DNA from: a virus | Reading direction: 5' to 3' (one strand) | IMG/VR virus record: IMGVR_UViG_3300035126_000842 | Location: 1-64,000 of that record | Length of the DNA stretch: 64,000 nt | Shown here: positions 1 through 64,000 of the stretch, in pieces | Layout of the letters: each line of letters opens with the position of its first letter | Position numbering within the stretch: position 1 is the stretch's first letter | Notes under the pieces: generated by a model | The model's database searches: none | What the model was told of the DNA's origin: nothing | Seen by the model: the letters and a program-made list of their open reading frames with translations, nothing else | Made by a program: the position numbers and the translations under genes

Positions 1-111
1 TCCTCTATGCTGAGGACACCAGTTTCTTTGATATAAACGGACTAAACCCAATTATAATTGAAAGAATGTAAGAATAGCTTTCTTACCCTTTATAATATTA
101 TCAAAGTTTTA

Positions 112-123
112 GGTGTAAAACAC
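112..123 (+). repeat. GGTGTAAAACAC motif, copy 1 (GTGT-AAA-ACAC mini-hairpin) upstream of ORF 150
   Basis: Identical 12-mer at 112-123 and 454-465; both follow a T-run and lie in intergenic DNA. Confidence 0.5.
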
Positions 124-149
124 AATTAAACTTTTAAACATTTAAAACT

Positions 150-446
150 ATGAAAATTAATGAATTTGCACAGGAATTGAATCAATTGATTGAAGAAAAT
201 AAAAAACTAAAGCAACAATTAGAGTTTTATAAACTTCAATTAATTGTAATACTCATTAACAATGGAGGTAGAATTAAAAATTTAGATTATCCTGATTTAA
301 TGAATATAGATTTGGATAAAATATCAATTTTCACAGGTATGGATTCCTGTGCTTTAGGAATTTGTACTTTATATCATAAATTATCTAGAGAAAAAAAGCC
401 AATTAAATCTTGGGAAAATTTACCTAAGAAATTAAGAAATCCGTAA
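150..446 (+). CDS. hypothetical protein
   Basis: 98-aa ORF, ATG after AT-rich leader, co-oriented with neighbours. Confidence 0.7.
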   Translation: MKINEFAQELNQLIEENKKLKQQLEFYKLQLIVILINNGGRIKNLDYPDLMNIDLDKISIFTGMDSCALGICTLYHKLSREKKPIKSWENLPKKLRNP

Positions 447-453
447 ATTTTTT

Positions 454-465
454 GGTGTAAAACAC
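454..465 (+). repeat. GGTGTAAAACAC motif, copy 2
   Basis: Identical to 112-123. Confidence 0.5.
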
Positions 466-466
466 G

Positions 467-500
467 GGTGAATCTTACTACCATTAAGTGTAAGAATAAT
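467..500 (+). ncRNA. putative pseudoknotted hairpin motif, copy 1 (GGTGAA-stem-TACC..AAGT-stem)
   Basis: Stem TCTTAC/GTAAGA with an 11-nt loop; second copy at 2630-2663 has compensatory stem changes. Confidence 0.5.
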
Positions 501-528
501 TAACAAGCAACTGGCAAGTTGTAATAAT

Positions 529-768
529 ATGCAAAACAAAATGAAAAATTCAGTAATTGATTTACACCTTTCTTCTACTCATTATGCTGATAGTAGAAGC
601 TATCGTTTAGGACATTGTCAAATGGTATCATGGTTAATTAATAATTTCAGAAAGATTAAATCTGAAGAAATTACTTACAAAGACTATGAATCTTTTGGTA
701 AATCACAAGGAATTATGACATATAATGAAGAATCTTTTAACACATTTAAAGAACAAAAATATGTCTAA
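529..768 (+). CDS. hypothetical protein
   Basis: 79-aa ORF in the early gene run. Confidence 0.65.
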   Translation: MQNKMKNSVIDLHLSSTHYADSRSYRLGHCQMVSWLINNFRKIKSEEITYKDYESFGKSQGIMTYNEESFNTFKEQKYV

Positions 769-1012
769 TCAACCTGTATTCTGGAAAATGCGTAATGGTA
801 AGTTAATATCCGTAGATGATATGGATATTAACCACCTTCGCAATGTGCTTAAAATGATTATTAAGAATCGTGAGAAAGCGTTACAACAAGTAAAATCCAA
901 ATCTAAAGTTGAGTTTAAACTCAACGGTGATATGGCTAATGAGTTTCATGCTTCGTTTATGTCTGATGAAGACGACGATAGATTTGAGGAAGGTCAAACT
1001 TACAACCTATAA
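761..1012 (+). CDS. hypothetical protein
   Basis: ATG at 761 overlaps the previous stop region (ORF track starts at 725); acidic C-terminus. Confidence 0.7.
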   Translation: MSNQPVFWKMRNGKLISVDDMDINHLRNVLKMIIKNREKALQQVKSKSKVEFKLNGDMANEFHASFMSDEDDDRFEEGQTYNL

Positions 1013-1041
1013 TAGTAAGTAAACAACAATTTTTTACTCTC

Positions 1042-1335
1042 ATGAAAGATTACAGAATTTTCCACCCTGTAGGTGGTGCCTTAAACACAAAGAAAGAGCG
1101 TGGTGTTTATGAGTATGAACTAGTGTGTACTGTTAAAGCAGAATCGCTAGAAGACGCTTTTAAATTATCTCAAAATGATTTATCACCGGAGTATAGAGAA
1201 CTTAAAGCTCGTTCTACTTCAGTAGGTGATATCATTGTAGATGATAGTGAAGAGATTCATTATTTTGTAGACAATGTAGGTTTTGAAGAAATACCTTTCA
1301 CTGTTGTGCAACATATTGATTGGACTAATCACTAA
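1042..1335 (+). CDS. YodL-like domain protein
   Basis: AESLEDAFKLSQN...RSTSVGDII resembles the YodL-type 'LEDxF...RSxSVGDVV' pattern. Confidence 0.55.
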   Translation: MKDYRIFHPVGGALNTKKERGVYEYELVCTVKAESLEDAFKLSQNDLSPEYRELKARSTSVGDIIVDDSEEIHYFVDNVGFEEIPFTVVQHIDWTNH

Positions 1336-1388
1336 TACCAGGTTGGTAAACCTTGAAGCTTCCAAAATAACTTTCTTTTGTTTAGACA

Positions 1389-1601
1389 ATGACTTTACTT
1401 AAACATTTACTCAGAATTTGTTTTAACTTTGCTATAGTTTTTTCTACTATCGCAGTGTTTTTTGGTATTGGCTCACTATTAAACTGTCTTATTGCCTTCT
1501 TGTTTTCTTGTGAGTTTATGACTTTACAAGATTCACCGATTTGGTTGTTATACTTTGCTATAGGTGCCGGTATAACTATCGCATATGTAGATAGTCAGTG
1601 A
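1389..1601 (+). CDS. small membrane protein
   Basis: 70 aa with two hydrophobic segments. Confidence 0.65.
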   Translation: MTLLKHLLRICFNFAIVFSTIAVFFGIGSLLNCLIAFLFSCEFMTLQDSPIWLLYFAIGAGITIAYVDSQ

Positions 1602-1676
1602 TTTTAGTAGGAATAGGGTGTTATTTTATAATATCCTATTCCTATTTCAATATTTAATTTACAATTTTATTTTATT

Positions 1677-1880
1677 ATGAACAGATTTCAGCGCTTAATT
1701 AGTTTTTGTATTTATTACATAGCAGCAATATCAACTTGTATATTTATCGATTATGGTATTAGTCTTATTTTAAACATACCATTTAAAGAAGTATTTTTTG
1801 ATGCTCCTAGTAAGATTGCTTTTGCTATTGTGGTTATATTAGCAAGTATATATCTCAACAAAAAAGATTGGAATTTTTAG
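1677..1880 (+). CDS. small membrane protein
   Basis: 67 aa with two hydrophobic segments; similar layout to 1389-1601. Confidence 0.65.
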   Translation: MNRFQRLISFCIYYIAAISTCIFIDYGISLILNIPFKEVFFDAPSKIAFAIVVILASIYLNKKDWNF

Positions 1881-1929
1881 TATTATATAATATCTTGCGT
1901 AAAAATTTATACATATTTATATTACTTTT

Positions 1930-2193
1930 ATGATTAGTGTCTCTGTAGTTTATAAAAATCCAGAAGATAAAGAAAAAAACCACGCTTTTTCCTACAATAA
2001 TCTATCTCAATTAAAGCAAGAGATAACAGATCTATTATATATAACAGGATACAAGTTTGAATCTAACTTTAAACTCAAACTACCCGATGAAGATAATATA
2101 TTTGTAAAGTACGATACAGGAGAAGCAACAATAGAAATGAAATGGATTAACAATCGTATTTATCTAGATACCGATACTTCTTTTGTATTGTAA
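1930..2193 (+). CDS. hypothetical protein
   Basis: 87-aa ORF. Confidence 0.65.
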   Translation: MISVSVVYKNPEDKEKNHAFSYNNLSQLKQEITDLLYITGYKFESNFKLKLPDEDNIFVKYDTGEATIEMKWINNRIYLDTDTSFVL

Positions 2194-2219
2194 AATATTG
2201 TCTTAATACATTATTAATT

Positions 2220-2340
2220 AGTCAGGTGGCGAAATTGGTATACGCTACGGGGCAACGAAAAAACAGAATGTGGAGGTTATAATAATAAAGTTGGAAGGTC
2301 TCCACTCCCTACATTACAGGTTCGAATCCTGTCCTGACTA
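2220..2340 (+). ncRNA. tRNA-like element 1 with oversized anticodon-arm insert
   Basis: Acceptor AGTCAGG/CCTGACT, D-arm GCG-AAATTGGTATA-CGC, T-arm ACAGG-TTCGAAT-CCTGT; long insert containing a GTGGAG/CTCCAC stem; 121 nt; followed by CTA, not CCA. Confidence 0.8.
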
Positions 2341-2355
2341 CTAAACAATCAAAAT

Positions 2356-2520
2356 ATGAATTGCGAAAGACCTGTAAAAAACGAAGAGACGGGCAAATGG
2401 GAAGTCTGGGACTTTGCATACTTGGAGAACGGAGAGAGACACTACGAGCTTCACGAGTTTTGGGAATACAAAGATGCTATTGAGTTTTGGAAGTCAAGAA
2501 ACCCAAAATTTTATAAATAA
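2356..2520 (+). CDS. small hypothetical protein (54 aa, MNCERPVKNEETGKWEVWDF...)
   Basis: Hand-translated ATG..TAA ORF that fills the gap between tRNA-like elements 1 and 2. Confidence 0.6.
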   Translation: MNCERPVKNEETGKWEVWDFAYLENGERHYELHEFWEYKDAIEFWKSRNPKFYK

Positions 2521-2526
2521 TAAAAT

Positions 2527-2624
2527 AGTCAGGTAGTGGAGTGGTACCACGCGGTAAAACAATTTGCAGAATTGCATTTGAATTGAAGTAACCGAGACGC
2601 AGGTTCGAATCCTTGTCCTGACTG
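2527..2624 (+). ncRNA. tRNA-like element 2 with extended anticodon arm
   Basis: Same acceptor stem; D-arm GTG-GAGTGGTAC-CAC; CGGT/ACCG stem enclosing CAATT/AATTG and TGCA-gaat-TGCA; 4-nt variable loop; T-loop TTCGAAT; 98 nt. Confidence 0.8.
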
Positions 2625-2629
2625 CTATA

Positions 2630-2663
2630 GGTGAATTCTACTACCTAGAAGTGTAGAAACAAT
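2630..2663 (+). ncRNA. putative pseudoknotted hairpin motif, copy 2
   Basis: GGTGAA-TTCTAC-TACCTAGAAGT-GTAGAA; covaries with 467-500. Confidence 0.5.
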
Positions 2664-2681
2664 TTTTATTACTATAAAGTT

Positions 2682-2900
2682 ATGAGAAAACATAATGGAG
2701 TAAATCATTCAATGACAATGCCTGCAAGGGCAAGACGCAAAAGAGTAATCGAGCGTTTAGAAAATCAGTTACAATCTGGATTTAAAAGAGTATCTATTAA
2801 AGATGATTCTGGTAAAAGTACAGATAGTAGAGTAAAACTCACGGATTCTGAAGTTACAAGAATTCAAAAAGAAATTGAGGTTTTAAAAACCCGCTGCTAA
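2682..2900 (+). CDS. small basic hypothetical protein
   Basis: 72-aa ORF. Confidence 0.65.
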   Translation: MRKHNGVNHSMTMPARARRKRVIERLENQLQSGFKRVSIKDDSGKSTDSRVKLTDSEVTRIQKEIEVLKTRC

Positions 2901-2930
2901 TCAGTATTAACACTTTAATTAAAACAAAAA

Positions 2931-3320
2931 ATGAAAAGTATTTTTGCTATTATTGCATTAGCTTTATTAACAAGCTGTGCCACAATTACTTCAAGCATGA
3001 AGCAGGAAGTAACTATCAATGTAAAACCTGACCATGCTAAAGTTTATGTGAATGGGAACAAGGTAGGAGAGGGAAGTTGTACTGCTGAAGTTCCTGTAAA
3101 GAAGCGTAACACTATCATTGTCAAGGCGGAAGGGTATGAGAATGCTCAAATTAAAACACAAAGACAGATTCGTCCAGGGTATTTGATTGGCAATATCGGG
3201 ATGTGTTTTGTGCCTTATGTAAACTTCTTTGGCTTACCGAGTTTGATTGTTGATGCGTGTACGGGTGCGTGGTATAAGCAAGAAGAAGATGAGTATTATT
3301 TTGACTTAGATAAAAAGTAA
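2931..3320 (+). CDS. PEGA-domain lipoprotein
   Basis: Signal peptide with lipobox LTSC; PEGA-like 'INVKPDHAKVYVNG...IIVKAEGYE'. Confidence 0.75.
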   Translation: MKSIFAIIALALLTSCATITSSMKQEVTINVKPDHAKVYVNGNKVGEGSCTAEVPVKKRNTIIVKAEGYENAQIKTQRQIRPGYLIGNIGMCFVPYVNFFGLPSLIVDACTGAWYKQEEDEYYFDLDKK

Positions 3321-3339
3321 TATCAATCATTCATCAGGT

Positions 3340-3434
3340 GGATGGTTGAGAAATGTGTTGTTCCCTTGAGAAAGGAATTTAATACCATATAGGGCAAATG
3401 GAGGAAACCCTACAACACGGAGGACTTCTCATCC
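3340..3434 (+). ncRNA. putative multi-stem structured RNA immediately upstream of tRNA-like element 3
   Basis: Nested stems TGAGAA/TTCTCA, GTGTTGT/ACAACAC, CCTT-GAGA-AAGG (GNRA loop) and AGGG/CCCT. Confidence 0.5.
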
Positions 3435-3440
3435 TCAAAT

Positions 3441-3543
3441 AGTCAGGTGGCGAATTGGTTAACGCAAAGGGTTAGTTTATATTGGTAACAAATCAAAATA
3501 TAAATGAGTCTCTCATACGCAGGTTCGAATCCTGTCCTGACTA
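3441..3543 (+). ncRNA. tRNA-like element 3 with extended anticodon arm
   Basis: Same acceptor stem; D-arm GCG-AATTGGTTAA-CGC; insert with TTTATATT/AATATAAA stem; variable loop CATAC; T-arm GCAGG-TTCGAAT-CCTGT; 103 nt. Confidence 0.8.
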
Positions 3544-3672
3544 CTAATTTAATTTAACCATTTAAAAAGTAAAAATGAAAACTGCTCAAAATTTATTTCT
3601 ATTAGGTTTAATTTCTAAAAGAAAGAATAGAAAACTTAATATAATTAGAGTAAATAACGAAGAAGGAGATTA

Positions 3673-4149
3673 ATGAATAATCAAGAACTTATTATTAAAT
3701 TACGACAGTTTGTAACAGAACTAGAACCTGTTATTGCAAACTGGGATTTATTTAAACCATCTTATCAATACGATTGCTACACAAAATATTATGATAAATT
3801 ATTTGATCGTAAGTGTACAATCGACGACTTGTACTCAAAAAATAGATGTTCAGAACTTATACTAATAAAACATTCTATAATTTATATTCTTTATAATAAT
3901 TTAGGTGCGTGTATAGCAACTAAAGATTTAGCAGATGTTTTTGATCTTAAAGATCATACAACTATTTTACATGCTATAAAAAAAATAGAAAATTTTATTG
4001 ATATTAAAGATAAAGAGTGTAAAAAATGTTTAGATTTGCTTTATAACTGTATTGAAGAAAAACAGTTGTTTAGTTCTGAAAATCTGTTATACAAAGATAT
4101 TATAGCAGCGTGTTTATTAAAAAAGAAAAAAAATAAAAGAATTATATGA
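3673..4149 (+). CDS. protein with DnaA C-terminal (domain IV)-like HTH
   Basis: DLADVFDLKDHTTILHAIKKIE matches the DnaA domain IV signature 'F..RDHTTVLHA..KI'. Confidence 0.7.
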   Translation: MNNQELIIKLRQFVTELEPVIANWDLFKPSYQYDCYTKYYDKLFDRKCTIDDLYSKNRCSELILIKHSIIYILYNNLGACIATKDLADVFDLKDHTTILHAIKKIENFIDIKDKECKKCLDLLYNCIEEKQLFSSENLLYKDIIAACLLKKKKNKRII

Positions 4150-5147
4150 AACTAGTATTTGATTTTGATAATCTGTTGATTGAACCTGTCCCTGTTAGTG
4201 ATGTAGATAGTAGGAATGAGATTGATGTATATGAGCGCGGTTATTTTCCTATTATGACAGCACCTATGGATACTGTTATTGATTCTAATAACAAAGATAT
4301 GTTCAGACATTGCGATGTAGTTGTCTGTTTACCGAGAAATGTAAAATCTAAATTTAATGACGAGTTTGAATCTATTTCATTAGATGATTTTGAGTTTATG
4401 TATATGCATTCTTTATTTCTACCCGGTAAATCTTACCTTGTAGATATAGCAAACGGTCATATGCATAAATTAGAATGTTTAGTTGGAGCTGTTAAAGAAC
4501 AATTTCCTTCTATAATTTTAATGGTAGGTAATATTGCTAACCCTGAAACATACAAAAGATTATCTGATGCAGGTGCTGATTATATTAGAGTAGGAATAGG
4601 TAATGGTAATGCTTGTCTTACTACAGTACAAACAGGTGTTGGTTACCCAATGGCTTCATTAATAAGAGAATGTTATACAGCTAAAAAAGAATTAAAAAAC
4701 CCTGCTTATATTGTAGCAGATGGTGGTATGAAAAAATATAGCGATGTTATCAAAGCTATAGCTTTAGGAGCAGACTATGTTATGTTGGGTAGTATATTTA
4801 ACAAAACAATACAATCCTGCGGTGACAACTATCTTTTTGGTTTCATTCCTGTTTCTCAATCTGTTGCTGAATTACTTTTTAAATACAAATTACCTATCTA
4901 TAAAAAGTTTAGAGGTATGAGTACCAAAGAAGTACAAAAGAAATGGAATAAAAAAAGATTAAGAACTTCAGAAGGTATCGTAACTAAACGTAGAGTAGAA
5001 TATTCTTTCTACACCTGGTTAGATAATTTCAGAGATTATTTAAGAACAGCGATGAGTTACACAGGTTCTCGTAACCTTGGGGAATTTAGAAAAAATAGTG
5101 TTTTTAATATAATTAGTGACAAATCTTTTGACCGATTTAATAAATAA
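4146..5147 (+). CDS. guaC: GMP reductase / IMPDH-family oxidoreductase
   Basis: MTAPMDTV, DIANGH, GNIA, RVGIGNGNACLT (catalytic Cys), ADGG, MLGS, FRGMST, SEG; no CBS insert. Confidence 0.75.
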   Translation: MKLVFDFDNLLIEPVPVSDVDSRNEIDVYERGYFPIMTAPMDTVIDSNNKDMFRHCDVVVCLPRNVKSKFNDEFESISLDDFEFMYMHSLFLPGKSYLVDIANGHMHKLECLVGAVKEQFPSIILMVGNIANPETYKRLSDAGADYIRVGIGNGNACLTTVQTGVGYPMASLIRECYTAKKELKNPAYIVADGGMKKYSDVIKAIALGADYVMLGSIFNKTIQSCGDNYLFGFIPVSQSVAELLFKYKLPIYKKFRGMSTKEVQKKWNKKRLRTSEGIVTKRRVEYSFYTWLDNFRDYLRTAMSYTGSRNLGEFRKNSVFNIISDKSFDRFNK

Positions 5148-5170
5148 GTTTCACTTTTAATCATGCAATC

Positions 5171-5521
5171 ATGCAAAAACCAAAAATCAAACGTAGAAAA
5201 TGGACAACCTCTGAAAATGAATTATTGAAAGAGTATGTGTCCTACTATCCAGAAAATTTACAGACTGCATTTTATCTTGCAGGTATTAATCTGGAAAGAA
5301 CACAAGCAAGTTGTTCTATGCAGTATTACTCAAAGTTAATTACCTCTAAAGAAGGTTCTTTTCATTTGTTAAGTAAGAACACTGCTATTAAGAACAAAAA
5401 AGTTGTTAGAAATCTAATCAACAAAGATTCTGTAATTAAAAAGACTAAAAAGTCTGCTTACTCAGAACGCAAGAAAAACAAAATACTATCTGATGTATTT
5501 AAACTTCTGCAAAAACTATAG
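5171..5521 (+). CDS. basic hypothetical protein with possible Myb/SANT-like N-terminus
   Basis: RRKWTTSENELL motif; Lys-rich. Confidence 0.55.
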   Translation: MQKPKIKRRKWTTSENELLKEYVSYYPENLQTAFYLAGINLERTQASCSMQYYSKLITSKEGSFHLLSKNTAIKNKKVVRNLINKDSVIKKTKKSAYSERKKNKILSDVFKLLQKL

Positions 5522-5568
5522 GTCTCAGAGTTAACCTTGAATAACTCTAAACAATAAACAATAAAATC

Positions 5569-5868
5569 ATGACAAAAGAAAAAGTAGTACTACTGGGTAT
5601 TGCTCAGGTACTTCTTAATGAATCAAACCCTACATTTTCAACACTTAACGATTTAATTGAACCGTTTGGTTATGAAGTTGTAGAGAAAAAACCTAAAGTA
5701 AAAAATCAGATTCTAGTTCTTGCTAATACAGAAGAACAAGATGATGAAATTATTACTCTACCTCAACATATTACAGATGAAATTTCTACAGATCGTTTCC
5801 TCGAATCTAGAGGACTTGCTGGTAGAAAATATATTCTGTTTCGTTCTGCGCACAAAAGAACCTATTGA
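5569..5868 (+). CDS. hypothetical protein
   Basis: 99-aa ORF followed by a terminator. Confidence 0.7.
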   Translation: MTKEKVVLLGIAQVLLNESNPTFSTLNDLIEPFGYEVVEKKPKVKNQILVLANTEEQDDEIITLPQHITDEISTDRFLESRGLAGRKYILFRSAHKRTY

Positions 5869-5889
5869 GAGTAGGGTTGTTGATGTCGT

Positions 5890-5916
5890 AAAAAGGGAGC
5901 TAATAACTCCCTTTTT
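5890..5916 (+). terminator. intrinsic terminator
   Basis: AAAAGGGAG-ctaataa-CTCCCTTTTT. Confidence 0.8.
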
Positions 5917-6154
5917 ATATTGTTTTATTTGTTTAATTTTAATTTTTATTTAGTATGAACACTTTGCCCTCAAAAAAATCATTGAAGAAAAGAAGCAAAC
6001 CTTTTAAAGAAGCTTACGGTAAACCTCTAGAAACAAGAAGAATGAGGTTTATGGTTATTAAAAAGGATGCTGAAGGTAAATCTTACGAAGGTTCTGAAAC
6101 CTTATTAGTAAGAGTTTACTAAAAACATTTATCTCAGGATAATGTGCGTAGAAT

Positions 6155-6182
6155 AAAAAGGGGGAGCAATCTCCCTTTTTTA
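6155..6182 (+). terminator. intrinsic terminator
   Basis: GGGAG-caat-CTCCC plus T-run. Confidence 0.8.
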
Positions 6183-6192
6183 TGCAAATTTT

Positions 6193-7044
6193 ATGAAGAT
6201 TATAAAGCAAACAACAAAGACTCTTGTCACAAGAGATAATGGTCGCAGTTCTGATGCTGTAAGTCCTAATTTTATTTACGGTTGTTTAGGTGGTTGTATG
6301 AAAAGCTACTGCTATGTAGGTAGATTTAACGATGATTGTATTTATGTCAATGAAAATATCGAAGATATATTACAGTCAATAGATACCTGGGTTAGTCAAC
6401 GTTATTTTCCTAAAACACCTACTCAGTGTGACGATACATATTATGTAATTGATATAGGTTGTTCTACTGATATACCACTTAAAAGTAAATATTATGATTG
6501 GAATAGAGTATTTGAATTCTTTAACGATCATCCGCGTCTTAAATCTACCTTTGCTACAAAATACCCGTCGTTATTTATTCCTACTAAATACAATATTAAC
6601 CCTAGTAAGAATAGAATAAGGGTAAGTTTGATGCCGCAGGAATATTCTACCATACTTGAACCCAAAACTGATTTAATAAAAACTAGAATAGAAAGAATTC
6701 CATATCTACAAGAACATATGGAAGTTCATTTAAATTTTAGTCCTATTATTTATCATAAAGGTTGGTTACAGGAATACGAAAAATTATTTAAACAAGTTCA
6801 TAATCTTGGTGTAGAGTTTAAATCAGAATGTATATTTCTTACATACAACGACAAACAGGTAGAAAGAAATAGTGATGAAGTAAACAAGCTATGTTACAAA
6901 CCTCATATACAAGAACTTAAGAATTCTTATTATTCTGATGAAAATATTAGATACAAATCTGATGTTAAAAAGAACTTAGTTAGACAATTTAAGGAATTGT
7001 ATGGTACTTACTTTCCGTTAGAATCTATACGTTACATTTTTTAG
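6193..7044 (+). CDS. spore photoproduct lyase (SplB)-family radical SAM protein
   Basis: GCLGGCMKSYCY cluster motif; DIGCSTD, FATK, IRVSLMP and HLNFSPII segments typical of the SPL-like family. Confidence 0.7.
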   Translation: MKIIKQTTKTLVTRDNGRSSDAVSPNFIYGCLGGCMKSYCYVGRFNDDCIYVNENIEDILQSIDTWVSQRYFPKTPTQCDDTYYVIDIGCSTDIPLKSKYYDWNRVFEFFNDHPRLKSTFATKYPSLFIPTKYNINPSKNRIRVSLMPQEYSTILEPKTDLIKTRIERIPYLQEHMEVHLNFSPIIYHKGWLQEYEKLFKQVHNLGVEFKSECIFLTYNDKQVERNSDEVNKLCYKPHIQELKNSYYSDENIRYKSDVKKNLVRQFKELYGTYFPLESIRYIF

Positions 7045-7066
7045 TAATTTTCATAAAAATTAAATT

Positions 7067-7684
7067 ATGAACGTTAATATTCCTCCTTTAGAATGCTTTG
7101 TCAGAGCAGAGTATCTGTACGACTTTAAAGAAAAACACGGTGAACTTATTGAAGCAACTGCGTTTGCAGTTAAATCACTGCAGTCAAATGCTTTGTTATT
7201 TTATGTAATGACAGACATTGGCGCTGTGTATGATAAAATTCCTATTAGTGCTATAATACCTAGATATAGACCTGTGTCAGAACACTTGTCTTTTGATGTA
7301 TTGCAGTTATGGGATTGTTTTTCATACAAAGCTGAAGCAATAGAGTTTATGTTTCTTAAAGGTAAACGGTGTTCTGTTTATTTAAAAAACAAGCAAATCA
7401 AAGAGGGTGTTTATAGATTTACCATAGATTGGAACAGCGATTCATCAGATGTAATATCTACTTCCTACGCTGAAATCACCCAGGAACATAAGGTAGCACA
7501 TATAATAGAACTGTTTGACGGTTACTATTGTGCTTACCCTAATAATAGAATTCTATGGGCGGAACCATCAGGAGTAGAAAAACCATTTGCTACAATACCT
7601 GATTACAAACTCAACACATCTAAGTTTCATTGTGAGAGTAAAGATAAATGGGCTTCAGAAAATACAGACAAACAATTTTATTGA
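7067..7684 (+). CDS. conserved phage hypothetical protein
   Basis: NVNIP..CFVRAEYLYD...LQLWDCFSY...AYPNNRI pattern recalled from aquatic phages; not searched. Confidence 0.7.
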   Translation: MNVNIPPLECFVRAEYLYDFKEKHGELIEATAFAVKSLQSNALLFYVMTDIGAVYDKIPISAIIPRYRPVSEHLSFDVLQLWDCFSYKAEAIEFMFLKGKRCSVYLKNKQIKEGVYRFTIDWNSDSSDVISTSYAEITQEHKVAHIIELFDGYYCAYPNNRILWAEPSGVEKPFATIPDYKLNTSKFHCESKDKWASENTDKQFY

Positions 7685-7685
7685 T

Positions 7686-7719
7686 TATAAACCAATATGA
7701 CACCTTTCAACACCACTAT
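7686..7719 (+). repeat. 34-bp direct repeat, left copy
   Basis: TATAAACCAATATGACACCTTTCAACACCACTAT is identical to 10179-10212 and is followed by GTTA. Confidence 0.9.
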
Positions 7720-7766
7720 GTTACCAGCTGGGCGGTTTATCAGCACTAAATTTAATTTGAAACGAA

Positions 7767-8105
7767 ATGGAAGAACAAATAATTGATACCCTTAAAAAAT
7801 TCCAACAACAAGACTACAAGCGTGGAGGAGTTTCAATAGCACCTGAAATGTATAATGCTATTTCAAAGCACATTAACGACCATTACAAACGGGTGATAAT
7901 TGATATTTGCAATGAAGATTATTCAAGCGATGAAAAAATAATGGACATTGCCAGAATATTTATACCTGATTACGACCCACATGAAGCATCAGAAGTAAAA
8001 TGCGACTTGTGTAATAGAAAGTGGTTCGCTGTAAGACCACTGGGGATTAATCAATTAGAATGTCCTAATTGTACCAATATGGTTTATTTTGAAAATGTAT
8101 TGTAG
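7767..8105 (+). CDS. cassette ORF with C-terminal Zn-ribbon
   Basis: CDLC...CPNC. Confidence 0.7.
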   Translation: MEEQIIDTLKKFQQQDYKRGGVSIAPEMYNAISKHINDHYKRVIIDICNEDYSSDEKIMDIARIFIPDYDPHEASEVKCDLCNRKWFAVRPLGINQLECPNCTNMVYFENVL

Positions 8106-8109
8106 CCTT

Positions 8110-8187
8110 GCACATAACGTTTTGCAGATACACGCTGTGAGCGTTGGGTTGAGGGCGGAAAAATAGCGTGTATGTGCTGTTATCGGC
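8110..8187. repeat. attC-like hairpin site A
   Basis: GCACATAAC ... GTTATCGGC cores; inner stem ATACACGCT/AGCGTGTAT; asymmetric unpaired spacer. Confidence 0.7.
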
Positions 8188-8232
8188 TGCCCTTTTTTCG
8201 GAATTAATATTAACAATTTAAAATAAAACAAA

Positions 8233-8451
8233 ATGACAGGACAATGTATTTGCTGCGGTAGAACGCAAGATTTAAGATTAGGTGCTTGCTGGGATTGTGC
8301 AGAAGCAGAAAGTGTAATTGAAGATGGAACTGATATGAGAGATGTTGCACCTCCAAAAATAGAAGGTTTATCAACTTCAATGAGTAAGTTACAATACATA
8401 CTTAGAAAGTATATGAAGATAACAACTACTCCTCCGTCAAAGTTAGGGTAG
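8233..8451 (+). CDS. cassette ORF, small Zn-finger-like protein
   Basis: CICC...CWDC; bracketed by GTTATCGGC (8179) and its reverse complement GCCGATAAC (8464). Confidence 0.7.
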   Translation: MTGQCICCGRTQDLRLGACWDCAEAESVIEDGTDMRDVAPPKIEGLSTSMSKLQYILRKYMKITTTPPSKLG

Positions 8452-8463
8452 TCGCTTAGGGTT

Positions 8464-8560
8464 GCCGATAACAATAAATATACGCAACTGTAACCTTTCA
8501 ACCCGTATAAAGTAAAATGGAAAAAGAAAAACAAACTGACGCAAAACCCTTGTTATCGGC
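8464..8560. repeat. hybrid att-like site
   Basis: GCCGATAACAA/TTGTTATCGGC 11-bp inverted repeat; interior carries the AATAAATATACGCAAC and ACCCGTATAAA motifs and does not self-pair. Confidence 0.55.
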
Positions 8561-8600
8561 TGGCACGGTTTATCAGTAGGAAATTAATTAAAAAAAAACA

Positions 8601-8975
8601 ATGCAAACACAAATTTTAATCGGACTATTTATTTGCCATTTTTTAGCAGATTACACACATTTATCAACTGCTTGGATGCTTAATGCAAAGCGACTTGGAA
8701 AGCCATTATTTCCAATATTCATTCACGCTGCAATGCACACTATGTTAATGTCGCTTGTTTTGGGTTGGTTTATTGGCTTTACAAACGATTGGGCTTACTT
8801 AGTAATATTCCAATGGGTAACACACTTCTTAATTGATGTTTGGAAAGGTAGATTGAATGGTTGGTTTCCTGCACTACAATCACCTGCTAATAAATGGCAT
8901 TGGATTGTGTTTGGATTTGACCAATTACTTCACGCTTTGGTTATTATAGGGATGTCGTTATATGCAGTATCGTAG
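8601..8975 (+). CDS. DUF3307-like membrane protein (cassette ORF)
   Basis: HFLADY, H..MH, HFLID and FGFDQLLH His/Asp motifs within TM helices. Confidence 0.75.
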   Translation: MQTQILIGLFICHFLADYTHLSTAWMLNAKRLGKPLFPIFIHAAMHTMLMSLVLGWFIGFTNDWAYLVIFQWVTHFLIDVWKGRLNGWFPALQSPANKWHWIVFGFDQLLHALVIIGMSLYAVS

Positions 8976-8979
8976 CCTT

Positions 8980-9078
8980 GAACCTAACAATAAATATTCA
9001 AATCGCAACCTTTCACCACCAAACCCGTATAAAGTAATATGAACGAACAAACTAAACTCGAAATCCTGTGTTACCTGC
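8980..9078. repeat. hybrid att-like site
   Basis: GAACCTAAC-AATAAATAT...AAACCCGTATAAAGTAA-ATG...GTTACCTGC; same layout as 8464-8560. Confidence 0.5.
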
Positions 9079-9128
9079 CGTTCTTTAAAATATAGCCTTG
9101 GACGGGCTTTGTAAAATCCATAAATATT

Positions 9129-9467
9129 ATGAATATAGAACAAATTGCAAAAACGTGCCACGAAGTAAACAAGGCATTTTGTGAAAGCATTGGAGATTTA
9201 TCACAACCAAGTTGGGAAAATGCTCCACAATGGCAAAAAGAGAGTGCTGTTAATGGCGTAAACTTCCATTTATCAAACCCAAATTCAAAACCGTGTGACA
9301 GCCATAACAATTGGATGGCTGAGAAATTAAAAGATGGTTGGAAATTTGGAGACGTGAAAAATCCAGAAACAAAAGAACACCCTTGTATTGTTGCTTACGA
9401 GCAATTGCCGAAAGACCAACAAACAAAAGACGCTTTGTTTATTTCAGTTGTACGCTCTTTCGAGTAG
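9129..9467 (+). CDS. RyR-domain-like phage protein (cassette ORF)
   Basis: HNNWMAEKLKDGWKFG...KEHPCIVAYEQLP..QQTKD. Confidence 0.75.
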   Translation: MNIEQIAKTCHEVNKAFCESIGDLSQPSWENAPQWQKESAVNGVNFHLSNPNSKPCDSHNNWMAEKLKDGWKFGDVKNPETKEHPCIVAYEQLPKDQQTKDALFISVVRSFE

Positions 9468-9513
9468 TAATTTGTGTGTTCGTAGGACTGTTCTTCGGAG
9501 CGGTCTTACGGTT

Positions 9514-9649
9514 GCACCTAACGGTTCGGGTATTGCCGAAGGCAGGGATTTGAAAGACAAAAGTTTCAACCTTGCACAAATACCCAATAGAATTAAAAAC
9601 GATTAATTAACCGAGAACGCCCTGCTTTTGGCAATACCTTGTTAGGTGC
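9514..9649. repeat. attC-like hairpin site B (complete)
   Basis: Perfect GCACCTAAC/GTTAGGTGC cores; inner GGTATTGCC/GGCAATACC and GCAGGG/CCCTGC stems; long variable loop. Confidence 0.75.
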
Positions 9650-9674
9650 AGTGCTTCTCACAAATTTTGAAAAT

Positions 9675-9905
9675 ATGAAAACTTCAACACAAGAACTAAT
9701 TGAAAGAGTTAAATCAGTTGATAACATTAGAAGCCTTGTTACTTGGCTAAATAAAAATGAAAAACGATTGATTGAACAAGAACGTGAATTGCTAAAAGAT
9801 GTGTCTGTCAATTCACAAAGAGATTACATAAATGCTGGTGAATGTTATCCACCGCAATTTGTGGTAGATAGGGCTAATAATGTTATCAACGAGTTGCTTT
9901 CATAG
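9675..9905 (+). CDS. cassette ORF, hypothetical
   Basis: ATG at 9675; bracketed by GTTAGGTGCAGTGCT and AGCATTTCACCTAAC (13/15 complementary). Confidence 0.7.
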   Translation: MKTSTQELIERVKSVDNIRSLVTWLNKNEKRLIEQERELLKDVSVNSQRDYINAGECYPPQFVVDRANNVINELLS

Positions 9906-9909
9906 CATT

Positions 9910-9970
9910 TCACCTAACAATAAATATACGCAACCCGCAACAATTCACCCTTAAACCCGTATAAAGTAAC
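9910..9970. repeat. half att-like site plus leader repeat
   Basis: CACCTAAC-AATAAATATACGCAAC...AAACCCGTATAAAGTAA. Confidence 0.55.
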
Positions 9971-10159
9971 ATGGCAAAAAAAGAACCGAAGTTAAAACAC
10001 ATAGTAATTGTTGGGAAATTCGATGATGACAAATGCCGTCAAGTATTGATTAATCCAAAAACTCAGGATGTGGTATTGTCTGCAATAGTTGCATGCGAAG
10101 GTAGTGTTAGAGTACTTGATAAAGTTATTGATAATATTGACATTGAAATACCTGAATAA
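9971..10159 (+). CDS. hypothetical protein
   Basis: 62-aa ORF starting 5 nt after ACCCGTATAAA. Confidence 0.65.
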   Translation: MAKKEPKLKHIVIVGKFDDDKCRQVLINPKTQDVVLSAIVACEGSVRVLDKVIDNIDIEIPE

Positions 10160-10178
10160 CCTTTTCACTTCAAACCCG

Positions 10179-10212
10179 TATAAACCAATATGACACCTTT
10201 CAACACCACTAT
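10179..10212 (+). repeat. 34-bp direct repeat, right copy (includes start of ORF 10190)
   Basis: Identical to 7686-7719. Confidence 0.9.
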
Positions 10213-10675
10213 CATCGAAACGCCAGAAACCAACTTAGACTGGCTGTATCAGTTCGAACTTCCCGATGGTCGCACGGCTTTTATCGAACCTCACGCAATC
10301 GACCACGCCAATCCGTACCAGTACCATTCGTTCCTGCTGAATGACATCAGGAATAATCAGGTACTTGACATTAGGCAAGGCATAATCACCCCGAAACAAG
10401 TCTATCGGGACTGGTTCGTGATGCCGTATCAATCATTCAGGGGACAATACTTCTTCCAACTTATCATGCCCGAGTTGATTCTGGATGGATGGGATATTGA
10501 AGAACTGCTCAAAATGGAGAAGGAGTTTGACTATAAAGGACACAACGCATTCAAGTTATACCGCAACGACTACGGGCATACTTGCTATAATGTCGAAACG
10601 ATTGATAGGAACTACACCGGCATAGATGGCTGGTATATTGGAATAATCAAAGACAAGGAGGTGCAAGATGTTTGA
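10190..10675 (+). CDS. hypothetical protein (visibly higher GC than genome background)
   Basis: 161-aa ORF with many C/G-ending codons. Confidence 0.7.
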   Translation: MTPFNTTIIETPETNLDWLYQFELPDGRTAFIEPHAIDHANPYQYHSFLLNDIRNNQVLDIRQGIITPKQVYRDWFVMPYQSFRGQYFFQLIMPELILDGWDIEELLKMEKEFDYKGHNAFKLYRNDYGHTCYNVETIDRNYTGIDGWYIGIIKDKEVQDV

Positions 10676-10952
10676 GATAAACGGCAAAATTTATACAGAA
10701 CGCCCACAACAACCTAAAAAGAAAAACAGAATAGGTAGGATTGAACTTATGGCAATGGCAATGACTTACATTAATCCGTACGATTACGGAGGCTCAAATT
10801 ATACCAGACCTTTTCCGAAGTTAAAAAATAGTTTGGTTGAAGAATTTAGGCTCATTCAGGAAAAGAAATCAAGCCTTTCAAGAGCCGAAAGAAAAATGGT
10901 TGAAAATCGATTTCATACAGTTTATCAGGAGGTGCAAGATGAAAACAATTGA
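10668..10952 (+). CDS. hypothetical protein
   Basis: 94-aa ORF flanked by AGGAGGTGCAAGATG repeats (10656, 10927). Confidence 0.7.
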   Translation: MFEINGKIYTERPQQPKKKNRIGRIELMAMAMTYINPYDYGGSNYTRPFPKLKNSLVEEFRLIQEKKSSLSRAERKMVENRFHTVYQEVQDENN

Positions 10953-11139
10953 AAAGATAGTAACAGCGACAATTGTAATTTACTTTTTGATTTTGTTGAA
11001 TATGCTTAATGTTCATATTATTAAATCAATTGGTAGTGATTTTGCTTTCTTGATTTTTATTCCTCAGATTGCAATAGGATTTGTTTCAGGATATAATTTT
11101 TTTAGGATTCACAATTTAATTTGGAATTATAACCGATGA
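10939..11139 (+). CDS. small membrane protein
   Basis: ATG at 10939 (ORF track starts at 10837); two TM segments. Confidence 0.6.
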   Translation: MKTIEKIVTATIVIYFLILLNMLNVHIIKSIGSDFAFLIFIPQIAIGFVSGYNFFRIHNLIWNYNR

Positions 11140-11462
11140 GAAATAACACGTACACTTACCGATTTTTTTATGCTGTAGGATTTTACGGTCTTACTGTTAG
11201 CTCTATTGTATTATCTATAGCATGGATTGTTACAAGCAATAGTAGAGATAAATCAGCAGAAATGGAATTATACTGGCGCAACCAATACATTGAAAGTAGA
11301 TTACTACTTAACAAATGTGTCAGGGAAAACGATGTTTTGATAGATATTTTTACAGCTCAAGATGTAGGCATATGTGCTATATATTGCGATGAAGTAAGAG
11401 AATTTAAAGAAGCTTTAATTAAAAAACATTACAAACCGAATGAAAAAGAAAATAACAATTGA
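11136..11462 (+). CDS. membrane-anchored hypothetical protein
   Basis: N-terminal TM; ATGA overlap with the previous gene. Confidence 0.6.
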   Translation: MRNNTYTYRFFYAVGFYGLTVSSIVLSIAWIVTSNSRDKSAEMELYWRNQYIESRLLLNKCVRENDVLIDIFTAQDVGICAIYCDEVREFKEALIKKHYKPNEKENNN

Positions 11463-11874
11463 GATAGGTTTTTTAGAAGCGGTTCTTATAGAAAAAGCGC
11501 TTGAGTTATATACTAGAACAGGTTTATTGCAGTTTAATAGACTTACTATATGTGATAGTTTACAATCTAAAATATGGAAGGATGAGTTAAGTGAAACTTT
11601 TGAAGAAAAAACGGATGCTTTAAAAGCAATATTTAACTACTCTAGAAATTCTAATCCTGGCATACTTAACAAAACTGATGTACAAGATGATGTTAGAATA
11701 GCTTGTCACATGTTTCAACAATTTAGACATGAACGGTATAAAGATAGAATAGCATCTGGTGAACAAATAGAAAGTTATCATACCGTTGATGAATATCCTG
11801 CAGATATGTGTGATATTGCCGGTATTAGACCACCAGATTGTACTATAACAGTAACAAATGTAAGCGAAGAATAG
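11440..11874 (+). CDS. hypothetical protein
   Basis: 144-aa ORF, translationally coupled. Confidence 0.7.
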   Translation: MKKKITIEIGFLEAVLIEKALELYTRTGLLQFNRLTICDSLQSKIWKDELSETFEEKTDALKAIFNYSRNSNPGILNKTDVQDDVRIACHMFQQFRHERYKDRIASGEQIESYHTVDEYPADMCDIAGIRPPDCTITVTNVSEE

Positions 11875-11875
11875 T

Positions 11876-12121
11876 ATGGCAAAAATAATATTAGAATTTG
11901 ATTCTATAGAAGAATTTGAAGAAGCTGTAACTGCGATTAATGCAGGAAAATGGAAATCAGCAATGTTTGAGCTAGATCAAAAACTTCGTTCTACTACTAA
12001 ATATGGTCAAAGTATAATAGAGCATAATAAGCAAGCTACTAACCAAGAAATAGAGACAGTAGAAGCTGTACGAGAATTAATCAAAAATATTTTAGACGAC
12101 TACCAACTTTCTATACCATGA
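11876..12121 (+). CDS. hypothetical protein
   Basis: 81-aa ORF. Confidence 0.7.
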   Translation: MAKIILEFDSIEEFEEAVTAINAGKWKSAMFELDQKLRSTTKYGQSIIEHNKQATNQEIETVEAVRELIKNILDDYQLSIP

Positions 12122-12651
12122 AATATAAGTTAGTAAACAATAACACCGAAGAAAAAACCCTTTGTGATAAAGTTACAATAGATGGATTTGATTATTATGT
12201 TTCTCCTTATAATAAAGACTTCAAGATTAATGAGGTCTCTATTTACAAAAAATGGAAACTTGGAATTGTAACGAATGTAAATGATGATATTTTAGAATTT
12301 GAAGGTGAGTTTATAGATGAAAGTGATTTATACAAAATTGTTTGTAGTAACAACCCTAACATTGATATTCCTAAAGTAGTGGATGAAGTTGATGTTAAAG
12401 AATATATTGCTTTATCTGTACTAAATCAACAAGATTGGGATACATCGACTAATTTACCTTTTAATCATGGTTTTATAAAAGGTTACAATAAATCCCAAGA
12501 AACACATCCTTTTAGTGAAGATGATATGATTGAGTTTGCTGAGTTTTATTTTAGAGAAGAGTTTAATTCAACAATGCAAGATTGTAAATCATCTAAAGAA
12601 CTCTTCGAACTTTGGAAAGAACAACAACCTAAAATAGTTTATTATGATTAA
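12118..12651 (+). CDS. hypothetical protein
   Basis: 177-aa ORF with ATGA overlaps. Confidence 0.7.
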   Translation: MKYKLVNNNTEEKTLCDKVTIDGFDYYVSPYNKDFKINEVSIYKKWKLGIVTNVNDDILEFEGEFIDESDLYKIVCSNNPNIDIPKVVDEVDVKEYIALSVLNQQDWDTSTNLPFNHGFIKGYNKSQETHPFSEDDMIEFAEFYFREEFNSTMQDCKSSKELFELWKEQQPKIVYYD

Positions 12652-12967
12652 ATTTGAATCTCACATTACTGTGAATAAACCTAAAGATATTACAGAAGCT
12701 AGATTATTATTTAAAATTGCGTCTGATAATAACATGAAAACTTCTTGGATAACAGGAGACCCAGTTTTAGGTGTTGGTAAGTGGTTTTATATAAGCGGAT
12801 ATTCTACAGATTTTGATAATTTGTTAGAAAAAGTTAAAAATGTGTCGCATCAAATAAAAAATAATAACATAGAAGTTATCCGTGAAAAAATAGAACAGAT
12901 AATGTATGATACTAAAACAAATTATTTTACATGCGGTGTTGATTGTTTTGCTTGTTTGGATAATTAA
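12644..12967 (+). CDS. hypothetical protein
   Basis: 107-aa ORF ending CGVDCFAC. Confidence 0.7.
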   Translation: MIKFESHITVNKPKDITEARLLFKIASDNNMKTSWITGDPVLGVGKWFYISGYSTDFDNLLEKVKNVSHQIKNNNIEVIREKIEQIMYDTKTNYFTCGVDCFACLDN

Positions 12968-13068
12968 ATATTTTATAAAATGAATAACGAATACAGAATA
13001 TATAACGCAACAGCTATTCAAAAAAGAATAAAAGAGTTGAAAAAATAAAACAAGACTACATCACAAAC

Positions 13069-13087
13069 TTAAAACTTGATATATGAA
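13069..13087 (+). repeat. 19-bp direct repeat TTAAAACTTGATATATGAA (second copy 13361-13379)
   Basis: Two identical copies bracket ORF 13083-13358; each contains an ATG start. Confidence 0.8.
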
Positions 13088-13358
13088 AATGCAAAACATT
13101 CAAAAGTTTAGAGAACTATTATCTGAAGATATAGGTTTAAATCGTTCTTTAGTGTCAGCTTTTGCTTCTAACTACGAACATGCTTCACAAAATTCAATCA
13201 ATACAGCTAATGAGGTTGCTGCTGAACATACCTATTATGATTTAATATCAGATACTTTTACTGAAGATATTAGTTTTGAAATAGATGAAAATGAGTTAAA
13301 AAATTTTTTAATTCAACAATATGGGTTTACTATAGCTTTCGTACAAAGTGGATTTTAA
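13083..13358 (+). CDS. hypothetical protein
   Basis: 91-aa ORF between 19-bp repeats. Confidence 0.65.
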   Translation: MKMQNIQKFRELLSEDIGLNRSLVSAFASNYEHASQNSINTANEVAAEHTYYDLISDTFTEDISFEIDENELKNFLIQQYGFTIAFVQSGF

Positions 13359-13374
13359 AATTAAAACTTGATAT

Positions 13375-13659
13375 ATGAATACACCAGTAAAATTTGAATT
13401 AGTAAAGTTGCTAAAAGAAAAAGATGAACAGTTTGATGTAACATCTACTTTAGATTATCCAACCATATCAGAAGTAGTGATGTGGTTGTATGAGAAACAT
13501 GGGATTTGGATAACAGTTACAAGTATTTCACAAGAATCTTGGCAATGTCACATGACTAAAAAGGGGGATTCTTTAGGTAAGTGTTACTTAGAAGATTTTT
13601 ATAATCCAACAGAAGCTTATGAAGCTGCTATTTTATACACATTAAATAATTTAATATGA
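13375..13659 (+). CDS. hypothetical protein
   Basis: PT.SEVVMWLYEKHGIWI...EAYEAAI pattern; similar architecture to the next ORF. Confidence 0.7.
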   Translation: MNTPVKFELVKLLKEKDEQFDVTSTLDYPTISEVVMWLYEKHGIWITVTSISQESWQCHMTKKGDSLGKCYLEDFYNPTEAYEAAILYTLNNLI

Positions 13660-14099
13660 AAGACTTAGAAAAAGAATTTGTTCCATATCAACCAAGTCTT
13701 GATATGAAAGAACTTGGGTTTGATGAACCTTGTTTTGCTATATGGTCAGGAATTGATGAACTTAATTTTAGCATAACAGATACTATACGATTGTATTCTT
13801 CAGAATTTAGCATTAATGGTACTCAAAGCAGCAAGTTTTATGTCAACGATTTTAATTCACTTAGAGTTGCAGCACCAACATTCTCACAAGCCTTGAGATG
13901 GTTTAGTGAGAAACAGGAAATTGAAGGTTTTGTACATAAATCTATTGAAGGGAATTATTATTTTGTAATTAAAAGAATCGGAAATAATGAAAGTAATATG
14001 TATGAATTCACAAAAACCTCACCTAAAACTTTTGATACCTACGAAGAAGCAGAACTTGAATGCTTAAAAAAATTAATTGAAATTGTAAAAAACAAATAG
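13656..14099 (+). CDS. hypothetical protein
   Basis: EKEFVPY...LGFDEPC...APTFSQALRWF...YEEAELECLKKLIEIVK. Confidence 0.75.
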   Translation: MKDLEKEFVPYQPSLDMKELGFDEPCFAIWSGIDELNFSITDTIRLYSSEFSINGTQSSKFYVNDFNSLRVAAPTFSQALRWFSEKQEIEGFVHKSIEGNYYFVIKRIGNNESNMYEFTKTSPKTFDTYEEAELECLKKLIEIVKNK

Positions 14100-14100
14100 A

Positions 14101-14646
14101 ATGAAAAATTTACACATTATCCCAACTGAAGAAATTTGGAAAGATATAATCGGATATGAAGGTATTTATCAAGTATCTAATTTTGGAAATGTGAAAAGTT
14201 TGGGTAATAATTTTTCAAGAAAAGAAAGATTTCTTAAACTATCTTCTCAAAGTAAAGGATATTTAACAGTTGTTTTACAAAAAAATGCAACAAGAAAAAT
14301 GGTACTTGTTCATAGACTTGTAGCAGAACATTTTATAGATAATACTGAATCTAAACCTCAAGTAAATCATATTAATGGAGATAAAACTGACAATAGTATT
14401 GAAAACCTAGAGTGGGTTTCTCATAGAGAAAATTTAGACCACGCTATAAAAAACAATTTAACTTTAAAAGGAGAAGAAAATCGTAATTCTAAATTAAAAG
14501 ATGTAGATGTTATTAAAATACATTCTTTATTACAAAAAGGAATTACAACAAAAGAATTGTCAGAAAGTTACAATGTATCTTATAGCACAATAGATGGTAT
14601 TAGAACAAATATATATTGGAAACATTTAAACTTACCTAAAATATGA
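14101..14646 (+). CDS. NUMOD4-HNH homing endonuclease
   Basis: EIWKDIIGYEGIYQVSNFG (NUMOD4); VHRLVA...VNHINGDKTDN...NLEW (HNH); C-terminal HTH. Confidence 0.9.
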   Translation: MKNLHIIPTEEIWKDIIGYEGIYQVSNFGNVKSLGNNFSRKERFLKLSSQSKGYLTVVLQKNATRKMVLVHRLVAEHFIDNTESKPQVNHINGDKTDNSIENLEWVSHRENLDHAIKNNLTLKGEENRNSKLKDVDVIKIHSLLQKGITTKELSESYNVSYSTIDGIRTNIYWKHLNLPKI

Positions 14647-15302
14647 AAAATTTATACAAAATACAAGATGAGTTATATATAATAGATAACAATGAAAAAG
14701 TTACTCAAAATGGAATATGGGCAAAGTGTTCATTTACTGGAGATATTCTAAAAAATAGAAATGGTCAGTATGCTTATAAAGTGATACTTACTACTAATAA
14801 ATTGCTCATCAAAGATGGTGTACAAGCTATTGATGATGAATTTTTAGAGTGGTTTGTTAAGAATCCAAGTTGTGAGGAGGTTGAGGTAGTTGATAATTTA
14901 AAATATTTTAATGTTGATGAATTAAGAGAAAGACATCTTAAAGGATTACCTCATTTATATTCTGAAAAGATTGGTTACAAAATAATTATTCAAAAAGAAG
15001 AACCTAAACAAGAACTACCAAAATTAGGGACAAAAGAGTTTAACGATTTAGCATCTGCTTATTTTGGTGGTAAACCTAAACAAGAAACACTTGAAGAAGC
15101 TGCTGAAAAATATGCTGAATTATCATATTACAATAGAGATGATGTAAACGCTTTTGTAAATGGTGCTAAATGGCAAGCAGAAAGAATGTATAGTGAAAAA
15201 GAACTTTTTCAAATTATAGCGGAAATACTTCATACACCCGCATTAAGGGATGGTAGTTGGGAAGATATTTCAAATTGGTTTGAACAATTTAAAAAGAAAT
15301 GA
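14643..15302 (+). CDS. modular hypothetical protein (KQETLEE...GAKWQ.ERMYSE...WFEQFKKK module)
   Basis: C-terminal module is repeated in the next gene. Confidence 0.75.
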   Translation: MKNLYKIQDELYIIDNNEKVTQNGIWAKCSFTGDILKNRNGQYAYKVILTTNKLLIKDGVQAIDDEFLEWFVKNPSCEEVEVVDNLKYFNVDELRERHLKGLPHLYSEKIGYKIIIQKEEPKQELPKLGTKEFNDLASAYFGGKPKQETLEEAAEKYAELSYYNRDDVNAFVNGAKWQAERMYSEKELFQIIAEILHTPALRDGSWEDISNWFEQFKKK

Positions 15303-15303
15303 C

Positions 15304-15543
15304 ATGAAACAAGAAACACTTGAAGAGGTTGCTGAAAGAATATCCAAAGAACATTATGTTGACCAATCAGATTATTGGGCAATTGGTGTTGATTCATTTA
15401 AAAGAGGTGCTAAATGGCAACAAGAAAGAATGTATAGTGAGGAAGATATGAGAGAAGCTTATATGGTTGGAAAACATGGAGGAACAACACAGGTATACTA
15501 TGAGTTTAAAGAATGGTTTGAACAATTTAAAAAGAAAGTATGA
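15304..15543 (+). CDS. stand-alone KQETLEE/GAKWQ/WFEQFKKK module protein
   Basis: ATG at 15304 (ORF track starts at 15250); shares 20-35-bp DNA anchors with 15078-15299. Confidence 0.75.
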   Translation: MKQETLEEVAERISKEHYVDQSDYWAIGVDSFKRGAKWQQERMYSEEDMREAYMVGKHGGTTQVYYEFKEWFEQFKKKV

Positions 15544-15845
15544 CCGAGAAACAACTAGAATTTAATAGAGACTGTGCTTTTTTCCTACAATGGAAAAATA
15601 AAGGTATGGTAAACCTTGAAATGTGGGTATCTGATAGAACACCTATTGGTGCAAATACAAATGAGTTACTATTTCATAAAGACTGGAATTGGTTAATGGA
15701 TGTAGTAAAAAAAGCATTAGATATTTGTTTTGAAGAAGATCAAGTAAATGATTACTACTATATACTAGATGCTGTACCTGATATAGATACTGTAGTAGAA
15801 AGAACACACGTTTTTATTAAGAAACTAAACTTAAACAAAACATGA
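15540..15845 (+). CDS. hypothetical protein
   Basis: 101 aa; contains LLFHKDWNWLMDVV. Confidence 0.7.
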   Translation: MTEKQLEFNRDCAFFLQWKNKGMVNLEMWVSDRTPIGANTNELLFHKDWNWLMDVVKKALDICFEEDQVNDYYYILDAVPDIDTVVERTHVFIKKLNLNKT

Positions 15846-16312
15846 CAAAACGATTTAAAATTGAACCAGATTTTACCTGCCCTGAGTTGGCTGGGTATAA
15901 GTTGCCACCATGTTCCCGAAGTCAGGAAGATGGTGTTGAGGCAATTGTTAAGAACCTAATGGGATTGCCAGACTATTTAAATTTAGAGTCAATGAGTCCA
16001 TCCATGAAAGGCTCTTTTGACTTTGGGGTTCAATGCTACAACAAAGCCCGAGAGAAGTATGAGTTTAGCCGGGAGGATTTAGTCCATGCCATTGATTTAG
16101 CACAAGAGGTGCATAAGCCTAAATACTGCCACCATTATGAACACACTTATACTCCTGAGCAAATAATGTCAATTTTACTCACCCCGATTGCGATTGAGGT
16201 GGAGATGGTTCAAAAGTCTATAAATGGTTCGATTCCTGTTGGGCAGGATTGGGAGTGTGTTCCAGCAACCAACCCAGACGGAACGGTGAAAGGGAGGTGG
16301 GTGTATGAGTAA
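15842..16312 (+). CDS. hypothetical protein (higher GC)
   Basis: 156-aa ORF. Confidence 0.7.
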   Translation: MTKRFKIEPDFTCPELAGYKLPPCSRSQEDGVEAIVKNLMGLPDYLNLESMSPSMKGSFDFGVQCYNKAREKYEFSREDLVHAIDLAQEVHKPKYCHHYEHTYTPEQIMSILLTPIAIEVEMVQKSINGSIPVGQDWECVPATNPDGTVKGRWVYE

Positions 16313-16553
16313 GGTAATTAATTTACTCCCCCATTTTATCAAAGTTAGATTACTTGCAAAGAAGTTTGATATTTGGAAAGAAGTTCAAGATGACAATAGG
16401 AAACCCGATGCGTTTATGTCAGGCGATTGGATTTCATACGATGGCAATTTATATTACGGGCATCCGCTTGGAGTATTTTTATTATCTAATCAAAACGAAT
16501 TGTATCAATTAAATAAACAATACAGAGATAAATATGACACCACAACCAATTAA
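16305..16553 (+). CDS. hypothetical protein
   Basis: 82-aa ORF. Confidence 0.6.
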   Translation: MSKVINLLPHFIKVRLLAKKFDIWKEVQDDNRKPDAFMSGDWISYDGNLYYGHPLGVFLLSNQNELYQLNKQYRDKYDTTTN

Positions 16554-16597
16554 ATTCTGGGGCTTTCGGGTGGACTTGAACCAATTTGAGCAGGACT

Positions 16598-16846
16598 ATG
16601 GCAAATAAACAACAAACCGCACTACAAACCTTAATTAAATGGGGTGATAAAATGCTTAAAGAAAATCCAAACAAAATACTTTCTTTTTCAGAAGTCATTG
16701 ATAAGGCAGAAGAATTATTGCAAATGGAACGGGAGCATATTGAGCAAGCCTTTATAAAAGGGAATGAATTTGTTCCTAAATGGAAAATAAATGGTGTGCC
16801 ATATATTGAATCTGAACAATATTACGAACAAACCTATGGAAAATAA
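16598..16846 (+). CDS. NKQQTA...YYEQTYG module protein 1
   Basis: ATG at 16598; paralogous termini with the next gene. Confidence 0.7.
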   Translation: MANKQQTALQTLIKWGDKMLKENPNKILSFSEVIDKAEELLQMEREHIEQAFIKGNEFVPKWKINGVPYIESEQYYEQTYGK

Positions 16847-17069
16847 ACAACAAACAGCAGTGGACTATTTCTTTGATAAGATTAAGTCCAATTTTGAACA
16901 CGATGGAGACAAGTTGGAATCGGTTATGTTCCTTTATGCGATATGCAAAGAGATGAACAGAGAGCAGATTGAGAACGCTTATTGGGATGGTGGTCAAGAT
17001 GTACCGATAAACGAAAATAGATGTGCAGAATATTACGAACAAACCTATGGAACTACAACAAGCCGTTGA
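16836..17069 (+). CDS. NKQQTA...YYEQTYG module protein 2
   Basis: ATG at 16836 lies inside a 24-bp junction repeat. Confidence 0.7.
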   Translation: MENKQQTAVDYFFDKIKSNFEHDGDKLESVMFLYAICKEMNREQIENAYWDGGQDVPINENRCAEYYEQTYGTTTSR

Positions 17070-17202
17070 CATACTAATGGAAAACCACAGGTATAAACTA
17101 AACAAAATACAAACTGTTAGTTTTACAGAGCAGGAACTGAATACTGCACGAAATACATTAATTCATTACAATAATGTACAACGAAACAAGAAAACAGCTT
17201 AA
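17047..17202 (+). CDS. small hypothetical protein (51 aa)
   Basis: Hand-translated; starts at the ATG in the second 24-bp junction repeat. Confidence 0.45.
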   Translation: MELQQAVDILMENHRYKLNKIQTVSFTEQELNTARNTLIHYNNVQRNKKTA

Positions 17203-17284
17203 TACCAAGTAAGTTTAAACTAAAAAAATTTATATTATTTACTGAAATTAATTTTGGTATATTCGCATATTATATTTATATATT

Positions 17285-17539
17285 ATGCATTATTCTTTAA
17301 GTGATGGTAGGGTAGTAATAATGGATGTTGATACATACCTAAGCTACCCTGACAATATTCATCAGCTGTTATTAGCAGATTTTGATGGAGAATATATTAC
17401 CAATCCTTTTCACGGTTCTGTACTTAGAAAGCATTCTATACTAGAAGATGATACTCTATTGTCTTTAGTAGAACTAGATGAGATAAGCTCCGAGGAAAAA
17501 TTAATTGAAGTAAAGGACGACCTTTTTATTGATCATTAA
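17285..17539 (+). CDS. hypothetical protein
   Basis: 84 aa after an AT-rich intergenic gap. Confidence 0.7.
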   Translation: MHYSLSDGRVVIMDVDTYLSYPDNIHQLLLADFDGEYITNPFHGSVLRKHSILEDDTLLSLVELDEISSEEKLIEVKDDLFIDH

Positions 17540-17556
17540 CTTTTAAAAACAAAACA

Positions 17557-17961
17557 ATGCAAACATCAACAAAACTCAATCAAACACAAAAACTTCTTTT
17601 TAACATTTGTCTGCATGGCGAAAATGCATGCGATGATGAAGTTAAGAAAGATTTATCTGTTGCAGATTATCACAAAATTCGCAACAAGTTCAGAAAAGCT
17701 CAGATCGCAATTAATCGTTTGAAACAAGAACGTGTTAATGAATGGGCTAATGCTTTTATGCAACACTTTTTTCCTAAAACAGAATTGACTCAAGTATTTA
17801 CTATAAAATACGGAGACGCTGTTGATTTGAATAAAGTGTGTCCTATGTCTTTTAAAGACTTAGGTATTACTAAAGAAGACATTATTGAAAAACTAATGGA
17901 TTCTGGTGTTCTTCCCAAAAACTTTTACGGTATTAATTCAGAATTGAAAGAAAACTTATGA
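17557..17961 (+). CDS. hypothetical protein
   Basis: 134-aa ORF. Confidence 0.75.
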   Translation: MQTSTKLNQTQKLLFNICLHGENACDDEVKKDLSVADYHKIRNKFRKAQIAINRLKQERVNEWANAFMQHFFPKTELTQVFTIKYGDAVDLNKVCPMSFKDLGITKEDIIEKLMDSGVLPKNFYGINSELKENL

Positions 17962-18164
17962 AAGTAGAAACAATTATCAACGGTTCAACTAAGCTCATTC
18001 TTATTCCTGAAACACCACTAGAAGAAGAAATTCTTAAAGTGTTAGCATCACAGAATAATGAGATAGTAGAAGCTCGCAATGGTTTTGCAGTTGGTTCTGT
18101 AACCCACACAAGAGCTTTGGTTATTCAACCACAATCTACCGGCAACTTAGAGCATGAGGCTTAA
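17958..18164 (+). CDS. hypothetical protein
   Basis: 68-aa coupled ORF. Confidence 0.7.
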   Translation: MKVETIINGSTKLILIPETPLEEEILKVLASQNNEIVEARNGFAVGSVTHTRALVIQPQSTGNLEHEA

Positions 18165-18534
18165 AGATTGCTGCGCATGTGAGAAACCCTCTGTCATTTG
18201 GAAAAATGATAGAGGGGATCTCTATTGTAAGTCTTGTTGGAGTAGGAAAAACCCCAAGACAATTACAAAGAAATCTGAAAAGCAGGTAGTAGCTGAAAAA
18301 AGTTATTCTTTAATTCGTAAAGCATTTCTTATAAAGCATACTAAATGTCAAGCAGGTTTACCTGGGTGCAGTATTTCTTCTACTGAAGTTCATCACAAAA
18401 AAGGAAGAATTGGTAGTTTACTTATTGATACTAACTTTTTCTTAGCCGTTTGTCGTAACTGTCATGATTACATAGAAAACAATCCAAGTGAAGCAAAAGA
18501 TTTAGGTTTATCAGAATCTAGACTAAAAACTTAA
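18154..18534 (+). CDS. Zn-binding HNH nuclease (NinG-like)
   Basis: CxxC pairs; EVHHKKGR...AVCRNCH HNH-type core. Confidence 0.7.
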   Translation: MRLKDCCACEKPSVIWKNDRGDLYCKSCWSRKNPKTITKKSEKQVVAEKSYSLIRKAFLIKHTKCQAGLPGCSISSTEVHHKKGRIGSLLIDTNFFLAVCRNCHDYIENNPSEAKDLGLSESRLKT

Positions 18535-18598
18535 AAAGTTTATAGTAAAACTTACAAAATTTTATTAAATTACATATACAACTGTAATTTATAAAGTT

Positions 18599-19084
18599 AT
18601 GTACGACGTTAGTGCTCAATATCATAAAGATGAATTAGCTAAAAAGCAATTATTAGAAGAAGTAATTTCAACTATTACAACTACATCTTCTTCTATAACT
18701 GCGATATTGAATAATATTTATATTGATACGCAACAAGCTAATGCTTATTTATCTTCAATAAATGTTTATGCTGCTAATTCAACAGCTGAATTACAGACTA
18801 TTCATAACAGACAGACTAACGGTACTCAGAAAACTCAGATTATTCCTACAGTAAGTCCTGCAACTCTTACAGTAACAGAAAGTGCTGTTACTAGCAGTGG
18901 TTCTACTGCAGCTGATAATCTTTACATGACTTTTGTAACTAGTGAAGATTTTGCAGGTAGTATTAATGGTATAACTATTCCTAAATTATCAGTAAAAGAA
19001 TATCCTTACTTGCCTGGTCACAAATACCCTAGTATTTCTTACACTAGAACTGCAGGTACATTATACATTATTGAAGCAAAATAA
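18599..19084 (+). CDS. Ser/Thr-rich, structural-like protein
   Basis: T/S/A-rich, beta-rich C-terminus ending SISYTRTAGTLYII. Confidence 0.55.
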   Translation: MYDVSAQYHKDELAKKQLLEEVISTITTTSSSITAILNNIYIDTQQANAYLSSINVYAANSTAELQTIHNRQTNGTQKTQIIPTVSPATLTVTESAVTSSGSTAADNLYMTFVTSEDFAGSINGITIPKLSVKEYPYLPGHKYPSISYTRTAGTLYIIEAK

Positions 19085-19086
19085 TT

Positions 19087-19653
19087 ATGATTAGTTTAAG
19101 AACTTCAGAACCTGGATTTGTTTTACTACAACAATATAAAGTTGTAACTGCAATTCCTGCTATATTAGAAAATAGAACTACATATCTGGTAGGTGCGCAA
19201 ACTACTATTGATATTACAGGATTGAACGGTAATGTAGATCAAAGCTATAGAATTCAAGGTACTTCTGTAAATGCAGTTAGTGCAGATACACATAGTTTAA
19301 CGTTTAATGGAATTGTAACAAATGTTTATGATAGCCGTTATTCGTATGTAGGTGCTGCATCAAGTGTTGGTTCTAATAATCAACCTTCTATATTTATGGC
19401 TCCTAATAGTGGTAGTACTTCTATGACAATGTTTGATATAGTTATTGATGCTGTTACAGGTAAAAATAGAGCTGTTCAAGGAAACTGTGTTACAACTGGA
19501 ATAAATCAAGCGGCAGTACCTCTTTATCCTACATTTGGTGGCATTTGGAAAGATAACTCTACTAACATAACAAGTGTACAGTTTAGATTCCCTAGTATTA
19601 CAGGAGGATATGCAGTAGGAACAGTGTTTAGAATTTATAAATTACAGCTATGA
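19087..19653 (+). CDS. tail fibre/decoration-like beta protein
   Basis: G/S/T/N-rich; ends NITSVQFRFPSITGGYAVGTVFRIY, a pattern seen in fibre-type domains. Confidence 0.5.
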   Translation: MISLRTSEPGFVLLQQYKVVTAIPAILENRTTYLVGAQTTIDITGLNGNVDQSYRIQGTSVNAVSADTHSLTFNGIVTNVYDSRYSYVGAASSVGSNNQPSIFMAPNSGSTSMTMFDIVIDAVTGKNRAVQGNCVTTGINQAAVPLYPTFGGIWKDNSTNITSVQFRFPSITGGYAVGTVFRIYKLQL

Positions 19654-19865
19654 TACAAATAGATCACTTTTACAGATGCAATACTGCCTTTGGTGTAAGA
19701 ACAGTTAAAGCAGTTCAAGAACTAGAATCTTCTGATTTCTATGGTATATTTTCTATTTCAGAGTTTCAGGAACCAGGTGATAACCAAGGAATGGTAATTC
19801 CTAATAAGTCACCTAAAGCTACTCTTGCAGAAGCTAAAGAATGGGAAAATTGGTTTAACCAATAA
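19650..19865 (+). CDS. small hypothetical protein
   Basis: 71 aa, coupled to the previous gene. Confidence 0.6.
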   Translation: MIQIDHFYRCNTAFGVRTVKAVQELESSDFYGIFSISEFQEPGDNQGMVIPNKSPKATLAEAKEWENWFNQ

Positions 19866-19889
19866 GTATTTAAGTAATTAATTTAGTTT

Positions 19890-19914
19890 AAGGGGAATTA
19901 GGTTCCCCTTTTTT
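19890..19914 (+). terminator. intrinsic terminator
   Basis: AAGGGGAA-ttagg-TTCCCCTT plus T-run. Confidence 0.8.
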
Positions 19915-19924
19915 ATTGTTTGAA

Positions 19925-20509
19925 ATGGAAGAATATAAACTTAAAAATAATCATGTTCTTATAGTAGAACAAGACATAAACCCTTTAAATCCACGAGTCG
20001 ATTTTGATAACATAACCACAATGGTTTGCTTTCATAAAAGATATACATTAGGAGATGTAAACGATTTAAAATCAGAATATTTTGATGGTTGGAATCAACT
20101 AAAAGAATTTTTAGAATCAGATAATAATATTATAGCTATAAAACCGTTATATTTATACGATCATTCTGGTATTACTATTAGCACCACTCCTTTTTCTTGT
20201 AGATGGGATAGTGGTCAAATAGGTTTTGTTTATGTTACACAAGAAGCGTTAGATCGAGAAGGAATACATGAAAATAAAGCATCTGAAATAATTGATAATG
20301 AAGTTGCATTATATGATAGTTATCTTACAGGAGAAGTCTACAAATTTACTTTATATAAAGAACAAGTTTGTAATCTAGGACATACTCATAAAGAGATAGT
20401 TAATTCTCTTTCAGGTTTTTACGGAGATAGTGATATATTCAAGAATGGTATTATAGAGCATATAGACAAAGAACTATTAACAGAAGAATTATGTACAAAG
20501 CAGAAATAA
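19925..20509 (+). CDS. conserved hypothetical protein
   Basis: PLYLYDHSGITISTTPFSCRWDSGQIGFVY motif; ATG at 19925. Confidence 0.75.
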   Translation: MEEYKLKNNHVLIVEQDINPLNPRVDFDNITTMVCFHKRYTLGDVNDLKSEYFDGWNQLKEFLESDNNIIAIKPLYLYDHSGITISTTPFSCRWDSGQIGFVYVTQEALDREGIHENKASEIIDNEVALYDSYLTGEVYKFTLYKEQVCNLGHTHKEIVNSLSGFYGDSDIFKNGIIEHIDKELLTEELCTKQK

Positions 20510-21522
20510 TTAAGCATTCAATTACAGAATTTAATCACGAGCTAGTAACTTTTATTGTTACATACCCTCGCATTATACACGCAGAAATGTGTAGACATAG
20601 AGCTTTTTCAAGAAATACTTCTTCTTCTAGAGCTATTCCTTTTAGTAAAACCGAAAGCGATTTAAAAGATAATTGTTTTGTTCCTATTGCATGGCAGAAA
20701 AAACATTCTGGTATGCAGGGTGATTATTATTTTAAAGGTATTGAAGCTGAGACTTTTGAAAGAGAATGGTTAAACATTAAGAATAATGTTATTACAGATG
20801 CTATGAGGTTACATGCTAAAGAGTTGACTAAACAATTAACTAATCGTTTGGTAGAACCTTTTACATGGACCACAGAAATAATAACTACTAGTCTACCAGG
20901 TTTGCTTAATTTCTTTGAACTTAGGTGCCCTAAGTATAAGTATTATCTTGTTGATCGCGAGGGTAATCCTATTGAACAGATAGCTAGAAGTAAAGGTGAG
21001 TATTTTAGAAGAACTAATACTAGCGATGAAGGTCAATTTGAAACATTAGATTGGTTATCTATAGACGAATCACCTGCAGAAATACATATTCAGCAAATTG
21101 CAGAGTTAATGTATGAAGAGTTTTGTTTATCAAAACCTGAAAAATTATTATCTGGTGAATGGCATATTCCTTTTGGTGATAATATTTCTGATAATGAAGT
21201 TTGGTTTTTAATTAATCCTGAAGACGAATTTGAGAGAACAGATGATGCTAGAATAAAAATATCAACTGCTAGATGTGCTCGTTTATCATATCAAACATTA
21301 GGTGATGAACCTAAAATTGATTATGAAGCTGATCTAAAATTGTTTTATAAACTTCTTACAGAAAAGCACATGAGTCCTTTTGAGCATTGTGCTAGAGCTA
21401 TGAGTAAAGAAGAAGTAGATTACTATACCAGAAATGGTAGCGAAAAAGGTTGGTGTAATAATTTCCAAGGTTTTGTTCAGTATAGATTTATAATTGAAAA
21501 TGAAGGAAAAATACAAGATTAA
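20491..21522 (+). CDS. thyX: FAD-dependent thymidylate synthase
   Basis: EMCRHRAFSRNTSSSR (RHR-x7-SxR), ARCARLSY and HMSPFEH motifs. Confidence 0.9.
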   Translation: MYKAEIIKHSITEFNHELVTFIVTYPRIIHAEMCRHRAFSRNTSSSRAIPFSKTESDLKDNCFVPIAWQKKHSGMQGDYYFKGIEAETFEREWLNIKNNVITDAMRLHAKELTKQLTNRLVEPFTWTTEIITTSLPGLLNFFELRCPKYKYYLVDREGNPIEQIARSKGEYFRRTNTSDEGQFETLDWLSIDESPAEIHIQQIAELMYEEFCLSKPEKLLSGEWHIPFGDNISDNEVWFLINPEDEFERTDDARIKISTARCARLSYQTLGDEPKIDYEADLKLFYKLLTEKHMSPFEHCARAMSKEEVDYYTRNGSEKGWCNNFQGFVQYRFIIENEGKIQD

Positions 21523-21784
21523 AGATCCTGTTTCTGGTTTATACTTTTCTATTAAAGAAATGCCTAAACCAGGAGATGTAGTTATGTACAGAAAACAAGG
21601 TAACGGTAGTTTAGTATCTGTTACCTTTAACCCTGTAGTAGAGAATCACATTCTTAATACTTTTTTTAATAAACGCGGGCGTTTGTTTTATTCTGAAGCA
21701 AAAGCAAAAGAGTTTATTCTTAAAGTAATAGATGAAAATCTACTGAAAGTTCTTAAAAGATGTATAATAGTTAAGTATGAATAG
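21500..21784 (+). CDS. hypothetical protein
   Basis: 94-aa ORF. Confidence 0.6.
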   Translation: MKEKYKIKDPVSGLYFSIKEMPKPGDVVMYRKQGNGSLVSVTFNPVVENHILNTFFNKRGRLFYSEAKAKEFILKVIDENLLKVLKRCIIVKYE

Positions 21785-22625
21785 TATGATTAAGTTAGGG
21801 ATTTCCGTAAATATGTTTGATGGTTACGAAATGCTAGAAATGAATCTGCGTTTTGTTAAACCATTTGCTACACATTTAAGTATAGTGTATCAAGAAGTTA
21901 GTAATAACGGTCTTGTTTTTAACGATAAGATTAAAGATGTCATTAAACATCTTAAAGCTGAAAAACTTGTAGATACACTTGTATTATATAAACCTGATGA
22001 CGGAGCTTCTTTACAGGAAAATGAATGTGAGAAAAGAAATATAGGTTTGCGATTAGCTAAAGAGCATGGTTGTACTCATTTTATTACTATGGATGCTGAT
22101 GAGTTATATCTACCTAATTTATTTGAACAAGTTATAGAAGATAAAGGAGAAAAAGATGTTTACTTTAGTAGAATAAGAACATACTATAAGTATCCTGAAG
22201 TTTTCTACGATGAGGACCCTAAGTTTTTGGTACCATTTATTACAAAGATTAGGGATAAAGAATACAACGGTAGTAATCCTAGAAAGCATTTACTAGATGC
22301 AACTAGAATACTTCCCTATGAAACAAGCACTATTCTTAAAGGAGTAATGCATCACTTTTCCTACATCAGAACTCTAGACTTTTATAGCAAGTTTAACTCC
22401 GGTACTAATTACAAAAATGCTCAGAGATATTACAATGTTCTTAAAGAAGCATATAGTAACTTTAGTTCTATTAAGAGTAAAGCTCTTGTTCTTAAAAACT
22501 GGAGTCATGTTGAAGAAGTAGAGACAGATTACACATCAACCATCGCTAAATTATTAAACGAGTATGACTGGGACGGAGCAAAGGGAATTTATACAAAAAG
22601 AAGCTTACGACAAAGCTTACGATAA
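21777..22625 (+). CDS. GT-A fold (GT2-like) glycosyltransferase
   Basis: EKRNIGL...THFITMDADELY (DxD motif), MHHFSYIR. Confidence 0.7.
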   Translation: MNSMIKLGISVNMFDGYEMLEMNLRFVKPFATHLSIVYQEVSNNGLVFNDKIKDVIKHLKAEKLVDTLVLYKPDDGASLQENECEKRNIGLRLAKEHGCTHFITMDADELYLPNLFEQVIEDKGEKDVYFSRIRTYYKYPEVFYDEDPKFLVPFITKIRDKEYNGSNPRKHLLDATRILPYETSTILKGVMHHFSYIRTLDFYSKFNSGTNYKNAQRYYNVLKEAYSNFSSIKSKALVLKNWSHVEEVETDYTSTIAKLLNEYDWDGAKGIYTKRSLRQSLR

Positions 22626-23616
22626 ACACAGACGAACTATTGTAATGAGCGTTGGTGCAGGTAAAACTAAAGTTGCACTAGACATTGCTAAACAGTATTC
22701 TAAAGTTCATGTTGTAGTACCAAAGGTATCTATGTACAAAACATGGAAAGACGAGAATATAAAACATAATGCTAATCTAGATTTAGTTTTTACTACTTAC
22801 CGCAGTCTAAATAATCTAGACCCTAATGAAGTAGAGTTTATAATTTTTGACGAGGTTCATTCTCTTACATTAGCACATGCAGACTGGATTAGGAAATTAT
22901 ATAAAGGACCTATATTAGGTCTTACAGGTACTCCACCTGTTTATGGTTTCAAAAAAGAAATAGTAAAGTATAATATTCCTATTTGTTATGAGATATACGA
23001 AGACGATGTTATAGCAATGAACATTATTAATGATTATAGAATAATTGTTCATGCTGTAGAATTAGACCCTCGTAAAAATCTAACAATACATTACGGCCCA
23101 GATAAGAGTAAAAGTTTTATTACTTCAGAACAAGCTAGTTATAATAAATATTTAGCTATGGGAGATCCTATTAAAATACTTAGTGTTTTGACAGGATTTA
23201 ATAGCAAGATAGCTTATATAGAACAACTTGCTCGAACTATTGATAGTAAGACTATTATTTTTGTAAACAAGAAAGCTCAAGCTGATAGATTAGGTATTTC
23301 TTATCATTCTGATAATCCTGATTCTCAACAGAATCTGCAAGATTTTTCTGATGGATATATTAATCAGCTAGTTTGTGTGCAACAACTAAACGAAGGTATC
23401 AATATACCAAATTTAGAAACAGGTATTATCATGCATGCTTATTCTAATCCTAGAATAACTCAGCAGAGAATAGGTAGATTACTACGACTATCTCCTGATA
23501 AAACTTGTACCGTACACATTCTTTGCTACAAAAAAACTATAGAAGAACATTGGATTAAAAATGCTCTTACTAAGTATGATTCTTCTAAAATAACTTACAT
23601 TGAAAATTTTATATGA
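22564..23616 (+). CDS. superfamily 2 helicase (UvsW-like)
   Basis: GAGKT, FDEVH, LGLTGTP, LNEGINIP, QQRIGRLLR. Confidence 0.9.
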   Translation: MTGTEQREFIQKEAYDKAYDKHRRTIVMSVGAGKTKVALDIAKQYSKVHVVVPKVSMYKTWKDENIKHNANLDLVFTTYRSLNNLDPNEVEFIIFDEVHSLTLAHADWIRKLYKGPILGLTGTPPVYGFKKEIVKYNIPICYEIYEDDVIAMNIINDYRIIVHAVELDPRKNLTIHYGPDKSKSFITSEQASYNKYLAMGDPIKILSVLTGFNSKIAYIEQLARTIDSKTIIFVNKKAQADRLGISYHSDNPDSQQNLQDFSDGYINQLVCVQQLNEGINIPNLETGIIMHAYSNPRITQQRIGRLLRLSPDKTCTVHILCYKKTIEEHWIKNALTKYDSSKITYIENFI

Positions 23617-23996
23617 AAAATTTAACAGTTAGAATGGTTAAAGAAGGTAGCGAGTTAGTTTACCAACAACATGCTGACAAACTTAAGTTTAAAATGTTTA
23701 AGGAAAGTTTGAAAGAAAATGAAGTTATAGAGTTGTTTGTTAATCGCACTAGTGGAGACGGAAGTCTAGCTCAATTAGCTAAACTTCACGCCTCCATTAG
23801 AGACATTGCAAAATTTACCGGTAACAGTGCTTCTGATGAGAAAATCAGAATCAAGAAAAAAGCGGGCTTTTGCATTGAAAAAACTATTGACGGTGACAAA
23901 TACATAATCTGTAAATCATTTGGAGATTGTACTCGTGACGAATTAGACTATGTAATCAACCTGGTAGAAACAGAGTGTGCTGATTTAGGAATTTGA
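23613..23996 (+). CDS. hypothetical protein (possibly NinB-like)
   Basis: SLAQLAKLHASIRDIA...KSFGDC..DEL layout. Confidence 0.55.
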   Translation: MKNLTVRMVKEGSELVYQQHADKLKFKMFKESLKENEVIELFVNRTSGDGSLAQLAKLHASIRDIAKFTGNSASDEKIRIKKKAGFCIEKTIDGDKYIICKSFGDCTRDELDYVINLVETECADLGI

Positions 23997-24287
23997 TTCT
24001 TCAGCAGCAGGTCTATCAGGAATGATGATATCGTCGGTAATTTCTTTTTCTACTACTTTGTTTTGCTTTACTGCTTCATTTTCTATAGTAGAAAGAAGAA
24101 CTACGATAGTAGCATAATGGTAGGACCAAGGGTCTTCAAATTTACCTTCTTGCAATAACTGCATTGCTTTCTGTACGTCTTCAGTAGTTTTACCATCCAT
24201 GTTATGGATAGCAAGTTGCTGTAGTCTAGCATAGAAAGCGCCAGAAACTTTAATTTCAACAATCGATTCAGGACTAATTACTTTCAT
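23985..24287 (-). CDS. hypothetical protein on opposite strand
   Basis: 100-aa ORF with protein-like composition that exactly fills the gap between two plus-strand genes. Confidence 0.65.
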   Translation of the reverse strand: MKVISPESIVEIKVSGAFYARLQQLAIHNMDGKTTEDVQKAMQLLQEGKFEDPWSYHYATIVVLLSTIENEAVKQNKVVEKEITDDIIIPDRPAAEESNS

Positions 24288-24993
24288 GGAATTTATAAAT
24301 TTAGACGAAGTTAGAGAAAAACTCGTTAAAAAACTAGAAAATACAGGTTGGGACCAAAAACTTAGATTTTTTTGTGAAGAAAAACTACCTCCTATACTTA
24401 CTGATCTTTTACGAGAAGCACAGGACGGTAGACGTTTTGTACCAAAAGTTGCTCAGATATTTAGAGCATTTGAAACATGTCATTTTGATAAAACAAGGGT
24501 TGTCATATTAGGTCAATCTCCTTATCCTTATGTAGGAGTACCAGATGGTTTAGCATTTTCTTGTACTCAAAAAGGTAAACGAGTAGAAAAATCACTTTCT
24601 TTAATGTTTGCACAGATTAACAAAACTGTCTATGATGGTAAACTTATTTGTGTAGATGGTAATTTAGAACGGTGGGCAAACCAAGGTGTTTTACTACTTA
24701 ATTGTTCTCTTACTACAGGTGTAGGTAGTCCAGAAAATCATATGATGAGATGGAAACCTATGGTAGCACAAGTACTTGATAGTCTTATATTTGCAAGACC
24801 CGATACAGCTTTTGTATTTATGGGTAAGCATGCATGTTCTTGGGAAGATTATTTACCTGATAATTTTCTAAAAATTAAAACAGACCACCCAGCTTTTGCT
24901 GCGTATCAAAAAATAGAATGGGATTCTAAAGACTGTTTTAATAAGATTAATAGATATTTAGAATCTATTAAACAAGAGCCTATTACTTGGTAA
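24286..24993 (+). CDS. ung: uracil-DNA glycosylase family 1 (catalytic-motif variant GQSPY)
   Basis: RVVILGQSPY, DGLAFS, WANQGVLLLNCSLT, FVFMG, DHPA. Confidence 0.85.
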   Translation: MEFINLDEVREKLVKKLENTGWDQKLRFFCEEKLPPILTDLLREAQDGRRFVPKVAQIFRAFETCHFDKTRVVILGQSPYPYVGVPDGLAFSCTQKGKRVEKSLSLMFAQINKTVYDGKLICVDGNLERWANQGVLLLNCSLTTGVGSPENHMMRWKPMVAQVLDSLIFARPDTAFVFMGKHACSWEDYLPDNFLKIKTDHPAFAAYQKIEWDSKDCFNKINRYLESIKQEPITW

Positions 24994-25366
24994 GTATAAG
25001 GGCGATGTTGGTTAACAGAGATGCTAAAAGACCTGTTAGCAACCACTTTTGTTTATTATTAAGACTGTTGTTTGTATTAGACAGTTTTTGATAATTAGTT
25101 TCTAATTCTTTTATTCTGTCTGCTTGAAGTTTGGTAATGCTATCTGTATTGTAGATTATAATATCTTTTACGTAAATCACATCGTATAAAGTAGTTATTT
25201 CTTCATTTGCTACAGATAGGATGCTATCACACTGTTTCTTTTCTATCAATCTAGTTGCTATTCTGCGCAATTCATTTGCGTTGTAGCATTTAAAAGTATC
25301 TTGTGATTGACAATACAAGCTAAAACAAAGAAAGCAAAGTATTATTGATGTTGTAAAATGTTTCAT
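24983..25366 (-). CDS. signal-peptide coiled-coil protein with C-terminal TM (spanin/lysis-like)
   Basis: N-terminal hydrophobic leader, coiled coil, C-terminal hydrophobic helix. Confidence 0.55.
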   Translation of the reverse strand: MKHFTTSIILCFLCFSLYCQSQDTFKCYNANELRRIATRLIEKKQCDSILSVANEEITTLYDVIYVKDIIIYNTDSITKLQADRIKELETNYQKLSNTNNSLNNKQKWLLTGLLASLLTNIALILTK

Positions 25367-25367
25367 A

Positions 25368-25679
25368 CTACCAGTTTTTTCTTATGGCACTATCTAATTG
25401 TTCACTATTTAGATCCGATAAGATTTGAATCTCTTTTCTACTTCTTATTCTTATTGTTTCTTTAGTCGCGCTATAAGGAATTCCTAATAAACTATCTGAA
25501 TAAAGACGAAGCTTGTGGTTTTCATTTGACAAGCTTTCAATCTTCATACGATATTCATTAGGTTCCATTGTAATAATAGACTTCTCTTTTTTGTTAGAGT
25601 TGTTTATGAACAGAAACAAACACGCAAATCCTATAACTATTAATAGTATAGGAAAGTAAGATTCAGTTTTTATGGACAT
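25368..25679 (-). CDS. membrane-anchored coiled-coil protein (i-spanin-like)
   Basis: N-terminal TM followed by a coiled coil. Confidence 0.55.
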   Translation of the reverse strand: MSIKTESYFPILLIVIGFACLFLFINNSNKKEKSIITMEPNEYRMKIESLSNENHKLRLYSDSLLGIPYSATKETIRIRSRKEIQILSDLNSEQLDSAIRKNW

Positions 25680-25885
25680 GGTGTTTCAGAATCAATTTTT
25701 TTCTTTATGGTATCAGGAGATATGATAAGTCCTATTCCTATTAAGATTATACCGGTGGAATCAATCCAGGTAGCTTTATCGTAAAAAACACTAGCGATAC
25801 CTGCTATTAGTAAAATTAAACCTACAGTAGTTGTTTTATAGGATTTAACTATGTTTCTTTTTATCAAATTTAGGAAATTTATCAT
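25670..25885 (-). CDS. holin-like small membrane protein
   Basis: Two TM helices with charged termini. Confidence 0.55.
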   Translation of the reverse strand: MINFLNLIKRNIVKSYKTTTVGLILLIAGIASVFYDKATWIDSTGIILIGIGLIISPDTIKKKIDSETPCP

Positions 25886-26108
25886 CTCTTATAAACAATG
25901 ATTGTTTGTAAAATGTTACTTTTCTGGGGAAAAGTTGTTGCAACTCTTCAATACTTTTGTCGTTAAAATCAAGCCTCTCTTTTATGGCAGCTCTTTCTTC
26001 CATTAATATGTCAAGTTTTGACTTAATGGTCTGTAAATCCGTCCATATTAGTAAACCCAATATACTAGCCAATATCGGTGTCAAGTAACTTTTAATTTTA
26101 TCTAACAT
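25845..26108 (-). CDS. membrane-anchored coiled-coil protein
   Basis: N-terminal TM, heptad region, basic C-terminus. Confidence 0.55.
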   Translation of the reverse strand: MLDKIKSYLTPILASILGLLIWTDLQTIKSKLDILMEERAAIKERLDFNDKSIEELQQLFPRKVTFYKQSLFIRDDKFPKFDKKKHS

Positions 26109-26172
26109 GTTCTGAATAGCATGTATTAATTTAACAAATTATGAGGGAAAGAAAAATAAATTTATAAAATTT

Positions 26173-26760
26173 ATGACAGTGCGACCATTTTTTAATTATT
26201 GTAAAAAACACAAATACACACCAAACGAGATTCTTATGTTGTTTTGTGTTAAAATGGGTATAAAATGTCCGATACCTTATGTCAACGAAGACTATGAAAT
26301 TAGGAAACTAATTACAGATGGTCTATTAGAAATTGACGGTAGGGTACTTACACCTAAAGGACAAAAAGTTTTTGATGAAGTGAATAAGAAAGTAGAAGAA
26401 AAACCTGCGTTACCAACTGTGGATGAACAATTTGCTAAAGAATACTTAGAATGTTTTCCTAAGATGGTGTTACCTAGTAACAAACCCGCTAGAGTATCTT
26501 CTAAACTTATTATTAAAAACCTTAACTGGTTCATTAACACCTATCCTCAATACGATAAGGATATTATTCTTACTGCTACTAAGTACTATATACGAAAGTT
26601 CAAAGAACAAGACTACAAGTACATGCGTAATTCTCAGTATTTTATATCTAAAGAGGCAACCAACAAAATGATTTCTTCTACTCTTGCAGAATTCTGCCAA
26701 CTTATAATAGATGGTGTAGAAGAAGACGAACCAAAAGATTTTGAAACAAAAGTACTATGA
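26173..26760 (+). CDS. putative replication initiator / helicase loader-like protein
   Basis: wHTH-like N-terminus; coupled directly to DnaB; acidic tail. Confidence 0.5.
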   Translation: MTVRPFFNYCKKHKYTPNEILMLFCVKMGIKCPIPYVNEDYEIRKLITDGLLEIDGRVLTPKGQKVFDEVNKKVEEKPALPTVDEQFAKEYLECFPKMVLPSNKPARVSSKLIIKNLNWFINTYPQYDKDIILTATKYYIRKFKEQDYKYMRNSQYFISKEATNKMISSTLAEFCQLIIDGVEEDEPKDFETKVL

Positions 26761-27707
26761 GATGGAAATCACAAAGTGATGCGTTTATTAGTGCACTAGA
26801 CTATATGTCTAAACGTGCTAGAGGAGAAGTACTTAGTCTCAGAACACCTTGGTCTCCAATGAATAAAGTAGGTATTGACGGCTTTGAGTTTCCTACAACT
26901 GTAGTTATTGCAGGTCGTCCTGGTAGTGGTAAATCATTAGTAGAACAGATACTTGTTAAACATGCTTTTAGTAATAACAATCTACCCGGTCTTAGAAGTC
27001 TTAGATTTCAGTACGAGATGGTGGGTAGAGTTAGTGCTATTCGCGAGTTTTCATCTGCTATTAGTAAAAGTTATTCTTATATATGTTCTGCAGAGGACAA
27101 TGTTATATCTAAAGAAGAATTTGATGCTTGTGCTAGATATGCGCAATCTATGAAAAGTCTTCCTATTGATATAGTAGATGAACCTTTGACAGTACCTCAG
27201 ATGGCTGCTGAGATAAAAGAATACTTCAAAACTTACAACTGCCCATATCTATTGGTTACTATCGATCACAGTTTACTAGTTAAGAAACTTCCAGGTCAAG
27301 ACATTCAAGAAATGATTTTTGATTTAGGCTCTATGATGACAAATATGAAGAAAATTTATCCAATAATTTTCGTAGTTTTGAGTCAGCTTAACAGAGGTGT
27401 AGACACAGTAGACAGATCTAAAGAGGGCACTGCAGGTAATTATTTATTAGACAGTGATGTATTTGGTTCTGACTTTTTGCTACAATTTACTGATATTCTT
27501 ATTGGTTTAAATAGACCTGGTATTAAAAATATCAGGTTATATGGTCCCGAAAAGTATCAGATAATAGACAAAAACATTATTGTTATGCATTACCTTAAAG
27601 TTCGTAACGGTGAACCAGCTATGTCATTTTACAGAGGTGAATTTGACAAGATGAATATAGTATCTATCGCACCTCCTTCAAAACAAGCAATTTCTTTTAA
27701 ACCATGA
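26757..27707 (+). CDS. dnaB: DnaB-like (SF4) replicative helicase
   Basis: IAGRPGSGKS Walker A, TIDH, VLSQLNR, LKVRNG. Confidence 0.85.
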   Translation: MRWKSQSDAFISALDYMSKRARGEVLSLRTPWSPMNKVGIDGFEFPTTVVIAGRPGSGKSLVEQILVKHAFSNNNLPGLRSLRFQYEMVGRVSAIREFSSAISKSYSYICSAEDNVISKEEFDACARYAQSMKSLPIDIVDEPLTVPQMAAEIKEYFKTYNCPYLLVTIDHSLLVKKLPGQDIQEMIFDLGSMMTNMKKIYPIIFVVLSQLNRGVDTVDRSKEGTAGNYLLDSDVFGSDFLLQFTDILIGLNRPGIKNIRLYGPEKYQIIDKNIIVMHYLKVRNGEPAMSFYRGEFDKMNIVSIAPPSKQAISFKP

Positions 27708-28213
27708 GCAAATGGAATGAAAAAACAGATGAATTACGTAGGTACCATGCAGATATACTTTCTGAGTATCCAAATGCGTACTTCGTAATGAAAACTGCTA
27801 TTCGATTTAAGAATCAGCAGTGTGTTATATTCTTTAAGAGCGAACTTTCTAAGGGTGATGTATTCTTAGAAATAGTAGATTCTTCATTGAACCCAGGTAT
27901 TGACCGTACACTTTATCGTTATGCTTTCAATGAATTTTGGGAGTCTGAATATGAAATAGTAGAAGGTTATGCCGACAAGTTTTATGTTCCTGTAGAGGAA
28001 TTACATGTAATACCTAAAAGAGAAGTTTTTGTAGAAAAACCAAAATCTACTAAAATTTCTTTACCTGGAGCTAATGCCAATTACGAACTTAAGTTAGAAT
28101 CTTTTTTAGATAGAAGCGCGTCTGTCTTAACAGTAAGAGATCTTATTGCTATTATACACAGACGACCTGTAAGTAATAACCAAGAACTAAATGAATTTAT
28201 TAAGCAAGTATGA
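27704..28213 (+). CDS. hypothetical protein
   Basis: 169-aa coupled ORF in the replication module. Confidence 0.7.
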   Translation: MSKWNEKTDELRRYHADILSEYPNAYFVMKTAIRFKNQQCVIFFKSELSKGDVFLEIVDSSLNPGIDRTLYRYAFNEFWESEYEIVEGYADKFYVPVEELHVIPKREVFVEKPKSTKISLPGANANYELKLESFLDRSASVLTVRDLIAIIHRRPVSNNQELNEFIKQV

Positions 28214-28992
28214 GTATATTACCATTAGAAGTCGTAGGTCCAGAAACACTATCGCCAAAAAATTTAATTATTTTTAGCAAACCAAAAGTAGGTAAGACAG
28301 AACTAGTTAGTAAACTAGATAAATGTCTTATTTTAGATTTTGAGAAAGGTTCTTCTTTTATTTCAGGTTATAAGATTCAGATTGAATCTGTTGATCACTT
28401 GAAGAAAGTAGGAGCTGAAATTAAAAAGTATCGTGAAGATAACGGTAAGTATCCTTACAATTATGTAGCGATAGATACAACAACCTCTTTAGAAGAAATG
28501 GGATCTGTTTACGGTGAGCAACTGTATTCTAAAACAATCCCCGGTAAAAACTGGTTTAAAAAAGGACCAGACGGTAAATTAGCGGAAGATGCGGGTAAAA
28601 GAAAGTATGGTAGTCTTACGGGTATGCCCGAAGGTGCAGGTTATTTTTGGATAAGAGAAGGTACAATGCAGTTGATCAATTTTATTCAAACATTTGCTCC
28701 TCGTATTATTCTTTTAGCTCACATCAAAGAGATTTATCTAGAGAAAGACGGTACAACTTTTACTGCAAGTGACATTGATCTTGGCGGTAAACTTAAAAGA
28801 ATTGTTACCTCTAACTCAGATGCAATCGGTTACATGTACAGAAAAGGCGACAAAAACATTCTTAGTTTCAAAACTAAAGAAGATGTTGCATGTGGTGCAA
28901 GACCTTCGCACCTCAGAAATAAAGAATTAGTTATTTCAGAATACACAGAAGAAGGATTAAAAACAAATTGGAACGAAATTTACATTGATTAA
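28210..28992 (+). CDS. AAA_24 / Sak4-like ATPase (ssDNA annealing)
   Basis: FSKPKVGKT, LILDFEKG, VAIDTTT, ILLAH, SDAIGYM. Confidence 0.8.
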   Translation: MSILPLEVVGPETLSPKNLIIFSKPKVGKTELVSKLDKCLILDFEKGSSFISGYKIQIESVDHLKKVGAEIKKYREDNGKYPYNYVAIDTTTSLEEMGSVYGEQLYSKTIPGKNWFKKGPDGKLAEDAGKRKYGSLTGMPEGAGYFWIREGTMQLINFIQTFAPRIILLAHIKEIYLEKDGTTFTASDIDLGGKLKRIVTSNSDAIGYMYRKGDKNILSFKTKEDVACGARPSHLRNKELVISEYTEEGLKTNWNEIYID

Positions 28993-28997
28993 TTATT

Positions 28998-29714
28998 ATG
29001 GGAATTAAATTAAATTACAGCGAAAATGTACCTAAGAACTTATCTCCAGGTACTCAGGAGGCACGTATCATTCGTGTTGCTTTGGAATCACCTGCTTATG
29101 ATGCAAGTGCTTCATTTGTTATTCTTGAACTTGAAGGTCCTGACATGGGTCCTGAGTTTGAAGGTTTCTTGGTTGACAAGAACGACGTTGAGGGACCTCG
29201 TTACAAAGGTCAGGTAGGTAGAGTTAAGAGCTCTCGTTATGCTTACTCTGATGGTACAACTAAAACAGGTCGTCCTGTCTACAAAGACCAAGGTATTGCT
29301 CGTTTTGTTTCATCTCTTTGTTTTGAATTAGGCGCAGAAGCGGTAGAGTGGTTGAATTCAGCTAACGAAAAGTTTGATAGTATTGAAGAATTGGTTGAAG
29401 ATTTTAACAACATGCTTCAAACTACCGGTATTACTTCTCGCTACTACAACTTCACTATTGGCGCTAAAGAGTATATCAAAGACGGATATGTTCGTAATGA
29501 TATGTTCTTCCCTAAATATGAGAAAGGTAAAACTTTTGTAGAAAGAAAAGACGCATCTCCGTCTAAGCTAATTCAATTTGACTCTAATCTTCATGTGATT
29601 AAAGCAGAAGTAAAACCTGCTGAGGATTTTGAATCAGCATCTGGAGTAACTTCTGATACTGCAGAAGATTTTAATATGGATTCGGGTTCTTCTCTTTCAG
29701 ACCCATTGTTTTAA
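28998..29714 (+). CDS. putative single-stranded DNA-binding protein
   Basis: Follows the Sak4-like gene; acidic C-terminal tail ending DPLF. Confidence 0.6.
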   Translation: MGIKLNYSENVPKNLSPGTQEARIIRVALESPAYDASASFVILELEGPDMGPEFEGFLVDKNDVEGPRYKGQVGRVKSSRYAYSDGTTKTGRPVYKDQGIARFVSSLCFELGAEAVEWLNSANEKFDSIEELVEDFNNMLQTTGITSRYYNFTIGAKEYIKDGYVRNDMFFPKYEKGKTFVERKDASPSKLIQFDSNLHVIKAEVKPAEDFESASGVTSDTAEDFNMDSGSSLSDPLF

Positions 29715-29730
29715 TTAAACCTGCTATGAT

Positions 29731-29760
29731 AAAAGAGGGGTTTAATAGCCCCTCTTTTTA
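29731..29760 (+). terminator. intrinsic terminator (possibly bidirectional)
   Basis: AAAAGAGGGG-tttaatag-CCCCTCTTTT. Confidence 0.85.
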
Positions 29761-29768
29761 TTTATACT

Positions 29769-30704
29769 ATGCTCAATCTTTTAAATGTAGCTATAGATAG
29801 TATCCCAGAATCTTGGATATTTGAATATTATTGTAATTTAGAAAAACCTCTTGAAGGACAAAGACAAGTAATTAAATCAATATTTCAGACTTCTGATAGA
29901 AGACCGTCTATGTTTATATACTATCGCTACGGTAGATATATTTACAAAGATTTTGCTTCTGGTAATGGCGGAAGTGCTGTACATCTTGTTAGTAAAATAT
30001 TTAACATTTCAGAGAAGGAAGCTATTAATAAGATAGTCACTGATTTTATGAAGGTAGGAGAATATAAGTATTCTGTTCCTAACGTAGAAGAAACACCATC
30101 TGAAGTTACTAGTTACAAAACAAGACAGTGGTTTGACCACGACAAAAAATACTGGCTTAAATTTAACATAGGTCTTTCAGTACTTAACAGATATTGTGTA
30201 AAACCTATAGCTGAATTTATATTACAAAAAGATACTAAACAATTTAAATTTCAAGGATTAAATACATACGGATATTTCAAAGAAGACGGTACCTTGTGTA
30301 AAATTTATCAACCTTATAATAAAACATGTAAATTTATTTGGGTTAATGATTTCTTTCAAGGTGCAGAACAACTAGAAAATAAAAAACATCTTATTCTTAC
30401 TAAATCAATCAAAGACATAATGTCTCTTTCTACTATAACAAGACAATTTGATTTTCTTGCAGTAGATAGTGAAAACACAATGCTTACCAAAACAAGACTA
30501 TCTGTTATTAAGCATAGTTACAAAAGTAAATATGTGTTATTTGACAATGACGAACCTGGTCAAAGAGCAGCTAAACGATATGTAGAACAAGGTTTTATTA
30601 ACATACCTTGGTCTTTATATAAAGATACTAGCGAAGCTATGGATAAAGCAGGTTATGAAAACACTAAAAAACATTTTGTTGAACTTATAAAATCATTAAT
30701 ATGA
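29769..30704 (+). CDS. dnaG: DNA primase (TOPRIM, degenerate Zn-binding domain)
   Basis: D..PS...YKDFASGNGG N-terminal domain; KSIKD, SE, YVLFDNDEPG, KD. Confidence 0.75.
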   Translation: MLNLLNVAIDSIPESWIFEYYCNLEKPLEGQRQVIKSIFQTSDRRPSMFIYYRYGRYIYKDFASGNGGSAVHLVSKIFNISEKEAINKIVTDFMKVGEYKYSVPNVEETPSEVTSYKTRQWFDHDKKYWLKFNIGLSVLNRYCVKPIAEFILQKDTKQFKFQGLNTYGYFKEDGTLCKIYQPYNKTCKFIWVNDFFQGAEQLENKKHLILTKSIKDIMSLSTITRQFDFLAVDSENTMLTKTRLSVIKHSYKSKYVLFDNDEPGQRAAKRYVEQGFINIPWSLYKDTSEAMDKAGYENTKKHFVELIKSLI

Positions 30705-31192
30705 CAAAAACTTATATCGGTATAGATATAGGCAAGAAAGGAGCAATCGCTGTTATAAAAGAAGACAGTATTGACACTTTTAAGATGCCTATAATAAAAG
30801 ATCAAGTGGACACTGGTTCGCTTTTTTCAATTTTGACAAGTTACTCGCACACTCATATTATATTTGAGAAATTAGGTGTAATATATGGTAGTTCTAAACA
30901 AACTGCTTTTTCAATGGGGTATCAAATGGGATTAGTGGAAGCATTTTGTGTTGCTATGAACATACCTTATACAGCTGTAAGAGCTGTTGATTGGCAAAAA
31001 GAAATGTTTAAACACACTACTGTTATAAATAAATCAGGTAAAACTTCTAAAGATACAAAAGCAATGGCTCTTGTTACTATTAAAAGACTTTTTCCTACTC
31101 TTTCTCTTACTTATGATAAAGCTACTAAACCACATGATGGATTAATAGATGCTGTTTTAATAGCAGAGTACGCACGTAAAAATAATCTGTAA
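30701..31192 (+). CDS. RuvC-like Holliday junction resolvase
   Basis: YIGIDIG..GAIA, IIFE, HDGLIDAVLIA. Confidence 0.85.
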   Translation: MTKTYIGIDIGKKGAIAVIKEDSIDTFKMPIIKDQVDTGSLFSILTSYSHTHIIFEKLGVIYGSSKQTAFSMGYQMGLVEAFCVAMNIPYTAVRAVDWQKEMFKHTTVINKSGKTSKDTKAMALVTIKRLFPTLSLTYDKATKPHDGLIDAVLIAEYARKNNL

Positions 31193-31193
31193 C

Positions 31194-32366
31194 ATGGATG
31201 CTTCTAAAATATTTAAGGACATCATTATAGAAAGTCCCTTTTATGGTATTTTTCTATCTATGATTAACAAGAGCTGGGATAGTGTAGATACTGTTCGAGT
31301 TGTTAAAAAAGGTATAAATTATGAGCTTTCAATGAGTGAGAAATACTTTAATAGTATTACGCTGAACAATGCAAAAGCTCATATTTTACACGAAGTAATT
31401 CATATTGCTTTACTACATCCCTTAAGAATTAAGGATTATTCTAACAAAAAGCTAGCACATTTAGCAATGGATATTGTAGTAAATCAGTATGTTAACGAGA
31501 ATTACTGGCTAAATTGTCCTACAAAATTTATGACTTTAGCAAAACTTAATGAAATACTTGCTAGTATTAATTATGAGTTGGCAGAAGAGCATAAAAGTAT
31601 TGATTATTACTTAGAAAAACTTAATAGTTTACCTACAGGTGATAGCGATCAGTTTGCAGTTGGTGAATTTGAAGAAATTAGCACTACACCAGAATGGAAT
31701 GATTTTTATTCTATGAGTGATGTAGATGATAAACTACTTCAAAAAGTTACAGAAGGTATGCTTACTAATGCAAGAGACGCTGTTAGTAAAAGTAGAGGTA
31801 GAGTTCCTGGAGAATTAGGTAGTATTTTTGAACTTATTGACAAAGAAGAACCACCTAAGTTTAACTGGAAAGCATATCTAAGAAATTTTGTTGGTTATTG
31901 TATGTCTGCAGATGTAAAAACTACTCGCACTAAAGAAAATGTGAGATATCCTGAAGCTGCAGGTAAGAAAATTAAACAAATGGCTCATATTCTAGTAGCT
32001 ATAGATACTTCTCAATCTGTTAATGATACTCTTTTAGAAGTGTTTCTTGCAGAACTTAAGCACATTAATCAATGTGGTACTGAAGTAGATATTATGCAGT
32101 GTGACGCTAAAGGTTATCCTGTAAGACCTATTAAAGAATATGTACTTGATAATCTTGTTAGAATAGAAGGTAGAGGAGGTACTGATTTTAATCCTCCTGT
32201 AAACTATTACGCAGAAAATCAACCTAAATATCAAGCTCTTATTTATTTTACCGATGGTGAATGTAGTCCTCCTGACCTTTCACCAAATAATATACTCTGG
32301 TTAATACCAGACTCTCACTCTTTAAACGATTTATTACCAGGAACTGTAAAACAAATTTCATTATGA
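31194..32366 (+). CDS. metallopeptidase-vWA domain protein (DUF2201-like)
   Basis: HEVIH (HExxH), A.DI.VNQY, AIDTSQS MIDAS, GRGGTDF, YFTDGE. Confidence 0.85.
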   Translation: MDASKIFKDIIIESPFYGIFLSMINKSWDSVDTVRVVKKGINYELSMSEKYFNSITLNNAKAHILHEVIHIALLHPLRIKDYSNKKLAHLAMDIVVNQYVNENYWLNCPTKFMTLAKLNEILASINYELAEEHKSIDYYLEKLNSLPTGDSDQFAVGEFEEISTTPEWNDFYSMSDVDDKLLQKVTEGMLTNARDAVSKSRGRVPGELGSIFELIDKEEPPKFNWKAYLRNFVGYCMSADVKTTRTKENVRYPEAAGKKIKQMAHILVAIDTSQSVNDTLLEVFLAELKHINQCGTEVDIMQCDAKGYPVRPIKEYVLDNLVRIEGRGGTDFNPPVNYYAENQPKYQALIYFTDGECSPPDLSPNNILWLIPDSHSLNDLLPGTVKQISL

Positions 32367-33565
32367 GAAAAGCAATTGACAAAACAGTAAAGATGAACAT
32401 TACAGAAGTAAAGCAACTTCTAGAGTACATTATTGAAAACAATCTTAAATTACAAGAAATTGGTATAGACCCTATTTCTCTTAACATATCAGGTCCTTCC
32501 GGTATAGGAAAGACATCATTAATTAAACAAACTTGTGATAAACTAGGTATTCATTCTGTAAAGAAGAATCTTGCTCAGATTGACGACTTAGGTGAGATTA
32601 CTGGTTTTCCTATTAAAGAGTACGAAGTAACTAAAACCGAAGGTGATAAAACAAAAGTTCGCTGGGTACCAGAAGCTGTATTGACAACTGCTACTGATAA
32701 AGGTTGGACTGCTACTACTAAAACTAGAATGGGTTATGCTAAACCAGAATGGTTAGTTTCTAATGAAAAGATGGTCCTTATTCTTGACGACTTTAATCGT
32801 TGTCAGCCTCGTTTTATGCAAGCTATTATGGAAATTGTAGACAATCAAAGTTATTTCTCTTGGAAATTGCCTAAAGGTTCTACTATCGTTCTTAGTTCTA
32901 ATCCTGACAACGGTGATTACAATGTTACTACCGAGGATACAGCACAAACTTCACGCTACTTTAGAGTTGATTGTAAGTTTGATGCTTATATCTGGGCTAA
33001 GTATGCAGAATCTATAGGTATTGATGAGCGTTGTATTAACTTCGTTTTGTTACATCCTGAGATGATCAATGATAATTGCAATGCTCGTATTGTAACTAAG
33101 TTCTTTAATTCTATTAGATTTATTAAAGACTTTTCAGATCCTTCATCTCTACTATTGATTCAATCTTTAGGTGAGATTTCTGTAGGTTCTGTGTTTGTAA
33201 CTACCTTCACTCAGTTTATTCACGATAAACTTGATAAGATGGTTACTCCTAAATACATCTTAGAAACTCAAGACTTTAATCTTGTTCAGTACAAAATTAA
33301 AGAGCTCGTAGGACAAGGTTCTAATACTAGACTTGACATTGCTGCTGTTCTTGCACACCGTCTTATAAATTATACTCTTGTATTATTTGATAAGAAAGAA
33401 TTCAAACCTGAGTTTTCTTTGAGAATAGGTGATATTATTGAACAAGATGAGTTACTACCCGCAGACTTGGTTTATCTTATTGCAAGAGAACTAGTAGGTG
33501 CTAATCGTAACCGTTTCTTGAATATTCTTACTAAACCTGCAGTTGCACAAAAAATTCTAATCTAA
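32363..33565 (+). CDS. MoxR-like AAA+ ATPase
   Basis: GPSGIGKT, LILDDFNR, LSSNP; adjacent to a vWA gene. Confidence 0.85.
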   Translation: MRKAIDKTVKMNITEVKQLLEYIIENNLKLQEIGIDPISLNISGPSGIGKTSLIKQTCDKLGIHSVKKNLAQIDDLGEITGFPIKEYEVTKTEGDKTKVRWVPEAVLTTATDKGWTATTKTRMGYAKPEWLVSNEKMVLILDDFNRCQPRFMQAIMEIVDNQSYFSWKLPKGSTIVLSSNPDNGDYNVTTEDTAQTSRYFRVDCKFDAYIWAKYAESIGIDERCINFVLLHPEMINDNCNARIVTKFFNSIRFIKDFSDPSSLLLIQSLGEISVGSVFVTTFTQFIHDKLDKMVTPKYILETQDFNLVQYKIKELVGQGSNTRLDIAAVLAHRLINYTLVLFDKKEFKPEFSLRIGDIIEQDELLPADLVYLIARELVGANRNRFLNILTKPAVAQKILI

Positions 33566-34419
33566 TGATCACCAAAAGCCTTTATAACAAAAAAGGTGAC
33601 AGTAAAACGGAGGAGTTCTTAGAACTCCTCCAAACTGCACCTCTTCAATATAAATCTATTAATTCTAAATACATAGCTTTTTATATGTATGAAGAAGATT
33701 ATAACAACTATTTTAATGATGACAGAACTCTTACACCTGATGATAAAGTTTTCTTTTATCCATATTTTCAGGGTGATAGTAATGGTTTAAATGTAGAGAA
33801 GAATCCTATAGATACGTATAAAAATAGTAAACATATAATCTTTCCTGTCAGTTTATTCTACACAGGTAAATATAAATCAAAATTTAGTGTTTTAAGTGTT
33901 AAGCACCTCAGTAAAAACATTTATATTTTTTCTAAAAACTGGGAAAAATATTTGCCTTTGATTATAGAGGGTAAGTTAAACCCAATATCTTTTGATAAAT
34001 ATTATCTGAAACCTAGTGTTAGAATTACAGAGGATATGATACCTACTTTAATATCTATGATCTGTAATGGAGGACCTAGTGATTTAGAAATAGTACAAAC
34101 AATTTTACTATCACTTATTACAAAGGATGCTACAAAGGAAGAAAAAATTCTTTTAGATTTATTAGGTACTGCTATATATTATAGAGGAACTAATTTTTTC
34201 AAAACTAGTAAAAATGTATCTAAAGAAGTAAATAATTTTGTAAATAATCATTTACAAAGTTCGTTTTTTGATGTCTATGCTTGTTATGATAAATCTAACA
34301 TGCTACCAAAAGAATTAATAGAAAAGTATATGCAACCTGTATATCAATATAAAATGGCAGAGTTAGCAAAATTATATTTTTCTATACCAATAAAAGTAGA
34401 AGTCACTAAAGTATTTTAA
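33565..34419 (+). CDS. hypothetical protein
   Basis: 284-aa coupled ORF. Confidence 0.7.
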   Translation: MITKSLYNKKGDSKTEEFLELLQTAPLQYKSINSKYIAFYMYEEDYNNYFNDDRTLTPDDKVFFYPYFQGDSNGLNVEKNPIDTYKNSKHIIFPVSLFYTGKYKSKFSVLSVKHLSKNIYIFSKNWEKYLPLIIEGKLNPISFDKYYLKPSVRITEDMIPTLISMICNGGPSDLEIVQTILLSLITKDATKEEKILLDLLGTAIYYRGTNFFKTSKNVSKEVNNFVNNHLQSSFFDVYACYDKSNMLPKELIEKYMQPVYQYKMAELAKLYFSIPIKVEVTKVF

Positions 34420-34421
34420 TT

Positions 34422-35333
34422 ATGGAAGAAGAAGTTTTATACGCAAGTAATGTAAGTTCTACACAAAAAGTTTATGATAAAGTCTATAGAGAAAACGCTT
34501 ATTCTATAAATCATGTAGACCATAAAGATAATATAGATATAAAGCAGGGTTCTAAATTTTATATTTCTAAAGAAACTGTTATTAGTAGGCATAATGTTAG
34601 AATGCTAACAGAAAAGTTTAATAGCAAAATTGTTAGAGATATAGAAAAAGCAGATTTTATACTAGTAGATGATAATGTTCTATATAAGAAAAGAGAATAT
34701 TTATATACAAATCATGATGATAAACTTATATCAAAAAGGTGGTTTAGAGCTTATAAAAATTCAAAATATGGTTTTGTTTATGAGAAAGATATTCTAGATA
34801 TTATCAAATATCCTTCTAAAATAGTTCACATTAATGTTATATCTAGTTTACTGTATGAAAATGTAGATTTGCCTATTATCGATGAAGAACAACATAAAGT
34901 TTTAGATTCGATGCTAAGTAGTACAAATAAAAGTGATGTTGAATTAGCTGTTACTTTAATGTGTAATTGTAATTTAGATAAATCAATTTCTTATATTTAT
35001 GGCTTATTATGTAACTATAAGTGGACAATAAGAAATTACCGTCTTCATACAAGTGTTAAGTTTCAAACATTAATGAGCTATTTAGGTGAAAAAGACATTC
35101 TTGATTTTGCAGAGGATAAGCTTTTCAAGTTATTAATTTCTAAAAACTTATTAACTAAATATCATCTAAATGCAATAATGGAAAATGTTAAACATTCCGT
35201 AAAAGATTTTATTAGTAGTAAATATGGTTCAGAGGATATAGTATTTACATTGTCAATTACAGACGAACTTAAAACACAAGTTTTAAAAAATGAAGTTAAC
35301 CCTGCTCAATTAAATTTATTTGATGGAAAGTAA
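34422..35333 (+). CDS. hypothetical protein
   Basis: 303-aa ORF. Confidence 0.7.
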   Translation: MEEEVLYASNVSSTQKVYDKVYRENAYSINHVDHKDNIDIKQGSKFYISKETVISRHNVRMLTEKFNSKIVRDIEKADFILVDDNVLYKKREYLYTNHDDKLISKRWFRAYKNSKYGFVYEKDILDIIKYPSKIVHINVISSLLYENVDLPIIDEEQHKVLDSMLSSTNKSDVELAVTLMCNCNLDKSISYIYGLLCNYKWTIRNYRLHTSVKFQTLMSYLGEKDILDFAEDKLFKLLISKNLLTKYHLNAIMENVKHSVKDFISSKYGSEDIVFTLSITDELKTQVLKNEVNPAQLNLFDGK

Positions 35334-36288
35334 AAATGAATATCAGTTATTAGAGGAATTTATTCAATCCAAACCTAACTTAAGTTTTTCTGGTTTGAGT
35401 AAATATCATTATAGTCCATATCTTTTTTACAAGCACTATGTGCTTAATCAGAAAGAAGACATATCCGGTGATTTTATTACTAAAGGTAAATTACTACATT
35501 GTTTGGTTTTAGAACCAGAAAAGTTTGCGGAAAAGTTTAGTCTACTACCAAACAAACTACCTATTGATAATCACCAAGTTGTACTTAAAATGTTGTATTC
35601 TAGACATTTAGATGATCCTGAATTATTGATAGCTCCTTTAGGCGATTATCAGGATGAAATTGGTCAGATTATGGCTGAAATAGATTACTATTCTGCGATT
35701 AAGACAGATTCTGATAGAGGTAAGAAACTAATTCTTGATGTTAACGAAGAATACTGGAACTATTTACTTACAGCTCAATCTAAAGTAGCAGTAAGTCAGC
35801 AGGATTACAATGAAATTCTAGAAAAGACTCAACTGTTAAATCAAGATAAAGTTTGCAAGTGGTTATTAGAGTTTACTGAGTCTGAGAAAGAAGTAAGTAT
35901 TCCAAATGCTACTGAATTCTTTGGGCTTAGAGGTATAATAGATTGTATTAGAGTCAAGGAAAATGCTAAAACAGTATTTGTAAGTGACTTAAAAACAACT
36001 AGTAAACGCATTCAGGACTTTCCTGAAACTGTTGAGTATTATAATCTGTGGTTGCAAGCAGCTTTATATTATAAGTTTGCTAAACATTATTACCCGGATT
36101 ATAGTGTAACATTTACTTTTATAGTAGTTGATAGTTATGGTGTAGTTTATCCGTTTAAAGTATCTGAATCTACTATGGAGCAATGGTTAGAAAGAACTAA
36201 TGTCCTTATAGATCAGGTAAAACAAAGTTTTGCTGAACAAAATTTTAGACTACCTAAATCATATATAAATTATGAAATATTTTTATGA
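35320..36288 (+). CDS. PD-(D/E)XK exonuclease (ExoVIII/DUF3799-like)
   Basis: LSFSGL, GKLLHCLVLEP, RGIIDCI...DLKTT, Y.LQAALY. Confidence 0.85.
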   Translation: MMESKNEYQLLEEFIQSKPNLSFSGLSKYHYSPYLFYKHYVLNQKEDISGDFITKGKLLHCLVLEPEKFAEKFSLLPNKLPIDNHQVVLKMLYSRHLDDPELLIAPLGDYQDEIGQIMAEIDYYSAIKTDSDRGKKLILDVNEEYWNYLLTAQSKVAVSQQDYNEILEKTQLLNQDKVCKWLLEFTESEKEVSIPNATEFFGLRGIIDCIRVKENAKTVFVSDLKTTSKRIQDFPETVEYYNLWLQAALYYKFAKHYYPDYSVTFTFIVVDSYGVVYPFKVSESTMEQWLERTNVLIDQVKQSFAEQNFRLPKSYINYEIFL

Positions 36289-36809
36289 TTAAAGTTCTTA
36301 AGCAGTATGTGCAAAAATCGAAGGTATTTTTATTTCCTTTGATATGTCCTAAAAATGTAAATGATATTTTAGAGATTCAATGCTACCTTAGTAGGAAAGA
36401 TGTGTACAACATCGATGATTATCAGCTTACTGTTGTAGTAGATGGTAGTAAATATCCTGAAATACACCGTGATCTAGAAGGCAAGTATTTATTTACCTCT
36501 CCTCATTTTAAGCAATCTGAAATGCGCAGATTGGGTGAAAGTAAGTATCTTTACGTGTTCGACCTTACTGATATGAAAGAAGTCTGGAGTCTTGTGCTTA
36601 CAGGCAAATATTCTCAAATACCAGAAGGAATTAAAAAGGTTATACTGGGATATTACAAAGGTCAACCTACATATGAGTATGTGAATTCTTGGTTATATCC
36701 TGACAAATATTACAAGGATTATGCTGATGATTTAAAGGTTGATATAGCAATAGTAGGTCCTGAGTTATGTAACCTACCTGATTTAGAGAAAGAAATATAT
36801 ACATCATGA
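36285..36809 (+). CDS. hypothetical protein
   Basis: 174-aa ORF between the exonuclease and the polymerase. Confidence 0.7.
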   Translation: MIKVLKQYVQKSKVFLFPLICPKNVNDILEIQCYLSRKDVYNIDDYQLTVVVDGSKYPEIHRDLEGKYLFTSPHFKQSEMRRLGESKYLYVFDLTDMKEVWSLVLTGKYSQIPEGIKKVILGYYKGQPTYEYVNSWLYPDKYYKDYADDLKVDIAIVGPELCNLPDLEKEIYTS

Positions 36810-38794
36810 GATTTGTTTTTGACTGCGAGACTCTTATTAATTGCACAGCTTTTGTTTTTGAAGAAGCTGATGTAGATGAGCAAGCTAGTGTATATACCTA
36901 TGTTATACATGATCTAAGGAATGATTTAGAAGAGCTTTGTAATTTTCTAGATACTTTAATTGTAAACAAAGATTCTTTTGTTTCTTTTAATGGTATTGCC
37001 TTTGATTCTCAGATTATAGAATTCATCATTAGAAATAGAGAAGACTTACTTAATCTACCTGGTTCTCAAGTAGCATACAATATTTACCTTAAAGCTCAAG
37101 AAGCAATAAAGCGTTCTAATAATAAAGAGTTTGCTGAGTATGGTCCGTTTGAACTTAGTATTCCTCATATTGATGTTTTTAAGCAAGGACATTTTGACTC
37201 TGCAGCAAAGAGAGCTAGTCTAAAATATTTGCAGTTTACAACAGATTGGCATAACATTGAAGAAATGCCGATACATCATTCTACAGTAATTAATAGTCTT
37301 GATCAAATAGATCAGATTATTAGTTACTGTGGTAACGATGTTAGTTCTACTAAACATCTATACAAAATATTTACACCGCAGACTTCTCAAAGAGAAATCT
37401 TTAGTGAGAAATATAAAATGGATTTACTTAGTTCTTCTGAACCTAGTATTGCAAAGAAGATATTTTCTTATTACTTGGCACCTAAAATGCGAATGAATCC
37501 TAGAGATTTTAAATCTTTACGAACATATCGCGAAAGTATTCCAGTAAAAGATATTATTCTTCCTTATACTGAATTCAAAAGTGAAGAGTTTAAGAATCTT
37601 CTAGAGGCGTTTAAAGAATTAGTAATTGATCCTGAAAAAACTAAAGATGCTTTTAAGCATTGCATAAAGACTAAAGGTATTACTATTGATTATGGTTTAG
37701 GTGGTGTTCATGGTTCTAGACTTCCTGGTATTTACAAGTCAGATGCTAAGTACTCTCTTGAATCATTTGATGTAATAAGTTTTTATCCTAATCTTGCTAT
37801 TAAAAACAAATGGTCTCCTGCTCATATTCCGGTAGAGATTTTTTGTGAACAGTATGAATGGTTTTTTAAAGAACGCGTTAAAATACCTAAGAAAGATCCT
37901 GTAAATTATCTATTTAAGATTATTTTGAATAGTGCTTACGGTCTTACTAATGAGAGAAATAGTCCTTTCTACGATCCTCTAATGACAATGAGCATTACTA
38001 TTAATGGTCAGTTATCTCTAATGATGTTATTTGAGGATGTGTTGTTAAGTATTCCAGATGCAATTCCTGTATTGGTAAATACAGATGGTGCAGAATTCTT
38101 AATACCTCGTGATAAGATGGATGTTTACAAGGAATGTTGTAAACGTTGGGAAGAAAGAACTAGCTTATCTTTGGAATTTGATGCTTACAAAGAGCTAATT
38201 ATTAGAGATGTAAATAACTATATTGGTATTTTTAAAGAAAGAGAGTGTTCTTCTGAAGAGTATTCTAAGATTAAATCAAAAAGTATATTCCCTTGTAGAG
38301 AAGAGAGCGGTAAGTTTTATTACAGTCCTACAAAATGTAAGGGTATTGCATTTGAGTTTACAGACTTAGCGCTTCATAAGAATAAAAGCTTTCTTATTAA
38401 ACGTAAGGCTTTATACAATTATTTTGTTTTTGGTAAGTTACCAGAGCAAACGTTAAAAGCTAACAAAAATATTTTTGACTACTGTGGTGGTATTAAATCA
38501 TCCTCAGAGTGGAAATTAGTTGCATTGTGTAACGACCAAGGTTCTATTACAGAATCTCCTTTACAGAAAGTAACTAGATATTATATGAGCAAGAAGGGTT
38601 GTAAGATTATTAAAGTCAACAGTGTTGACGGACGTAAGATACAACAGCATTCTGGTAATGTATATCAAACAGTATATAATGTTCATGAAGAGCAAGACTG
38701 GGTAAACTATGGTATTAACGAAAAGTTTTATCTAGATGCTATTTATGAAGAGATAAGTAACATTGTAAAAAAATCAGAAAACACTTTATTTTAA
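36806..38794 (+). CDS. polB: family B DNA polymerase
   Basis: Exo motifs FDCE, FNGIAFD, YCGNDV; Pol motifs DVISFYP, KIILNSAYG, NTDG, KCKG. Confidence 0.9.
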   Translation: MRFVFDCETLINCTAFVFEEADVDEQASVYTYVIHDLRNDLEELCNFLDTLIVNKDSFVSFNGIAFDSQIIEFIIRNREDLLNLPGSQVAYNIYLKAQEAIKRSNNKEFAEYGPFELSIPHIDVFKQGHFDSAAKRASLKYLQFTTDWHNIEEMPIHHSTVINSLDQIDQIISYCGNDVSSTKHLYKIFTPQTSQREIFSEKYKMDLLSSSEPSIAKKIFSYYLAPKMRMNPRDFKSLRTYRESIPVKDIILPYTEFKSEEFKNLLEAFKELVIDPEKTKDAFKHCIKTKGITIDYGLGGVHGSRLPGIYKSDAKYSLESFDVISFYPNLAIKNKWSPAHIPVEIFCEQYEWFFKERVKIPKKDPVNYLFKIILNSAYGLTNERNSPFYDPLMTMSITINGQLSLMMLFEDVLLSIPDAIPVLVNTDGAEFLIPRDKMDVYKECCKRWEERTSLSLEFDAYKELIIRDVNNYIGIFKERECSSEEYSKIKSKSIFPCREESGKFYYSPTKCKGIAFEFTDLALHKNKSFLIKRKALYNYFVFGKLPEQTLKANKNIFDYCGGIKSSSEWKLVALCNDQGSITESPLQKVTRYYMSKKGCKIIKVNSVDGRKIQQHSGNVYQTVYNVHEEQDWVNYGINEKFYLDAIYEEISNIVKKSENTLF

Positions 38795-38798
38795 ATTT

Positions 38799-39890
38799 AT
38801 GCCTATTAAACTTAATCCCACAAACGAGAACTCTGTAATTACTAGTTCTATTCCGGTTTACGGTAACGGATACAATCCACCATCACACAAACAAGTTATT
38901 GAGGCTAGTAAGAAAATACTAGCCGACAATAACATTACTATTGCAACTGCAGAAGGTGAAGAATCAATTAAATTTATTGGTTCTAACAAGAATGAAATAG
39001 TAGCTGCTTATTTTGTGGTGGATGTACCGTCTAACGATACCTACCAACTAGTATTTAGCTGGGTTAATTCTTATGCCAGATCTATGCGCTTTAAGTGTGC
39101 TGTAGGTTGTAGGTTAAAGACTAATCCTGCTGTATATGTTAAACATTATTTTTCCGTAAAAAAGGGTGGTGATATTTCTGATATCATTAAACTCATGGAA
39201 AATGTAATACAAAATGCTTATTCCTACTATGACAACACAATAGCAGAAATAGAAGCTCTTTCTTTTAAATCAATTTCTAGGGAAGAAACTTGTTGTTTAT
39301 TGGGTAACATTTTCTTTAATAAGAATTTAGTTACACCACACCAGGCAAGTACAATACAGAAGTGGATGACAGAAACATTTAAGGATGTTTCTAATTGGAA
39401 ATTATCTGATGTTTACGAGATGCTTTCTTTGGTAACATATACTTACCATCCTAGGTTTTGGTTGTCTGCACATTCAGAATTGCATGAGTATTTGACTGAT
39501 AGCTTTGATTCTATCATACCTATAGAATCTACACTTAACTTTAATAATGTCAGTTCTTCTACTCCGGTAGTAGCAGAAACAGAAAATGATATTGAAGAAA
39601 AGTTAGATATAGTAGTAGAAGAAGAACCTGTTGTTCCAGAACCTGAAAAAGTTGAAACTACTTTTGAAGAAAACTTTGAGCAAGAATCCCGTAAAATAGA
39701 ATATGCTGTTGTAGAAGAAACTGTTGTTGCGGAAGAAGAAGAAGATGAAGAAGTTGTTTTAGAAGAAGTAAAACAAGAAGAAGAAGAGGAAGAGGAAGAG
39801 ACAATAGTATATGACAATGTTGATGACGATGATGACTTTGGTAATACGTCTTCGTCATCTACTGTTACAGACGACGATTTTATATGGTGA
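38799..39890 (+). CDS. DUF932-like protein with long acidic C-terminal tail
   Basis: SHKQVI, WVNSYARSMRFKCAVG; last ~100 aa strongly E/D-rich. Confidence 0.55.
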   Translation: MPIKLNPTNENSVITSSIPVYGNGYNPPSHKQVIEASKKILADNNITIATAEGEESIKFIGSNKNEIVAAYFVVDVPSNDTYQLVFSWVNSYARSMRFKCAVGCRLKTNPAVYVKHYFSVKKGGDISDIIKLMENVIQNAYSYYDNTIAEIEALSFKSISREETCCLLGNIFFNKNLVTPHQASTIQKWMTETFKDVSNWKLSDVYEMLSLVTYTYHPRFWLSAHSELHEYLTDSFDSIIPIESTLNFNNVSSSTPVVAETENDIEEKLDIVVEEEPVVPEPEKVETTFEENFEQESRKIEYAVVEETVVAEEEEDEEVVLEEVKQEEEEEEEETIVYDNVDDDDDFGNTSSSSTVTDDDFIW

Positions 39891-39899
39891 TCACATAAT

Positions 39900-39923
39900 A
39901 AAAGGGGTGTAAAAACCCCTTTT
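39900..39923 (+). terminator. intrinsic terminator
   Basis: AAAAGGGG-tgtaaaaa-CCCCTTTT. Confidence 0.8.
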
Positions 39924-39940
39924 ATTTAACTCTTAGAAAA

Positions 39941-40309
39941 ATGAATATTTATCATAATGTTGAAAAAATGATTCAGGAGTGTGCTACAAAAAATCCTGAT
40001 TCAATGTATGTAGATGGACTTAGAGATTGCTATTATATTTTTAAGAAGTATTTTTACCACTCAGGTATCTATAATCAGCATTATTTACAACATGTTCTTG
40101 ATCAGTCTAATAATAAAATTGAACATCTTAAATATGAAAAATCAAATTTAGAATACGATTTGAAAATACAAAGAGAAACCTATACTAAAATAGTAGGTTT
40201 GTCTAAGTCTTCTATGGCTGATAATATAAAATCATTAGAAACAGAAGTCCGTCGACTTAAAAAACTGAATGATGATTTGTATAAACAACTTGTAAATAAT
40301 GACAAATGA
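39941..40309 (+). CDS. coiled-coil hypothetical protein
   Basis: 122-aa ORF. Confidence 0.65.
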   Translation: MNIYHNVEKMIQECATKNPDSMYVDGLRDCYYIFKKYFYHSGIYNQHYLQHVLDQSNNKIEHLKYEKSNLEYDLKIQRETYTKIVGLSKSSMADNIKSLETEVRRLKKLNDDLYKQLVNNDK

Positions 40310-40851
40310 TTCTTAGTGACTTAGAAATAGAAAGAAGACTACTAAGTAAACATCTTGGTATTAGCAATTTCAGAAAAGAGCATCTTAATCCTTGCAGTTA
40401 TGATGTTACTCTTAACCCTGAAATTGCTTTTTACCAAGACAAAACTTTTGATTGTAAAAAAGAGCATTTATTAGCAGAACCTATAATCTTAACAGATGAA
40501 GGTTACGAGTTACAACCTGGTGTTTTATATCTAGGGCACTGTAACGAATACTTAAAAATACCGTACAATTTAAAATCTACACTATCTGGTAAATCTAGTT
40601 TAGGTAGATTAGGTTTAATGATACATTTAACTGCAGGTTTTATAGACCCCGGTTTTGAAGGTTCTTTAGTTTTAGAACTGGCATGTATTCAACCTATTAA
40701 AATTTATCCGAATATGTTAATTGGTCAGATTGAGTTTGAAGAAGTAAGTGGTAATATTAAAAACGACTACTCACTAAAATCAAAATCTAAATACAATAAA
40801 CAAAAAGGAAATCAATCTAGTAAATATTATTTAAATTTTTATGGACATTAA
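40306..40851 (+). CDS. dcd: dCTP deaminase
   Basis: MILSD, NPCSYDVTL, GKSSLGRLG..IH.TAGFIDPGFEG.LVLE, IGQ. Confidence 0.9.
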   Translation: MILSDLEIERRLLSKHLGISNFRKEHLNPCSYDVTLNPEIAFYQDKTFDCKKEHLLAEPIILTDEGYELQPGVLYLGHCNEYLKIPYNLKSTLSGKSSLGRLGLMIHLTAGFIDPGFEGSLVLELACIQPIKIYPNMLIGQIEFEEVSGNIKNDYSLKSKSKYNKQKGNQSSKYYLNFYGH

Positions 40852-41239
40852 TGCATTAATCGAAAAAGCTCATTCAACAGCAAAAGAAAAAGGTTTCTGG
40901 GACAAAGAAAGAAACACAGGTGAGCTCCTTATGTTAATTGTTTCTGAATTAGCAGAAGCGCTAGAAGCAGACAGAAAACAAAGACACTGTACTTTAAACT
41001 CTACAGAATTAGAACTGGGTGTATTCTTAAGTCAAAATGTTAAGCACGAACAAAAGAAAGAAGCTTACATTGAGTACTACAATAATAACATTAAAGGAAC
41101 CTTTGAAGAGGAGATTGCAGATACCTTTATTCGTTTGTTTGATTTGGTAGGTGGTAAGAACATTAATATTACCGACCATATTATTTTGAAGATGAGATTT
41201 AATGAAACTCGCGAAAGATTACACGGAAAAAAATACTGA
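40841..41239 (+). CDS. MazG-like NTP pyrophosphohydrolase
   Basis: LIVSELAEALEA...EEEIADTFIR. Confidence 0.85.
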   Translation: MDINALIEKAHSTAKEKGFWDKERNTGELLMLIVSELAEALEADRKQRHCTLNSTELELGVFLSQNVKHEQKKEAYIEYYNNNIKGTFEEEIADTFIRLFDLVGGKNINITDHIILKMRFNETRERLHGKKY

Positions 41240-41240
41240 T

Positions 41241-42122
41241 ATGCAAAGAAAAACTATAATCAAGACAATTAAAAAAGAATTAGAATTGTGGTTGGACTCA
41301 ATTACAGATCCTGTTCTTAGAGATGATGTAAGAAAAAGTTTGTTAGTATCTGGAGGCTGTATAGCCTCCTTATACTTGCAAGAAAAAGTAAATGACTATG
41401 ATATCTATATCCAAGATATTGAAGTAGCAAAAAGACTTGCAGAATACTATGTAGGTAATGATACAAGAATGATAGTTCTTTCTGGTTCAGATAAAGAAGA
41501 ACTTGTTAAAAGTGTTGAAGGTAAGGATGATTCTGCATATGTAATCGCTGTTAAAAATCTTAAAGAAGATCAGGTAAAGATTTTCTTTGCAGAAAAAAAT
41601 GGTGGTTATGCCCCAGAGTATGATGAAGATACTGCTCCTAAATACCGTCCTGTATTTTATTCTCCTAACGCTATTAGTTTATCAGACGATATTCAGATTG
41701 TGTTAAGATTTACCGGTGATGCTGCAGCTATTCATAAGAATTTTGATTTTGTTCATGCTACTTCCTATTTTACTTACGATGAAGGTCTAGTAACTACGGT
41801 TGAAGTATTAGAATCTATTCTATCAAAAACTCTTAAGTATAGAGGTTCTTTATACCCTGTTACTTCTATTATACGCATTAAGAAGTTCATAAAACGCGGA
41901 TGGAATATCAGCGCTGGTGAAATGCTTAAGATTATGTTCCAGATATCAGAACTTAATTTAAGAGATCCTTATGTGTTAGAAGAACAACTTATTGGTGTTG
42001 ATATAGCATACTTCAGTAAACTAATAGAAATACTTTCTTCTACTAAGAAAGAAACGATAGATTCACACGCGTTAAACACTATCATAGATAAGGTGTTTAA
42101 CGAAAACGATTCTGACGAATAA
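41241..42122 (+). CDS. Pol-beta superfamily nucleotidyltransferase-like protein
   Basis: VSGGCIAS...NDYDIY and NFDFVH motifs; ATG at 41241 (ORF track starts at 41202). Confidence 0.65.
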   Translation: MQRKTIIKTIKKELELWLDSITDPVLRDDVRKSLLVSGGCIASLYLQEKVNDYDIYIQDIEVAKRLAEYYVGNDTRMIVLSGSDKEELVKSVEGKDDSAYVIAVKNLKEDQVKIFFAEKNGGYAPEYDEDTAPKYRPVFYSPNAISLSDDIQIVLRFTGDAAAIHKNFDFVHATSYFTYDEGLVTTVEVLESILSKTLKYRGSLYPVTSIIRIKKFIKRGWNISAGEMLKIMFQISELNLRDPYVLEEQLIGVDIAYFSKLIEILSSTKKETIDSHALNTIIDKVFNENDSDE

Positions 42123-42127
42123 ACAGC

Positions 42128-42163
42128 TCCCCCTACCCCTAAAAAGGTAGGGGGATTTTTTTT
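42128..42163. terminator. terminator between convergent early/middle and late modules
   Basis: TCCCCCTACC/GGTAGGGGGA stem plus T8. Confidence 0.85.
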
Positions 42164-42165
42164 AC

Positions 42166-45100
42166 TTACAGGCGGCTAAATGATTCTTTGGTTTGTATGT
42201 CGAGAATAGCATCTGTTGTTGTTCCTGAGAAACCTAAAAACTTCAACCAAAGATTTGCAATTTTAGCAGAATCTTTCTGTTGCCATTCATACGGACCTAC
42301 TCTTTTATCATAAAATCCTCTCTCATCACCAACTGCTGCTAATATACCATAAGTAAGTGATTTTGAAATAAGATCAATACTAGGTTGTAATGTTGCCATT
42401 TTAACTTGGAATAGGCTAGTGTATGTTTGCAAACCCATACCTGGTAGTGGCATAAAAGTATTATGCTCTTGTTGGAAACCTAAAATAAGTTGTAACGCTT
42501 TATTAAAAGCATAACCATCTAAATGAAACTCACCTTCATCTGCTGTTCCAAAAAATGGTAGAGGTGCTGATTTCGCTCTTAATTTTTTGTAGCGGTCTTC
42601 GTCATCAGGATCATACTCAAATAGCATACGACTAGTTAACCATAACACCAGTGCTATCATTACATCAGTAAATGTTTTAATTAAATTCCTCTTTTCATAA
42701 GGAGTTAAAGTACTCCAGTAAATGTTGAAGTTAGGATTTTTAGTAAAAATATTTTTGAAGTAATTGGCTATAAATCTTAGTGATGTTATATAGTAACCTT
42801 CTTGAACATCACCTGTTGCATAATTAATTCTTGGTGAAAACGACCATGCATCAAAAAATGATTTTTCTTTATTGTATTTAAAACTAGAACCAAAACGATT
42901 CATAAACATCATGTAAAAGAACCGTTTCATACTAAGAACCTGGTTATAAATAACAAACTTATCACCGTAGCTTTTACCTAAAGCTGATGAATCACCATTA
43001 GTTAATGCAATTTGTTGATGAATTCTATTTTTTATGAGATTGAATTTTACACCACCAACGTCATAAGTTTGATCTATACCACTTCTAAGAGAAAGTTTAC
43101 CATCTTTAATTTCCCATGCTTCCATGTAAGGTATTTCTGACTCCACTCCATTTGTAACAATCTTAACCTTTTCATAGTACATTCTTTGTGCCCATAATTT
43201 AATAGCACCTTGTGTTTCTAACCAAGTTCTGGGAGCTAATACAAATGATTGCCAATCTGCAGCATCTTGAGTATATGATCTATTAAAACTTCTACCTATT
43301 CTTTGTTTTGAACTACCTTGTTTTGGGTCAAAAGCATCTACAAGCATTTGCTCGGCAGTATATGTACCGCCTTGATAAGCATGTGTAGTTTGACCAAACA
43401 TATATTTTATTGCCCATGCTTCACCCTGAGAATAACTTTTCTTATCAACACCATCTTGTGCAGCAAGGTTAATTATGTTTTGCATACCCATTTGCACTCG
43501 GTTTCTTATAGCTGATTCTGGAGTAGAAAGAAATACAGTAGAGGTAAATCTAGTTAAAGAATTTACAGCCTTAAGGAGCATATGATTGTCAGATAGAAAA
43601 CCTCTTGTATTTTCACCTTCAAATATAGTCCTATTAAAAGATTCTACCATTTGTCTTCTAATACTAGCTTCTTTTTTATTTTTAGCACCTGCGAAAATTG
43701 TCAGGTTGTTTTCAAGAAACGCGTATTTATTAATCTTGTCTACTTCTTTCAATACGTTTTCATCATCAGCTAGTACTTTTTCTAAACCTTTTGCAATAGG
43801 CATTATTTTGACTTTCTCTTTTACCTCTTCTATACTGTAGAAATATCTAAACATAGAATAAGGTATATCCATGCTTACTTTATCTAATTCAATAGGATAT
43901 TTACCTGCAACCGGTATCTTAGATAATTCATCACCAAAAAAGTCTAGGGATACTAGTTTAAGTCTAGTACGTTTTTCTTCTTCTGTTTCAGCACTTGTTA
44001 TATTAGAAAATCCTTCTTCTGCTTCATCACCTGTTTTACCATACAGTTTAGCTTTAACGCTAGATAAGAATGATGAAAATCCAGATCTTGTATGACCAGA
44101 TAAAGTTTTTTGAGCTGCTTCAAAGTTGCTTTCAAAAAAAGAAGGTACTTGAAAATTAAGTCTTCCTAATTTAGAAGTTTCTTTTTGCTGTTTAAAAGAC
44201 ATGCTTTTTATATACTCAAGTAAATCCCACAGAGGTCTATCTGTTCTTTTTAAATTATAGTAATCTGTATTTACATACTTAGTTAAGTCTGTCTCAGAAT
44301 TCATAAAAGATTGATATTCTGAGTCAGATAAGTCAGGAATATTTGTAAGAAATTCTTCAGTTATTTTTTTACCTTTTGATTCAGCATATAATACTTCTAT
44401 TGGTTTTGGCAACCATTCTCCAAAAGCATTTATTGTAACACCCATTATACGAGGAGTTTTCAATTCCTCTTTAATTGTTACTTTATGATAGTTTCTAGAA
44501 GGAAAGTTTGTACGGATTAATTCGCCTTTACTGTTTCTAAATTCAATCATGTCCTTATAATTATCATTTATTTTTTGCTCCATATGGACTCCATTTGGAA
44601 CATAAGCAAATGATACTTTACCTCCTTCTGATACCTCATATTTTGTATGATGATCATCTATAAACTTTTTGAAGTCTTTGTTTTTTAGCGCTTTGATAAA
44701 ATTGTTGTCAGTACTAATAAAAGCTATGTCTACATACTTGCCGTTATTAATATTCTGGATAGCTTCTTTTCTATATATTTCATAAGCAGCTGTTTTACCT
44801 TTATATTGTATATCATAGAATTTACTCCACTCACCATTTATATATTCTTGCTCTGCATTAGAAGGTTGTTTACTTCTGAATTCTTTAAGAGCTTCACTAA
44901 TGTTAATGTATTTTTCATACAAAGCAAAGTTAGTTTGCTTAAGAGATTTATTTGCAGGAGGTTCTTCTGATTCATATTCAAAATCTCCAGCATATAATTT
45001 TCTTACTGTGTGCAATAACTCTATATCTTTTTCTGAAATATTTTTAGGTAAACCTCTTTCAATGTCAATTTCAATGTTTATTCTAAATAATTCATTTTCT

Positions 45101-48100
45101 ACAGCATTTACTTTAGCGATTGCTTCAGGTGTCATCAAGTCAATTAGCATCATTTTAGATCTAGGATCTGAATATAAAATGCGTAATTCACTTAATGTTT
45201 TACCTAGTTCTGACCGTCTTGCATTTAGTTCTTTTAATTTACTTGTAAAACTGGCAGATTTATTATTTGTATTTTCTATGTTACTAAATATCTGCTGTAC
45301 TAATGCAAAATATTCATCTTTTCTTTTGATATAAGTATTTTCAGCTAACCACTGACTAAATTCAGGACTATTAGCACCTAGCAGTTGTTCGTTTAGTTTA
45401 TAAGCTTCAGCAAACTTTTCTATAGTTTCTTCTCTTTCTATTTCTAAAGTGTTTTCAGTAATAGTATAGAAGTTTTTATACTCTTTAGCATCTTCGTAAT
45501 CTTGCCCTTCTTTAAGTTCACCGTTTCTTTTTCTTAAACTAGTTACTTCATTTAACAATATATATTGTTGTTCTATATCTTCTTGATACTGAAGTATATT
45601 GTCTTTTGATTCGGGTGAATCTATTCCTTGTTCAACTTTTATAGCGAGTTGTAATGTAGAAATCTTATCTTCTATTGCAAGACGTTTGATAAATATTCTT
45701 TTACCCCAGTCTGTAGCAAGCATTTGTTTTCTAGTACTATGCCCTGATAGTACAGAACCAAAGAAATATTTATCCTTAAGTTCTGATATTTCTCTAGCTT
45801 TTTCAACTTCTAAATTTAAGTCTTTATTTCTACGGGCTTGCTCTTGTTCAGCTTCTAATCTTCTTAAATCATTAGTTGCTTTAGATACTAAAGTTGAATG
45901 TAAGAATTCATAATAGTCGCTTTTTTCTTCTAATTCTATTTCTCTACCTTCATCACCTTCTTCTACAGACTTAACTAATCGGGTACCTTTAGTAATAATC
46001 TGCCGGTATTTGTTAGAATAGTTATACTTAGTTATTCCTGCTTTAGATTGTAACTCATTAAGTTTTTCAAAGTAATTAGTATAAACACCAACCATGTTAG
46101 CTTCTACATTATTGTATGCATTTTTCACAATACTACCTAATGTTCCATATACAGGGTCTGAAGATTGTATAGCGGATAAAACATATCCCTCAAGAAAATT
46201 AGAGTCACCTGCTTTACCGCTTAATAAATCTTCCATCTTCTGTTCAGAAATCAGAAGTTGGTCGCGTGTTTTAATATAGTATGCTTTTCTACTTTCTAAC
46301 AGAGGGTTAGAACCCTTAGCAGCAATTTCCTCTTCAATTTTATTGATGGCATCATTATACAATGAAGTTATACTGTCATTAACAGTAGATACTGTCATAT
46401 ATATAACATCTTTTATGTTTTTAAACCGCTGATCTTTTAACTGCTTTTGTCCGTTTTGTGCATTGACTATTGTTTCATTAAGAGATTGTGCTATAGAATT
46501 TTTAGGATCTATGCTAACAATAATTTTATTTAAACTTCTAGCAAGTGTTTCAAAAGATTTTAACATGCTTTCAAGTTTGTCTATTAAAACTAGATTTTGT
46601 CTAAAATCATCGCTAGATGTTTTATCAATCAATACTGTTTTATCAGGTCCCGCTAAATTATTAACAAGAGCTTGCATTTCTAACATACTGCTCATTAAAC
46701 GATATGCTTTTTGGGCATCGTTCTTTTCTATGTTGAGTGCTTCCCTTATTTCATCTGCCAGCTCTAACTGTTCTTCTATAACATATTTTCTATCTAGAGC
46801 AATTTCCTGTTTAATCTTTTCGAGATTACCTGTTTCAGAATTAAATATGATTGCTGCCAAATCAGGATCAATCATACTGTTATTAGTAAAGTATTCAGCA
46901 TTAGAATTTACTAATGATGTTAATACTTTTAAAAAGTCTTCAAGATTTGATAGACCAAACTTTACATTCTCCGGGTTTTTTGCAGCTTCTTTATTGTAGA
47001 CAGTCGCATCTGATATTAACTTTGCTGTTTTTTCTATTTCCTCTTGTACTTTAGTTAAATACTCTACATAATCTTGTGTAGTAAAGAGCTCTGCGTTAAG
47101 GTTGAACTCGCTCATTTTTAGCATCTCAGCTAAATCTGATAACGAAGTATAGGGAGATAGTTTACTTATGTTAATTTTAGAACCAAATATTTTTCTGAAT
47201 AACTGCTTAAGAGCGTAAAAAATTTTGTTTACAAAGTTATACAGAATACCATCCTCTTTGTTTTCTAGAAGTCTTTCTCGTGCTACGTTTTCAAGAACTC
47301 TTGTAATGTATTCTCGTTTGTAAGCGTTTGTATCAAAAGAGTATGCATTGGGATCATTGTCGATTTCGTTTTGCAATCTCTTTTCTACACCAAGTTGATA
47401 TGTAGCATCTACAGATTTACTTTCTTCAAAAAGATTATCAAAAAGACCTGGGTTTTCTTCTTCGATAGATTTAACCAAAGGGTGTAGGAATTCGTGTATT
47501 AATGTTTCAGGTGTTACATTACCTGATATTATGTAAACGGTACCTTTGTAGAAGAAAGACACACCCTGTCCTGTATAAGGGTTTGCTGCAGATTTAGTTA
47601 TTTCTCTAGCGTCAGCATCAGATACTACTTGATAATTAATAGTAGGAAAAGCACGTTGTAAAGTATCTAACACAGAAGTTAAAAAGTTATTAGCTTGCGC
47701 TGAAACTAGCTTATCAATATCAGAAGTTTTCATATTCTCATATTTGAGTATAGCTTCTTCTTCTAAACTATTAGCATATCCCGGAGCAATATTATTAATA
47801 GACTTTCTTTCTTGTGCTGTAAAATCAGAAGCTACAAGAACTTTCATCATATCAGGACTAATATTTATTCCTATTGAATAAACATTATTAGATAGCTGAA
47901 CATTTGCTACTAAAGAATTCCATTTTTTATTAATAGAGTCAGCAATCTTTTCAGCTATTTTTTTATTATCAGTATTACTAGGTCCTGATATCTGATTAGT
48001 ACTTCCCCATTTTCTTATAGTATTTTGAAGGGTAACATCATCTGTATATTCTACAGCAGCTACACCATAACCATACTGTAACATTTGTTTTGTTACATTA

Positions 48101-48129
48101 TCTTTAAAATCATTAATAGTACAATTCAT
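42166..48129 (-). CDS. giant virion-ejected protein with zincin-like (HEFLH) domain
   Basis: 1987 aa, mostly helical; TLIHEFLHP; last gene of the RNAP operon. Confidence 0.75.
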   Translation of the reverse strand: MNCTINDFKDNVTKQMLQYGYGVAAVEYTDDVTLQNTIRKWGSTNQISGPSNTDNKKIAEKIADSINKKWNSLVANVQLSNNVYSIGINISPDMMKVLVASDFTAQERKSINNIAPGYANSLEEEAILKYENMKTSDIDKLVSAQANNFLTSVLDTLQRAFPTINYQVVSDADAREITKSAANPYTGQGVSFFYKGTVYIISGNVTPETLIHEFLHPLVKSIEEENPGLFDNLFEESKSVDATYQLGVEKRLQNEIDNDPNAYSFDTNAYKREYITRVLENVARERLLENKEDGILYNFVNKIFYALKQLFRKIFGSKINISKLSPYTSLSDLAEMLKMSEFNLNAELFTTQDYVEYLTKVQEEIEKTAKLISDATVYNKEAAKNPENVKFGLSNLEDFLKVLTSLVNSNAEYFTNNSMIDPDLAAIIFNSETGNLEKIKQEIALDRKYVIEEQLELADEIREALNIEKNDAQKAYRLMSSMLEMQALVNNLAGPDKTVLIDKTSSDDFRQNLVLIDKLESMLKSFETLARSLNKIIVSIDPKNSIAQSLNETIVNAQNGQKQLKDQRFKNIKDVIYMTVSTVNDSITSLYNDAINKIEEEIAAKGSNPLLESRKAYYIKTRDQLLISEQKMEDLLSGKAGDSNFLEGYVLSAIQSSDPVYGTLGSIVKNAYNNVEANMVGVYTNYFEKLNELQSKAGITKYNYSNKYRQIITKGTRLVKSVEEGDEGREIELEEKSDYYEFLHSTLVSKATNDLRRLEAEQEQARRNKDLNLEVEKAREISELKDKYFFGSVLSGHSTRKQMLATDWGKRIFIKRLAIEDKISTLQLAIKVEQGIDSPESKDNILQYQEDIEQQYILLNEVTSLRKRNGELKEGQDYEDAKEYKNFYTITENTLEIEREETIEKFAEAYKLNEQLLGANSPEFSQWLAENTYIKRKDEYFALVQQIFSNIENTNNKSASFTSKLKELNARRSELGKTLSELRILYSDPRSKMMLIDLMTPEAIAKVNAVENELFRINIEIDIERGLPKNISEKDIELLHTVRKLYAGDFEYESEEPPANKSLKQTNFALYEKYINISEALKEFRSKQPSNAEQEYINGEWSKFYDIQYKGKTAAYEIYRKEAIQNINNGKYVDIAFISTDNNFIKALKNKDFKKFIDDHHTKYEVSEGGKVSFAYVPNGVHMEQKINDNYKDMIEFRNSKGELIRTNFPSRNYHKVTIKEELKTPRIMGVTINAFGEWLPKPIEVLYAESKGKKITEEFLTNIPDLSDSEYQSFMNSETDLTKYVNTDYYNLKRTDRPLWDLLEYIKSMSFKQQKETSKLGRLNFQVPSFFESNFEAAQKTLSGHTRSGFSSFLSSVKAKLYGKTGDEAEEGFSNITSAETEEEKRTRLKLVSLDFFGDELSKIPVAGKYPIELDKVSMDIPYSMFRYFYSIEEVKEKVKIMPIAKGLEKVLADDENVLKEVDKINKYAFLENNLTIFAGAKNKKEASIRRQMVESFNRTIFEGENTRGFLSDNHMLLKAVNSLTRFTSTVFLSTPESAIRNRVQMGMQNIINLAAQDGVDKKSYSQGEAWAIKYMFGQTTHAYQGGTYTAEQMLVDAFDPKQGSSKQRIGRSFNRSYTQDAADWQSFVLAPRTWLETQGAIKLWAQRMYYEKVKIVTNGVESEIPYMEAWEIKDGKLSLRSGIDQTYDVGGVKFNLIKNRIHQQIALTNGDSSALGKSYGDKFVIYNQVLSMKRFFYMMFMNRFGSSFKYNKEKSFFDAWSFSPRINYATGDVQEGYYITSLRFIANYFKNIFTKNPNFNIYWSTLTPYEKRNLIKTFTDVMIALVLWLTSRMLFEYDPDDEDRYKKLRAKSAPLPFFGTADEGEFHLDGYAFNKALQLILGFQQEHNTFMPLPGMGLQTYTSLFQVKMATLQPSIDLISKSLTYGILAAVGDERGFYDKRVGPYEWQQKDSAKIANLWLKFLGFSGTTTDAILDIQTKESFSRL

Positions 48130-48132
48130 ATT

Positions 48133-48993
48133 TTAGCAACTAGGAGGAACAGGAAACCCTGCAATAGGGTCAATCCCATTGTTAAAGTTATCATTTTTTC
48201 TTACATCTTGATTGTAGTCATCGAAATTTACTGTAGAAAGGTCGTAGTAACTTAGATCTATACCTACAAAACCCTCTTCTTGTAAAAAGTTGTAGAAAGA
48301 AGACATGTCAAAAACCTCATCCTCAGTATCTTTCAAAAACTCATAACCTGTAATGTTTGAATTATTTTGCAAATTATATTTGTTTACATAGTTTTTATAT
48401 AGTACAGGTTCTGTTTCTGGATTTATATATCCTTCTTGTAAACTAATTTTTTCAGGACCAAACGAATCACCAAACATATTTATACCCATTTCTTCATCTA
48501 ATCTAGCTCTTTTAACTAAATCTTCAAACTCTCTCTGTTTAGCAATTTGGTCGTAAGTCATTAACTCTTCTACTACAGGCGATGTTTCTTCTTTAACATC
48601 TACTACAGGTACTTCTTCAAATACATCTTCTTCTACTTTATTAACTGTTTGTGAATCACCAAACTGATTAATACTAGTTTGTCTAAGCATATTAGCATTA
48701 TATTGTTCAATATAACTTTGATAATAAGCATCTATTAAACTTGCAGGAGGTTTTATTTTAAGCTCATGTCCTCCTGTTACAGGATATCTACCTACAATAT
48801 CAGAATTATAGAGCTTGTTTATTTTAGCTGCTATTGCATTAGCTACTTTAAAAGCTTGACCTCTTGCTGAAAAATCACTATCCATAATGATAACACTATC
48901 AAAATTTAGAGATTTTACTCTTTTTGAAATCATAAGAGCTTTTATATCTCTTATTAATCCTTTACGGATATCTTCTTTAGCGCAAATATTCAT
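48133..48993 (-). CDS. acidic hypothetical ejection-operon protein
   Basis: ATG at 48993 overlaps the upstream TGA (ATGA); starts MNIC and ends PPSC. Confidence 0.7.
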   Translation of the reverse strand: MNICAKEDIRKGLIRDIKALMISKRVKSLNFDSVIIMDSDFSARGQAFKVANAIAAKINKLYNSDIVGRYPVTGGHELKIKPPASLIDAYYQSYIEQYNANMLRQTSINQFGDSQTVNKVEEDVFEEVPVVDVKEETSPVVEELMTYDQIAKQREFEDLVKRARLDEEMGINMFGDSFGPEKISLQEGYINPETEPVLYKNYVNKYNLQNNSNITGYEFLKDTEDEVFDMSSFYNFLQEEGFVGIDLSYYDLSTVNFDDYNQDVRKNDNFNNGIDPIAGFPVPPSC

Positions 48994-49748
48994 ATTCCAC
49001 AACTATTAATGTCTGTTATATCTAAACTGGGTAATCCCGAAGGAGAAATTATAACCTTATTACCACCTACAAACTCTTTAAATTCTTCTATATCTTGTTT
49101 AGAGCCTAATATATGAATTTGTTCTGGTTCAAATACAGAAATTACTGTTTGTATAGGTATAGCGTAATTATCTCCTTCTATTCTGTTTATAACAGCATCT
49201 GTGTTTTTTAAACTTTCATCATATTTAGGAGCAAGTATATTTTGAGAAGTTTGTTTACCTATTTTATATAAAGCTTCCGAAAGAGGTCTATCCATATCAT
49301 CAATGAATTCACCACTTGTTTTTTCTCGAATAGGTTTACTAATATTTAATAAAACAGGTAATATATTTTTACCATATTTTTTACTAAACTCTTTATTAGT
49401 TGTAAAATTATATACTCCTTCAATACTATTTAAAGTATTAAATTTAGGTTTTGTAGGTTTAAACTTATCAAATTGAGCATTTGTGCCATGATAAACAATA
49501 TCTTTTACTTTACTATCGGGAAATATAGTAGAAAGATACTGCATATATTGAGCTTTAGTGCCAATACTTGCAAGTTCTGGTGAATCTTTAAATACACCAT
49601 CAATGGCTTCCATTTTTCTTTTAAATGAATCCATAACATCTTTATTTTTAATAATAGATGTAACAAACTCATTTTTATTATTAATAAAATATTCTTTGAA
49701 TTGTTTTTCAGAATACTGTTTTCCTTTATATGTTATAATACAACTCAT
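48990..49748 (-). CDS. ADP-ribosyltransferase-like (ART-PolyVal-type) protein
   Basis: IVYHGT..FDKF...GVYNFTT...KYG..ILPVLLNI.KP. Confidence 0.65.
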   Translation of the reverse strand: MSCIITYKGKQYSEKQFKEYFINNKNEFVTSIIKNKDVMDSFKRKMEAIDGVFKDSPELASIGTKAQYMQYLSTIFPDSKVKDIVYHGTNAQFDKFKPTKPKFNTLNSIEGVYNFTTNKEFSKKYGKNILPVLLNISKPIREKTSGEFIDDMDRPLSEALYKIGKQTSQNILAPKYDESLKNTDAVINRIEGDNYAIPIQTVISVFEPEQIHILGSKQDIEEFKEFVGGNKVIISPSGLPSLDITDINSCGI

Positions 49749-50425
49749 ACTTCTTTCCAGATTTTATTATTTTTGATTTTATATATAGTCATTTTAGCAA
49801 CATTATACTTGATTGCTAAATCTTTCACAGCTAAATCAGAGTTTCTAATTTCTTTAACGATGTCCCAGTTTAATTTAGATGAAGGATTACTCTCTCCTTT
49901 AACTCTCTCAGAAAGTTTGTTACTTCTATTTAAAGCAGCAAGTCTTAGATTTTCTCTATGTGTTTTAGAGAAAACTTTTTGTTTTCCTGATTCTGACATT
50001 TTTCTTTTAGTTTCATCAGATACATAATGAGATTTACCTACTTTAGATAAACTCAATAATTTCTTAGTTTCGTCAGATACAATTTTACCTTTTAGTTTTT
50101 TAGATATTTTTAGCTTTGTAGATTTTTTTGTGATTCTACCTTTAGCACTATACGCAAATTTTAAATGATTTAATAAATTTTTTGTATTATCTAAAAACCA
50201 TTGTTCTAGTTTAATACAATATTCTGGTGGGCAATAAGCAACTATAGCAGTGCTAAATACTTCTTTACCATGTTTATTATAAATGTTTTGAAGTCTTTTA
50301 TTGCTGTGAATATTTTTCTTCAAACAAAAAAAGTGGTCTTTTAATCTTTTTTTAAGATTAACAGAACTTCCTACATAGTTCTTATTTTTATAAGATATAA
50401 TATATACACCTGAATTTAATTGCAT
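49745..50425 (-). CDS. GIY-YIG homing endonuclease with NUMOD3-type repeats
   Basis: GVYII...YVGSS..LKKR..H; repeated SDETKK(L/R) motifs; C-terminal HTH. Confidence 0.9.
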   Translation of the reverse strand: MQLNSGVYIISYKNKNYVGSSVNLKKRLKDHFFCLKKNIHSNKRLQNIYNKHGKEVFSTAIVAYCPPEYCIKLEQWFLDNTKNLLNHLKFAYSAKGRITKKSTKLKISKKLKGKIVSDETKKLLSLSKVGKSHYVSDETKRKMSESGKQKVFSKTHRENLRLAALNRSNKLSERVKGESNPSSKLNWDIVKEIRNSDLAVKDLAIKYNVAKMTIYKIKNNKIWKEV

Positions 50426-51174
50426 TTTTTCTGAATTATATTTTCTTCTTTTAAAATCTTTTCAACTTGTTCATAATCTTGTAAATATACATCTAAAAAC
50501 TCAGAAAACAAAGAACTTGCTTGTTGTTTTTGTTGTGGGGTTATAGTTCCAATTTCATCAGAAGTTTTAATTCTAAAAGCTCTTTCTTGAGTTACAAAAC
50601 TGTCTGGATATTCTTTACTTGCTTTACCAACATCTCCTATTTTTTCAGCATATCCTTTTTTAACTAATGAGTTTAATAATTGTATTTCTTGACTACTATT
50701 TTGATAATCAGAGTATAAATTACTTTTGTAGTCTTTCTTAGCTAAATCTGCCATTAAAGTATGAACTATTTGTCCATAACCTTTATTCTGATATTCTTCA
50801 TTAATTTCAATAGATAGTCCTAATTGTCCTTTTTCTCCATTGTTTACAAACTTAACTCTACCTATTTTTTTATTATTAAGCTGGATAAACATCCAACCAA
50901 TACTTGTTTCTTCTGATAGTGTTATCCCTTTAGTATCAAATGTAAATTTATTAAACCTTAAAGCTTCATATACAGCATTAGCTAACTCTAGATTAGATTC
51001 AAATAAATCTTCTACTCCTGGTTTTATACCAGTAGATGTTTCTGAAGTAGGAGTAAACCCAGTATCTTCAGTATCTACATACCCTTTTGCTAGATAGTAT
51101 GCTACAGCATCTTTAAAACCTACTTGTTCTACAAGAGATTTAAACTCTTCTGAATTTTTATTTATACAAAACAT
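50416..51174 (-). CDS. GNAT acetyltransferase-like protein
   Basis: IEINEEYQNKGYGQ (Q/RxxGxG acetyl-CoA motif) in a beta-rich core. Confidence 0.65.
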   Translation of the reverse strand: MFCINKNSEEFKSLVEQVGFKDAVAYYLAKGYVDTEDTGFTPTSETSTGIKPGVEDLFESNLELANAVYEALRFNKFTFDTKGITLSEETSIGWMFIQLNNKKIGRVKFVNNGEKGQLGLSIEINEEYQNKGYGQIVHTLMADLAKKDYKSNLYSDYQNSSQEIQLLNSLVKKGYAEKIGDVGKASKEYPDSFVTQERAFRIKTSDEIGTITPQQKQQASSLFSEFLDVYLQDYEQVEKILKEENIIQKKCN

Positions 51175-51175
51175 A

Positions 51176-54100
51176 TTAACAATTTCTTATAATTTCTAAA
51201 ACTTTATTCAATTCATTCTCGTTTATGTTTGCTTTGTCAATAGTTTCTCTGACTACAACTTTAGCTACAAGATTAGGAGGTAAAAATTGCTTATTTATTT
51301 TACCAAATTTTTGATACAAAACAAAGGCGTTTATGTATAATAATCCTGTAAGTATCTTTTCTATTTCAGGATCTCGATTAGTTATAGAATCATATACAAG
51401 AACATTTTTTATTCTTGCTTCATCTTGAATGCTTTTAGTTTCTATAATATTATTACCAAATACATAACGAATGTTAAAATTAACATCTTTTGGTATCTGA
51501 TCATATTTCTCAGAGATACTATCGTAGAATTTTTTATAGAGCTCGTTTTTAACAGTTGCAAAATTTTCACCTTTAGCTACTCTACCTTGTATTGTATTAT
51601 GTACAGACTTAGCTAAACTATAATCAGGAATATAAACTTCTAATTCTGTTTTTGATTCTAGAGTTTGAGTAGTAGGTTTTGCAGTTACAGTAGGTGTAGC
51701 AGATACGTTTTGATATGCCTGTTTTAAAGCATTCATAAACATATTTTTTGGATTTTTACTAGACCATCTACCAGTTCCCATAGTATGAGTAGATTTATCT
51801 AAAAACGCTAAACCTCCTCTTTCTGTAATTTGTGTAACTAGATTAGGATATTGTTTTAACTTATCAGTTATTAATCCTATCATAAGTTTCATATCATAAG
51901 CATCTCCTTCTGTTCCTTTAGGAATGCCTTTTGACATTGCATTGTTTGATTTATACCAAGCTTCTACTGATTGACCATAAGCATCAGCATAAGTTTTTAG
52001 TCCTTTATCTATTGCCCACTTAACCGCTAAATCATTACTATCTAATTTAACAGAGTCAGGGTTTTTTAAAGATTTATCTGTAGGGATTATATCAAATTTA
52101 GATTTACCATTTGTAGCAAAATGTACATTAGTTAAATCATTTCCTAATCCTGTTTGCTTAGAATTAATTTCAATACCTTCACTTACAGTAGGTGTAGTAG
52201 GTTGATTCCAATTATACTCATTTATAAGATAATCTAAAGCTGTAGCATGAGTAGCATATCCTTTTTCTTGATAATATATAATAGGTCTATTTTTCAGTTT
52301 ACCGTTTTTAATATCATCAATAATAGCTTGCCTATATTCAGGTGTAGCTTCAGTAACACCCATGTTATCTCCAGTAATCATCCAGTGTATAAATCGTTTA
52401 GTAGATTTTATACCTTGTTCATCGCGGGTACCTGTTTCAGCTTGCCAGTCAAAAGGATTACCTATTGTTAATGCAGGTTCTCCACTAAGCCTACCTTTAT
52501 AGTTTTGCAAGAAAGTATTTGTTTTTTTACCTCTATATGCAATTATAAGGTTATCTCCAAACCAAGCTCTTGCTTCTGGTACCACTTCACTCCAAAATGT
52601 TTTTGCACTATACTTTACATCAGATAAATCTCCTTGACCTGCTATCTCTACATTAGTAGATTTTGTTTTTTTATCTTTATTAATCTTATCATATATAGTT
52701 CTAGCAGTTTCGGGTTGAGTACTTACCGCAGTTTGTGTAGTATCTGTAGTAGAAGTAGAAACAGATTTTGCAACAAACAGAGTAGATTTAGTAGTCTTAA
52801 TATTTCTGTAAGGAACTACATCTAAAGTGTTTTTAGTTTCGCTTTCTTGTTCAGGTACAACGTATATATAACCAGGTTTTTTATGATTATTAGCAGCAAC
52901 TACATCTGATTCTATAGATTTAAGTAGTTTTTCTAACTCTGGTTTACTCATAGCTACAGTTGCTAAGTTTTTCAACAGACTTTCATTTACAAACAACTGT
53001 TGTACTTTACTAGAAGTAGAGCTAGTATTATTTTGCATAACTGAAAATAATCCTACCCCAGTTAAAATATCACTTAGGACCATGTTATCAAAACTATTGG
53101 ATAAAGTTCTTTTAGTAGGATCAATAAGTGTTTGTATTTGTTTTCTATAGTATTCAAGATTGTCTTTAATACCTACGATTTCAATTTGTAAAGTATCGGA
53201 GTTATCTTTGATTTTAGTATTTAGATTATTTAATACAGGGTATGCTTGTAACAAAACGTTAGCATAAGCAACTTTAATTTGATTAATAAAGTAACCTATG
53301 TTTGTTGAAGTTTGAGATATACTTTTAGTACTTAATACTGATACAGGCATAGAACTAATAGTAGCCATATCTCGTAAGAACAACTGATAAGCATACTGCG
53401 ATTTACTCAAGTTAGGTTTTTTACTTTTTATATCTTTATAGGTAGCATCTTCTTCTATATTTTTATAAACCTGTTTGTAATAAGTAGAATTTTTAAAGTC
53501 GTTAAAAGGATATTTGTTTTTTGCTATCTCATACTCAATAAGATATTTTTCTAGTCTTTTAGTACCTTTAAGAATTCTATAATCTGGCTTAACTATATTG
53601 TAAGCAACATAATAGTCAGATGAATCTAAATCTGAACTAGTACCTGCTGCAAAAAGAGCAATATTTAGTCTATTAACATAAAGAGATTTTTCTACAACAT
53701 TGTTTGCTTCATCAGTAACTTCAATAACTTTTACTGCAGATGTAAGTAATATATTAAAATCGTTTTTAAGTACAGATGTTTGTACAGCATTATTATCTGC
53801 ATCAAACTCAGTACTTGCTATTACGTTAAAACCTTTATATACATCGTTCTTATAACGAGAATTTAAAAGTTTTTGAAGCATTACAGATCTAATGATGTTA
53901 GAATAAAGTTTTATTGCAGTTTTAGTGTCTTTAAAAGGCATCTGTGATTCATAGATTTTATCTTGATAGTGGTTTCTATAGATAAAATCAACAACTTGTA
54001 TCATAGATGGAGACAAGGATTCTAATAAAGTTTTAGGTAGACTTCCGGTATTAATATAAAAAGATGATCTTACACTATTTCTTTTTATAGAAAGCAATGA

Positions 54101-57100
54101 TTCTTTTGTAAACTCAGGCATTGTAGAGTATAGTTCTTGAAACTTTCTATCAAAAAGAATAAAGTCAAGTATAGATGCAAATCTTTGACGGTCAGGGCGT
54201 AAAGCAAATGAAAGTTTATTAATAGTTGAATCAAACATTTGGTTTAAAGCTAGATAATGTATTAACCCTATTGCCTGATTTAAAACATTTGTATTGTAAT
54301 CAGAGTTACCTATGTAATGGGCAGCATTAAAATCTAGAGATTCATATACTAATTTAGACTCTTCAGCAAATACGTTATTAAGTTTTACTATACTTGTCTT
54401 TGTAAACTTTTGCCCTAGAATAGTATTAACTTTATTTTTGATTTCACTGCTGTAGTTTGATTGTTCTACTAATTTTCTGAATTCATTAGGTTGTATAATA
54501 CTTTTAAATTTATCTACTGTAGATGGAGATTTAGTATTATTTAATATTCTACCAAAAAATGGTAACAAAGGGGTTTTGGCTATTTCTGTGTATCTAACAT
54601 ACAGGTTTACCATAGGATTTAGTAGGAAAATAGATACTGGTTCTTCGTTAACACCTGCTCCCGTTAAACCTAATTGAAAAGATGCTGTATTTTTTCTAAT
54701 ACCCAAACGTAACAACCAAGGGTCTTTTTCTACGTCAACGGAAGCTTGAATCTTTTGCCCTGTGTAATCACCTTTGTCTTTACCATTTAAGTTAGTAAGA
54801 GCAGAATAATCTAAAGCATCTATTTCTACAGTAACGTTATCTGAATCTACTATTACATCAATTTCATGTTTAGTAGTTTTATAGTTGAAAGGTATTTTTA
54901 CTACTGTTACCGAGCCGTTTTTACCTATTATAGCATTAGGCATTTGTAGATTTGACTCAGCCATTTCATTAAGCATTGATGAAAATACGGCAATAATACC
55001 TAGACTTTTTTTACCGGCACTATTATAATCAAGCTTAAGTAATGATTGAAAAGGGTCTGTAATGTAACTATAGTTAGTTGCTATAGGAAACTCTGATAGC
55101 GTTATGTTATCATTACGTTTAGATATTTCTTTTAAGTTTTCATCTGTAGTAGGAAGAATGAGATACGGCAACAGTTCTTCAATAAGAAGCAATGAAGCTA
55201 CATTTTTGTTTATTCTATTGCCTAAAGCACCTGCTATGTTTTTGTAGTAGTAAACTTCTTTCTGATACTCTTCTGCTACTTTAAGCATTTGCTTTTCAGC
55301 TTCGGTTAAAGTATCTTCTTTAGTTTCTAATTCAGATTTATTTGTAAATATATCAGCGATTTTCTGATTGATATCTTCAATTTTTTTCTCAATAGACTCT
55401 AAAGTTTCATCACCTTCTAGCGTTAACTCATCATATTCAGCAAGAGCTTCTTGATTGTTATTAACTACTTTACGATATTGTTTTGCTTTATTAGCACTGG
55501 CTAATTCAGCTACATTTTGCATTCCAGTTCTTTTTAAGTCTGTAGTTACAGCACTTAATATTTTTCTTAATAGTTTATAGTAAGCAGCAGATCTTTCTTC
55601 TTCTACTTTGAGTTTACTATTAAGTTCTTTTATTTTAGCTTTGCTTTCATTGTAGCTTAGTGAATACTTGAGTATATTACCTTCTTCGTCAAAGCTAGGA
55701 TAAAGAAGTGTCAGTTTATCAACGTCAAAGTCACCACCTGATTTAGCTACTATTTCTGAAGGGAGTACAATTATATTACTTGCAATAGGGTCTAAAAATT
55801 CTTCAATTTCTAAAACCTCCATAGAAGGGTGAGCATGCACCGGAATTCTATCACCTGTAATGATAAACTTGTCCATATGCAATTTCTTCCATTCAGGTTT
55901 TGCCATCATCTCATTTAGTCGCGGTATTGTACCAATAGAATTACCGTCAGTGTGAGTAAGATTTAAAAGTTTGTAAAAATCACCCTGCATTGAGATTTTA
56001 ACTTGCGCAGGAAGAATTGTACCATCTTTTGCTTTTCTATATGATTTTAATTTGTTGCTGTAACGGACTTTGTCTTTAAGTACTCTTTTAAGTAGAGGGT
56101 CTGTCTCTACAAATTCCCAACCGGTATTTGCAACCTGAATCAAAGGTTCACCAGGAAACTTTTGCTGAATAATATTTTTCTCAATAATGTTTGCTATAAT
56201 GTTATCTAATATTACAGCTAAACCAGAACCTAAATAATCGTATGCAAAAGCTCCATCAATAACAGCGATCATATCTGTTTCATCTTCTGTTATATAACCT
56301 TTTTTCTTTAATAGTTCTTTGATGTAGCCTGCAAATTTTTCCATCCCTTTTTTATCAGGGTTTTTTAAATCTATTTGCAATGTAGCAGATAGTTTGTCCT
56401 TAAACATCTGTGTAGCATCTGCAATAGATTGTTTATACTCTTCTACTAAAGGTCCATACTTTTTAAATTCAGATTTAAGTTTACCATTTTCAAAGAACAA
56501 ATCTAATATCTTAGTTCTTTTCTGACTAGATACCAAAGACTTACCTTTAAATACAGGAGCAATATAAAGCTGGTCTTTAAAAAATGTAGTATTTATAAAG
56601 TTTTTGACAAAAGGTTTATCTGTTAAGTTACCTTCGTTGTCATAGAAAAGGTTAGATGTTTTATCAAAGAAGAAACTATTTTTAGAACCAGATACATAAG
56701 TTAATAATCCTATCTTTTCATTAAGCATTTTATTGTAGATAAGATTAAGATACCTTTGCTTTTGTTCTTCCCCTATTTTAGGATTAAGAACAGGTGGTAT
56801 TAATGGTACTATGTTAAACTTAAGCGTAAACGCTTGTATGTTTTTGTAAACGTTATCTTTTTTATACTTGGCAGGTCCCGCAAACTGATACTTTAATGAA
56901 GGAAAGAATTCACTAATATTCAAAGGTAATGTTTCTCCTCGCATTATTTTGTTATAATACAACTCTTTAGTATTGTCCCAATTACCTGAACTTAATGATA
57001 GCATTCTATAAGTAGGCAGTAAGACTACACCTTGCGCATCTGCTTCTTTCATATCAGAATACGGTTTTGTTCTTTTTTCTGCTACTTTAACATCTTCTAT

Positions 57101-60100
57101 TATACTTTTAATTGCTTCCTCGTATTCATTATAATTTTCTGATGTTACTTTAACATCTTCCAAAATAGCAACAGGTAGTTCTTGCATATTTATAATTTCA
57201 CTGCTGCTGTCACTAAAATCAAAAATGCTTTTTATTAAGTTTAAATAATCAGGATCTGAATAAACTGGATTTCCTCCTGAACCCCAAAGAGCATTTCTTT
57301 TACTAAATTCATCTTTGTCTAAGTTATAATTTGCTAAATCACCATAAATAAATATATTAGATTCAATATTAAATAAAGTCATGTTCATGTAAGAATGCTT
57401 GTATAGTCTTTGACCATCAGCTTCTACTTCAATACCAAGAGTTTTATTTATTGAAGCATCTATATTTGTTAAAACGGTAGGATCAATTTTTGCAAAACTA
57501 TTAATACCTGCTGTTATTCTAGAGTCGTGTTCTACTTTTATAGCGGCTTTAATAGCATCTGCTTGTGTACCTTGCAGTTTTTGTTTTACTGATGTAATAA
57601 CGTTTTCAACATTATCATTTCTTTTTGAATCATAAACTTCTTTTATTAATGATTCTACAAGGTTTGTAGTTTCAGAATCGATATAATCAAAAAACAAATA
57701 TTTTTTACCAAACTTACTAAACATTTCTACATTGTCATGCTCTCCTTGTTTTGTTTGATATACACGGATAGCTTCCGCTATAAAATAGTTATACAGTTGA
57801 TTGTAGAATACATTTTCAGCTTGAACATCTGCTGTAGCGTAACTTATAAAAGGTACCTTATCAATACTCATATAGTGTTGAGTACTTTTACCTGCATGCT
57901 GATACATTCTATAAGCATTATGAATACGAAGATTAATCATTGCTTCAATATTAGCAGTGAATACATTGTTGTCGTTTTCTGTAATACCTGTATTAGTATC
58001 GTTAGCAATACCAGACGCTTTAAACAATCTAAACTTTTTACCCTGTTGGTACACTAACTTATTAAGTAATGAGTCTGCCCAAAACGGATTTTCGTTAGGA
58101 GATTGATTGATACTTTCTTTTAGATTTTCATCGTTGTATAATTGTACATATCTCATCATGGATGACTGCAACGAAAATTCATTTTCGATATCACCGCTAG
58201 GATTAGTGTACATGTTATCGTTAGTAGTAATCTCAATCTGATTAGCAGCAGCAAATATCTTCTCTACTAAAGTTAATTGCTTTAAGTCTTTTATAGTAGG
58301 ATCTCCCTTTTTAAGCAAATTAACAATATTATCGACACTAGATAATTTGTTTCTATTATTGAACAGAACCATGTTTAATGCATTTAATCCATCAATAATT
58401 GTAGAATCTTTTAACATATCTTTTATTAAAGTATCAGGATATTCAATACTACTGTTTAGGATACCTAATAATTTCAGATAGTTAACTATTTTATATATGT
58501 TGTCTTGGTATGTAAATACAACCGTGCTTTTATACTGTGAAGATGTAGGGTCGTACAGCTTTTTATTTTCAGGGTGCGCAAAAAACTTTGCAGCATTAAA
58601 CTTTAATTCAGAACCTACTTGTTCTAAACCGTATCTATTTTGTTCTTCCACAGATAGTTTTGAAACAAAGTCTGTGTATTCTATTTCTCTCTTATTCCAA
58701 AAACTAATAAACTCTGTATTGCCTATATATGATTCTAAAATATATTGTTTCTTTTTAGAGTCATACGATACATTTGCTATAATAGGAAGTACTTTTTCTC
58801 TAGATAAACTTTTTAATAATGAGTTAAATGTAAAGAAGTGTTCTTTTACGTGCTCATAAAATGCAGGGTATGCTTTGGCTTTTTCTTCTATAACATTCTC
58901 TGCATTTTGTATATTTAGCTGTTGCCATTTTTCTAGAGTGTTACCTCCTATTATTCCATATACACTTGCATAAAATAACTTATCTGTTATTGAACTACCA
59001 TTTTGCGCATAAGCTTTAATAATTTCAGGTATGCTTAAAGGATCTAATCTACCAACTAATCCTGGTGTAGATATTAACTTAGTAATTGCAATGTTTGCAT
59101 TATCTAAGGTTAAAGGTAAACCCGCAGAATCTCTTTCTACATAATGAGAACCTAATACAATATCACCGTTTCCTGCAACACTATATTTGTTTTTAGAAAA
59201 CAACTCGTAAAATTCTCCTTTAGTAAGAATAGATTCAGCACCGGAAAGCATATTTACTTTATAGAAAAGGTCTCCTACTTTTTTAATACCTTCTGTTAGC
59301 GCATCGTTTATATACAAAGTATTATCCTTCAGCACTTTTATCTTAGGCATTTTTGTAAACATGAACTTTAAGTAAGGGGAAAAGTCATTATGTACCGAAG
59401 TGCTATTGTTACCTTTATCAGAATACTGACCATCATCTTTAGAAAGAAAATCTTCATCTTCATCTTGATAGATTTCATTGATGAATTCGTTCTCTTCTAT
59501 ATAATACTTAATAATACCTTGGTTTTCTGTTCTGCTTTTTAATTTTGTTACATCACCTAAATTTTGCAGAGCAATTCCAAAAAGCTTTACTGTTGACTCA
59601 TATGATTTTTTTAAGTCTTCGTTAGTAGTTTGCTCTACTAAGGATTTAAAAAGATTATATCTACTTTGCAGTCCTCGTGATATAAGCTGATAAACTGATT
59701 CTATGTTATCTACTTTAAATAGAAGTCTAACACTACCTAATATTTTATCTTGAGCACCTGCTTGCATTAGCATTGGTGTTATACCGGCACTAAATATAAT
59801 AGAGTCAATAGTCTTTTGTAGTAAAAGCGTTTCTTCACTAGTAAACTTATATCTAGTTTTTTTATCACCAACACCTACTATTGTTTTTTGCAAGATATTA
59901 GTTGAACCTTGATTGATATCATATCTGTAGGCTTCAAGTTTTTTAATATCTCCTGTGTATAAAGTATTAAAAATTTCTCGTATAGCAGGGTTATCAAAGG
60001 CATTTATATTATTATCTAAAGCAGTAGTTTTACTAAATAGAGAATCAAGAAGTTTTTTGATTGCTTTAAAAATTGCTTTTATTGCTTTAGTAACTACAGA

Positions 60101-62401
60101 GTTACTTTCATCTATTGCAAATAATCTATACTGATCTGCTAAAAATTCCATTGCTTCCTCATAGGTATCTATTTCAGAAGCGGGTTTTGTTATTTGTTTA
60201 TTCTTATAGTAGTATGTAACTCTACCTTTTATCTTTTTTACTTCTTCAAAAAGCTGTTGCTTTTGTTCTGGAGTAAACCACATTTCAGTAAACTCATGCC
60301 ATGCTTCATGATATAAGTCAGTATATTGTGATCCATTATATAGTGTAACACCTGCTTTACTCCAAGTAGCAAAAGCTCCTGAATTTACTATATCAAAAAG
60401 TTTTTGCAATGGTACATTTTTGGTTACAGGATTACTGTTAAACCATTCTAATGCTTTTTGATTAAGCTTATCTGTAGATAAGTTTGCAATGTTTTTAGAC
60501 ATCCATAGTACATCTCCTAAATCTTCTTCTGCTACAAATTCATCTTTTTGAGTACTAAATGGTTCAGTAAAATTTATTGCTAGTATAGGATTCAATATAG
60601 GCAATGTATCACTACCTTCTGATACAGTAACCGGTAGTTTATAATATTGTGCTATGTAGTCTGCACTATTTATTTTTGTTAATGTAAGAATTTTATTATC
60701 ACCATCTTGAACTATTGATGGAATTTCAATTTCTTGTTCATTAGGATTAAGCAAATAATTTTGCTCTAGACTTTGCCGTAAAGCTTGCTTAAAACCTTCT
60801 TTGTTATTAAGTTTTCTGTATTCTGTATAAGTCCTATCTGTTGGATTATAAATCTGTACATACCAATTTGACTCATAAGACTTTAGATTATGTTTTGCTG
60901 ATGCAGTTTTAAAGGTTATTTCTTTAAAATAAAAAGATTCAAATATTCTTTGTTTTTCTTCGGTGGTTAATGGTACCCCTTGATATAGTATTTCATCATT
61001 ACTCATTAACTCTACTAATGCATCTACAATAGGAAGTAAACGCTCGTTTTTCCTTTCTGTAGGAGACCCTAGTTTATTATTACCTAAGAAAATTGTAATG
61101 TCAAATTTATCATTTATGACCAAGCGAGCATTCTGTTTTACTCCAGAAACTTTAGCTGGGTTATAACTAACTGATGTTATACCACTTAAAAGCTCTCTCA
61201 AATCATTTGTAATATAGGTATCTCCTTTTTCTTCTAACTGGGATAGTTTAGAGATGTATCTTAAATAACCTATTCTACTATTTATATCATCTATTTTTAT
61301 TAAGTTACTTTCAGGATTTACTAAAATTTTGTCTTTAATAAAACGAGCAATATTTCTTGTAGTAGAAAGCAGATTATTTACATAGTCCTTTTTTTCGTTT
61401 TCTATTATTTCTATACTATTTTCTAACTCAATTATTCTATCAGCATTTCTTTCTGTTTCAAGATTTTCCTTGAGTGTATTTAAAGTATTGACTTTATACT
61501 TATTAGGATTTAAAACCATTCCTCTTTTTAAGAGTAAGTCTAATAGTACACTGTCTGTACTACCGTCCATATATTTATCTATGTTGTTTATTACTTCGTC
61601 TGGAATACGAGAGTAAGAAGCTATATAATAGCTACCACTAGAATCAATAACTCCATCATCATTAATAAACACAGGTTCCCCTTTAGCATCTGTTATAAGA
61701 AAGATATATTTGTTTCCTTTAGGATTACCATAAATTTTAGAAGAATCTACATCTTTTATATTATAAAGCCTGATGTAAAGGTTATTTAAAACAGGATCTT
61801 TATCTGAAATAGTTTTGAGAGTATTACTTAAAAAGTAATCAATAAACTTTCTAAAAGCTTTTACACCGTTGCTTTGAATTACATTTTTTGATAAATCGCT
61901 GTTGTCATAAAACTCAGAATCAGTTGGTTGAAATAACAAAGCAATGTTCATTGTATTAATTTCAAACAAAGATTCTTCGTAATCTCTATCATCAACAGTA
62001 GTAATACTTATTGGAGTTATAACAGGATCTACAGTAGGTTTAAGATTAAGATACTCAAGTACTTTGCCCTTAGAAGAATCAGTTGCTATATTCCAAGGTA
62101 TATTTCCAAGCTGTTCAACAATATACTCTGGAAAATACTTTGCATTTTTTTTATTTCTTGCTGTATTAACTAAAGCTACGGCACCTACTAAAGTAGCAAG
62201 TAAAGCTTTTTCATACTTTTGAGACGGTTCATCTACTATATCCGTAACTTGTTTATAGTAATCTTGAATAAAACTTTTAAGGTTTAACTCTTGATTTGGC
62301 TCTAAACTATCAAAAGCTTTTTTATAAGATAAGACGAAATGATTTTCAAAATTCTCTAAATCTTCCGTTGTAATGTTGCAAGAAGTAGCTGATATATTCA
62401 T
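51176..62401 (-). CDS. virion-packaged DNA-dependent RNA polymerase (crAss-like), polyvalent
   Basis: 3741 aa; RIP..AH.SM...IVLP...AKSGGDFDVDKL catalytic motif (55718-55732); HEAWH zincin motif (60296-60310); extra C-terminal domains. Confidence 0.9.
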   Translation of the reverse strand: MNISATSCNITTEDLENFENHFVLSYKKAFDSLEPNQELNLKSFIQDYYKQVTDIVDEPSQKYEKALLATLVGAVALVNTARNKKNAKYFPEYIVEQLGNIPWNIATDSSKGKVLEYLNLKPTVDPVITPISITTVDDRDYEESLFEINTMNIALLFQPTDSEFYDNSDLSKNVIQSNGVKAFRKFIDYFLSNTLKTISDKDPVLNNLYIRLYNIKDVDSSKIYGNPKGNKYIFLITDAKGEPVFINDDGVIDSSGSYYIASYSRIPDEVINNIDKYMDGSTDSVLLDLLLKRGMVLNPNKYKVNTLNTLKENLETERNADRIIELENSIEIIENEKKDYVNNLLSTTRNIARFIKDKILVNPESNLIKIDDINSRIGYLRYISKLSQLEEKGDTYITNDLRELLSGITSVSYNPAKVSGVKQNARLVINDKFDITIFLGNNKLGSPTERKNERLLPIVDALVELMSNDEILYQGVPLTTEEKQRIFESFYFKEITFKTASAKHNLKSYESNWYVQIYNPTDRTYTEYRKLNNKEGFKQALRQSLEQNYLLNPNEQEIEIPSIVQDGDNKILTLTKINSADYIAQYYKLPVTVSEGSDTLPILNPILAINFTEPFSTQKDEFVAEEDLGDVLWMSKNIANLSTDKLNQKALEWFNSNPVTKNVPLQKLFDIVNSGAFATWSKAGVTLYNGSQYTDLYHEAWHEFTEMWFTPEQKQQLFEEVKKIKGRVTYYYKNKQITKPASEIDTYEEAMEFLADQYRLFAIDESNSVVTKAIKAIFKAIKKLLDSLFSKTTALDNNINAFDNPAIREIFNTLYTGDIKKLEAYRYDINQGSTNILQKTIVGVGDKKTRYKFTSEETLLLQKTIDSIIFSAGITPMLMQAGAQDKILGSVRLLFKVDNIESVYQLISRGLQSRYNLFKSLVEQTTNEDLKKSYESTVKLFGIALQNLGDVTKLKSRTENQGIIKYYIEENEFINEIYQDEDEDFLSKDDGQYSDKGNNSTSVHNDFSPYLKFMFTKMPKIKVLKDNTLYINDALTEGIKKVGDLFYKVNMLSGAESILTKGEFYELFSKNKYSVAGNGDIVLGSHYVERDSAGLPLTLDNANIAITKLISTPGLVGRLDPLSIPEIIKAYAQNGSSITDKLFYASVYGIIGGNTLEKWQQLNIQNAENVIEEKAKAYPAFYEHVKEHFFTFNSLLKSLSREKVLPIIANVSYDSKKKQYILESYIGNTEFISFWNKREIEYTDFVSKLSVEEQNRYGLEQVGSELKFNAAKFFAHPENKKLYDPTSSQYKSTVVFTYQDNIYKIVNYLKLLGILNSSIEYPDTLIKDMLKDSTIIDGLNALNMVLFNNRNKLSSVDNIVNLLKKGDPTIKDLKQLTLVEKIFAAANQIEITTNDNMYTNPSGDIENEFSLQSSMMRYVQLYNDENLKESINQSPNENPFWADSLLNKLVYQQGKKFRLFKASGIANDTNTGITENDNNVFTANIEAMINLRIHNAYRMYQHAGKSTQHYMSIDKVPFISYATADVQAENVFYNQLYNYFIAEAIRVYQTKQGEHDNVEMFSKFGKKYLFFDYIDSETTNLVESLIKEVYDSKRNDNVENVITSVKQKLQGTQADAIKAAIKVEHDSRITAGINSFAKIDPTVLTNIDASINKTLGIEVEADGQRLYKHSYMNMTLFNIESNIFIYGDLANYNLDKDEFSKRNALWGSGGNPVYSDPDYLNLIKSIFDFSDSSSEIINMQELPVAILEDVKVTSENYNEYEEAIKSIIEDVKVAEKRTKPYSDMKEADAQGVVLLPTYRMLSLSSGNWDNTKELYYNKIMRGETLPLNISEFFPSLKYQFAGPAKYKKDNVYKNIQAFTLKFNIVPLIPPVLNPKIGEEQKQRYLNLIYNKMLNEKIGLLTYVSGSKNSFFFDKTSNLFYDNEGNLTDKPFVKNFINTTFFKDQLYIAPVFKGKSLVSSQKRTKILDLFFENGKLKSEFKKYGPLVEEYKQSIADATQMFKDKLSATLQIDLKNPDKKGMEKFAGYIKELLKKKGYITEDETDMIAVIDGAFAYDYLGSGLAVILDNIIANIIEKNIIQQKFPGEPLIQVANTGWEFVETDPLLKRVLKDKVRYSNKLKSYRKAKDGTILPAQVKISMQGDFYKLLNLTHTDGNSIGTIPRLNEMMAKPEWKKLHMDKFIITGDRIPVHAHPSMEVLEIEEFLDPIASNIIVLPSEIVAKSGGDFDVDKLTLLYPSFDEEGNILKYSLSYNESKAKIKELNSKLKVEEERSAAYYKLLRKILSAVTTDLKRTGMQNVAELASANKAKQYRKVVNNNQEALAEYDELTLEGDETLESIEKKIEDINQKIADIFTNKSELETKEDTLTEAEKQMLKVAEEYQKEVYYYKNIAGALGNRINKNVASLLLIEELLPYLILPTTDENLKEISKRNDNITLSEFPIATNYSYITDPFQSLLKLDYNSAGKKSLGIIAVFSSMLNEMAESNLQMPNAIIGKNGSVTVVKIPFNYKTTKHEIDVIVDSDNVTVEIDALDYSALTNLNGKDKGDYTGQKIQASVDVEKDPWLLRLGIRKNTASFQLGLTGAGVNEEPVSIFLLNPMVNLYVRYTEIAKTPLLPFFGRILNNTKSPSTVDKFKSIIQPNEFRKLVEQSNYSSEIKNKVNTILGQKFTKTSIVKLNNVFAEESKLVYESLDFNAAHYIGNSDYNTNVLNQAIGLIHYLALNQMFDSTINKLSFALRPDRQRFASILDFILFDRKFQELYSTMPEFTKESLLSIKRNSVRSSFYINTGSLPKTLLESLSPSMIQVVDFIYRNHYQDKIYESQMPFKDTKTAIKLYSNIIRSVMLQKLLNSRYKNDVYKGFNVIASTEFDADNNAVQTSVLKNDFNILLTSAVKVIEVTDEANNVVEKSLYVNRLNIALFAAGTSSDLDSSDYYVAYNIVKPDYRILKGTKRLEKYLIEYEIAKNKYPFNDFKNSTYYKQVYKNIEEDATYKDIKSKKPNLSKSQYAYQLFLRDMATISSMPVSVLSTKSISQTSTNIGYFINQIKVAYANVLLQAYPVLNNLNTKIKDNSDTLQIEIVGIKDNLEYYRKQIQTLIDPTKRTLSNSFDNMVLSDILTGVGLFSVMQNNTSSTSSKVQQLFVNESLLKNLATVAMSKPELEKLLKSIESDVVAANNHKKPGYIYVVPEQESETKNTLDVVPYRNIKTTKSTLFVAKSVSTSTTDTTQTAVSTQPETARTIYDKINKDKKTKSTNVEIAGQGDLSDVKYSAKTFWSEVVPEARAWFGDNLIIAYRGKKTNTFLQNYKGRLSGEPALTIGNPFDWQAETGTRDEQGIKSTKRFIHWMITGDNMGVTEATPEYRQAIIDDIKNGKLKNRPIIYYQEKGYATHATALDYLINEYNWNQPTTPTVSEGIEINSKQTGLGNDLTNVHFATNGKSKFDIIPTDKSLKNPDSVKLDSNDLAVKWAIDKGLKTYADAYGQSVEAWYKSNNAMSKGIPKGTEGDAYDMKLMIGLITDKLKQYPNLVTQITERGGLAFLDKSTHTMGTGRWSSKNPKNMFMNALKQAYQNVSATPTVTAKPTTQTLESKTELEVYIPDYSLAKSVHNTIQGRVAKGENFATVKNELYKKFYDSISEKYDQIPKDVNFNIRYVFGNNIIETKSIQDEARIKNVLVYDSITNRDPEIEKILTGLLYINAFVLYQKFGKINKQFLPPNLVAKVVVRETIDKANINENELNKVLEIIRNC

Positions 62402-62421
62402 ATTGTAAATATAGTAAAATT

Positions 62422-64000
62422 TTAAGATTTAGGGTTATTAGGAGTACATGGTTTGTTAAATATAGCCTTAGCATCAACTTCAGGTAAGTTGTCCATATCT
62501 TTACCAGACCCAGACGGTGTATCAATTTTTTCTCCTTCACCTGCAGATTCTTGTTTAAATGATAAGATCTTATTTTTGTTCTTAGAAACAGAATCTACAA
62601 AACTAGATATTGATTGTGATTTAAGCTGAGGCTCTGCACCTATTGCAGAAAATACAAAGTAATTTAAATTATCACCAACAATTTTTTCAAGTACAATAAA
62701 GTTTGTTAAAGGATTATTTAAATCAGTAATCGATACTGTTCCTAAACTAACATTAGCTAAGGTATTTATTACTTTTCGCAGAAACTGATTTTTATCCGAA
62801 ACAGTAGTCCTTTCAGAATTGTAAAAACTTTCAAAGTAATTAAAAAGCTCGGTTGCTTTTGTATCAAGGTTATCTCTTAAGCTACTAAATTCTGAATAAA
62901 AAGGAGATTCTTTAGTTAATATTTTACTGAAAAGCTCAATGATTTCGTTTGAATTTAAACTACTAACATTAACACCACTTAATTCAGTTATAAGATTGGT
63001 TAGCAAAGATTCATCAAAAATAATTCTATTAAAGAGATTCATTTTTAATCTGTAAAAAGCAGCTTCTGCTTCTACTACATCAGCACCTTTAAGTAAAACA
63101 TCGCTAAAAGTTTGTCCTTCAGTTAATACTATGACTTTTTTATCAAATTCATTTTCAGCTGCTATATACTTAGCAACATCAGTCTCACCTGTTAAAATTC
63201 TATTACGTAATATATCACTACGTTGTTCACTTAAAACTGCAATATCAGCGTCTTTAATAAATCTTTTACTGCCTGTTACGTAAATTTTATTTGTATTTTT
63301 TTCATTTTTTCCTTGATTTATTTGATTTAAAACAGGATTGTACACTAAACTATCTAGATTTTCATAACCTACTTTTTTATTAAAAGCATTGATTATAGCA
63401 AATATATTTTCATTTGTAAACTCCAAATCACCCGCAAAATTTTTTGTTTTATTTATTTCAGCAAGTCTGTTTAGCAATAAATCATCTACATCTATAAGAG
63501 TGTATTTTCTTTCACTTTCAGGACGACTATTGTATTCTTGTACTAACCGTGTTTTTCCTATACCAGGAGTACCGTATATAAGTTTACCTACAAAAAACTC
63601 AAGGAAATCTTCTGTGGGTTTTATTATATTGTCTAATAAGTTTTTGTTTTTATCAAAAACAGATTTACTTATACCAAACCTAGCAACAAACATTTCTTTT
63701 TGCTCAGGAGATGTTGCTGTTTTGTATAAAGAAACCGCCTGTCTATTATCTTCATTAAGAAGTGTATTGTACCAATACTCAAATAAACCTGGGTTTGCAT
63801 TAAAGAAATTATTAGAAAGCGTTGTTATCTCAGAAGGTTTACTTACAGAACCTTTTGTGTTGTTAAATACAAATACAGGAATTCCATTCACAGAAGTTAC
63901 TGTTACAGAACCAACCTGTTTATTGTCTTTGTATATAGGATAAGTAGTATCAAGTTTTATAGATGACACATTTCCTATACTAGACGTATTAGTTTGTGTA
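62422..64000 (-). CDS. large ejection-operon protein with P-loop domain (5'-truncated by window edge)
   Basis: LIYGTPGIGKT...LIDVDD; the frame stays open from the GTG at 63969 to the window end. Confidence 0.7.
   Translation of the reverse strand, partial: TQTNTSSIGNVSSIKLDTTYPIYKDNKQVGSVTVTSVNGIPVFVFNNTKGSVSKPSEITTLSNNFFNANPGLFEYWYNTLLNEDNRQAVSLYKTATSPEQKEMFVARFGISKSVFDKNKNLLDNIIKPTEDFLEFFVGKLIYGTPGIGKTRLVQEYNSRPESERKYTLIDVDDLLLNRLAEINKTKNFAGDLEFTNENIFAIINAFNKKVGYENLDSLVYNPVLNQINQGKNEKNTNKIYVTGSKRFIKDADIAVLSEQRSDILRNRILTGETDVAKYIAAENEFDKKVIVLTEGQTFSDVLLKGADVVEAEAAFYRLKMNLFNRIIFDESLLTNLITELSGVNVSSLNSNEIIELFSKILTKESPFYSEFSSLRDNLDTKATELFNYFESFYNSERTTVSDKNQFLRKVINTLANVSLGTVSITDLNNPLTNFIVLEKIVGDNLNYFVFSAIGAEPQLKSQSISSFVDSVSKNKNKILSFKQESAGEGEKIDTPSGSGKDMDNLPEVDAKAIFNKPCTPNNPKS

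Follow-up and report, generated by a model that had tools for sequence, protein, structure and literature searches.

The window, i.e. the whole 64,000-nucleotide stretch of DNA analysed here, belongs to the 122-kb genome of an uncultured lake phage. Three anticodon-less tRNA-shaped RNA genes (elements 1, 2 and 3) are encoded there on the plus strand, and the 122-kb genome holds no further tRNA-like genes. Elements and adjacent ORFs share the same strand and are tightly packed, and no terminator-like site was found on the plus strand from position 1 to 5887. A sequence parse bore out the coordinates given for the three elements in a preliminary description of this DNA, as well as the position of a 54-aa ORF between two of them. 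The features are the following.

1930–2193, plus strand: 87-aa ORF, whose stop lies 26 nt 5′ of element 1
2220–2340, plus strand: element 1, a shell of 121 nt resembling tRNA-Leu (acceptor stem 2220–2226/2333–2339, D arm 2229–2245, insert 2247–2311, variable loop 2312–2315, T arm 2316–2332, A73 at 2340)
2247–2311, plus strand: insert of element 1, with a basal GGG(G)/CCC(U) helix, a 17-nt A-rich 5′ bulge and, in its upper part, a 7-bp helix (GUGGAGG/UCUCCAC) with a 22-nt loop
2314–2627, plus strand: cassette A, comprising the 3′ arm of element 1, a leader, ORF54 and element 2
2356–2520, plus strand: ORF54, a 54-aa mini-ORF that begins 15 nt past element 1 and stops 6 nt short of element 2
2527–2624, plus strand: element 2, a 98-nt shell whose D arm (GTGG/CCAC) is class-I-like, its insert at 2552–2594 and its T arm at 2599–2616, where CCTTGT bulges by 1 nt; G73 stands at 2624
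2682–2900, plus strand: 72-aa ORF between elements 2 and 3
2931–3320, plus strand: ORF of a 129-aa PEGA-domain lipoprotein between elements 2 and 3 (PEGA assigned from precomputed Pfam matches)
3321–3440, plus strand: structured non-coding spacer of 120 nt (MFE z = −2.1), made up of a 12-bp hairpin (3323–3349) and a three-way-junction module of ~87 nt (3352–3440) that abuts element 3
3352–3547, plus strand: cassette B, comprising the spacer module and element 3
3441–3543, plus strand: element 3, a shell of 103 nt with A73 at 3543
3467–3514, plus strand: insert of element 3, with a 4-bp base, an 8-bp AU helix and a 13-nt loop
3575–3673, plus strand: 32-aa mini-ORF, 31 nt past element 3, its stop overlapping the start of the next ORF
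3673–4149, plus strand: 158-aa ORF, Bac_DnaA_C

All three elements have the arms of a canonical tRNA: a 7-bp acceptor stem (AGTCAGG/CCTGACT), a D arm with G18G19 and a consensus T arm with the loop TTCGAAT, the T stem of element 2 being bulged. U8 is present in each. The variable loops are short (4 nt in every case; CATT, AGAC and ATAC), as had been described for elements 2 and 3, and the discriminator is followed by CTA and not by CCA, as had been described for all three. The discriminators of elements 1, 2 and 3 are A, G and A; T stands at −1 in all three, and the stem is followed by ACTAA in elements 1 and 3 and by GCTAT in element 2. The discriminator G and the 1-nt bulge in the T stem (GCAGG/CCTTGT) of element 2 are additions to the preliminary description. 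A canonical anticodon arm (5-bp stem, 7-nt loop, U33, purine 37) is missing at tRNA positions 27–43. Inserts of 43–65 nt stand there instead, and in each a 3–4-bp basal helix runs on into an irregular hairpin unrelated to the other two, in line with the earlier claim. MFE z-scores of the whole elements are between −1.4 and −2.2. With this acceptor stem, the T arm (A/G)CAGG-TTCGAAT-CCTGT, a GG-containing D arm and a variable middle, all three belong to what we call the AGTCAGG shell family.

The family covariance model R1, trained on 76 sequences among which are all three window elements, gives 72.2 bits to element 3, 66.2 bits to element 1 and 50.8 bits to element 2. Such a model had been proposed as a check, and it separates the elements from the remaining 122-kb genome, where the next-best match scores 13.7 bits. 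One weak match of 28 bits was obtained in 0.96 Mb of phage DNA chosen via an unrelated gene. The three elements are not chance resemblances. Against the Rfam tRNA model (RF00005; gathering score 29 bits), 46.5 bits are obtained for element 3 but no more than 27.2 for element 2, and element 1 fails to appear even at E ≤ 10.

An exact 22-mer from the T arm and acceptor is found in at least 120 IMG/VR contigs, with up to 7 copies per contig among the matches listed. In 185,579 species genomes the same 22-mer occurs in only 18 contigs, all of them from MAGs; the family is phage-specific. Sequence-string and keyword searches of the literature returned no description of it, and in the search for close relatives the INPHARED phage collection gave no DNA match. 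Across the family the insert measures 6 to 146 nt (median 52 nt) and the whole element 53–181 nt. There are members whose insert is next to nothing (6 nt) and members with an additional insert within the D loop. Of 191 elements, a single one is located within a long ORF; about a quarter have an ORF stop at most 9 nt upstream and about a quarter an ATG at most 20 nt downstream (n = 191). No universal partner protein was found near the shells, the commonest neighbours being DUF932 (17 of 138 loci), terminase (13) and T5orf172 (9). The 122-kb genome lacks DUF932, a CCA-adding enzyme and a tyrosine recombinase (no match to PF00589). Known RNA families were looked for in the inserts and rejected, as Rfam searches of 19 element-rich loci at E ≤ 0.1 gave only tRNA, tmRNA, freshwater-1 and weak noise. 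As to the neighbours in the window, the 158-aa protein has no relative in IMG/VR, and relatives of a neighbouring dehydrogenase are only ~55% identical and lie at element-free loci.

Several features speak for selection on the shells as RNA. In the family alignment 97% of cells pair, and changes on both sides are seen in all three pairs of the D stem and in two pairs of the T stem, i.e. both stems co-vary across the family. The parts that are kept are the acceptor stem, U8, a Leu-like D arm with G18G19, U48 (90% of members) and the T arm. The D arm is nearest to that of genuine phage tRNA-Leu from the same loci (mean score 11.0, as compared to at most 8.4 for other types), and the frame resembles tRNA-Leu. 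A73 is found in 92%, U−1 in 77% and C74 in 97% of the family, with an A/T-rich trailer next. The N73-C74-A/T trailer is shared by the 200 genuine tRNAs from the same loci, 140 of which have U−1. Since the shells are flanked in the same way as the genuine tRNAs of these phage clusters, it is likely that the shells undergo ordinary tRNA maturation. Leucylation is known to dispense with the anticodon arm and to depend critically on A73, U8-A14, G18-U55 and G19-C56 (PMC2377443). Judged by sequence, the identity nucleotides for LeuRS are present in elements 1 and 3; element 2 has G73 instead.

Family inserts are slightly more structured than their shuffles (mean z = −0.9), no common motif was found among them apart from stem-forming k-mers, and no closing helix resembling an anticodon stem is detectable across the family (2.2 bp as compared to 2.07 bp in shuffles). 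Being weakly structured, motif-less and usually devoid of a closing helix, many of them could be tolerated filler. A module of ~70 nt is found in two shells and, free of any shell, in L012, where it is closed by a 13–15-bp helix, and at the family level compensatory changes occur in insert stems. In the window the z-scores are modest (−0.6 for the insert of element 1, −1.9 for that of element 3). The insert of element 1 has no relative among 150 family inserts. No diverged homologues of the three window inserts were found among the relatives identified, where these inserts never vary, and their folds are therefore not backed by covariation.

The inserts show zero substitutions as compared to L228, but this was rejected as a sign of purifying selection: whole blocks, ORF54 included, are identical in this recombination mosaic, which makes the lack of substitutions uninformative. 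Antisense control of the phage's own genes was rejected, since none of the three inserts, in sense or antisense orientation, matches the 122-kb genome over a longer stretch than shuffled inserts do. Host mimicry or targeting by the insert of element 1 was rejected too, as this insert matches 401 Bacteroidota genomes at chance level only (the best match, 25 of 26 nt, lies within an 894-aa ORF). A search of the inserts against host and phage genomes had been proposed before, and the two comparisons just given yielded nothing above chance.

The shells are exactly where population variants of this phage diverge from one another. L228 and L254 have an additional ORF of 44 aa (ORF44) and a fourth shell, after which homology picks up again inside the 3′ arm. 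In L227 and L265 the site of element 2 is occupied by another shell, and in L227 homology restarts in the T arm. Some variants hold an alternative shell at one and the same site, others an alternative ORF-shell cassette. In the family, a single syntenic site was found with at least five unrelated inserts. L227 has an HNH_3 endonuclease gene inside element 3; the HNH gene of the window (14101–14646) shows no homology to it. Element 1 is identical in 10 of 12 contigs compared and has two differences in each of the other two, none within the insert. Element 3 is unchanged (100% identity) in 9 contigs, which represent two contig backgrounds. Among the contigs examined the exact 87-aa protein occurs in 17 and the exact 54-aa protein in 19, the latter preceded by shell S0, S5 or S10 depending on the contig. 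The region 2682–3320 diverges from L227 and L228 by 0–13%, block by block, and is thus a mosaic.

Two shell-bounded cassettes also recur elsewhere. Cassette A is 99.0–99.4% identical to sequences in L250, L255, L256 and L257, and cassette B has counterparts in L250 and L255 with 99.5% identity along 196 nt; in L257, where the contig end intervenes, 3375–3547 matches at 100%. These four contigs share no DNA with the phage genome beyond cassettes A and B. The three-way-junction module of the spacer occurs in two copies in L255, each flanked by two shells. In L250 and L257 the 5′ arm and insert of element 2 are found, but with a clean CCTGT and A73, and the 3′ end of element 2 together with its downstream flank matches shell S3 of L227 and L265 (T stem ACAAG/CTTGT). 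This suggests that element 2 is a recombinant junction, and the bulge in its T stem has the look of a scar left by recombination. Internal ends of homology blocks fall within shells in 19 of 79 cases, and shells make up 1.8% of the bases (p = 3e-16, a value inflated by related loci). The arms of the shells are where homology to natural relatives breaks off and where cassettes have been gained, lost or replaced. It is important to note that metagenome assembly may fuse contigs wherever they have a repeat of ~200 nt in common; nonetheless the key arrangements recur in independent samples. Individual shells are dispensable, given the G73 and bulged T stem of element 2 and the destruction of element 3 in L227.

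Earlier suggestions about the elements can be judged on this basis. That they are not decoding tRNAs is supported, because no element contains a 5-bp stem with a 7-nt loop and ARAGORN in default mode finds none of them (0 tRNA genes in the whole genome). The role of decoy for anticodon nucleases is not supported, as the shells have no anticodon loop to mimic. Processing signals that cut the early transcript gain indirect support from U−1, A73, C74 and the A/T-rich trailer, which are those of genuine tRNAs, and from the tight packing of same-strand ORFs. The mobile repeat is supported in an altered form: the elements do not resemble transposons, but their constant arms act as recombination joints in cassette exchange. 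A scaffold for variable inserts is supported for the family, where a shell-free module and compensatory changes are seen; the three inserts of the window never vary in the relatives identified.

Several explanations have to be weighed against each other. The shells could be pure punctuation, i.e. cleavage signals in the early transcript with inserts that are neutral filler and an excised RNA without a role. Closely spaced same-strand ORFs, tRNA-type flanks, the weak structure of inserts that share no motif and are mostly singletons, and a family member of 53 nt that lacks an insert altogether would all suit such signals. In many phages, however, shells stand among genuine tRNAs with no ORF to separate, the median insert is 52 nt despite compact genomes, and the compensatory changes and the shell-free module speak against filler; we regard pure punctuation as unlikely. 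A different possibility is that the acceptor end is what matters: the shells would be matured and leucylated like tRNA-Leu and serve as aminoacyl donors, or as a sponge or decoy for host factors or toxins that attack tRNA 3′ ends. The missing anticodon precludes miscoding, the frame keeps A73, U8, G18G19, U48 and the T loop, leucylation can proceed without an anticodon arm (PMC2377443), and the acceptor is invariant across paralogues despite unrelated inserts. Element 2 has G73, though, and the change A73G cut leucylation 143-fold with LeuRS of Aquifex aeolicus (PMC2377443); the genome has no CCA-adding enzyme, there is no partner transferase among the sampled neighbour proteins, and the retention and diversification of inserts would be left unexplained. 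We hold mimicry of the acceptor end to be quite improbable.

It could also be supposed that the inserts are introns, whose removal would give ordinary decoding tRNAs. ARAGORN with its intron option reports elements 1 and 2 under the default stringency and element 3 once this is relaxed, the calls being Trp(cca), Phe(gaa) and Ser/Thr, and a basal helix of 3–4 bp is present in each. Across the family 103 of 165 elements are called with their real inserts and 81–100 of 165 after insert shuffling, and since shuffled inserts give nearly as many, we consider the calls an artefact of the frame and reject the intron reading as barely credible. The called positions (34/35, 30/31) are non-canonical and shift with the settings, elements 2 and 3 end up with 9-nt loops once their central hairpin is taken out, no 3-4-3 bulge-helix-bulge motif is present, the inserts are far below group I intron size, and members with a 6-nt insert or an additional D-loop insert do not fit. 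Decay of tRNA-Leu pseudogenes, or recombination scars without function as RNA, would agree with the chimera-like element 2 and its bulged T stem, with the disrupted element 3 of L227 and with T4 RNAC and RNAD, which have no known role (PMC3014915). Decay would hit all parts alike, whereas here the arms, the nucleotides of tertiary contacts and the flanks are conserved and the middle varies; the D and T stems co-vary, and the phage retains three shells yet no real tRNA. We regard decay or mere scars as very improbable. Finally, constant inverted-repeat ends around a variable centre (53–181 nt in total), the alternation with promoterless same-strand mini-ORFs and the combinatorial order of cassettes recall integron attC sites, in which case folded shells would be cut by a site-specific recombinase that moves ORF cassettes. 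The IntI-type recombinase and the fixed crossover point of attC sites are both missing: the 122-kb genome has no tyrosine recombinase (PF00589), and junction points vary within the arms, as expected of homologous exchange. A T loop, G18G19 and U−1 would be superfluous in such a site, and we hold this reading to be highly improbable.

Close to the shells among known RNAs are the tRNA-like stable RNAs of phages; like them, the shells are phage-encoded, have a tRNA-like acceptor and T arm but no anticodon arm, and are of the same size class (about 100–145 nt). RNA1 and RNA2 of T5 (AY543070, 30501–30644 and 32959–33083; annotation: ‘tRNA-like stable RNA with unknown functions’) are interspersed with tRNA genes and mini-ORFs. 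Each has an acceptor stem, a T arm and, where an anticodon arm would be, a big insert. RNA1 has a Leu-like D arm (CCGGAATTGGTAGACGG). RNA2 has an identical T arm (GCAGGTTCGAATCCTGT) and a G73-AC trailer, and its insert hairpin (CTCGTTCGATTCGAG) is also found in the insert of family member L089. They differ from the shells in their acceptor sequences (ATTCTAG/CTAGGAT in RNA2), in R1 scores of just 24 and 15 bits and in their host, E. coli, and cassette shuffling bounded by such RNAs has not been described for them. RNAC (species 1) and RNAD (species 2) of T4 are likewise small stable phage RNAs at the end of a tRNA cluster, and RNAC ends in a T arm with an acceptor-like 3′ strand behind it. RNAC has been confirmed by Northern blot, and both are classed as late RNAs (PMC9697503). 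Their acceptor pairing is imperfect and a Leu-like D arm is missing (R1 gives RNAC 20 bits); they are single copies, in contrast to the multi-copy frame with swappable inserts formed by the shells.

At the DNA level the closest analogue is PeSL of T4-type phages. These conserved regulatory motifs are short, stand on either side of small variable ORFs in hyperplastic regions and provide homology for insertion, deletion and replacement of cassettes between related phages (PMC2839356, PMC4122927). At the shells, too, boundaries of indels and replacements lie at variable small ORFs; the analogy is one of function, and the motif differs. PeSL are promoter/terminator hairpins, not tRNA-shaped, without a variable insert, and a stable processed RNA is not expected of them. 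The engineered tRNA scaffold of E. coli, in which a foreign structured RNA takes the place of the anticodon arm and the tRNA frame gives processing and stability (PMC3753655), is a laboratory design, whereas the shells are natural and multi-copy and their payload is putative. In tmRNA a large insertion likewise replaces the anticodon arm between an acceptor stem and T arm, and the molecule is matured by RNase P and aminoacylated (PMC3985003). tmRNA has the alanine identity pair G3:U70, a reduced D arm, pseudoknots, a tag ORF and a length of 260–400 nt, unlike the shells with U3:A70 and a full D arm. In YrlA the topology is opposite, because its ends form the Ro-binding stem and the tRNA-like module is closed by a loop, while the ends of a shell form the acceptor stem. 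Neither tmRNA (RF00023) nor YrlA/bacterial Y RNA (RF02553) gave an Rfam match in the three elements. In mitochondrial polycistronic transcripts, RNase P and RNase Z cut out the tRNAs that separate the ORFs and in this way free the mRNAs. These punctuating tRNAs resemble the shells in being tRNA-shaped units between ORFs; they also decode, which the shells cannot do.

The explanation that we hold to be somewhat on the probable side is that the elements are stand-alone non-decoding RNA genes on a tRNA-Leu-type shell, placed in a same-strand array of early mini-genes and subject to processing and to exchange through their arms. For this phage we infer processing, stability, CCA addition and charging from sequence features. 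Host RNase P would cut at U−1, and the tRNA 3′-end pathway would trim the 3′ end and then complete the CCA. The released product would be a stable L-shaped RNA bearing the variable hairpin as its presumed payload, and charging by LeuRS may be possible for elements 1 and 3. The same cuts would split the polycistronic early transcript into single-ORF mRNAs with A-rich leaders of 13–31 nt. In co-infection the constant 5′ and 3′ arms (~25 nt) could act as portable homology for general recombination, by which mini-ORFs and inserts would be swapped between phages. A more far-reaching version, which we put forward tentatively and find possible though somewhat doubtful, is that the shell is a natural dual-purpose chassis, combining self-processing and stability at the RNA level with integron-like, recombinase-independent exchange at the DNA level for payloads under diversifying selection. 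If this is true, host tRNA maturation enzymes would make any inserted hairpin or adjacent mini-ORF self-processing, and phages without other DNA similarity could trade RNA payloads, e.g. anti-defence or host-takeover RNAs, and mini-genes via two arms of ~25 nt.

Tool users should be aware that tRNA finders run in intron mode will call the shells as tRNAs with arbitrary anticodons. The tRNA-like stable RNAs of T4 and T5 have been known for decades without an assigned function. The window links three such RNAs to a very large family in environmental phages, built on one constant frame, and natural population variants show that mini-genes and RNA inserts are swapped at joints that this frame marks, even between contigs that otherwise share no DNA. 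If the processing proposed here takes place, these phages would own a built-in means to express and trade small RNAs and micro-proteins. This would explain why tRNA look-alikes without an anticodon persist, and the engineered tRNA scaffold would have a counterpart in nature.

Three tRNA-shaped RNA genes of the window, elements 1–3, are real and do not decode; they belong to a tRNA-Leu-type shell family that is widespread in phages. In these shells a constant frame of acceptor stem, D arm and T arm carries a variable insert in place of the anticodon arm. The region 1900-4000 was read and parsed, which gave the following elements.

Element 1: 2220-2340, plus strand, 121 nt, insert 65 nt, discriminator A
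Element 2: 2527-2624, plus strand, 98 nt, insert 43 nt, discriminator G
Element 3: 3441-3543, plus strand, 103 nt, insert 48 nt, discriminator A

All three are on the same strand. Each opens with AGTCAGG, then T and a purine; its D arm contains GG, its variable loop is 4 nt long and its T arm carries TTCGAAT. CCTGACT and the discriminator close each element and are followed by CTA. Positions 27-43 are occupied by a 3-4-bp basal helix running on into an irregular hairpin, unrelated between the elements. The T stem of element 2 has a 1-nt bulge in its 3' strand (CCTTGT). The preliminary description was therefore correct as to coordinates, common acceptor stem, D-arm GG, TTCGAAT, unrelated self-pairing inserts and CTA in place of CCA, and the normal variable loops it had assigned to elements 2 and 3 are found in all three. 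In default mode ARAGORN calls no tRNA gene in the window or in the entire 122,313-bp record. In Rfam, element 3 (46.5 bits) is the sole element over threshold, element 2 reaches 27.2 bits and there is no hit to element 1; the remainder of the genome gives no Rfam match.

The shell family is large. The exact 22-mer AGGTTCGAATCCTGTCCTGACT is present in at least 120 IMG/VR contigs, with up to 7 copies in one contig among the matches listed. Among 185,579 prokaryote species (one genome each) it occurs in only 18 contigs, all MAG-derived and mostly from Bacteroidota, and this near-absence shows that the shell is phage-specific and not a host tRNA. From the matches listed, 187 distinct elements of 53-181 nt were extracted, with near-identical 5' and 3' parts and a middle part of 6-146 nt (median 52). 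A few members have an additional insert within the D loop; in L027, L071, L078 and L107 (other phage or metagenome contigs, like all L-numbers here) this is a second large hairpin between GGCGGAAT and TGGTAGACGC, on top of the anticodon-side insert. As had been proposed, a covariance model of the family, R1, was built. In its 76-sequence alignment, A1, 97% of cells are paired, and two T-stem pairs and each of the three D-stem pairs have changed on both strands, so the shell fold has been selected as RNA. On the entire genome R1 finds only elements 1-3, which belonged to its training set (72, 66 and 51 bits; next best match 13.7), and on 0.96 Mb of phage DNA chosen via an unrelated gene it gives one match of 28 bits. 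The 320-kb phage contig L151 has two insert-bearing tRNA-like genes (2392-2515 and 3760-3879) with a common D arm, GTGTAATGGTAGCA; their different acceptor stems, TCCGACA and TGGGCAT, mean that further shell sub-families exist.

Could the elements be ordinary tRNAs interrupted by introns? In intron mode ARAGORN reads element 1 as Trp(cca) and element 2 as Phe(gaa), and at relaxed stringency element 3 as Ser or Thr. The called intron positions are non-canonical and vary with the settings. Over 165 family members the intron mode gives 103 calls, as compared to 81-100 when the insert alone is shuffled. Calls that survive insert shuffling come from the strong frame alone, and we reject the intron-bearing tRNA reading. 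With the anticodon arm replaced, no default call and intron calls that are a frame artefact, the earlier view that these are not decoding tRNAs stands. Leu anticodons are somewhat over-represented among the intron-mode calls, which is consistent with descent of the non-decoding shells from tRNA-Leu.

The consensus D arm, GGCGGAATTGGTAGACGC, is nearest to genuine tRNA-Leu genes from the same phage loci, with a mean score of 11.0 against at most 8.4 for every other isotype. Position 73 is A in 92% of the family and the base preceding the T stem is U in 90%. Bacterial LeuRS can charge without the anticodon arm but depends critically on A73 and on the contacts U8-A14, G18-U55 and G19-C56 (PMC2377443). 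On sequence grounds, leucylation is thus conceivable for elements 1 and 3, and poor charging is predicted for element 2, which has G73. The family has U at -1 in 77% and C at 74 in 97%, A/T-rich thereafter. Genuine tRNA genes of the same loci (n=200) likewise have an N73-C74-A/T trailer without encoded CCA, and T at -1 in 140 cases. To judge by these matching flanks, the shells would probably enter the same route of 5' and 3' maturation as real tRNAs. No CCA-adding enzyme is encoded in the window's genome, so host enzymes would have to act in 3' maturation. These genuine tRNA genes, called by ARAGORN in L004-L123, nearly always have N73-C74 followed by A/T-rich sequence and not CCA, which points to a 3'-end maturation signal that the phages have in common and that may be unusual.

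Only 1 of 191 family elements lies inside an ORF; an ORF stop is found at most 9 nt upstream in a quarter, and a same-strand ATG at most 20 nt downstream in a quarter. In many other phages shells sit within large tRNA clusters, beside tmRNA and other RNAs; the window's phage has shells and no real tRNA genes. Its array, in which a 54-aa ORF lies exactly between two elements as first described, is ordered as follows.

ORF87 (87 aa), then element 1
15-nt leader, ORF54 (54 aa), 6 nt, then element 2
ORF72 (72 aa), ORF129 (129-aa PEGA-domain lipoprotein)
120-nt structured spacer, then element 3
31-nt leader, ORF32 (32 aa) overlapping ORF158 (158 aa)

The plus strand has no terminator-like site before 5888, and the strong terminator-like hairpin 5888-5918 is the first one downstream of the array. 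It is overlapped by a relaxed-stringency ARAGORN call, tRNA-Ile(aat) at 5869-5952, most likely a false positive. A ~87-nt module (3352-3440) adjoins element 3 upstream and forms a three-way junction closed by GUGUUGU/ACAACAC, then a 3' hairpin. It recurs twice in L255 (758-846 and 2301-2389, 2 differences), each copy exactly between two shells (S6-module-S2 and S11-module-S12; S-numbers denote individual shells on other contigs), and looks like a non-tRNA RNA cassette which shell processing would release. Directly 3' of the lipoprotein gene is a 12-bp hairpin (3323-3349); its counterpart, L227:1260-1286, has three G-to-A changes, all in the 3' strand, giving two G.U to A-U replacements and one C.A mismatch, with pairing mostly retained. 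Compared with the window, L227 also has an additional 139-aa ORF (818-1237), with no Pfam match, that separates the lipoprotein gene from the spacer RNA. Another hairpin (GGUGAAUUCUACUACCUAG..., 2630-2658) begins 5 nt past element 2, in the flank that the window has in common with S3 of L227 and L265. Two giant ORFs lie on the minus strand, 42166-48129 (1987 aa, the one scanned, with no Pfam family) and 51176-62401 (3741 aa). Taken with the AT-rich genome and the links to Bacteroidota MAGs, they may point to a crAss-like phage or another phage of Bacteroidota.

Family inserts are diverse: 124 of 150 are singletons, the window's three among them, and no diverged homologues of these three were found. 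The inserts have no common motif and no Rfam family. Their stability exceeds that of shuffles only modestly (mean z = -0.9), and at the anticodon-stem position most lack a closing helix. Some inserts are modules under clear selection. Between the L014 and L048 inserts, three pairs flanking a conserved loop have changed in a compensatory way, the inserts of two paralogous L047 shells likewise have compensatory changes, and a ~70-nt module inside shells of L085 and L097 recurs shell-less in L012, closed by a plain 13-15-bp helix (z = -3.5). Comparison of inserts with host and phage genomes, also proposed in the preliminary description, was negative: the window's inserts are no more complementary to the phage's own genome than expected by chance, and for the element 1 insert all matches in 401 Bacteroidota genomes are at chance level.

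Scanning metagenomes with the 158-aa neighbour, and exact-protein look-ups of ORF54 and ORF87, gave ~20 related contigs from independent samples, in which shells were mapped with R1 alongside ORFs. The window's gene order is found again in L248, L249 and L253. L228 and L254 have an extra cassette right behind element 3 (13-nt leader, ORF44 of 44 aa, fourth shell of 78 nt), and homology to the window picks up again within the 3' arm of the fourth shell. ORF44 and S3 take the place of ORF54 and element 2 in L265; in L227 S3 is at the element 2 site and homology picks up again in the T arm. In this one contig, L227, element 3 is also interrupted (L227:1378-1970). Behind AGTCAGGT come a foreign tRNA-like piece with an unpairable 3' strand, an HNH_3 homing-endonuclease gene (137 aa, PF13392, E = 8e-11) and the remnant TTCTGTCCTGACTA, leaving ~8 nt of shell at the 5' and ~14 nt at the 3' side. 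L250, L255, L256 and L257, from four samples, have 7-8 shells in <3 kb, alternating with 44-54-aa ORFs, and share with the window's genome, at 99-100% identity, only two blocks.

2314-2627: 3' arm of element 1, ORF54 and element 2
3352-3547: spacer module and element 3

Three contigs have S5 between ORF44 and ORF54, a fourth has the unrelated S10 there, and divergence between variants is mosaic, 0 to 13% per block. The element 2 insert is identical in all contigs and its 3' end varies: in L250 and L257 the CCTGT stem is unbulged and position 73 is A, while CCTTGT, G73 and the downstream flank in the window match the 3' side of S3. We infer from these sequences that the bulge may be a crossover scar between two shells. 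Mis-joining of metagenome assemblies at shared ~200-nt blocks is possible in principle; all arrangements but the HNH insertion recur in independent samples. In the IMG/VR loci, long high-identity blocks have 79 internal ends, of which 19 lie within family shells (1.8% of bases; p = 3e-16, the events being not all independent) and only 1 in other tRNA-like genes. One syntenic site with ~90% identical flanks holds at least five unrelated inserts (L027, L057, L075/L084/L116, L104 and L113). No tyrosine recombinase is encoded in the window's genome, so the exchange is most simply read as general homologous recombination at the ~25-nt arms, by analogy with the modular shuffling that PeSLs mediate in T4-type phages (PMC2839356).

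No published description of the shell family was found by keyword or sequence-string literature search. T5 RNA1 and RNA2, annotated as tRNA-like stable RNAs of unknown function, have the same architecture; RNA1 has the Leu-like D arm, and RNA2 has the exact T arm and a T-loop-like hairpin that occurs also in one family insert. T4 RNAC and RNAD, whose roles are unknown (PMC3014915), are similar but looser; expression of RNAC has been confirmed (PMC9697503).

Among the roles suggested in the preliminary description, the mobile repeat is borne out in modified form, as exchange at the shell arms in the variants; processing and display of variable RNAs would be further parts of the account that we consider most likely. 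Shells would be excised like tRNAs to give stable L-shaped RNAs bearing a variable hairpin as a putative payload. Their excision would also split off the mRNAs of neighbouring mini-ORFs, and the constant arms would serve as joints for the exchange of cassettes and inserts.

Follow-up and report, generated by a model that had tools for sequence, protein, structure and literature searches.

Probable integron-type gene cassettes in a phage without its own recombinase, at sites of a Bacteroidota-specific hairpin family

The window, a stretch of 64,000 nucleotides, belongs to a 122,313-bp lake phage in which a 2.5-kb stretch consists of five small, swappable gene cassettes in a row. The block lies between two copies of a 34-bp direct repeat, 7686–7719 and 10179–10212, which the initial annotation had called perfect and which a repeat search found to be exact (D3). 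As also described there, GTTA opening and TAAC closing cores flank each of the five cassette ORFs (7767–8105, 8233–8451, 8601–8975, 9129–9467 and 9675–9905), and the complementary ends of two units were recovered as inverted repeats I2 (28 nt, 79%) and I11 (17 nt, 88%). A scan of the whole 122,313-bp genome located four copies of the CCCGTATAAA motif, all inside the block, three copies of TAACAATAAATAT, likewise confined to it, and four copies of TGTTAYCNGC in the block with one stray at 75860. Within the 122-kb genome, the GTTA/TAAC cores and the AATAAATAT module occur in the block only, and the GC content of the block is 36% versus 31% for the genome. The features, all on the + strand, are listed below; a vertical bar marks a unit boundary.

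7686–7719, +: left 34-bp copy; promoter −10-like TATAAA, ATG and the opening 23 nt of ORF10190 (family F2), which is cut short here and joined to TGTTACC
7720–8117, +: cassette c1; right-hand core remnant (T)GTTACCAGC, gene1 and end GCACATAA|C, without a hairpin of its own
8107–8190, +: attC-like hairpin J1, a short variant with cores GCACATAAC and GTTATCGGC
8118–8471, +: cassette c2; hairpin J1, gene2 and end GCCGATAA|C, ends complementary (I2)
8472–8550, +: docking-like module 1; CAATAAATATACGCAAC-TGTAAC, promoter CCCGTATAAAG and a truncated F21-like gene start (ATG at 8517, ~11 codons)
8551–8987, +: cassette c3 body; core TGTTATCGGC, gene3 and end GAACCTAA|C
8988–9068, +: docking-like module 2; promoter and the start of phage gene F21 (ATG at 9039, 10 codons), which breaks off at CTGTG|TTACC
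9069–9521, +: cassette c4 body; core TGTTACCTGCC, gene4 and end GCACCTAA|C
9511–9652, +: attC-like hairpin J4, with perfectly complementary cores GCACCTAAC / GTTAGGTGC
9522–9917, +: cassette c5; hairpin J4, gene5 and end TTTCACCTAA|C, ends complementary (I11)
9918–9970, +: docking-like module 3; CAATAAATATACGCAAC-CC-GCAAC and the gene6 promoter
9971–10159, +: gene6 (family F8, 62 aa), no cassette but part of the donor phage group's gene backbone
10179–10212, +: right 34-bp copy, the start of intact ORF10190 (10190–10675, family F2)

Two of the three cargo assignments made from the letters were upheld by Pfam, gene3 encoding a DUF3307 membrane protein (5.4e-14) and gene4 a RyR-domain protein (RyR, 2.9e-10; phrog_5154). 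The third, a Zn-finger in gene1 (112 aa, C-terminal Zn-ribbon), matched weakly (E = 0.072). Gene2 encodes 72 aa with CxxC...CxxC, and gene5 encodes 76 aa. The C-terminus and end motif of gene1 are found again ahead of a full hairpin in contig L035, and a gene4 homologue in L118 lies in a hairpin-bounded cassette, where similarity extends from TGTTA to TAAC. In a blastn search of GenBank phages, the block retrieved gene4 relatives only. Gene6 shares 85–90% nucleotide identity with L002–L012, in which the F8–F2 synteny is conserved and the 5′ region of the left 34-bp copy heads an intact gene; the gene6–ORF10190 segment is thus common to the block and another phage group.

Two full attC-like hairpins had been proposed in the block. 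J4 is a strong one, with an asymmetric spacer (6 nt versus 2 nt), a 16–19-bp stem and a 70-nt loop. Its DNA fold has −30.1 kcal/mol (z = −5.2), and in the R1 family covariance model it scores 118.8 bits on the + strand versus 35 bits on the − strand (E = 3.5e-25). It is the single nhmmer match in the 122-kb genome. J1 is only a short, weak variant, with a fold z of −0.9 and 21.4 bits in the R1 model (E = 0.0012, 4.5 kb searched); it is homologous to L010:7371–7514 (55 bits), with compensatory changes present, and its flanks and outer stem resemble family members in L010 and L035. The three junctions other than J4 gave E values of 0.0006–0.009 against the family model (4.5 kb searched). IntegronFinder defines a CALIN as at least two attC sites close together with no integrase nearby. 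Here, two folded sites lie 1.3 kb apart, accompanied by two unfolded sites (8461–8563 and 8977–9081; 17.6 and 22.8 bits) that keep both cores at attC-like spacing, and the CALIN label holds for the window only if the family is accepted as attC-like.

In a pattern scan, the J4 family was found in more than 118 IMG/VR contigs and many Bacteroidota genomes. Among the matches listed, the true ones are nearly all from Bacteroidota, and the sites belong to a family specific to this phylum. The pattern, having a single variable gap, misses short-loop copies, and a perfect-stem hairpin scan detects the strongest type only, missing J1. An alignment of 46 sequences contains 21 consensus pairs, eight of which show double compensatory changes. 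Rfam returned no relevant family at E ≤ 10, and blastn with J4 gave no match among GenBank phages (50,697 records). The comparison with bacteria and phages by covariance model, suggested in the initial annotation, recovered an array family in Bacteroidota chromosomes as well as in phages.

The family shares several features with attC sites. The inverted R″ (RYYYAAC) and R′ (GTTRRRY) cores with their AAC/GTT triplets are present; of 379 copies, 263 have TAAC and 63 have CAAC as the left core, while at the right core 291 have GTTA and 61 have GTTG. The inner stem (L″/L′) is kept by structure rather than sequence, and an unpaired central spacer (5′, 5–6 nt; 3′, 2 nt) separates a 5-bp core helix from a 16-bp stem in the consensus. 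This asymmetry appears to differ from that of classical attC sites. Strand choice at attC sites is set by extrahelical bases in the L box; the consensus stem here has no bulged bases and carries instead a GAAG/TTTT quartet, itself set by the search pattern, which forms G·T wobbles on the model strand and A·C mismatches on the other and could be the source of strand asymmetry. In place of a variable terminal structure, most copies have a loop of about 70 nt (a minority, in L012, L085 and L097, have short loops), whose family consensus holds three conserved repeats of about 20 nt with the core ACnAAnGTT. A loop that is conserved and carries repeats, where classical attC sites have a variable one, hints at a different function or binding protein.

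The bacterial copies form same-strand arrays of one-gene units. In genome G001, at least 150 scored copies, all on one strand, span 3,478,164–3,974,177 (~0.5 Mb). A tyrosine recombinase gene lies 0.4–3.3 kb from the last copy, in a fixed orientation, in four of five genomes; in the exception, G003, the best IntI-like match adjoins no hairpin, so that adjacency holds for four genomes and not all. Against TIGR02249 (IntI), the array-side recombinase scored 178–209 bits, below the cut-off of 265, so that the association with an IntI integrase, a Xer relative carrying an IntI-specific extra domain, that marks attC sites is absent from these arrays. Its best NCBIfam model is NF040815 'XerA_Arch / integron integrase' (211–225 bits, cut-off 220) and its best PDB match is XerA 4a8e, VchIntIA being matched only in two stretches. 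Judged by its sequence, the enzyme appears to be Xer-like and nearer to archaeal XerA than to IntI.

That the window lacks a tyrosine recombinase, as first reported, extends to the whole 122-kb genome, in which PF00589 had no match. Nor did it match in five other phage records, four of them 96–100% complete by CheckV, and a tyrosine recombinase regex run over the fetched viral loci hit one chance locus only. Since the phage encodes no recombinase, we infer action in trans; of the integrase in trans that had been proposed, the trans component is retained, with an array-side enzyme that is apparently Xer-like and falls below the IntI thresholds. Flanking ORFs in phages all run with the model strand whereas those in bacteria run mostly against it, which means that the phage cassettes have not simply been copied from typical host cassettes. 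One core-bounded cassette on a phage contig, L021:205–876, corresponds to G004 1,147,852–1,148,514 in a bacterial array with 88.4% identity.

Ends of homology blocks in the bacterial arrays fall near TAA|C in 145 cases versus 8 near the other core; in phage contigs, 23 lie at TAA|C versus 0 at the other core. These ends place the crossover on the TAAC side and not at the + strand GTTA. The proposed cut at G/TT thus stands as G|TTA on the − strand, equivalent to TAA|C, and fails for the + strand GTTA; the boundary corresponds to that of attC sites at R′ G|TT (AA|C on the bottom strand). Three junctions in the window (7719/7720, ~8550 and ~9068) lie at the TGTTA core, which family-wide is seldom a breakpoint. 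The block had been thought to begin exactly at GTT after the 34-bp copy. We do see a fusion to TGTTACC there, but the junction G at 7719/7720 is missing from the native gene. In L274, a close relative, module 1 gives way to module 2 at 2–6 nt ahead of G|TT, a position more readily explained by short homology than by exact site-specific exchange. On these two grounds, we rejected an exact G|TT crossover at the three leader|TGTTA junctions.

Whole cassettes separate the window from L274 and L275, two near-identical phages (97–98% nucleotide identity); the breakpoints are at the cores or a few bases off. In L275, whose flanks are 97% identical, a single cassette is present versus five in the window. 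The 1.8-kb difference has TAA|C at both ends, includes cassette c2 and ends on the right at the right boundary of c5, and the L275 junction GCACATAA|CAATAAATAT joins the window flanks of 8118–9917. The L275 cassette holds a different 53-aa ORF, with the gene1-type 5′ UTR and the TAGCCTTGCACATAAC end unchanged. L274 is without the gene3 unit; it also contains an additional gene, which is bounded by a 22-bp repeat (promoter plus ATGACACC) and is not accompanied by a hairpin. The empty allele predicted at the outset (7719 joined to 10213) was found in neither relative, both of which retain the left 34-bp copy. Elsewhere, positions 8505–9071 are 100% identical to L005:5836–6402, at a different genomic position, and different cassette sets are inserted at CCCGTATAA|C in L010 and L012, within a promoter that is uninterrupted in L002 and others. 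The HNH gene of the L010 cassette was tried as a boundary guide against its L002 homologue and proved too diverged. Capture and shuffling of Bacteroidota-type cassettes, as first proposed, are thus supported by the array family, the L274/L275 differences and the L021–G004 shared cassette. The second route then offered, recombination between repeats, also operates, as indicated by promoter-repeat-bounded indels in L274 and L005. Gene boundaries away from the cores or ordinary terminators would have argued against the cassette reading; the ends we observed fall predominantly at TAA|C, and a simple scan showed no terminators.

The remaining sites had been read as non-pairing hybrids. They do not fold, but rather than degenerate attC sites they are docking-site, promoter and leader modules in which TAA|C precedes a docking-like AATAAATAT-ACGCAAC module, a promoter of the phage and ~10 codons from a truncated phage gene. 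The 55 bp at 9017–9071 also head the intact F21 gene in L002, L004, L005, L006, L007 and L008. Module 1 resembles the G004 site between the recombinase gene and the first cassette, and the docking-like module is also like the site beside an isolated cassette in L149. From two bacterial examples, the module may be likened to a bacterial attI-like site.

Family membership, the structure of the bacterial arrays, the breakpoint positions and the cassette polymorphism of near-identical phages were all observed directly. We consider it probable (roughly 0.7) that 7720–9917 is a phage-borne cluster of five integron-type cassettes without a recombinase of its own, the enzyme acting in trans. On the + strand, a cassette unit would start at the C of one TAA|C core and finish with the TAA of the following one, with a folding site still at the left end of c2 and c5, and the hairpin + strand would be the recombinogenic 'bottom' strand of an attC site. 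Phage promoter modules would carry, at their upstream edge, the short docking sequence beside which cassettes insert (− strand, GTTGCGTATATTTATTG|TTA). The reaction would be catalysed by a tyrosine recombinase of Xer/IntI type that comes from the Bacteroidota host or from a co-infecting phage, and the sites may need to fold as single strands. In the presumed order of events, homologous or short-homology recombination between promoter-leader modules would then add, delete and move units; it would also have made the three truncated-gene-start/TGTTA fusions, and probably the 34-bp flanking repeat.

A less probable explanation, which nevertheless accounts for part of the data, sees the hairpins and promoter modules as regulatory cassettes that move, comparable to the PeSL of T4-type phages (PMC2839356, PMC4122927). 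Only homologous or short-homology recombination in co-infection would move them, with no site-specific recombinase acting on phage DNA, and the likeness to bacterial arrays would reflect capture of phage units by bacteria. PeSL are likewise repeated promoter and stem-loop motifs beside small accessory genes in hyperplastic regions, where they mark the ends of indels that distinguish close relatives. In the phages studied here, promoter CCCGTATAAAG recurs ahead of many donor-group genes, the extra gene of L274 is flanked by its hairpin-free promoter repeat, the block shared with L005 begins on the left within the promoter motif, the L274 deletion junction is compatible with short homology, and the phage hairpin is always sense, as expected of an RNA-level or transcription-linked element. 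PeSL exchange, however, is homology-driven and has no counterpart in host recombination-site arrays, whereas the stem-loop described here is a member of a host array family and phage breakpoints fall at one core triplet (23 versus 0), the same as in the bacterial arrays. In L010 and L012, the insertion splits the promoter motif itself at TAA|C with the hairpin directly attached, and the AAC/GTT triplets are kept over hundreds of copies. The simple scan of the block revealed no intrinsic terminators and no excess of sigma-70 promoters.

It is very improbable that the units are MITEs or non-autonomous, IS200/IS605-like palindrome-associated single-strand transposons served by a transposase encoded elsewhere, even though structured hairpins with a short conserved flanking tetranucleotide (TTAC/TAAC-like), inverted-repeat ends on several units and a phage without a recombinase would suit them. 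Elements of the IS200/IS605 type carry subterminal hairpins at both ends, rely on a Y1 HUH transposase and insert 3′ of a fixed tetra- or pentanucleotide; we found a single hairpin per unit, and in bacteria head-to-tail, same-strand arrays of hundreds adjoining a tyrosine recombinase, and noticed no HUH transposase context in passing. Least likely of all, chance cores and repeats or ordinary terminator hairpins in a horizontally acquired segment would agree with the GC content of the block and with the gene6–ORF10190 segment shared with another phage group, but are already contradicted by the model E values of J4 and the other three junctions, the confinement of the motifs to the block, family-wide covariation, the absence of terminator-like sites in the scan, the TAA|C block ends and the L274/L275 comparison.

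Beyond the cassette cluster itself, a broader proposal, which we hold tentatively and at somewhat under even odds, is that gene cassettes circulate in one economy, common to Bacteroidota and their phages and driven by a Xer-like recombinase other than IntI, with docking at phage promoters and cassette traffic in both directions. Host arrays would hold hundreds of cassettes, up to ~0.5 Mb, and phage arrays would be shorter, with the same sites and with genes on the opposite strand relative to the site. A recombinase-less lytic phage could load and unload accessory genes in an enzyme-expressing host, and one phage cassette that appears to be decaying in a host array would indicate passage both ways.

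Integrons are best known as platforms of bacteria, and the few phage cases published so far have attC sites of the classical type. Clusters of attC sites in phages were already known, CALINs in phage genomes having been published in 2023 (Qi et al. 2023, PMC9892861). Like the cluster described here, these lie in integrase-less genomes, including those of virulent phages, among them a Polaribacter (Bacteroidota) phage, with at least two attC-type sites bounding small genes and inverted GTTRRRY motifs at array boundaries (PMC9892861). Unlike ours, their sites were found with classical attC models and are recombined by IntI1, whereas the J4 family has a near-constant 140-nt form, a conserved repeat-bearing loop and a Xer-like enzyme in bacteria, and in phages always has genes on the model (bottom) strand. 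The bacterial arrays resemble sedentary chromosomal integrons such as the Vibrio cholerae superintegron (VCR), with long same-strand arrays of one-gene cassettes, homogeneous structured sites of ~120–140 nt, RYYYAAC/GTTRRRY-type cores, a G|TT crossover at the distal core and a tyrosine recombinase at one end. They differ in that the recombinase falls below IntI thresholds, is nearest archaeal XerA and has its gene pointing into the array rather than away, in sites with no evident bulged extrahelical bases, and in the length of the G001 array (at least 0.5 Mb). We found no publications on the J4 family, its Xer-like enzyme or the reversal of gene orientation seen in phages.

The attG sites, secondary targets of integron cassettes (Loot et al., bioRxiv 10.1101/2022.09.11.507474), offer a parallel to the insertions in the phage promoter motif and to the lone cassette of L149: cassettes enter double-stranded genomic sites outside attI, and excision at or beyond the insertion point can later rearrange the flanks. 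The enzyme differs, however, and the 5′-GWT-3′ that attG keeps at the cut does not fit the phage promoter site, where the relevant strand has T|TTATACGGG.

If the proposal is true, an entire phylum, together with its viruses, relies on a parallel system that works with another enzyme, and phages swap small accessory genes, with likely host-takeover or counter-defence functions, without encoding the machinery. This would explain whole-gene differences in the early regions of near-identical isolates of these phages. Hairpin 9511–9652 and the 20-nt docking sequence would form a concrete testable pair, with which the origin of folded-single-strand recombination by a Xer-type enzyme could be studied. 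We also looked for the docking module beside phage-encoded recombinases; L282 and L284 have a recombinase by hairpins, but the sequence there is not AATAAATAT-ACGCAAC. L284 has a tmRNA-like 3′ end and may be an integrated element.

We read the cassette block of this phage as a cluster of attC-type cassettes on which a recombinase would act in trans. The initial annotation is confirmed as an observation and supported in its interpretation, with the side of the crossover, the class of enzyme and the nature of the hybrid sites corrected below. The IMG/VR source record, of which the window is the first 64 kb, is 122,313 bp long; its ends overlap by about 145 bp, and its completeness is 100% (CheckV). 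The 34-bp direct repeat claimed to be perfect is exact (7686-7719 and 10179-10212), and the five proposed single-ORF units correspond to five small ORFs, each flanked by a GTTA and a TAAC core. With the crossover point placed at TAA|C, the cassettes are as follows.

Cassettes of the block, all with TAA|C boundaries
c1, 7720-8117
c2, 8118-8471, opens with a hairpin
c3, 8472-8987, opens with CAATAAATAT-ACGCAAC, then promoter CCCGTATAAAG, ATG, about 10 codons and TGTTA
c4, 8988-9521, opens with CAATAAATAT-ACGCAAC, then promoter CCCGTATAAAG, ATG, about 10 codons and TGTTA
c5, 9522-9917, opens with a hairpin

Within the 122 kb, the motifs CCCGTATAAA, TAACAATAAATAT and TGTTAYCNGC are confined to the block, apart from a sole stray TGTTAYCNGC at 75860. 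As for the cargo, the DUF3307 (gene3) and RyR (gene4) domains were recovered, while the Zn-finger appeared only as a weak Zn-ribbon match in gene1; gene2 carries paired CxxC motifs. The absence of a tyrosine recombinase holds beyond the window, no PF00589 domain being found in the whole 122-kb genome.

The hairpin noticed at 9514-9649 is real: the stretch 9511-9652 folds at -30.1 kcal/mol (z = -5.2) and scores 118.8 bits with R1, the covariance model of the family (+ strand of the window). The second hairpin, 8107-8190, scores 21.4 bits, and two unfolded window junctions reach 22.8 and 17.6 bits through their cores only. The related phage contigs L010 and L012 carry sites of this design in which base changes are compensatory. 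A scan with the inner-stem pattern yielded at least 118 stretches from IMG/VR and at least 120 from bacterial genomes. Among the matches listed, full-length bacterial ones are almost all from Bacteroidota, with Chitinophagales, Saprospirales, Flavobacterium, Kaistella, Myroides, Cyclobacteriaceae and Spirosomataceae as carriers. In an alignment of 46 copies, 8 of the 21 consensus pairs show double compensatory changes; the ATTGSC/GAAG...TTTT/GSCAAT positions were preset by the search pattern, and the flanking stem and the TAAC/GTTA cores were free in the first scan. No Rfam family matches the hairpin.

Consensus of the hairpin family, in order
Part 1, GC-NNN-TAAC
Part 2, G and 5-6 unpaired bases
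Part 3, 16-bp stem, with G.T wobbles on the model strand
Part 4, loop, about 70 nt long, holding three repeats (about 20 nt each)
Part 5, two unpaired bases
Part 6, TGTTA-NNN-GC

The loop is not variable and contains three repeats in tandem, each about 20 nt long and with the core ACnAAnGTT (model R1, alignment A3; window 9548-9618). Such conservation suggests that the loop may bind a protein or serve a second function.

In the complete Bacteroidota chromosome G001, at least 150 scored copies, all on one strand, lie between 3,478,164 and 3,974,177, and a direct search over 200 kb of this array returned about 100 copies. Neighbouring bacterial copies usually enclose a single ORF, which lies opposite the model strand and has its stop beside a hairpin. 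In integron terms, attC follows the ORF in the bacterial unit, and the model strand corresponds to the bottom strand. Crossover had initially been placed at the + strand GTTA; this does not hold, as ends cluster at TAA|C. In the G001 and G004 arrays, 145 ends of paralogous cassettes fall within 20 nt of TAA|C versus 8 near the other core, and the internal ends of viral homology blocks of at least 92% identity give 23 versus 0. Many ends of viral homology blocks are far from any detected hairpin.

The genome's best TIGR02249 match lies 0.4-3.3 kb past the last copy, with its 3' end towards the array, in four bacterial genomes (G001, at 3.3 kb, G002, G004 and G005, the last being the cultured carrier Nubsella zeaxanthinifaciens); in a fifth, G003, it is not adjacent to hairpins. 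With TIGR02249 (cut-off 265) these array-linked proteins reach 178-209 bits, and with NF040815, 'XerA_Arch / integron integrase' (cut-off 220), 211-225 bits. Among solved structures the archaeal XerA (4a8e) is their best relative, and VchIntIA is matched in two separate stretches; we infer that the IntI-specific insertion is missing. Because of their layout and the TAA|C cassette ends, the bacterial arrays are built like sedentary chromosomal integrons, their enzyme being Xer-like. The G001 array as a whole (G001:C1:3,478,164-3,986,625; loci L163 and L259-L268) spans about 0.5 Mb and gave 1,917 first-look candidates; if confirmed, it would exceed the Vibrio superintegrons in size.

Among phages, nhmmer found 209 copies spread over 100 IMG/VR loci, with at least three copies in 22 of them; orientation is mixed in one locus only and the median spacing is 802 nt. 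One locus of 12.6 kb has up to about 14 copies (covariance model). Of five array-bearing or related phage records, four are 96-100% complete and one 57% (CheckV); terminase matches were obtained in three of the five, and PF00589 in none. Orientation contrasts between phage and host: viral ORFs flanking hairpins lie with the model strand (74 versus 0 against; loci L013-L130), whereas bacterial ones are mostly against it (31 versus about 7; loci L131-L250). One cassette is shared core to core between phage and bacterium (L021:205-876 and G004:C2:1,147,852-1,148,514; 88.4% over 675 bp); the phage copy has an intact ORF, and in the bacterial copy this ORF is broken across three frames. Two viral or integrated contigs, L282 and L284, have beside their hairpins a recombinase that is a 35-46% relative of the array-linked enzyme. 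Along the viral-labelled L284 (4690-5985), three hairpins come first, next a tmRNA-like 3' end, and after it the recombinase, which shares 35% identity with the array-linked enzymes; this contig may not be a free phage but an integrated element.

A putative docking sequence, GTTGCGTATATTTATTGTTAGG, accompanies the sites. The module AATAAATAT-ACGCAAC, which on the other strand reads GTTGCGTATATTTATTG|TTA, adjoins TAA|C three times in the window and also in L005, L010/L011, L012, L019, L025, L076, L129 and L275. In G004, a similar GTTGCGTTTATTTGGATG|TTATGGG, preceded by two AAATAAACGCAAG repeats, separates the recombinase gene from the first cassette, and another similar sequence stands beside a single isolated cassette amid housekeeping genes (bacterial locus L149). 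Since a loose regular expression for the module is expected to give about ten chance matches in the DNA examined, only matches in R-box context were counted. From these few bacterial cases, the module would parallel attI.

The window sites described as non-pairing hybrids are indeed unfolded, and their nature is that of docking-like, promoter and leader pieces of phage backbone, because the 55 bp at 9017-9071 match the promoter and first codons of phage gene family F21 (intact in L002, L004, L005, L006, L007 and L008) and the left copy of the 34-bp repeat is likewise the start of ORF10190. A gene4 homologue (55%) sits within a hairpin-bounded cassette of the viral locus L118, with nucleotide similarity from TGTTA to TAAC, so c4 is a normal cassette with its hairpin replaced.

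Close relatives, which the initial annotation had proposed to compare, do differ at the cassettes. Searching metagenomes with the upstream protein gave two contigs, L274 and L275, whose flanks are 97-98% identical. L275 shares the left repeat and the TGTTA junction, after which comes one cassette only, encoding a 53-aa Zn-ribbon ORF with the 5' UTR of gene1 and the same TAGCCTTGCACATAAC end. Because L275 then runs through CAATAAATAT into gene6, window 8118-9917 is an indel with TAA|C at both ends. L274 lacks about 8553-9070, comprising gene3 and module 2, the second of two promoter-leader stretches (8472-8550 and 8988-9068). Its junction is GCAAAACCTG-TGTTACCTGCC, where module 1 gives way to module 2 at 2-6 nt before G|TT; judged by this position, recombination between the 76%-similar modules would fit at least as well as an exact site-specific cut. 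At 5680-5935, L274 further carries an extra gene of about 80 codons without a hairpin between gene6 and ORF10190. As this gene is bounded by a 22-bp repeat of promoter and ATGACACC (CCGTATAAACCAATATGACACC), the promoter with its start codon is a shuffling joint in its own right.

In L010 and L012, different cassette sets are joined at CCCGTATAA|C, the promoter CCCGTATAAAG being intact in L002 and others, and the L012 insert has a 12-bp repeat of the CCCGTATAAAG motif on both flanks. The gene3 unit and L005 share 567 bp at 100% identity; in L005 the unit precedes an intact F21, and neighbouring genes are only 85% identical. In L010 (6242-6480), a 79-aa gene is inserted in the 3' end of the conserved gene F1, with neither core nor hairpin at its ends; not all indels in these phages use the sites. 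A cassette leader of L010 (6640-6757) has a putative promoter of Bacteroidota type (TTTG, about 20 nt, TATATTTG), which would point to a Bacteroidota host.

The right half of the segment (gene6, ORF10190 and two more genes) is, at the nucleotide level, 85-90% identical to the L002-L012 phage group over 9951-10946 and about 67% identical beyond 10946 (11135-11389). Given this relatedness and a GC content of 36% over about 7686-11462 versus 31.7% genome-wide, the stretch from 7686 to about 11460 looks to have been imported recently from that group. Many genes of the group have the motif AAACCCGTATAAAG 4-5 nt upstream of ATG, as does the window at 8500-8519, 9022-9041, 9954-9973 and 10173-10192; the spacing suggests promoters of leaderless or near-leaderless mRNAs.

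In the trans-serviced cluster that we propose, strand exchange at TAA|C would join folded sites to the docking sequence or to look-alike promoter sites, catalysed by a Xer/IntI-like recombinase that comes from the host or from a co-infecting phage, and general recombination between repeated promoter-leader modules would add further shuffling. A circular intermediate integrating by a single crossover within the start of ORF10190 would leave the 34-bp repeat. The nearest mechanistic precedents are attG secondary-site insertion and PeSL shuffling. A 2023 paper (PMC9892861) described phage CALINs whose attC sites are classical and in part recombined by IntI1, and a review places Bacteroidota among the phyla with integrons (PMC8618304). 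In the literature, which was incompletely covered, neither this site family nor its Xer-like enzyme nor the contrast in orientation between phage and host turned up.

Upstream of the block, window 6193-7684 encodes a radical SAM protein resembling spore photoproduct lyase (Pfam SPL, 1.7e-11) and also a phrog_3704 protein annotated as ferredoxin (3.9e-65).

Follow-up and report, generated by a model that had tools for sequence, protein, structure and literature searches.

In a 122-kb crAss-like phage genome, six proteins of a proposed chain, 9,119 aa in all, contain 10 cysteines in total, each of which lies at most 8 residues from a terminus, and their internal Cys count is zero. The 10 residues form five facing pairs, and the two outer ends of the chain (the N-terminus of link 1 and the C-terminus of link 6) are Cys-free. 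From the sequences and the analysis below, we propose that the six proteins are probably particle-borne cargo joined end to end via Cys, most likely by disulfides, in one thread. The window analysed here is the 64,000-nt stretch at positions 1 to 64,000 of IMG/VR virus record IMGVR_UViG_3300035126_000842, and the features that concern us are the following.

62422-64000 in the window, gene to 70227 (62422-70227), minus strand: link 1, 2601 aa, of which the 525 C-terminal aa lie in the window
62378-62448, minus strand: junction 1, link 1 ...KPCTPNNPKS faces link 2 Cys8 (MNISATSC)
51176-62401, minus strand: link 2, 3741-aa giant that bears an RNA polymerase; only Cys8 and Cys3741
51166-51181, minus strand: junction 2, link 2 Cys3741 (...IIRNC) faces link 3 Cys3 (MFC)
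50416-51174, minus strand: link 3, 252-aa protein with a predicted GNAT fold; only Cys3 and Cys251
49745-50425, minus strand: GIY-YIG/NUMOD3 homing endonuclease between link 3 and link 4, not itself a link
48990-49748, minus strand: link 4, 252-aa ART-PolyVal ADP-ribosyltransferase; only Cys3 and Cys250
48982-49001, minus strand: junction 4, link 4 Cys250 (...NSCGI) faces link 5 Cys4 (MNIC); the genes overlap (ATGA)
48133-48993, minus strand: link 5, 286 aa from the ATG (MNIC...); only Cys4 and Cys286
48121-48138, minus strand: junction 5, link 5 Cys286 (...PPSC) faces link 6 Cys3 (MNC)
42166-48129, minus strand: link 6, the last, 1987 aa; Cys3 only, C-terminal Cys absent
42123-42165, no strand assigned: G+C-rich hairpin with T/A runs, between convergent operons; from its sequence it appears to mark the end of the cargo operon

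The original prediction had placed all 10 Cys of the six non-endonuclease proteins within 8 residues of a terminus, and every count and quoted peptide proved correct. Its built-in control, the GIY-YIG open reading frame, behaved as claimed, with only Cys34, Cys65 and Cys70, all internal, and the last gene does lack a C-terminal Cys. Head-to-tail pairing further predicts a first link without N-terminal Cys. This was borne out in the full 2601-aa protein, whose start (MDNFSDLQKD) lies beyond the window and whose sole Cys is Cys2594 (codon 62446-62448), 8 residues from the end.

The terminal-Cys pattern is real and far above chance. The probability that 10/10 Cys would fall inside the 8-residue ends is about 1.7e-20, and about 139 internal Cys would be expected from the plus-strand background of 1.54%, while none was observed. 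The remaining 124 proteins of the same genome contain 1.35% Cys and show a Cys at 8 N-ends and 9 C-ends only. Cys on both sides was found at 5/5 chain junctions, compared with 0/98 other same-strand junctions within 100 nt (Fisher exact test worked by hand, ~1e-8).

The genome carries the crass markers Crass_capsid (PF23898, E 3.7e-33), portal (PHROG, 4e-95) and TerL (2.5e-61). In link 2, a peptidase-like region with HExxH lies around residue 698 and the catalytic GGDFDVDK around residue 2225, and the RNAP motif is invariant as G.D.D.D in six relatives. Pfam and PHROG gave no match for this RNAP, and tblastn and blastp gave local similarity to crAss001 gp50 and cr271_1; the basis of the RNAP label is the invariant GxDxDxD motif together with the local gp50 similarity. 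Two other functional labels of the original prediction were confirmed by Pfam, namely the ADP-ribosyltransferase of link 4 (PF18760, E 3e-13) and the GIY-YIG endonuclease of the window. The GNAT Pfam score of link 3 was 18.4 bits, below the 20.7 cut-off. Despite this, the GNAT label is supported by the QNKGYG sequence (acetyl-CoA motif, QxxGxG), by one homologue with PF08445, and by a fold search with the AF2 model (core pLDDT ~80), in which nearly all top PDB matches were GNATs (prob 1.0, E 5e-5, TM 0.34-0.51). Because pLDDT is below 50 at residues 1-6 and 244-252 of the model, the model places both Cys of link 3 in flexible termini beyond the GNAT core. Link 5 has no detectable relatives, and its fold was not recognised by family or profile searches. 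Link 6 carries an HEFLH motif near residue 212 and shows weak similarity to crAss001 gp49; the HExxH motifs of links 2 and 6 matched no Pfam peptidase family at E <= 0.01. The similarity of links 1, 2 and 6 to crAss001 virion proteins is weak (E 1e-4 to 5e-9 in a small search), and phmmer found no homology between them. Inteins and split inteins were considered as well and rejected: no Hint or intein family was found in any link, tags 3-8 residues from the ends leave no room for intein halves, and the endonuclease is a free-standing gene.

The same distribution was then tabulated in 80 IMG/VR relatives retrieved solely through their RNAP motif, and the terminal enrichment expected across Crassvirales was found. 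At 119 of 121 non-redundant junctions, both facing termini had a Cys in their outermost 10 aa; the other two lack a C-terminal Cys within 10 aa, and in one of them a Cys lies 19 residues from the end. A C-terminal Cys is absent from 42/43 complete last proteins and present in 1/43. At the opposite end of the block, none of the 12 first proteins without a Cys-ended fragment upstream has an N-terminal Cys. Eight further complete first ORFs (>=800 aa) do carry one; in seven of these a truncated Cys-ended fragment lies directly upstream, and in the eighth (L062) the contig ends first. Altogether, the 449,458 aa of the relatives contain 310 Cys, 261 of them terminal, and certain relatives retain 1-3 internal Cys. 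Counted from their own ends, the N-terminal Cys stands at residue 3-6 and the C-terminal one at 1-9, encoded by 205 TGT and 35 TGC codons. At most junctions the coupled genes follow each other closely, with -4 to +12 nt between them. GIY-YIG endonuclease genes, recognised by Pfam or by similarity to that of the window, lie between links in eight relatives (G001, G002, G003, L003, L025, L062, L079 and L099), and junctions without an endonuclease follow the rule equally. The untagged genes inside the blocks (GIY-YIG endonucleases, a ferritin-like and a YkuD-like protein) have no facing Cys pair; the L025 endonuclease does have a Cys in the outermost 10 aa at either end.

The Cys pair is kept wherever the genes are separate and is absent in fused orthologues. 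A 5498-aa fused protein of G003 unites homologues of links 1 and 2 and of the link 3 tail, and has a single Cys, which is C-terminal; part of link 1 is homologous to its N-terminal third. G004 and G005 carry ART as an internal domain of their giant proteins, with no Cys flanking it. Depending on the relative, 160 to ~2,000 aa separate the peptidase-like domain from the RNAP protein's N-terminus, and in crAss001 this domain is found at the C-terminal end of gp47. The split site shifts relative to the domains, and the Cys pair follows it. The small links are built from common Cys-bearing head and tail modules around differing payloads (GNAT, ART, Zeta/AAA_33-like kinases); in our phage the last ~45 aa of link 3 form the conserved tail module ending KKCN, and the first ~85 aa of link 4 form the conserved head module (MSCIITYKGK...). 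The same modules on different payloads fit the idea, put forward in the original prediction, that an effector of any kind could join once it had both tags. Tags are found on the small enzyme links and not on the endonucleases within the blocks, as head-to-tail pairing predicts.

Cultured and reference crassviruses gave a consistent picture. Besides capsid, portal and terminase of the crass type, the window's phage has in common with them the RNAP motif and local gp50, gp47 and gp49 similarity. In phi14:2, g067 has only Cys1797 (its last residue), g066 only Cys3 and Cys2179, and g065 only Cys3; all three were annotated from virion MS/MS, g066 being the RNAP gp66. In crAss001, gp47 has a single Cys, 3 from the C-terminus, gp50 has a Cys near each end and one internal, and gp49 has only Cys5. 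The rule of the window's chain is therefore common to g067-g066-g065 and gp47-gp50-gp49, and cr271_1 and cr4_1 obey it too. It should be pointed out that gp47 is encoded on the opposite strand, so that its facing tags are independent of gene adjacency and exclude an artefact of junction DNA or translational coupling. All three crAss001 proteins were detected in the virion by MS, and structural disulfides are present in these virions (PMC10172136). The crAss001 maps do not resolve the cargo. Compared with the three links of phi14:2 and crAss001, to which its similarity is weak, the window's chain has six; its polymerase is separated from the last protein by three small links (GNAT, ART and the orphan) and an endonuclease.

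Outside the crassviruses, the closest likeness is cyanophage A4 (Anabaena phage A-4L, a cyanopodophage), in which cryo-EM resolved a disulfide between gp27 Cys1715 and gp26 Cys5 (PMC12002296). As in the window, gp27 (1717 aa) has its only Cys 3 from the C-terminus and gp26 (1114 aa) its only Cys at residue 5, and the two are consecutive same-strand genes for internal virion proteins that exit via the tail. However, A4 has one such junction against five here, without an RNA polymerase or enzyme links, its pair lies within a folded pentameric pre-ejectosome, and the bond was offered neither as a general rule nor as a chain (PMC12002296). Because blastp of the window proteins against A4 gp26 and gp27 gave no match at E <= 0.01, the likeness appears to be one of pattern, not of descent. 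Giant particle-borne RNA polymerases and companions that are nearly Cys-free, like those of the window, also occur in N4 (gp50) and DEV (gp71, gp72 and gp73). Cys suppression in the ejection proteins of Schitoviridae, where gp71 homologues have 0.00075% Cys, has been explained by envelope passage (PMC11445570). Suppression of this type is found here too, with no internal Cys in the whole chain against the genome background given above. N4-like proteins nevertheless show suppression only, without terminal tags, whereas the window combines it with near-obligatory Cys at the inner ends. Polyvalent proteins (Iyer et al. 2017, PMC5512222) resemble the window in their ART-PolyVal and HExxH peptidase-like regions, and in delivering many unrelated effector domains alongside DNA. 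Their domains are peptide-bonded and proposed to be released by embedded peptidases, while ART and GNAT are here separate 252-aa Cys-tagged products; cysteine and disulfides are unmentioned in that paper (PMC5512222). Thus, one A4 junction and N4-like Cys suppression are already known. The original prediction named no earlier description of the pattern; for the crassvirus chain itself we found no paper either, nor one mentioning the cysteines of these cargo proteins.

Our model is as follows. The six cargo proteins would be made separately and then carried in the particle, where the C-terminal Cys of protein n would be joined to the N-terminal Cys of protein n+1, most likely by a disulfide. 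The product would be one unbranched thread of ~9,100 residues, in the order 2601-aa protein, RNA polymerase, GNAT, ADP-ribosyltransferase, 286-aa protein and 1987-aa protein. As all other cysteines are purged, oxidation would make end-to-end links only and never the loops or branches that would jam a narrow tail channel. Once injected, the thread would come apart at these links in the reducing cytoplasm, which would release the polymerase and the enzymes. A point against the model is that many crassviruses inhabit anoxic guts, and no thioredoxin or glutaredoxin gene was found in this phage genome. Every sequence-level prediction of head-to-tail pairing that was checked held; from this we infer a covalent bond, be it disulfide, metal or other, pairing in gene order on the grounds of parity and adjacency, and a probable role in ordered packaging, sequential ejection and release.

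The same topology could rest on other chemistry, with the two thiols holding a metal ion or forming another thiol-based link. Exactly two thiols meet at each junction, on flexible ends, virions assemble in a reducing cytoplasm, many hosts are anaerobes, and no oxidase gene was found in the genome by searches of which the one for Erv1 had a silent control. No conserved His, Asp or extra Cys stands beside the tags to suit a metal site, however, and A4, the only solved case with this signature, is a disulfide; with disulfides existing in crAss001 virions too, we consider other chemistry unlikely.

Slightly less likely again is a cargo cross-linked out of gene order, as N-N or C-C pairs, homodimers or rings. 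Since no protein has more than two thiols, threads or rings without branches would result whichever ends paired, and many small links share the same head and tail modules, so that junction specificity is not evident from sequence. Against this, nearly all relatives have single-Cys end caps tagged on the inner side only, the numbers of C-terminal and N-terminal tags are always equal within a block, and heads and tails are conserved as pairs per junction type. Co-folding of adjacent ends, suggested with the original prediction, lends weak support to ordered pairing: the link 3 tail (185-252) and link 4 head (1-110) scored 0.58, against 0.02 for the best of 3 controls. The mark was reached by 58/80 solved complexes, only 7 of the 80 doing so with a score <=0.60, and by 2/110 mismatched pairs, both in that low range. 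The runs agreed in at least 72% of contacts, with a partner pLDDT of at least 56.

Alternatively, the terminal Cys might anchor each protein elsewhere (inner capsid, portal, DNA or lipid), the parity being incidental. Cargo must be retained in the capsid somehow, and no structure locates the termini. We find anchoring improbable, as it leaves unexplained the Cys-free first N-terminus and last C-terminus in nearly all relatives, the joint loss of both Cys on fusion, their joint appearance at new split sites, and the direct pairing in A4.

Functionless tags, with internal Cys selected against and terminal ones tolerated at floppy ends, have the Schitoviridae suppression as a precedent. This reading is very improbable and already contradicted by the occupancy figures, since tolerance predicts a Cys at ~7-12% of ends, and what we observed was near-universal two-sided occupancy of junctions with outer ends near zero; moreover, N4-like proteins are entirely without tags. 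That the Cys codons merely reflect a nucleic-acid signal at the junction (coupling, a homing-endonuclease site or a promoter) is hardly credible in spite of the tight gene coupling and the GIY-YIG genes with unusually conserved flanks at some junctions, because crAss001 gp47 and gp50 retain facing tags on opposite strands, both Cys codons are used at variable spacing to stop and start codons, the pair is missing from all 98 other close same-strand junctions of the genome, and endonuclease-free junctions obey the rule.

The crAss001 structure raises the question of how, and in which order, about a megadalton of protein is packed and then driven through a narrow tail. The end-to-end thread, if true, would account for the lack of Cys in the cargo, for the joint exit of separate gene products in one thread, and for the delivery of an ADP-ribosyltransferase and an acetyltransferase as soon as infection begins. 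It would also allow injected proteins of uncultured phages to be recognised from their sequence by a simple rule. More tentatively, and with some doubt on our side, the system may be a modular redox-cleavable daisy chain, in which head and tail connectors string framed payload enzymes onto the polymerase thread for co-injection and reductive release, and homing endonucleases between tail and head segments shuffle the cassettes. Such a chain would correspond to polyvalent proteins in split-gene form and give the most abundant gut phages a general route of effector delivery. As an exception to the unbranched thread, a variant that recurs among the relatives has its tail Cys 63-71 residues before the end, followed by a Gly-rich linker and a small domain, which would yield a short side branch.

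The window represents the first 64 kb of a complete phage genome of 122,313 bp. Its genes for a Crass-type major capsid protein, portal and large terminase identify the phage as crAss-like. The final genes of its minus-strand late operon are those of six proteins, referred to as links 1 to 6 in gene order, together with one homing endonuclease gene. A hairpin lies directly after link 6, the last gene of the operon, and a convergent gene ends at 42122.

Link proteins and endonuclease of the operon, with their Cys residues
62422-70227, minus strand: link 1, 2601 aa, no assigned identity, start outside the window; Cys2594
51176-62401, minus strand: link 2, RNA polymerase, 3741 aa; Cys8 and Cys3741
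50416-51174, minus strand: link 3, GNAT fold, 252 aa; Cys3 and Cys251
49745-50425, minus strand: GIY-YIG endonuclease, 226 aa; Cys34, Cys65 and Cys70
48990-49748, minus strand: link 4, ART-PolyVal, 252 aa; Cys3 and Cys250
48133-48993, minus strand: link 5, orphan, 286 aa; Cys4 and Cys286
42166-48129, minus strand: link 6, 1987 aa, no assigned identity; Cys3

On recount, all Cys counts and end peptides that the original prediction had given for the window proteins were correct, and the terminal-Cys observation is confirmed. In the full genome, the N-terminus of link 1, which starts beyond the window, reads MDNFSDLQKD and contains no Cys. The chain therefore has single-Cys end members around double-tagged links 2-5: link 1 carries a C-terminal Cys only, links 2-5 one Cys per end, and link 6 an N-terminal Cys only. 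Altogether the six links, 9,119 residues long, contain 10 terminal and no internal Cys, against about 139 internal Cys expected at the plus-strand background of 1.54% Cys; the probability that all 10 fall within the 8-residue ends by chance is about 1.7e-20. The other 124 proteins of the genome contain 1.35% Cys, with Cys at only 8 N-ends and 9 C-ends, and in the 98 remaining same-strand junctions Cys never occurs on both sides. At the junction between the upstream 961-aa protein and link 1, Cys was found on neither side despite the gene overlap. The window is a rich example, with six links of which two are small host-modifying enzymes.

The original prediction had read this pattern as a head-to-tail chain, the C-terminal Cys of each protein pairing with the N-terminal Cys of the next. 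This interpretation is partly supported. The sequences show where the Cys lie, that their placement is conserved, that the pairs follow splits and fusions, and that the tags are modular; the bond itself, its chemistry, pairing by gene order, sequential ejection and reductive release are inferred. Most likely, adjacent termini would be joined by disulfides inside the particle. Disulfides between neighbouring link termini would create an unbranched thread, which would be pulled through the tail and then cut by reduction in the cytoplasm, and the purge of internal Cys would prevent loops and branches. Three points come from experiments on relatives: that such proteins are present in virions, that crassvirus particles contain disulfides, and that the bond exists in A4. 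Less likely than the disulfide chain are a metal bridge instead of the disulfide, an unordered pairing of the termini, or tags that anchor the links to other partners.

The A4 bond was seen by cryo-EM in a cyanophage, where the C-terminal helix of gp27 is docked in gp26 and a disulfide joins gp27 Cys1715 to gp26 Cys5 (PMC12002296). In Anabaena phage A-4L, gp27 (1717 aa) and gp26 (1114 aa) are encoded by consecutive genes and have no Cys beyond these two. The Cys signature is the same as that of the window, with which these proteins share no sequence similarity. The window chain would be a modular version, with several links, of the single head-to-tail disulfide of A4 in an unrelated, very abundant phage order. 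Cys suppression has also been described across Schitoviridae ejection proteins in the DEV paper, with envelope passage given as the reason (PMC11445570); these proteins lack the terminal tags of the window links. In the crAss001 atlas, the particle is reported to have structural disulfides and virions to contain gp47, gp49 and gp50, with no mention of cargo cysteines (PMC10172136). Cysteine is likewise unmentioned in the polyvalent-protein paper (PMC5512222) and in the 2026 N4 paper, and literature searches on Crassvirales together with disulfides and cargo, and on terminal cysteine in ejection proteins, gave nothing further. As a separate observation, A-4L gp28 (11322-14498), an internal protein with lytic domains, has only Cys1036 and Cys1039 of 1058 residues, a CxxC near the C-terminus, and gp29 has no Cys.

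Conservation was evaluated in 80 IMG/VR loci fetched by the polymerase motif alone. Junctions were counted between consecutive same-strand ORFs lying between the first and the last ORF of at least 800 aa, excluding five ORFs with Pfam matches (GIY-YIG, ferritin-like or YkuD-like) and one 217-aa ORF in locus L079, which has no family match and was excluded on position alone. The apparent exceptions of 197, 205 and 229 aa were GIY-YIG endonucleases, and the others a ferritin-like and a YkuD-like gene. The ferritin-like gene (L095:13273-13758; PF00210, E 2e-22) lies untagged within the cargo block.

The polymerase-bearing protein had Cys almost exclusively at its ends in all 80 loci. Cys was located within 10 residues of both facing ends in 119 of the 121 non-redundant junctions, and in one of the two exceptional junctions it was 19 residues from the end. 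A C-terminal Cys was absent in 42 of 43 complete last proteins, as was an N-terminal Cys in 12/12 first proteins that had no Cys-ended fragment upstream of the start. Eight other complete first ORFs of at least 800 aa did have an N-terminal Cys; a Cys-ended truncated ORF lay directly upstream in seven, and in the eighth, L062, the contig ends before the upstream ORF. In total, 261 of the 310 Cys among 449,458 residues were terminal. The tags varied in position, at residue 3-6 of the N-end and 1-9 from the C-terminus, and in codon (205 TGT, 35 TGC). A mere tolerance of Cys at protein ends is contradicted by the data. One to three internal Cys are kept in some relatives, twice right beside the catalytic motif: in L002:5831-6166 and L007:5786-6103, these rare polymerase Cys are within or a few residues past the DFDID motif (KLFCYDP, RLGCDFDID).

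Proteins that are split in one phage and fused in another were also compared. In the related locus G003, a 5498-aa protein combines regions homologous to link 1, link 2 and the link 3 tail in that order, and its single Cys is C-terminal; the giant proteins of G004 and G005 include the ART domain internally, with domain borders free of Cys. The distance of the peptidase-like domain from the N-terminus of the polymerase protein varies among relatives (160-300, 600-1000, 1250-1460 or about 1700-2100 residues), and in crAss001 this domain is at the end of the protein preceding the polymerase. Therefore, the site at which the polypeptide is cut has moved many times, with the Cys pair always at the cut, which argues that the tag Cys belong to termini as such.

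The same rule was observed in cultured and reference crassviruses. In phi14:2, the single Cys of g067 (Cys1797) is its final residue, the crystallised polymerase g066 has Cys3 and Cys2179 only, and g065 has Cys3 only; these three proteins, all annotated from virion MS/MS, have four Cys in 5,398 residues. In crAss001, the only Cys of gp47 is 3 residues from the C-terminus, gp49 has Cys5 only, and gp50 has Cys5, Cys2404 and one internal Cys. Since the gp47 gene is on the other strand from those of gp50 and gp49, the tags cannot be a by-product of a DNA or mRNA junction, and a nucleic-acid signal at the junctions is contradicted by the data. The Cys rule was also kept in cr271_1 (Intestiviridae) and in cr4_1 (Suoliviridae, with recoded stops).

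In 13 of the 80 loci, small proteins of 169-583 aa with Cys at both ends separate the polymerase from the last protein, and one of these small proteins is an ART-PolyVal. With link 3 as query, 41 metagenomic proteins were matched, of which 24 carry Cys no more than 6 residues from the start and 3 from the end; only one of these 24 has a further internal Cys. They have in common a tail of about 45 aa that ends in KKC[SN], and many also have the head M-x-C-(I/K)-I-(I/K)-Y-K-G. Their middles vary among GNAT, Zeta-toxin/AAA_33-like kinases, ART, HExxH domains and regions of no assigned identity. Link 3 shares its final 42 residues at 100% identity with relatives that have an unrelated upstream domain (an HExxH protein), and in link 4 the first 85 residues hardly vary while the remainder diverges. 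GIY-YIG genes lie precisely between tail and head in the window, G001, G002, G003, L003 and L099. The conservation of tail and head may reflect a connector function, co-conversion by homing, or both; the region 49740-50560 (link 3 tail, endonuclease, link 4 head), compared with L001, L003, L004 and L002, resembles co-conversion tracts produced by a homing endonuclease shuffling payload cassettes. When the link 3 tail and the link 4 head were co-folded, the score was 0.58 (best of 3 controls, 0.02), in a calibration whose mark was reached by 58 of 80 solved complexes and 2 of 110 mismatched pairs, with 7 of the 80 complexes and both passing mismatches at or below 0.60. The runs agreed in at least 72% of contacts with a partner pLDDT of at least 56, and this model gives weak support to a pairing of the two ends.

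In a recurrent tail variant, a Gly-rich linker of the GGGKLKAEKG type comes after the Cys and leads into a domain of about 65 aa whose end reads ...AKYGL(V/I)I(S/P)K.

Carriers of the tail variant
Metagenomic proteins related to link 3: P0012, P0021, P0022, P0032, P0036, P0040, P0041, P0044
Related loci: L095:13764-17401; L101:10001-12834

In L095 and L101 the variant precedes a protein of about 630 aa without tags, which in L095 Pfam assigns to the YkuD L,D-transpeptidases, and the next MxC head comes after this protein. In the ART link of G003, the tail Cys at residue 268 precedes a peptidoglycan-binding region. A disulfide at such extended tails would leave a short side branch.

As for the identity of the links, link 4 matched ART-PolyVal (Pfam, E 3e-13) and the endonuclease clearly matched GIY-YIG/NUMOD3. 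The GNAT match of link 3 was below the Pfam cut-off; the call is backed by a QNKGYG motif, a homologue with PF08445 and an AF2 model, whose best PDB matches are nearly all GNAT acetyltransferases and in which both tags lie outside the fold, in ends with pLDDT <50. Link 2 has the invariant G.D.D.D motif of the polymerase and local matches to crAss001 gp50 and cr271_1, and its region 589-855 (HExxH at residue 698) is similar to the C-terminal part of crAss001 gp47. Link 6 resembles crAss001 gp49 weakly. The 3741-, 2601-, 1987- and 286-aa proteins had no Pfam or PHROG match. Against crAss001 and cr271_1 proteins, phmmer gave no match to the window cargo, and blastp gave weak local hits. For the 1987-aa protein, no match was obtained by tblastn in 50,697 phage records, nor any related locus in IMG/VR by protein or four-sequence alignment; the 286-aa link had no relative of similar length among 5.8 billion proteins. 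Both giants contain HExxH, as HEAWH at residue 698 (51176-62401) and HEFLH near residue 212 (42166-48129), without a Pfam match; these motifs may be peptidase modules of polyvalent proteins.

Three other origins of the terminal Cys were rejected. Intramolecular N-to-C closure of each protein does not fit conserved end members that carry one Cys only; an intein or split-intein origin does not fit the absence of Hint blocks and tags 3-8 residues from the ends; and for lipoprotein-type N-terminal Cys, no signal peptide or lipobox precedes MxC in the N-termini inspected by eye. Among phage-encoded thiol oxidoreductases, no thioredoxin and no glutaredoxin was found in the genome, and the Erv1 search was uninformative since its control was itself silent.

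Just upstream of the chain (genome 70227-78335; L008:8227-16335), the 961-, 796- and 914-aa proteins contain exactly two Cys each, spaced 5-11 residues apart (128/134, 488/499 and 553/558), which would allow tiny loops only. The 914-aa protein has peptidoglycan-binding and endolysin-like regions, and the 1897-aa protein has no Cys. Further upstream, at genome 79071-79883 (L008), a 270-aa protein has Cys only as a CxxC (residues 8 and 11), and its neighbour is a Cys-rich 242-aa protein.
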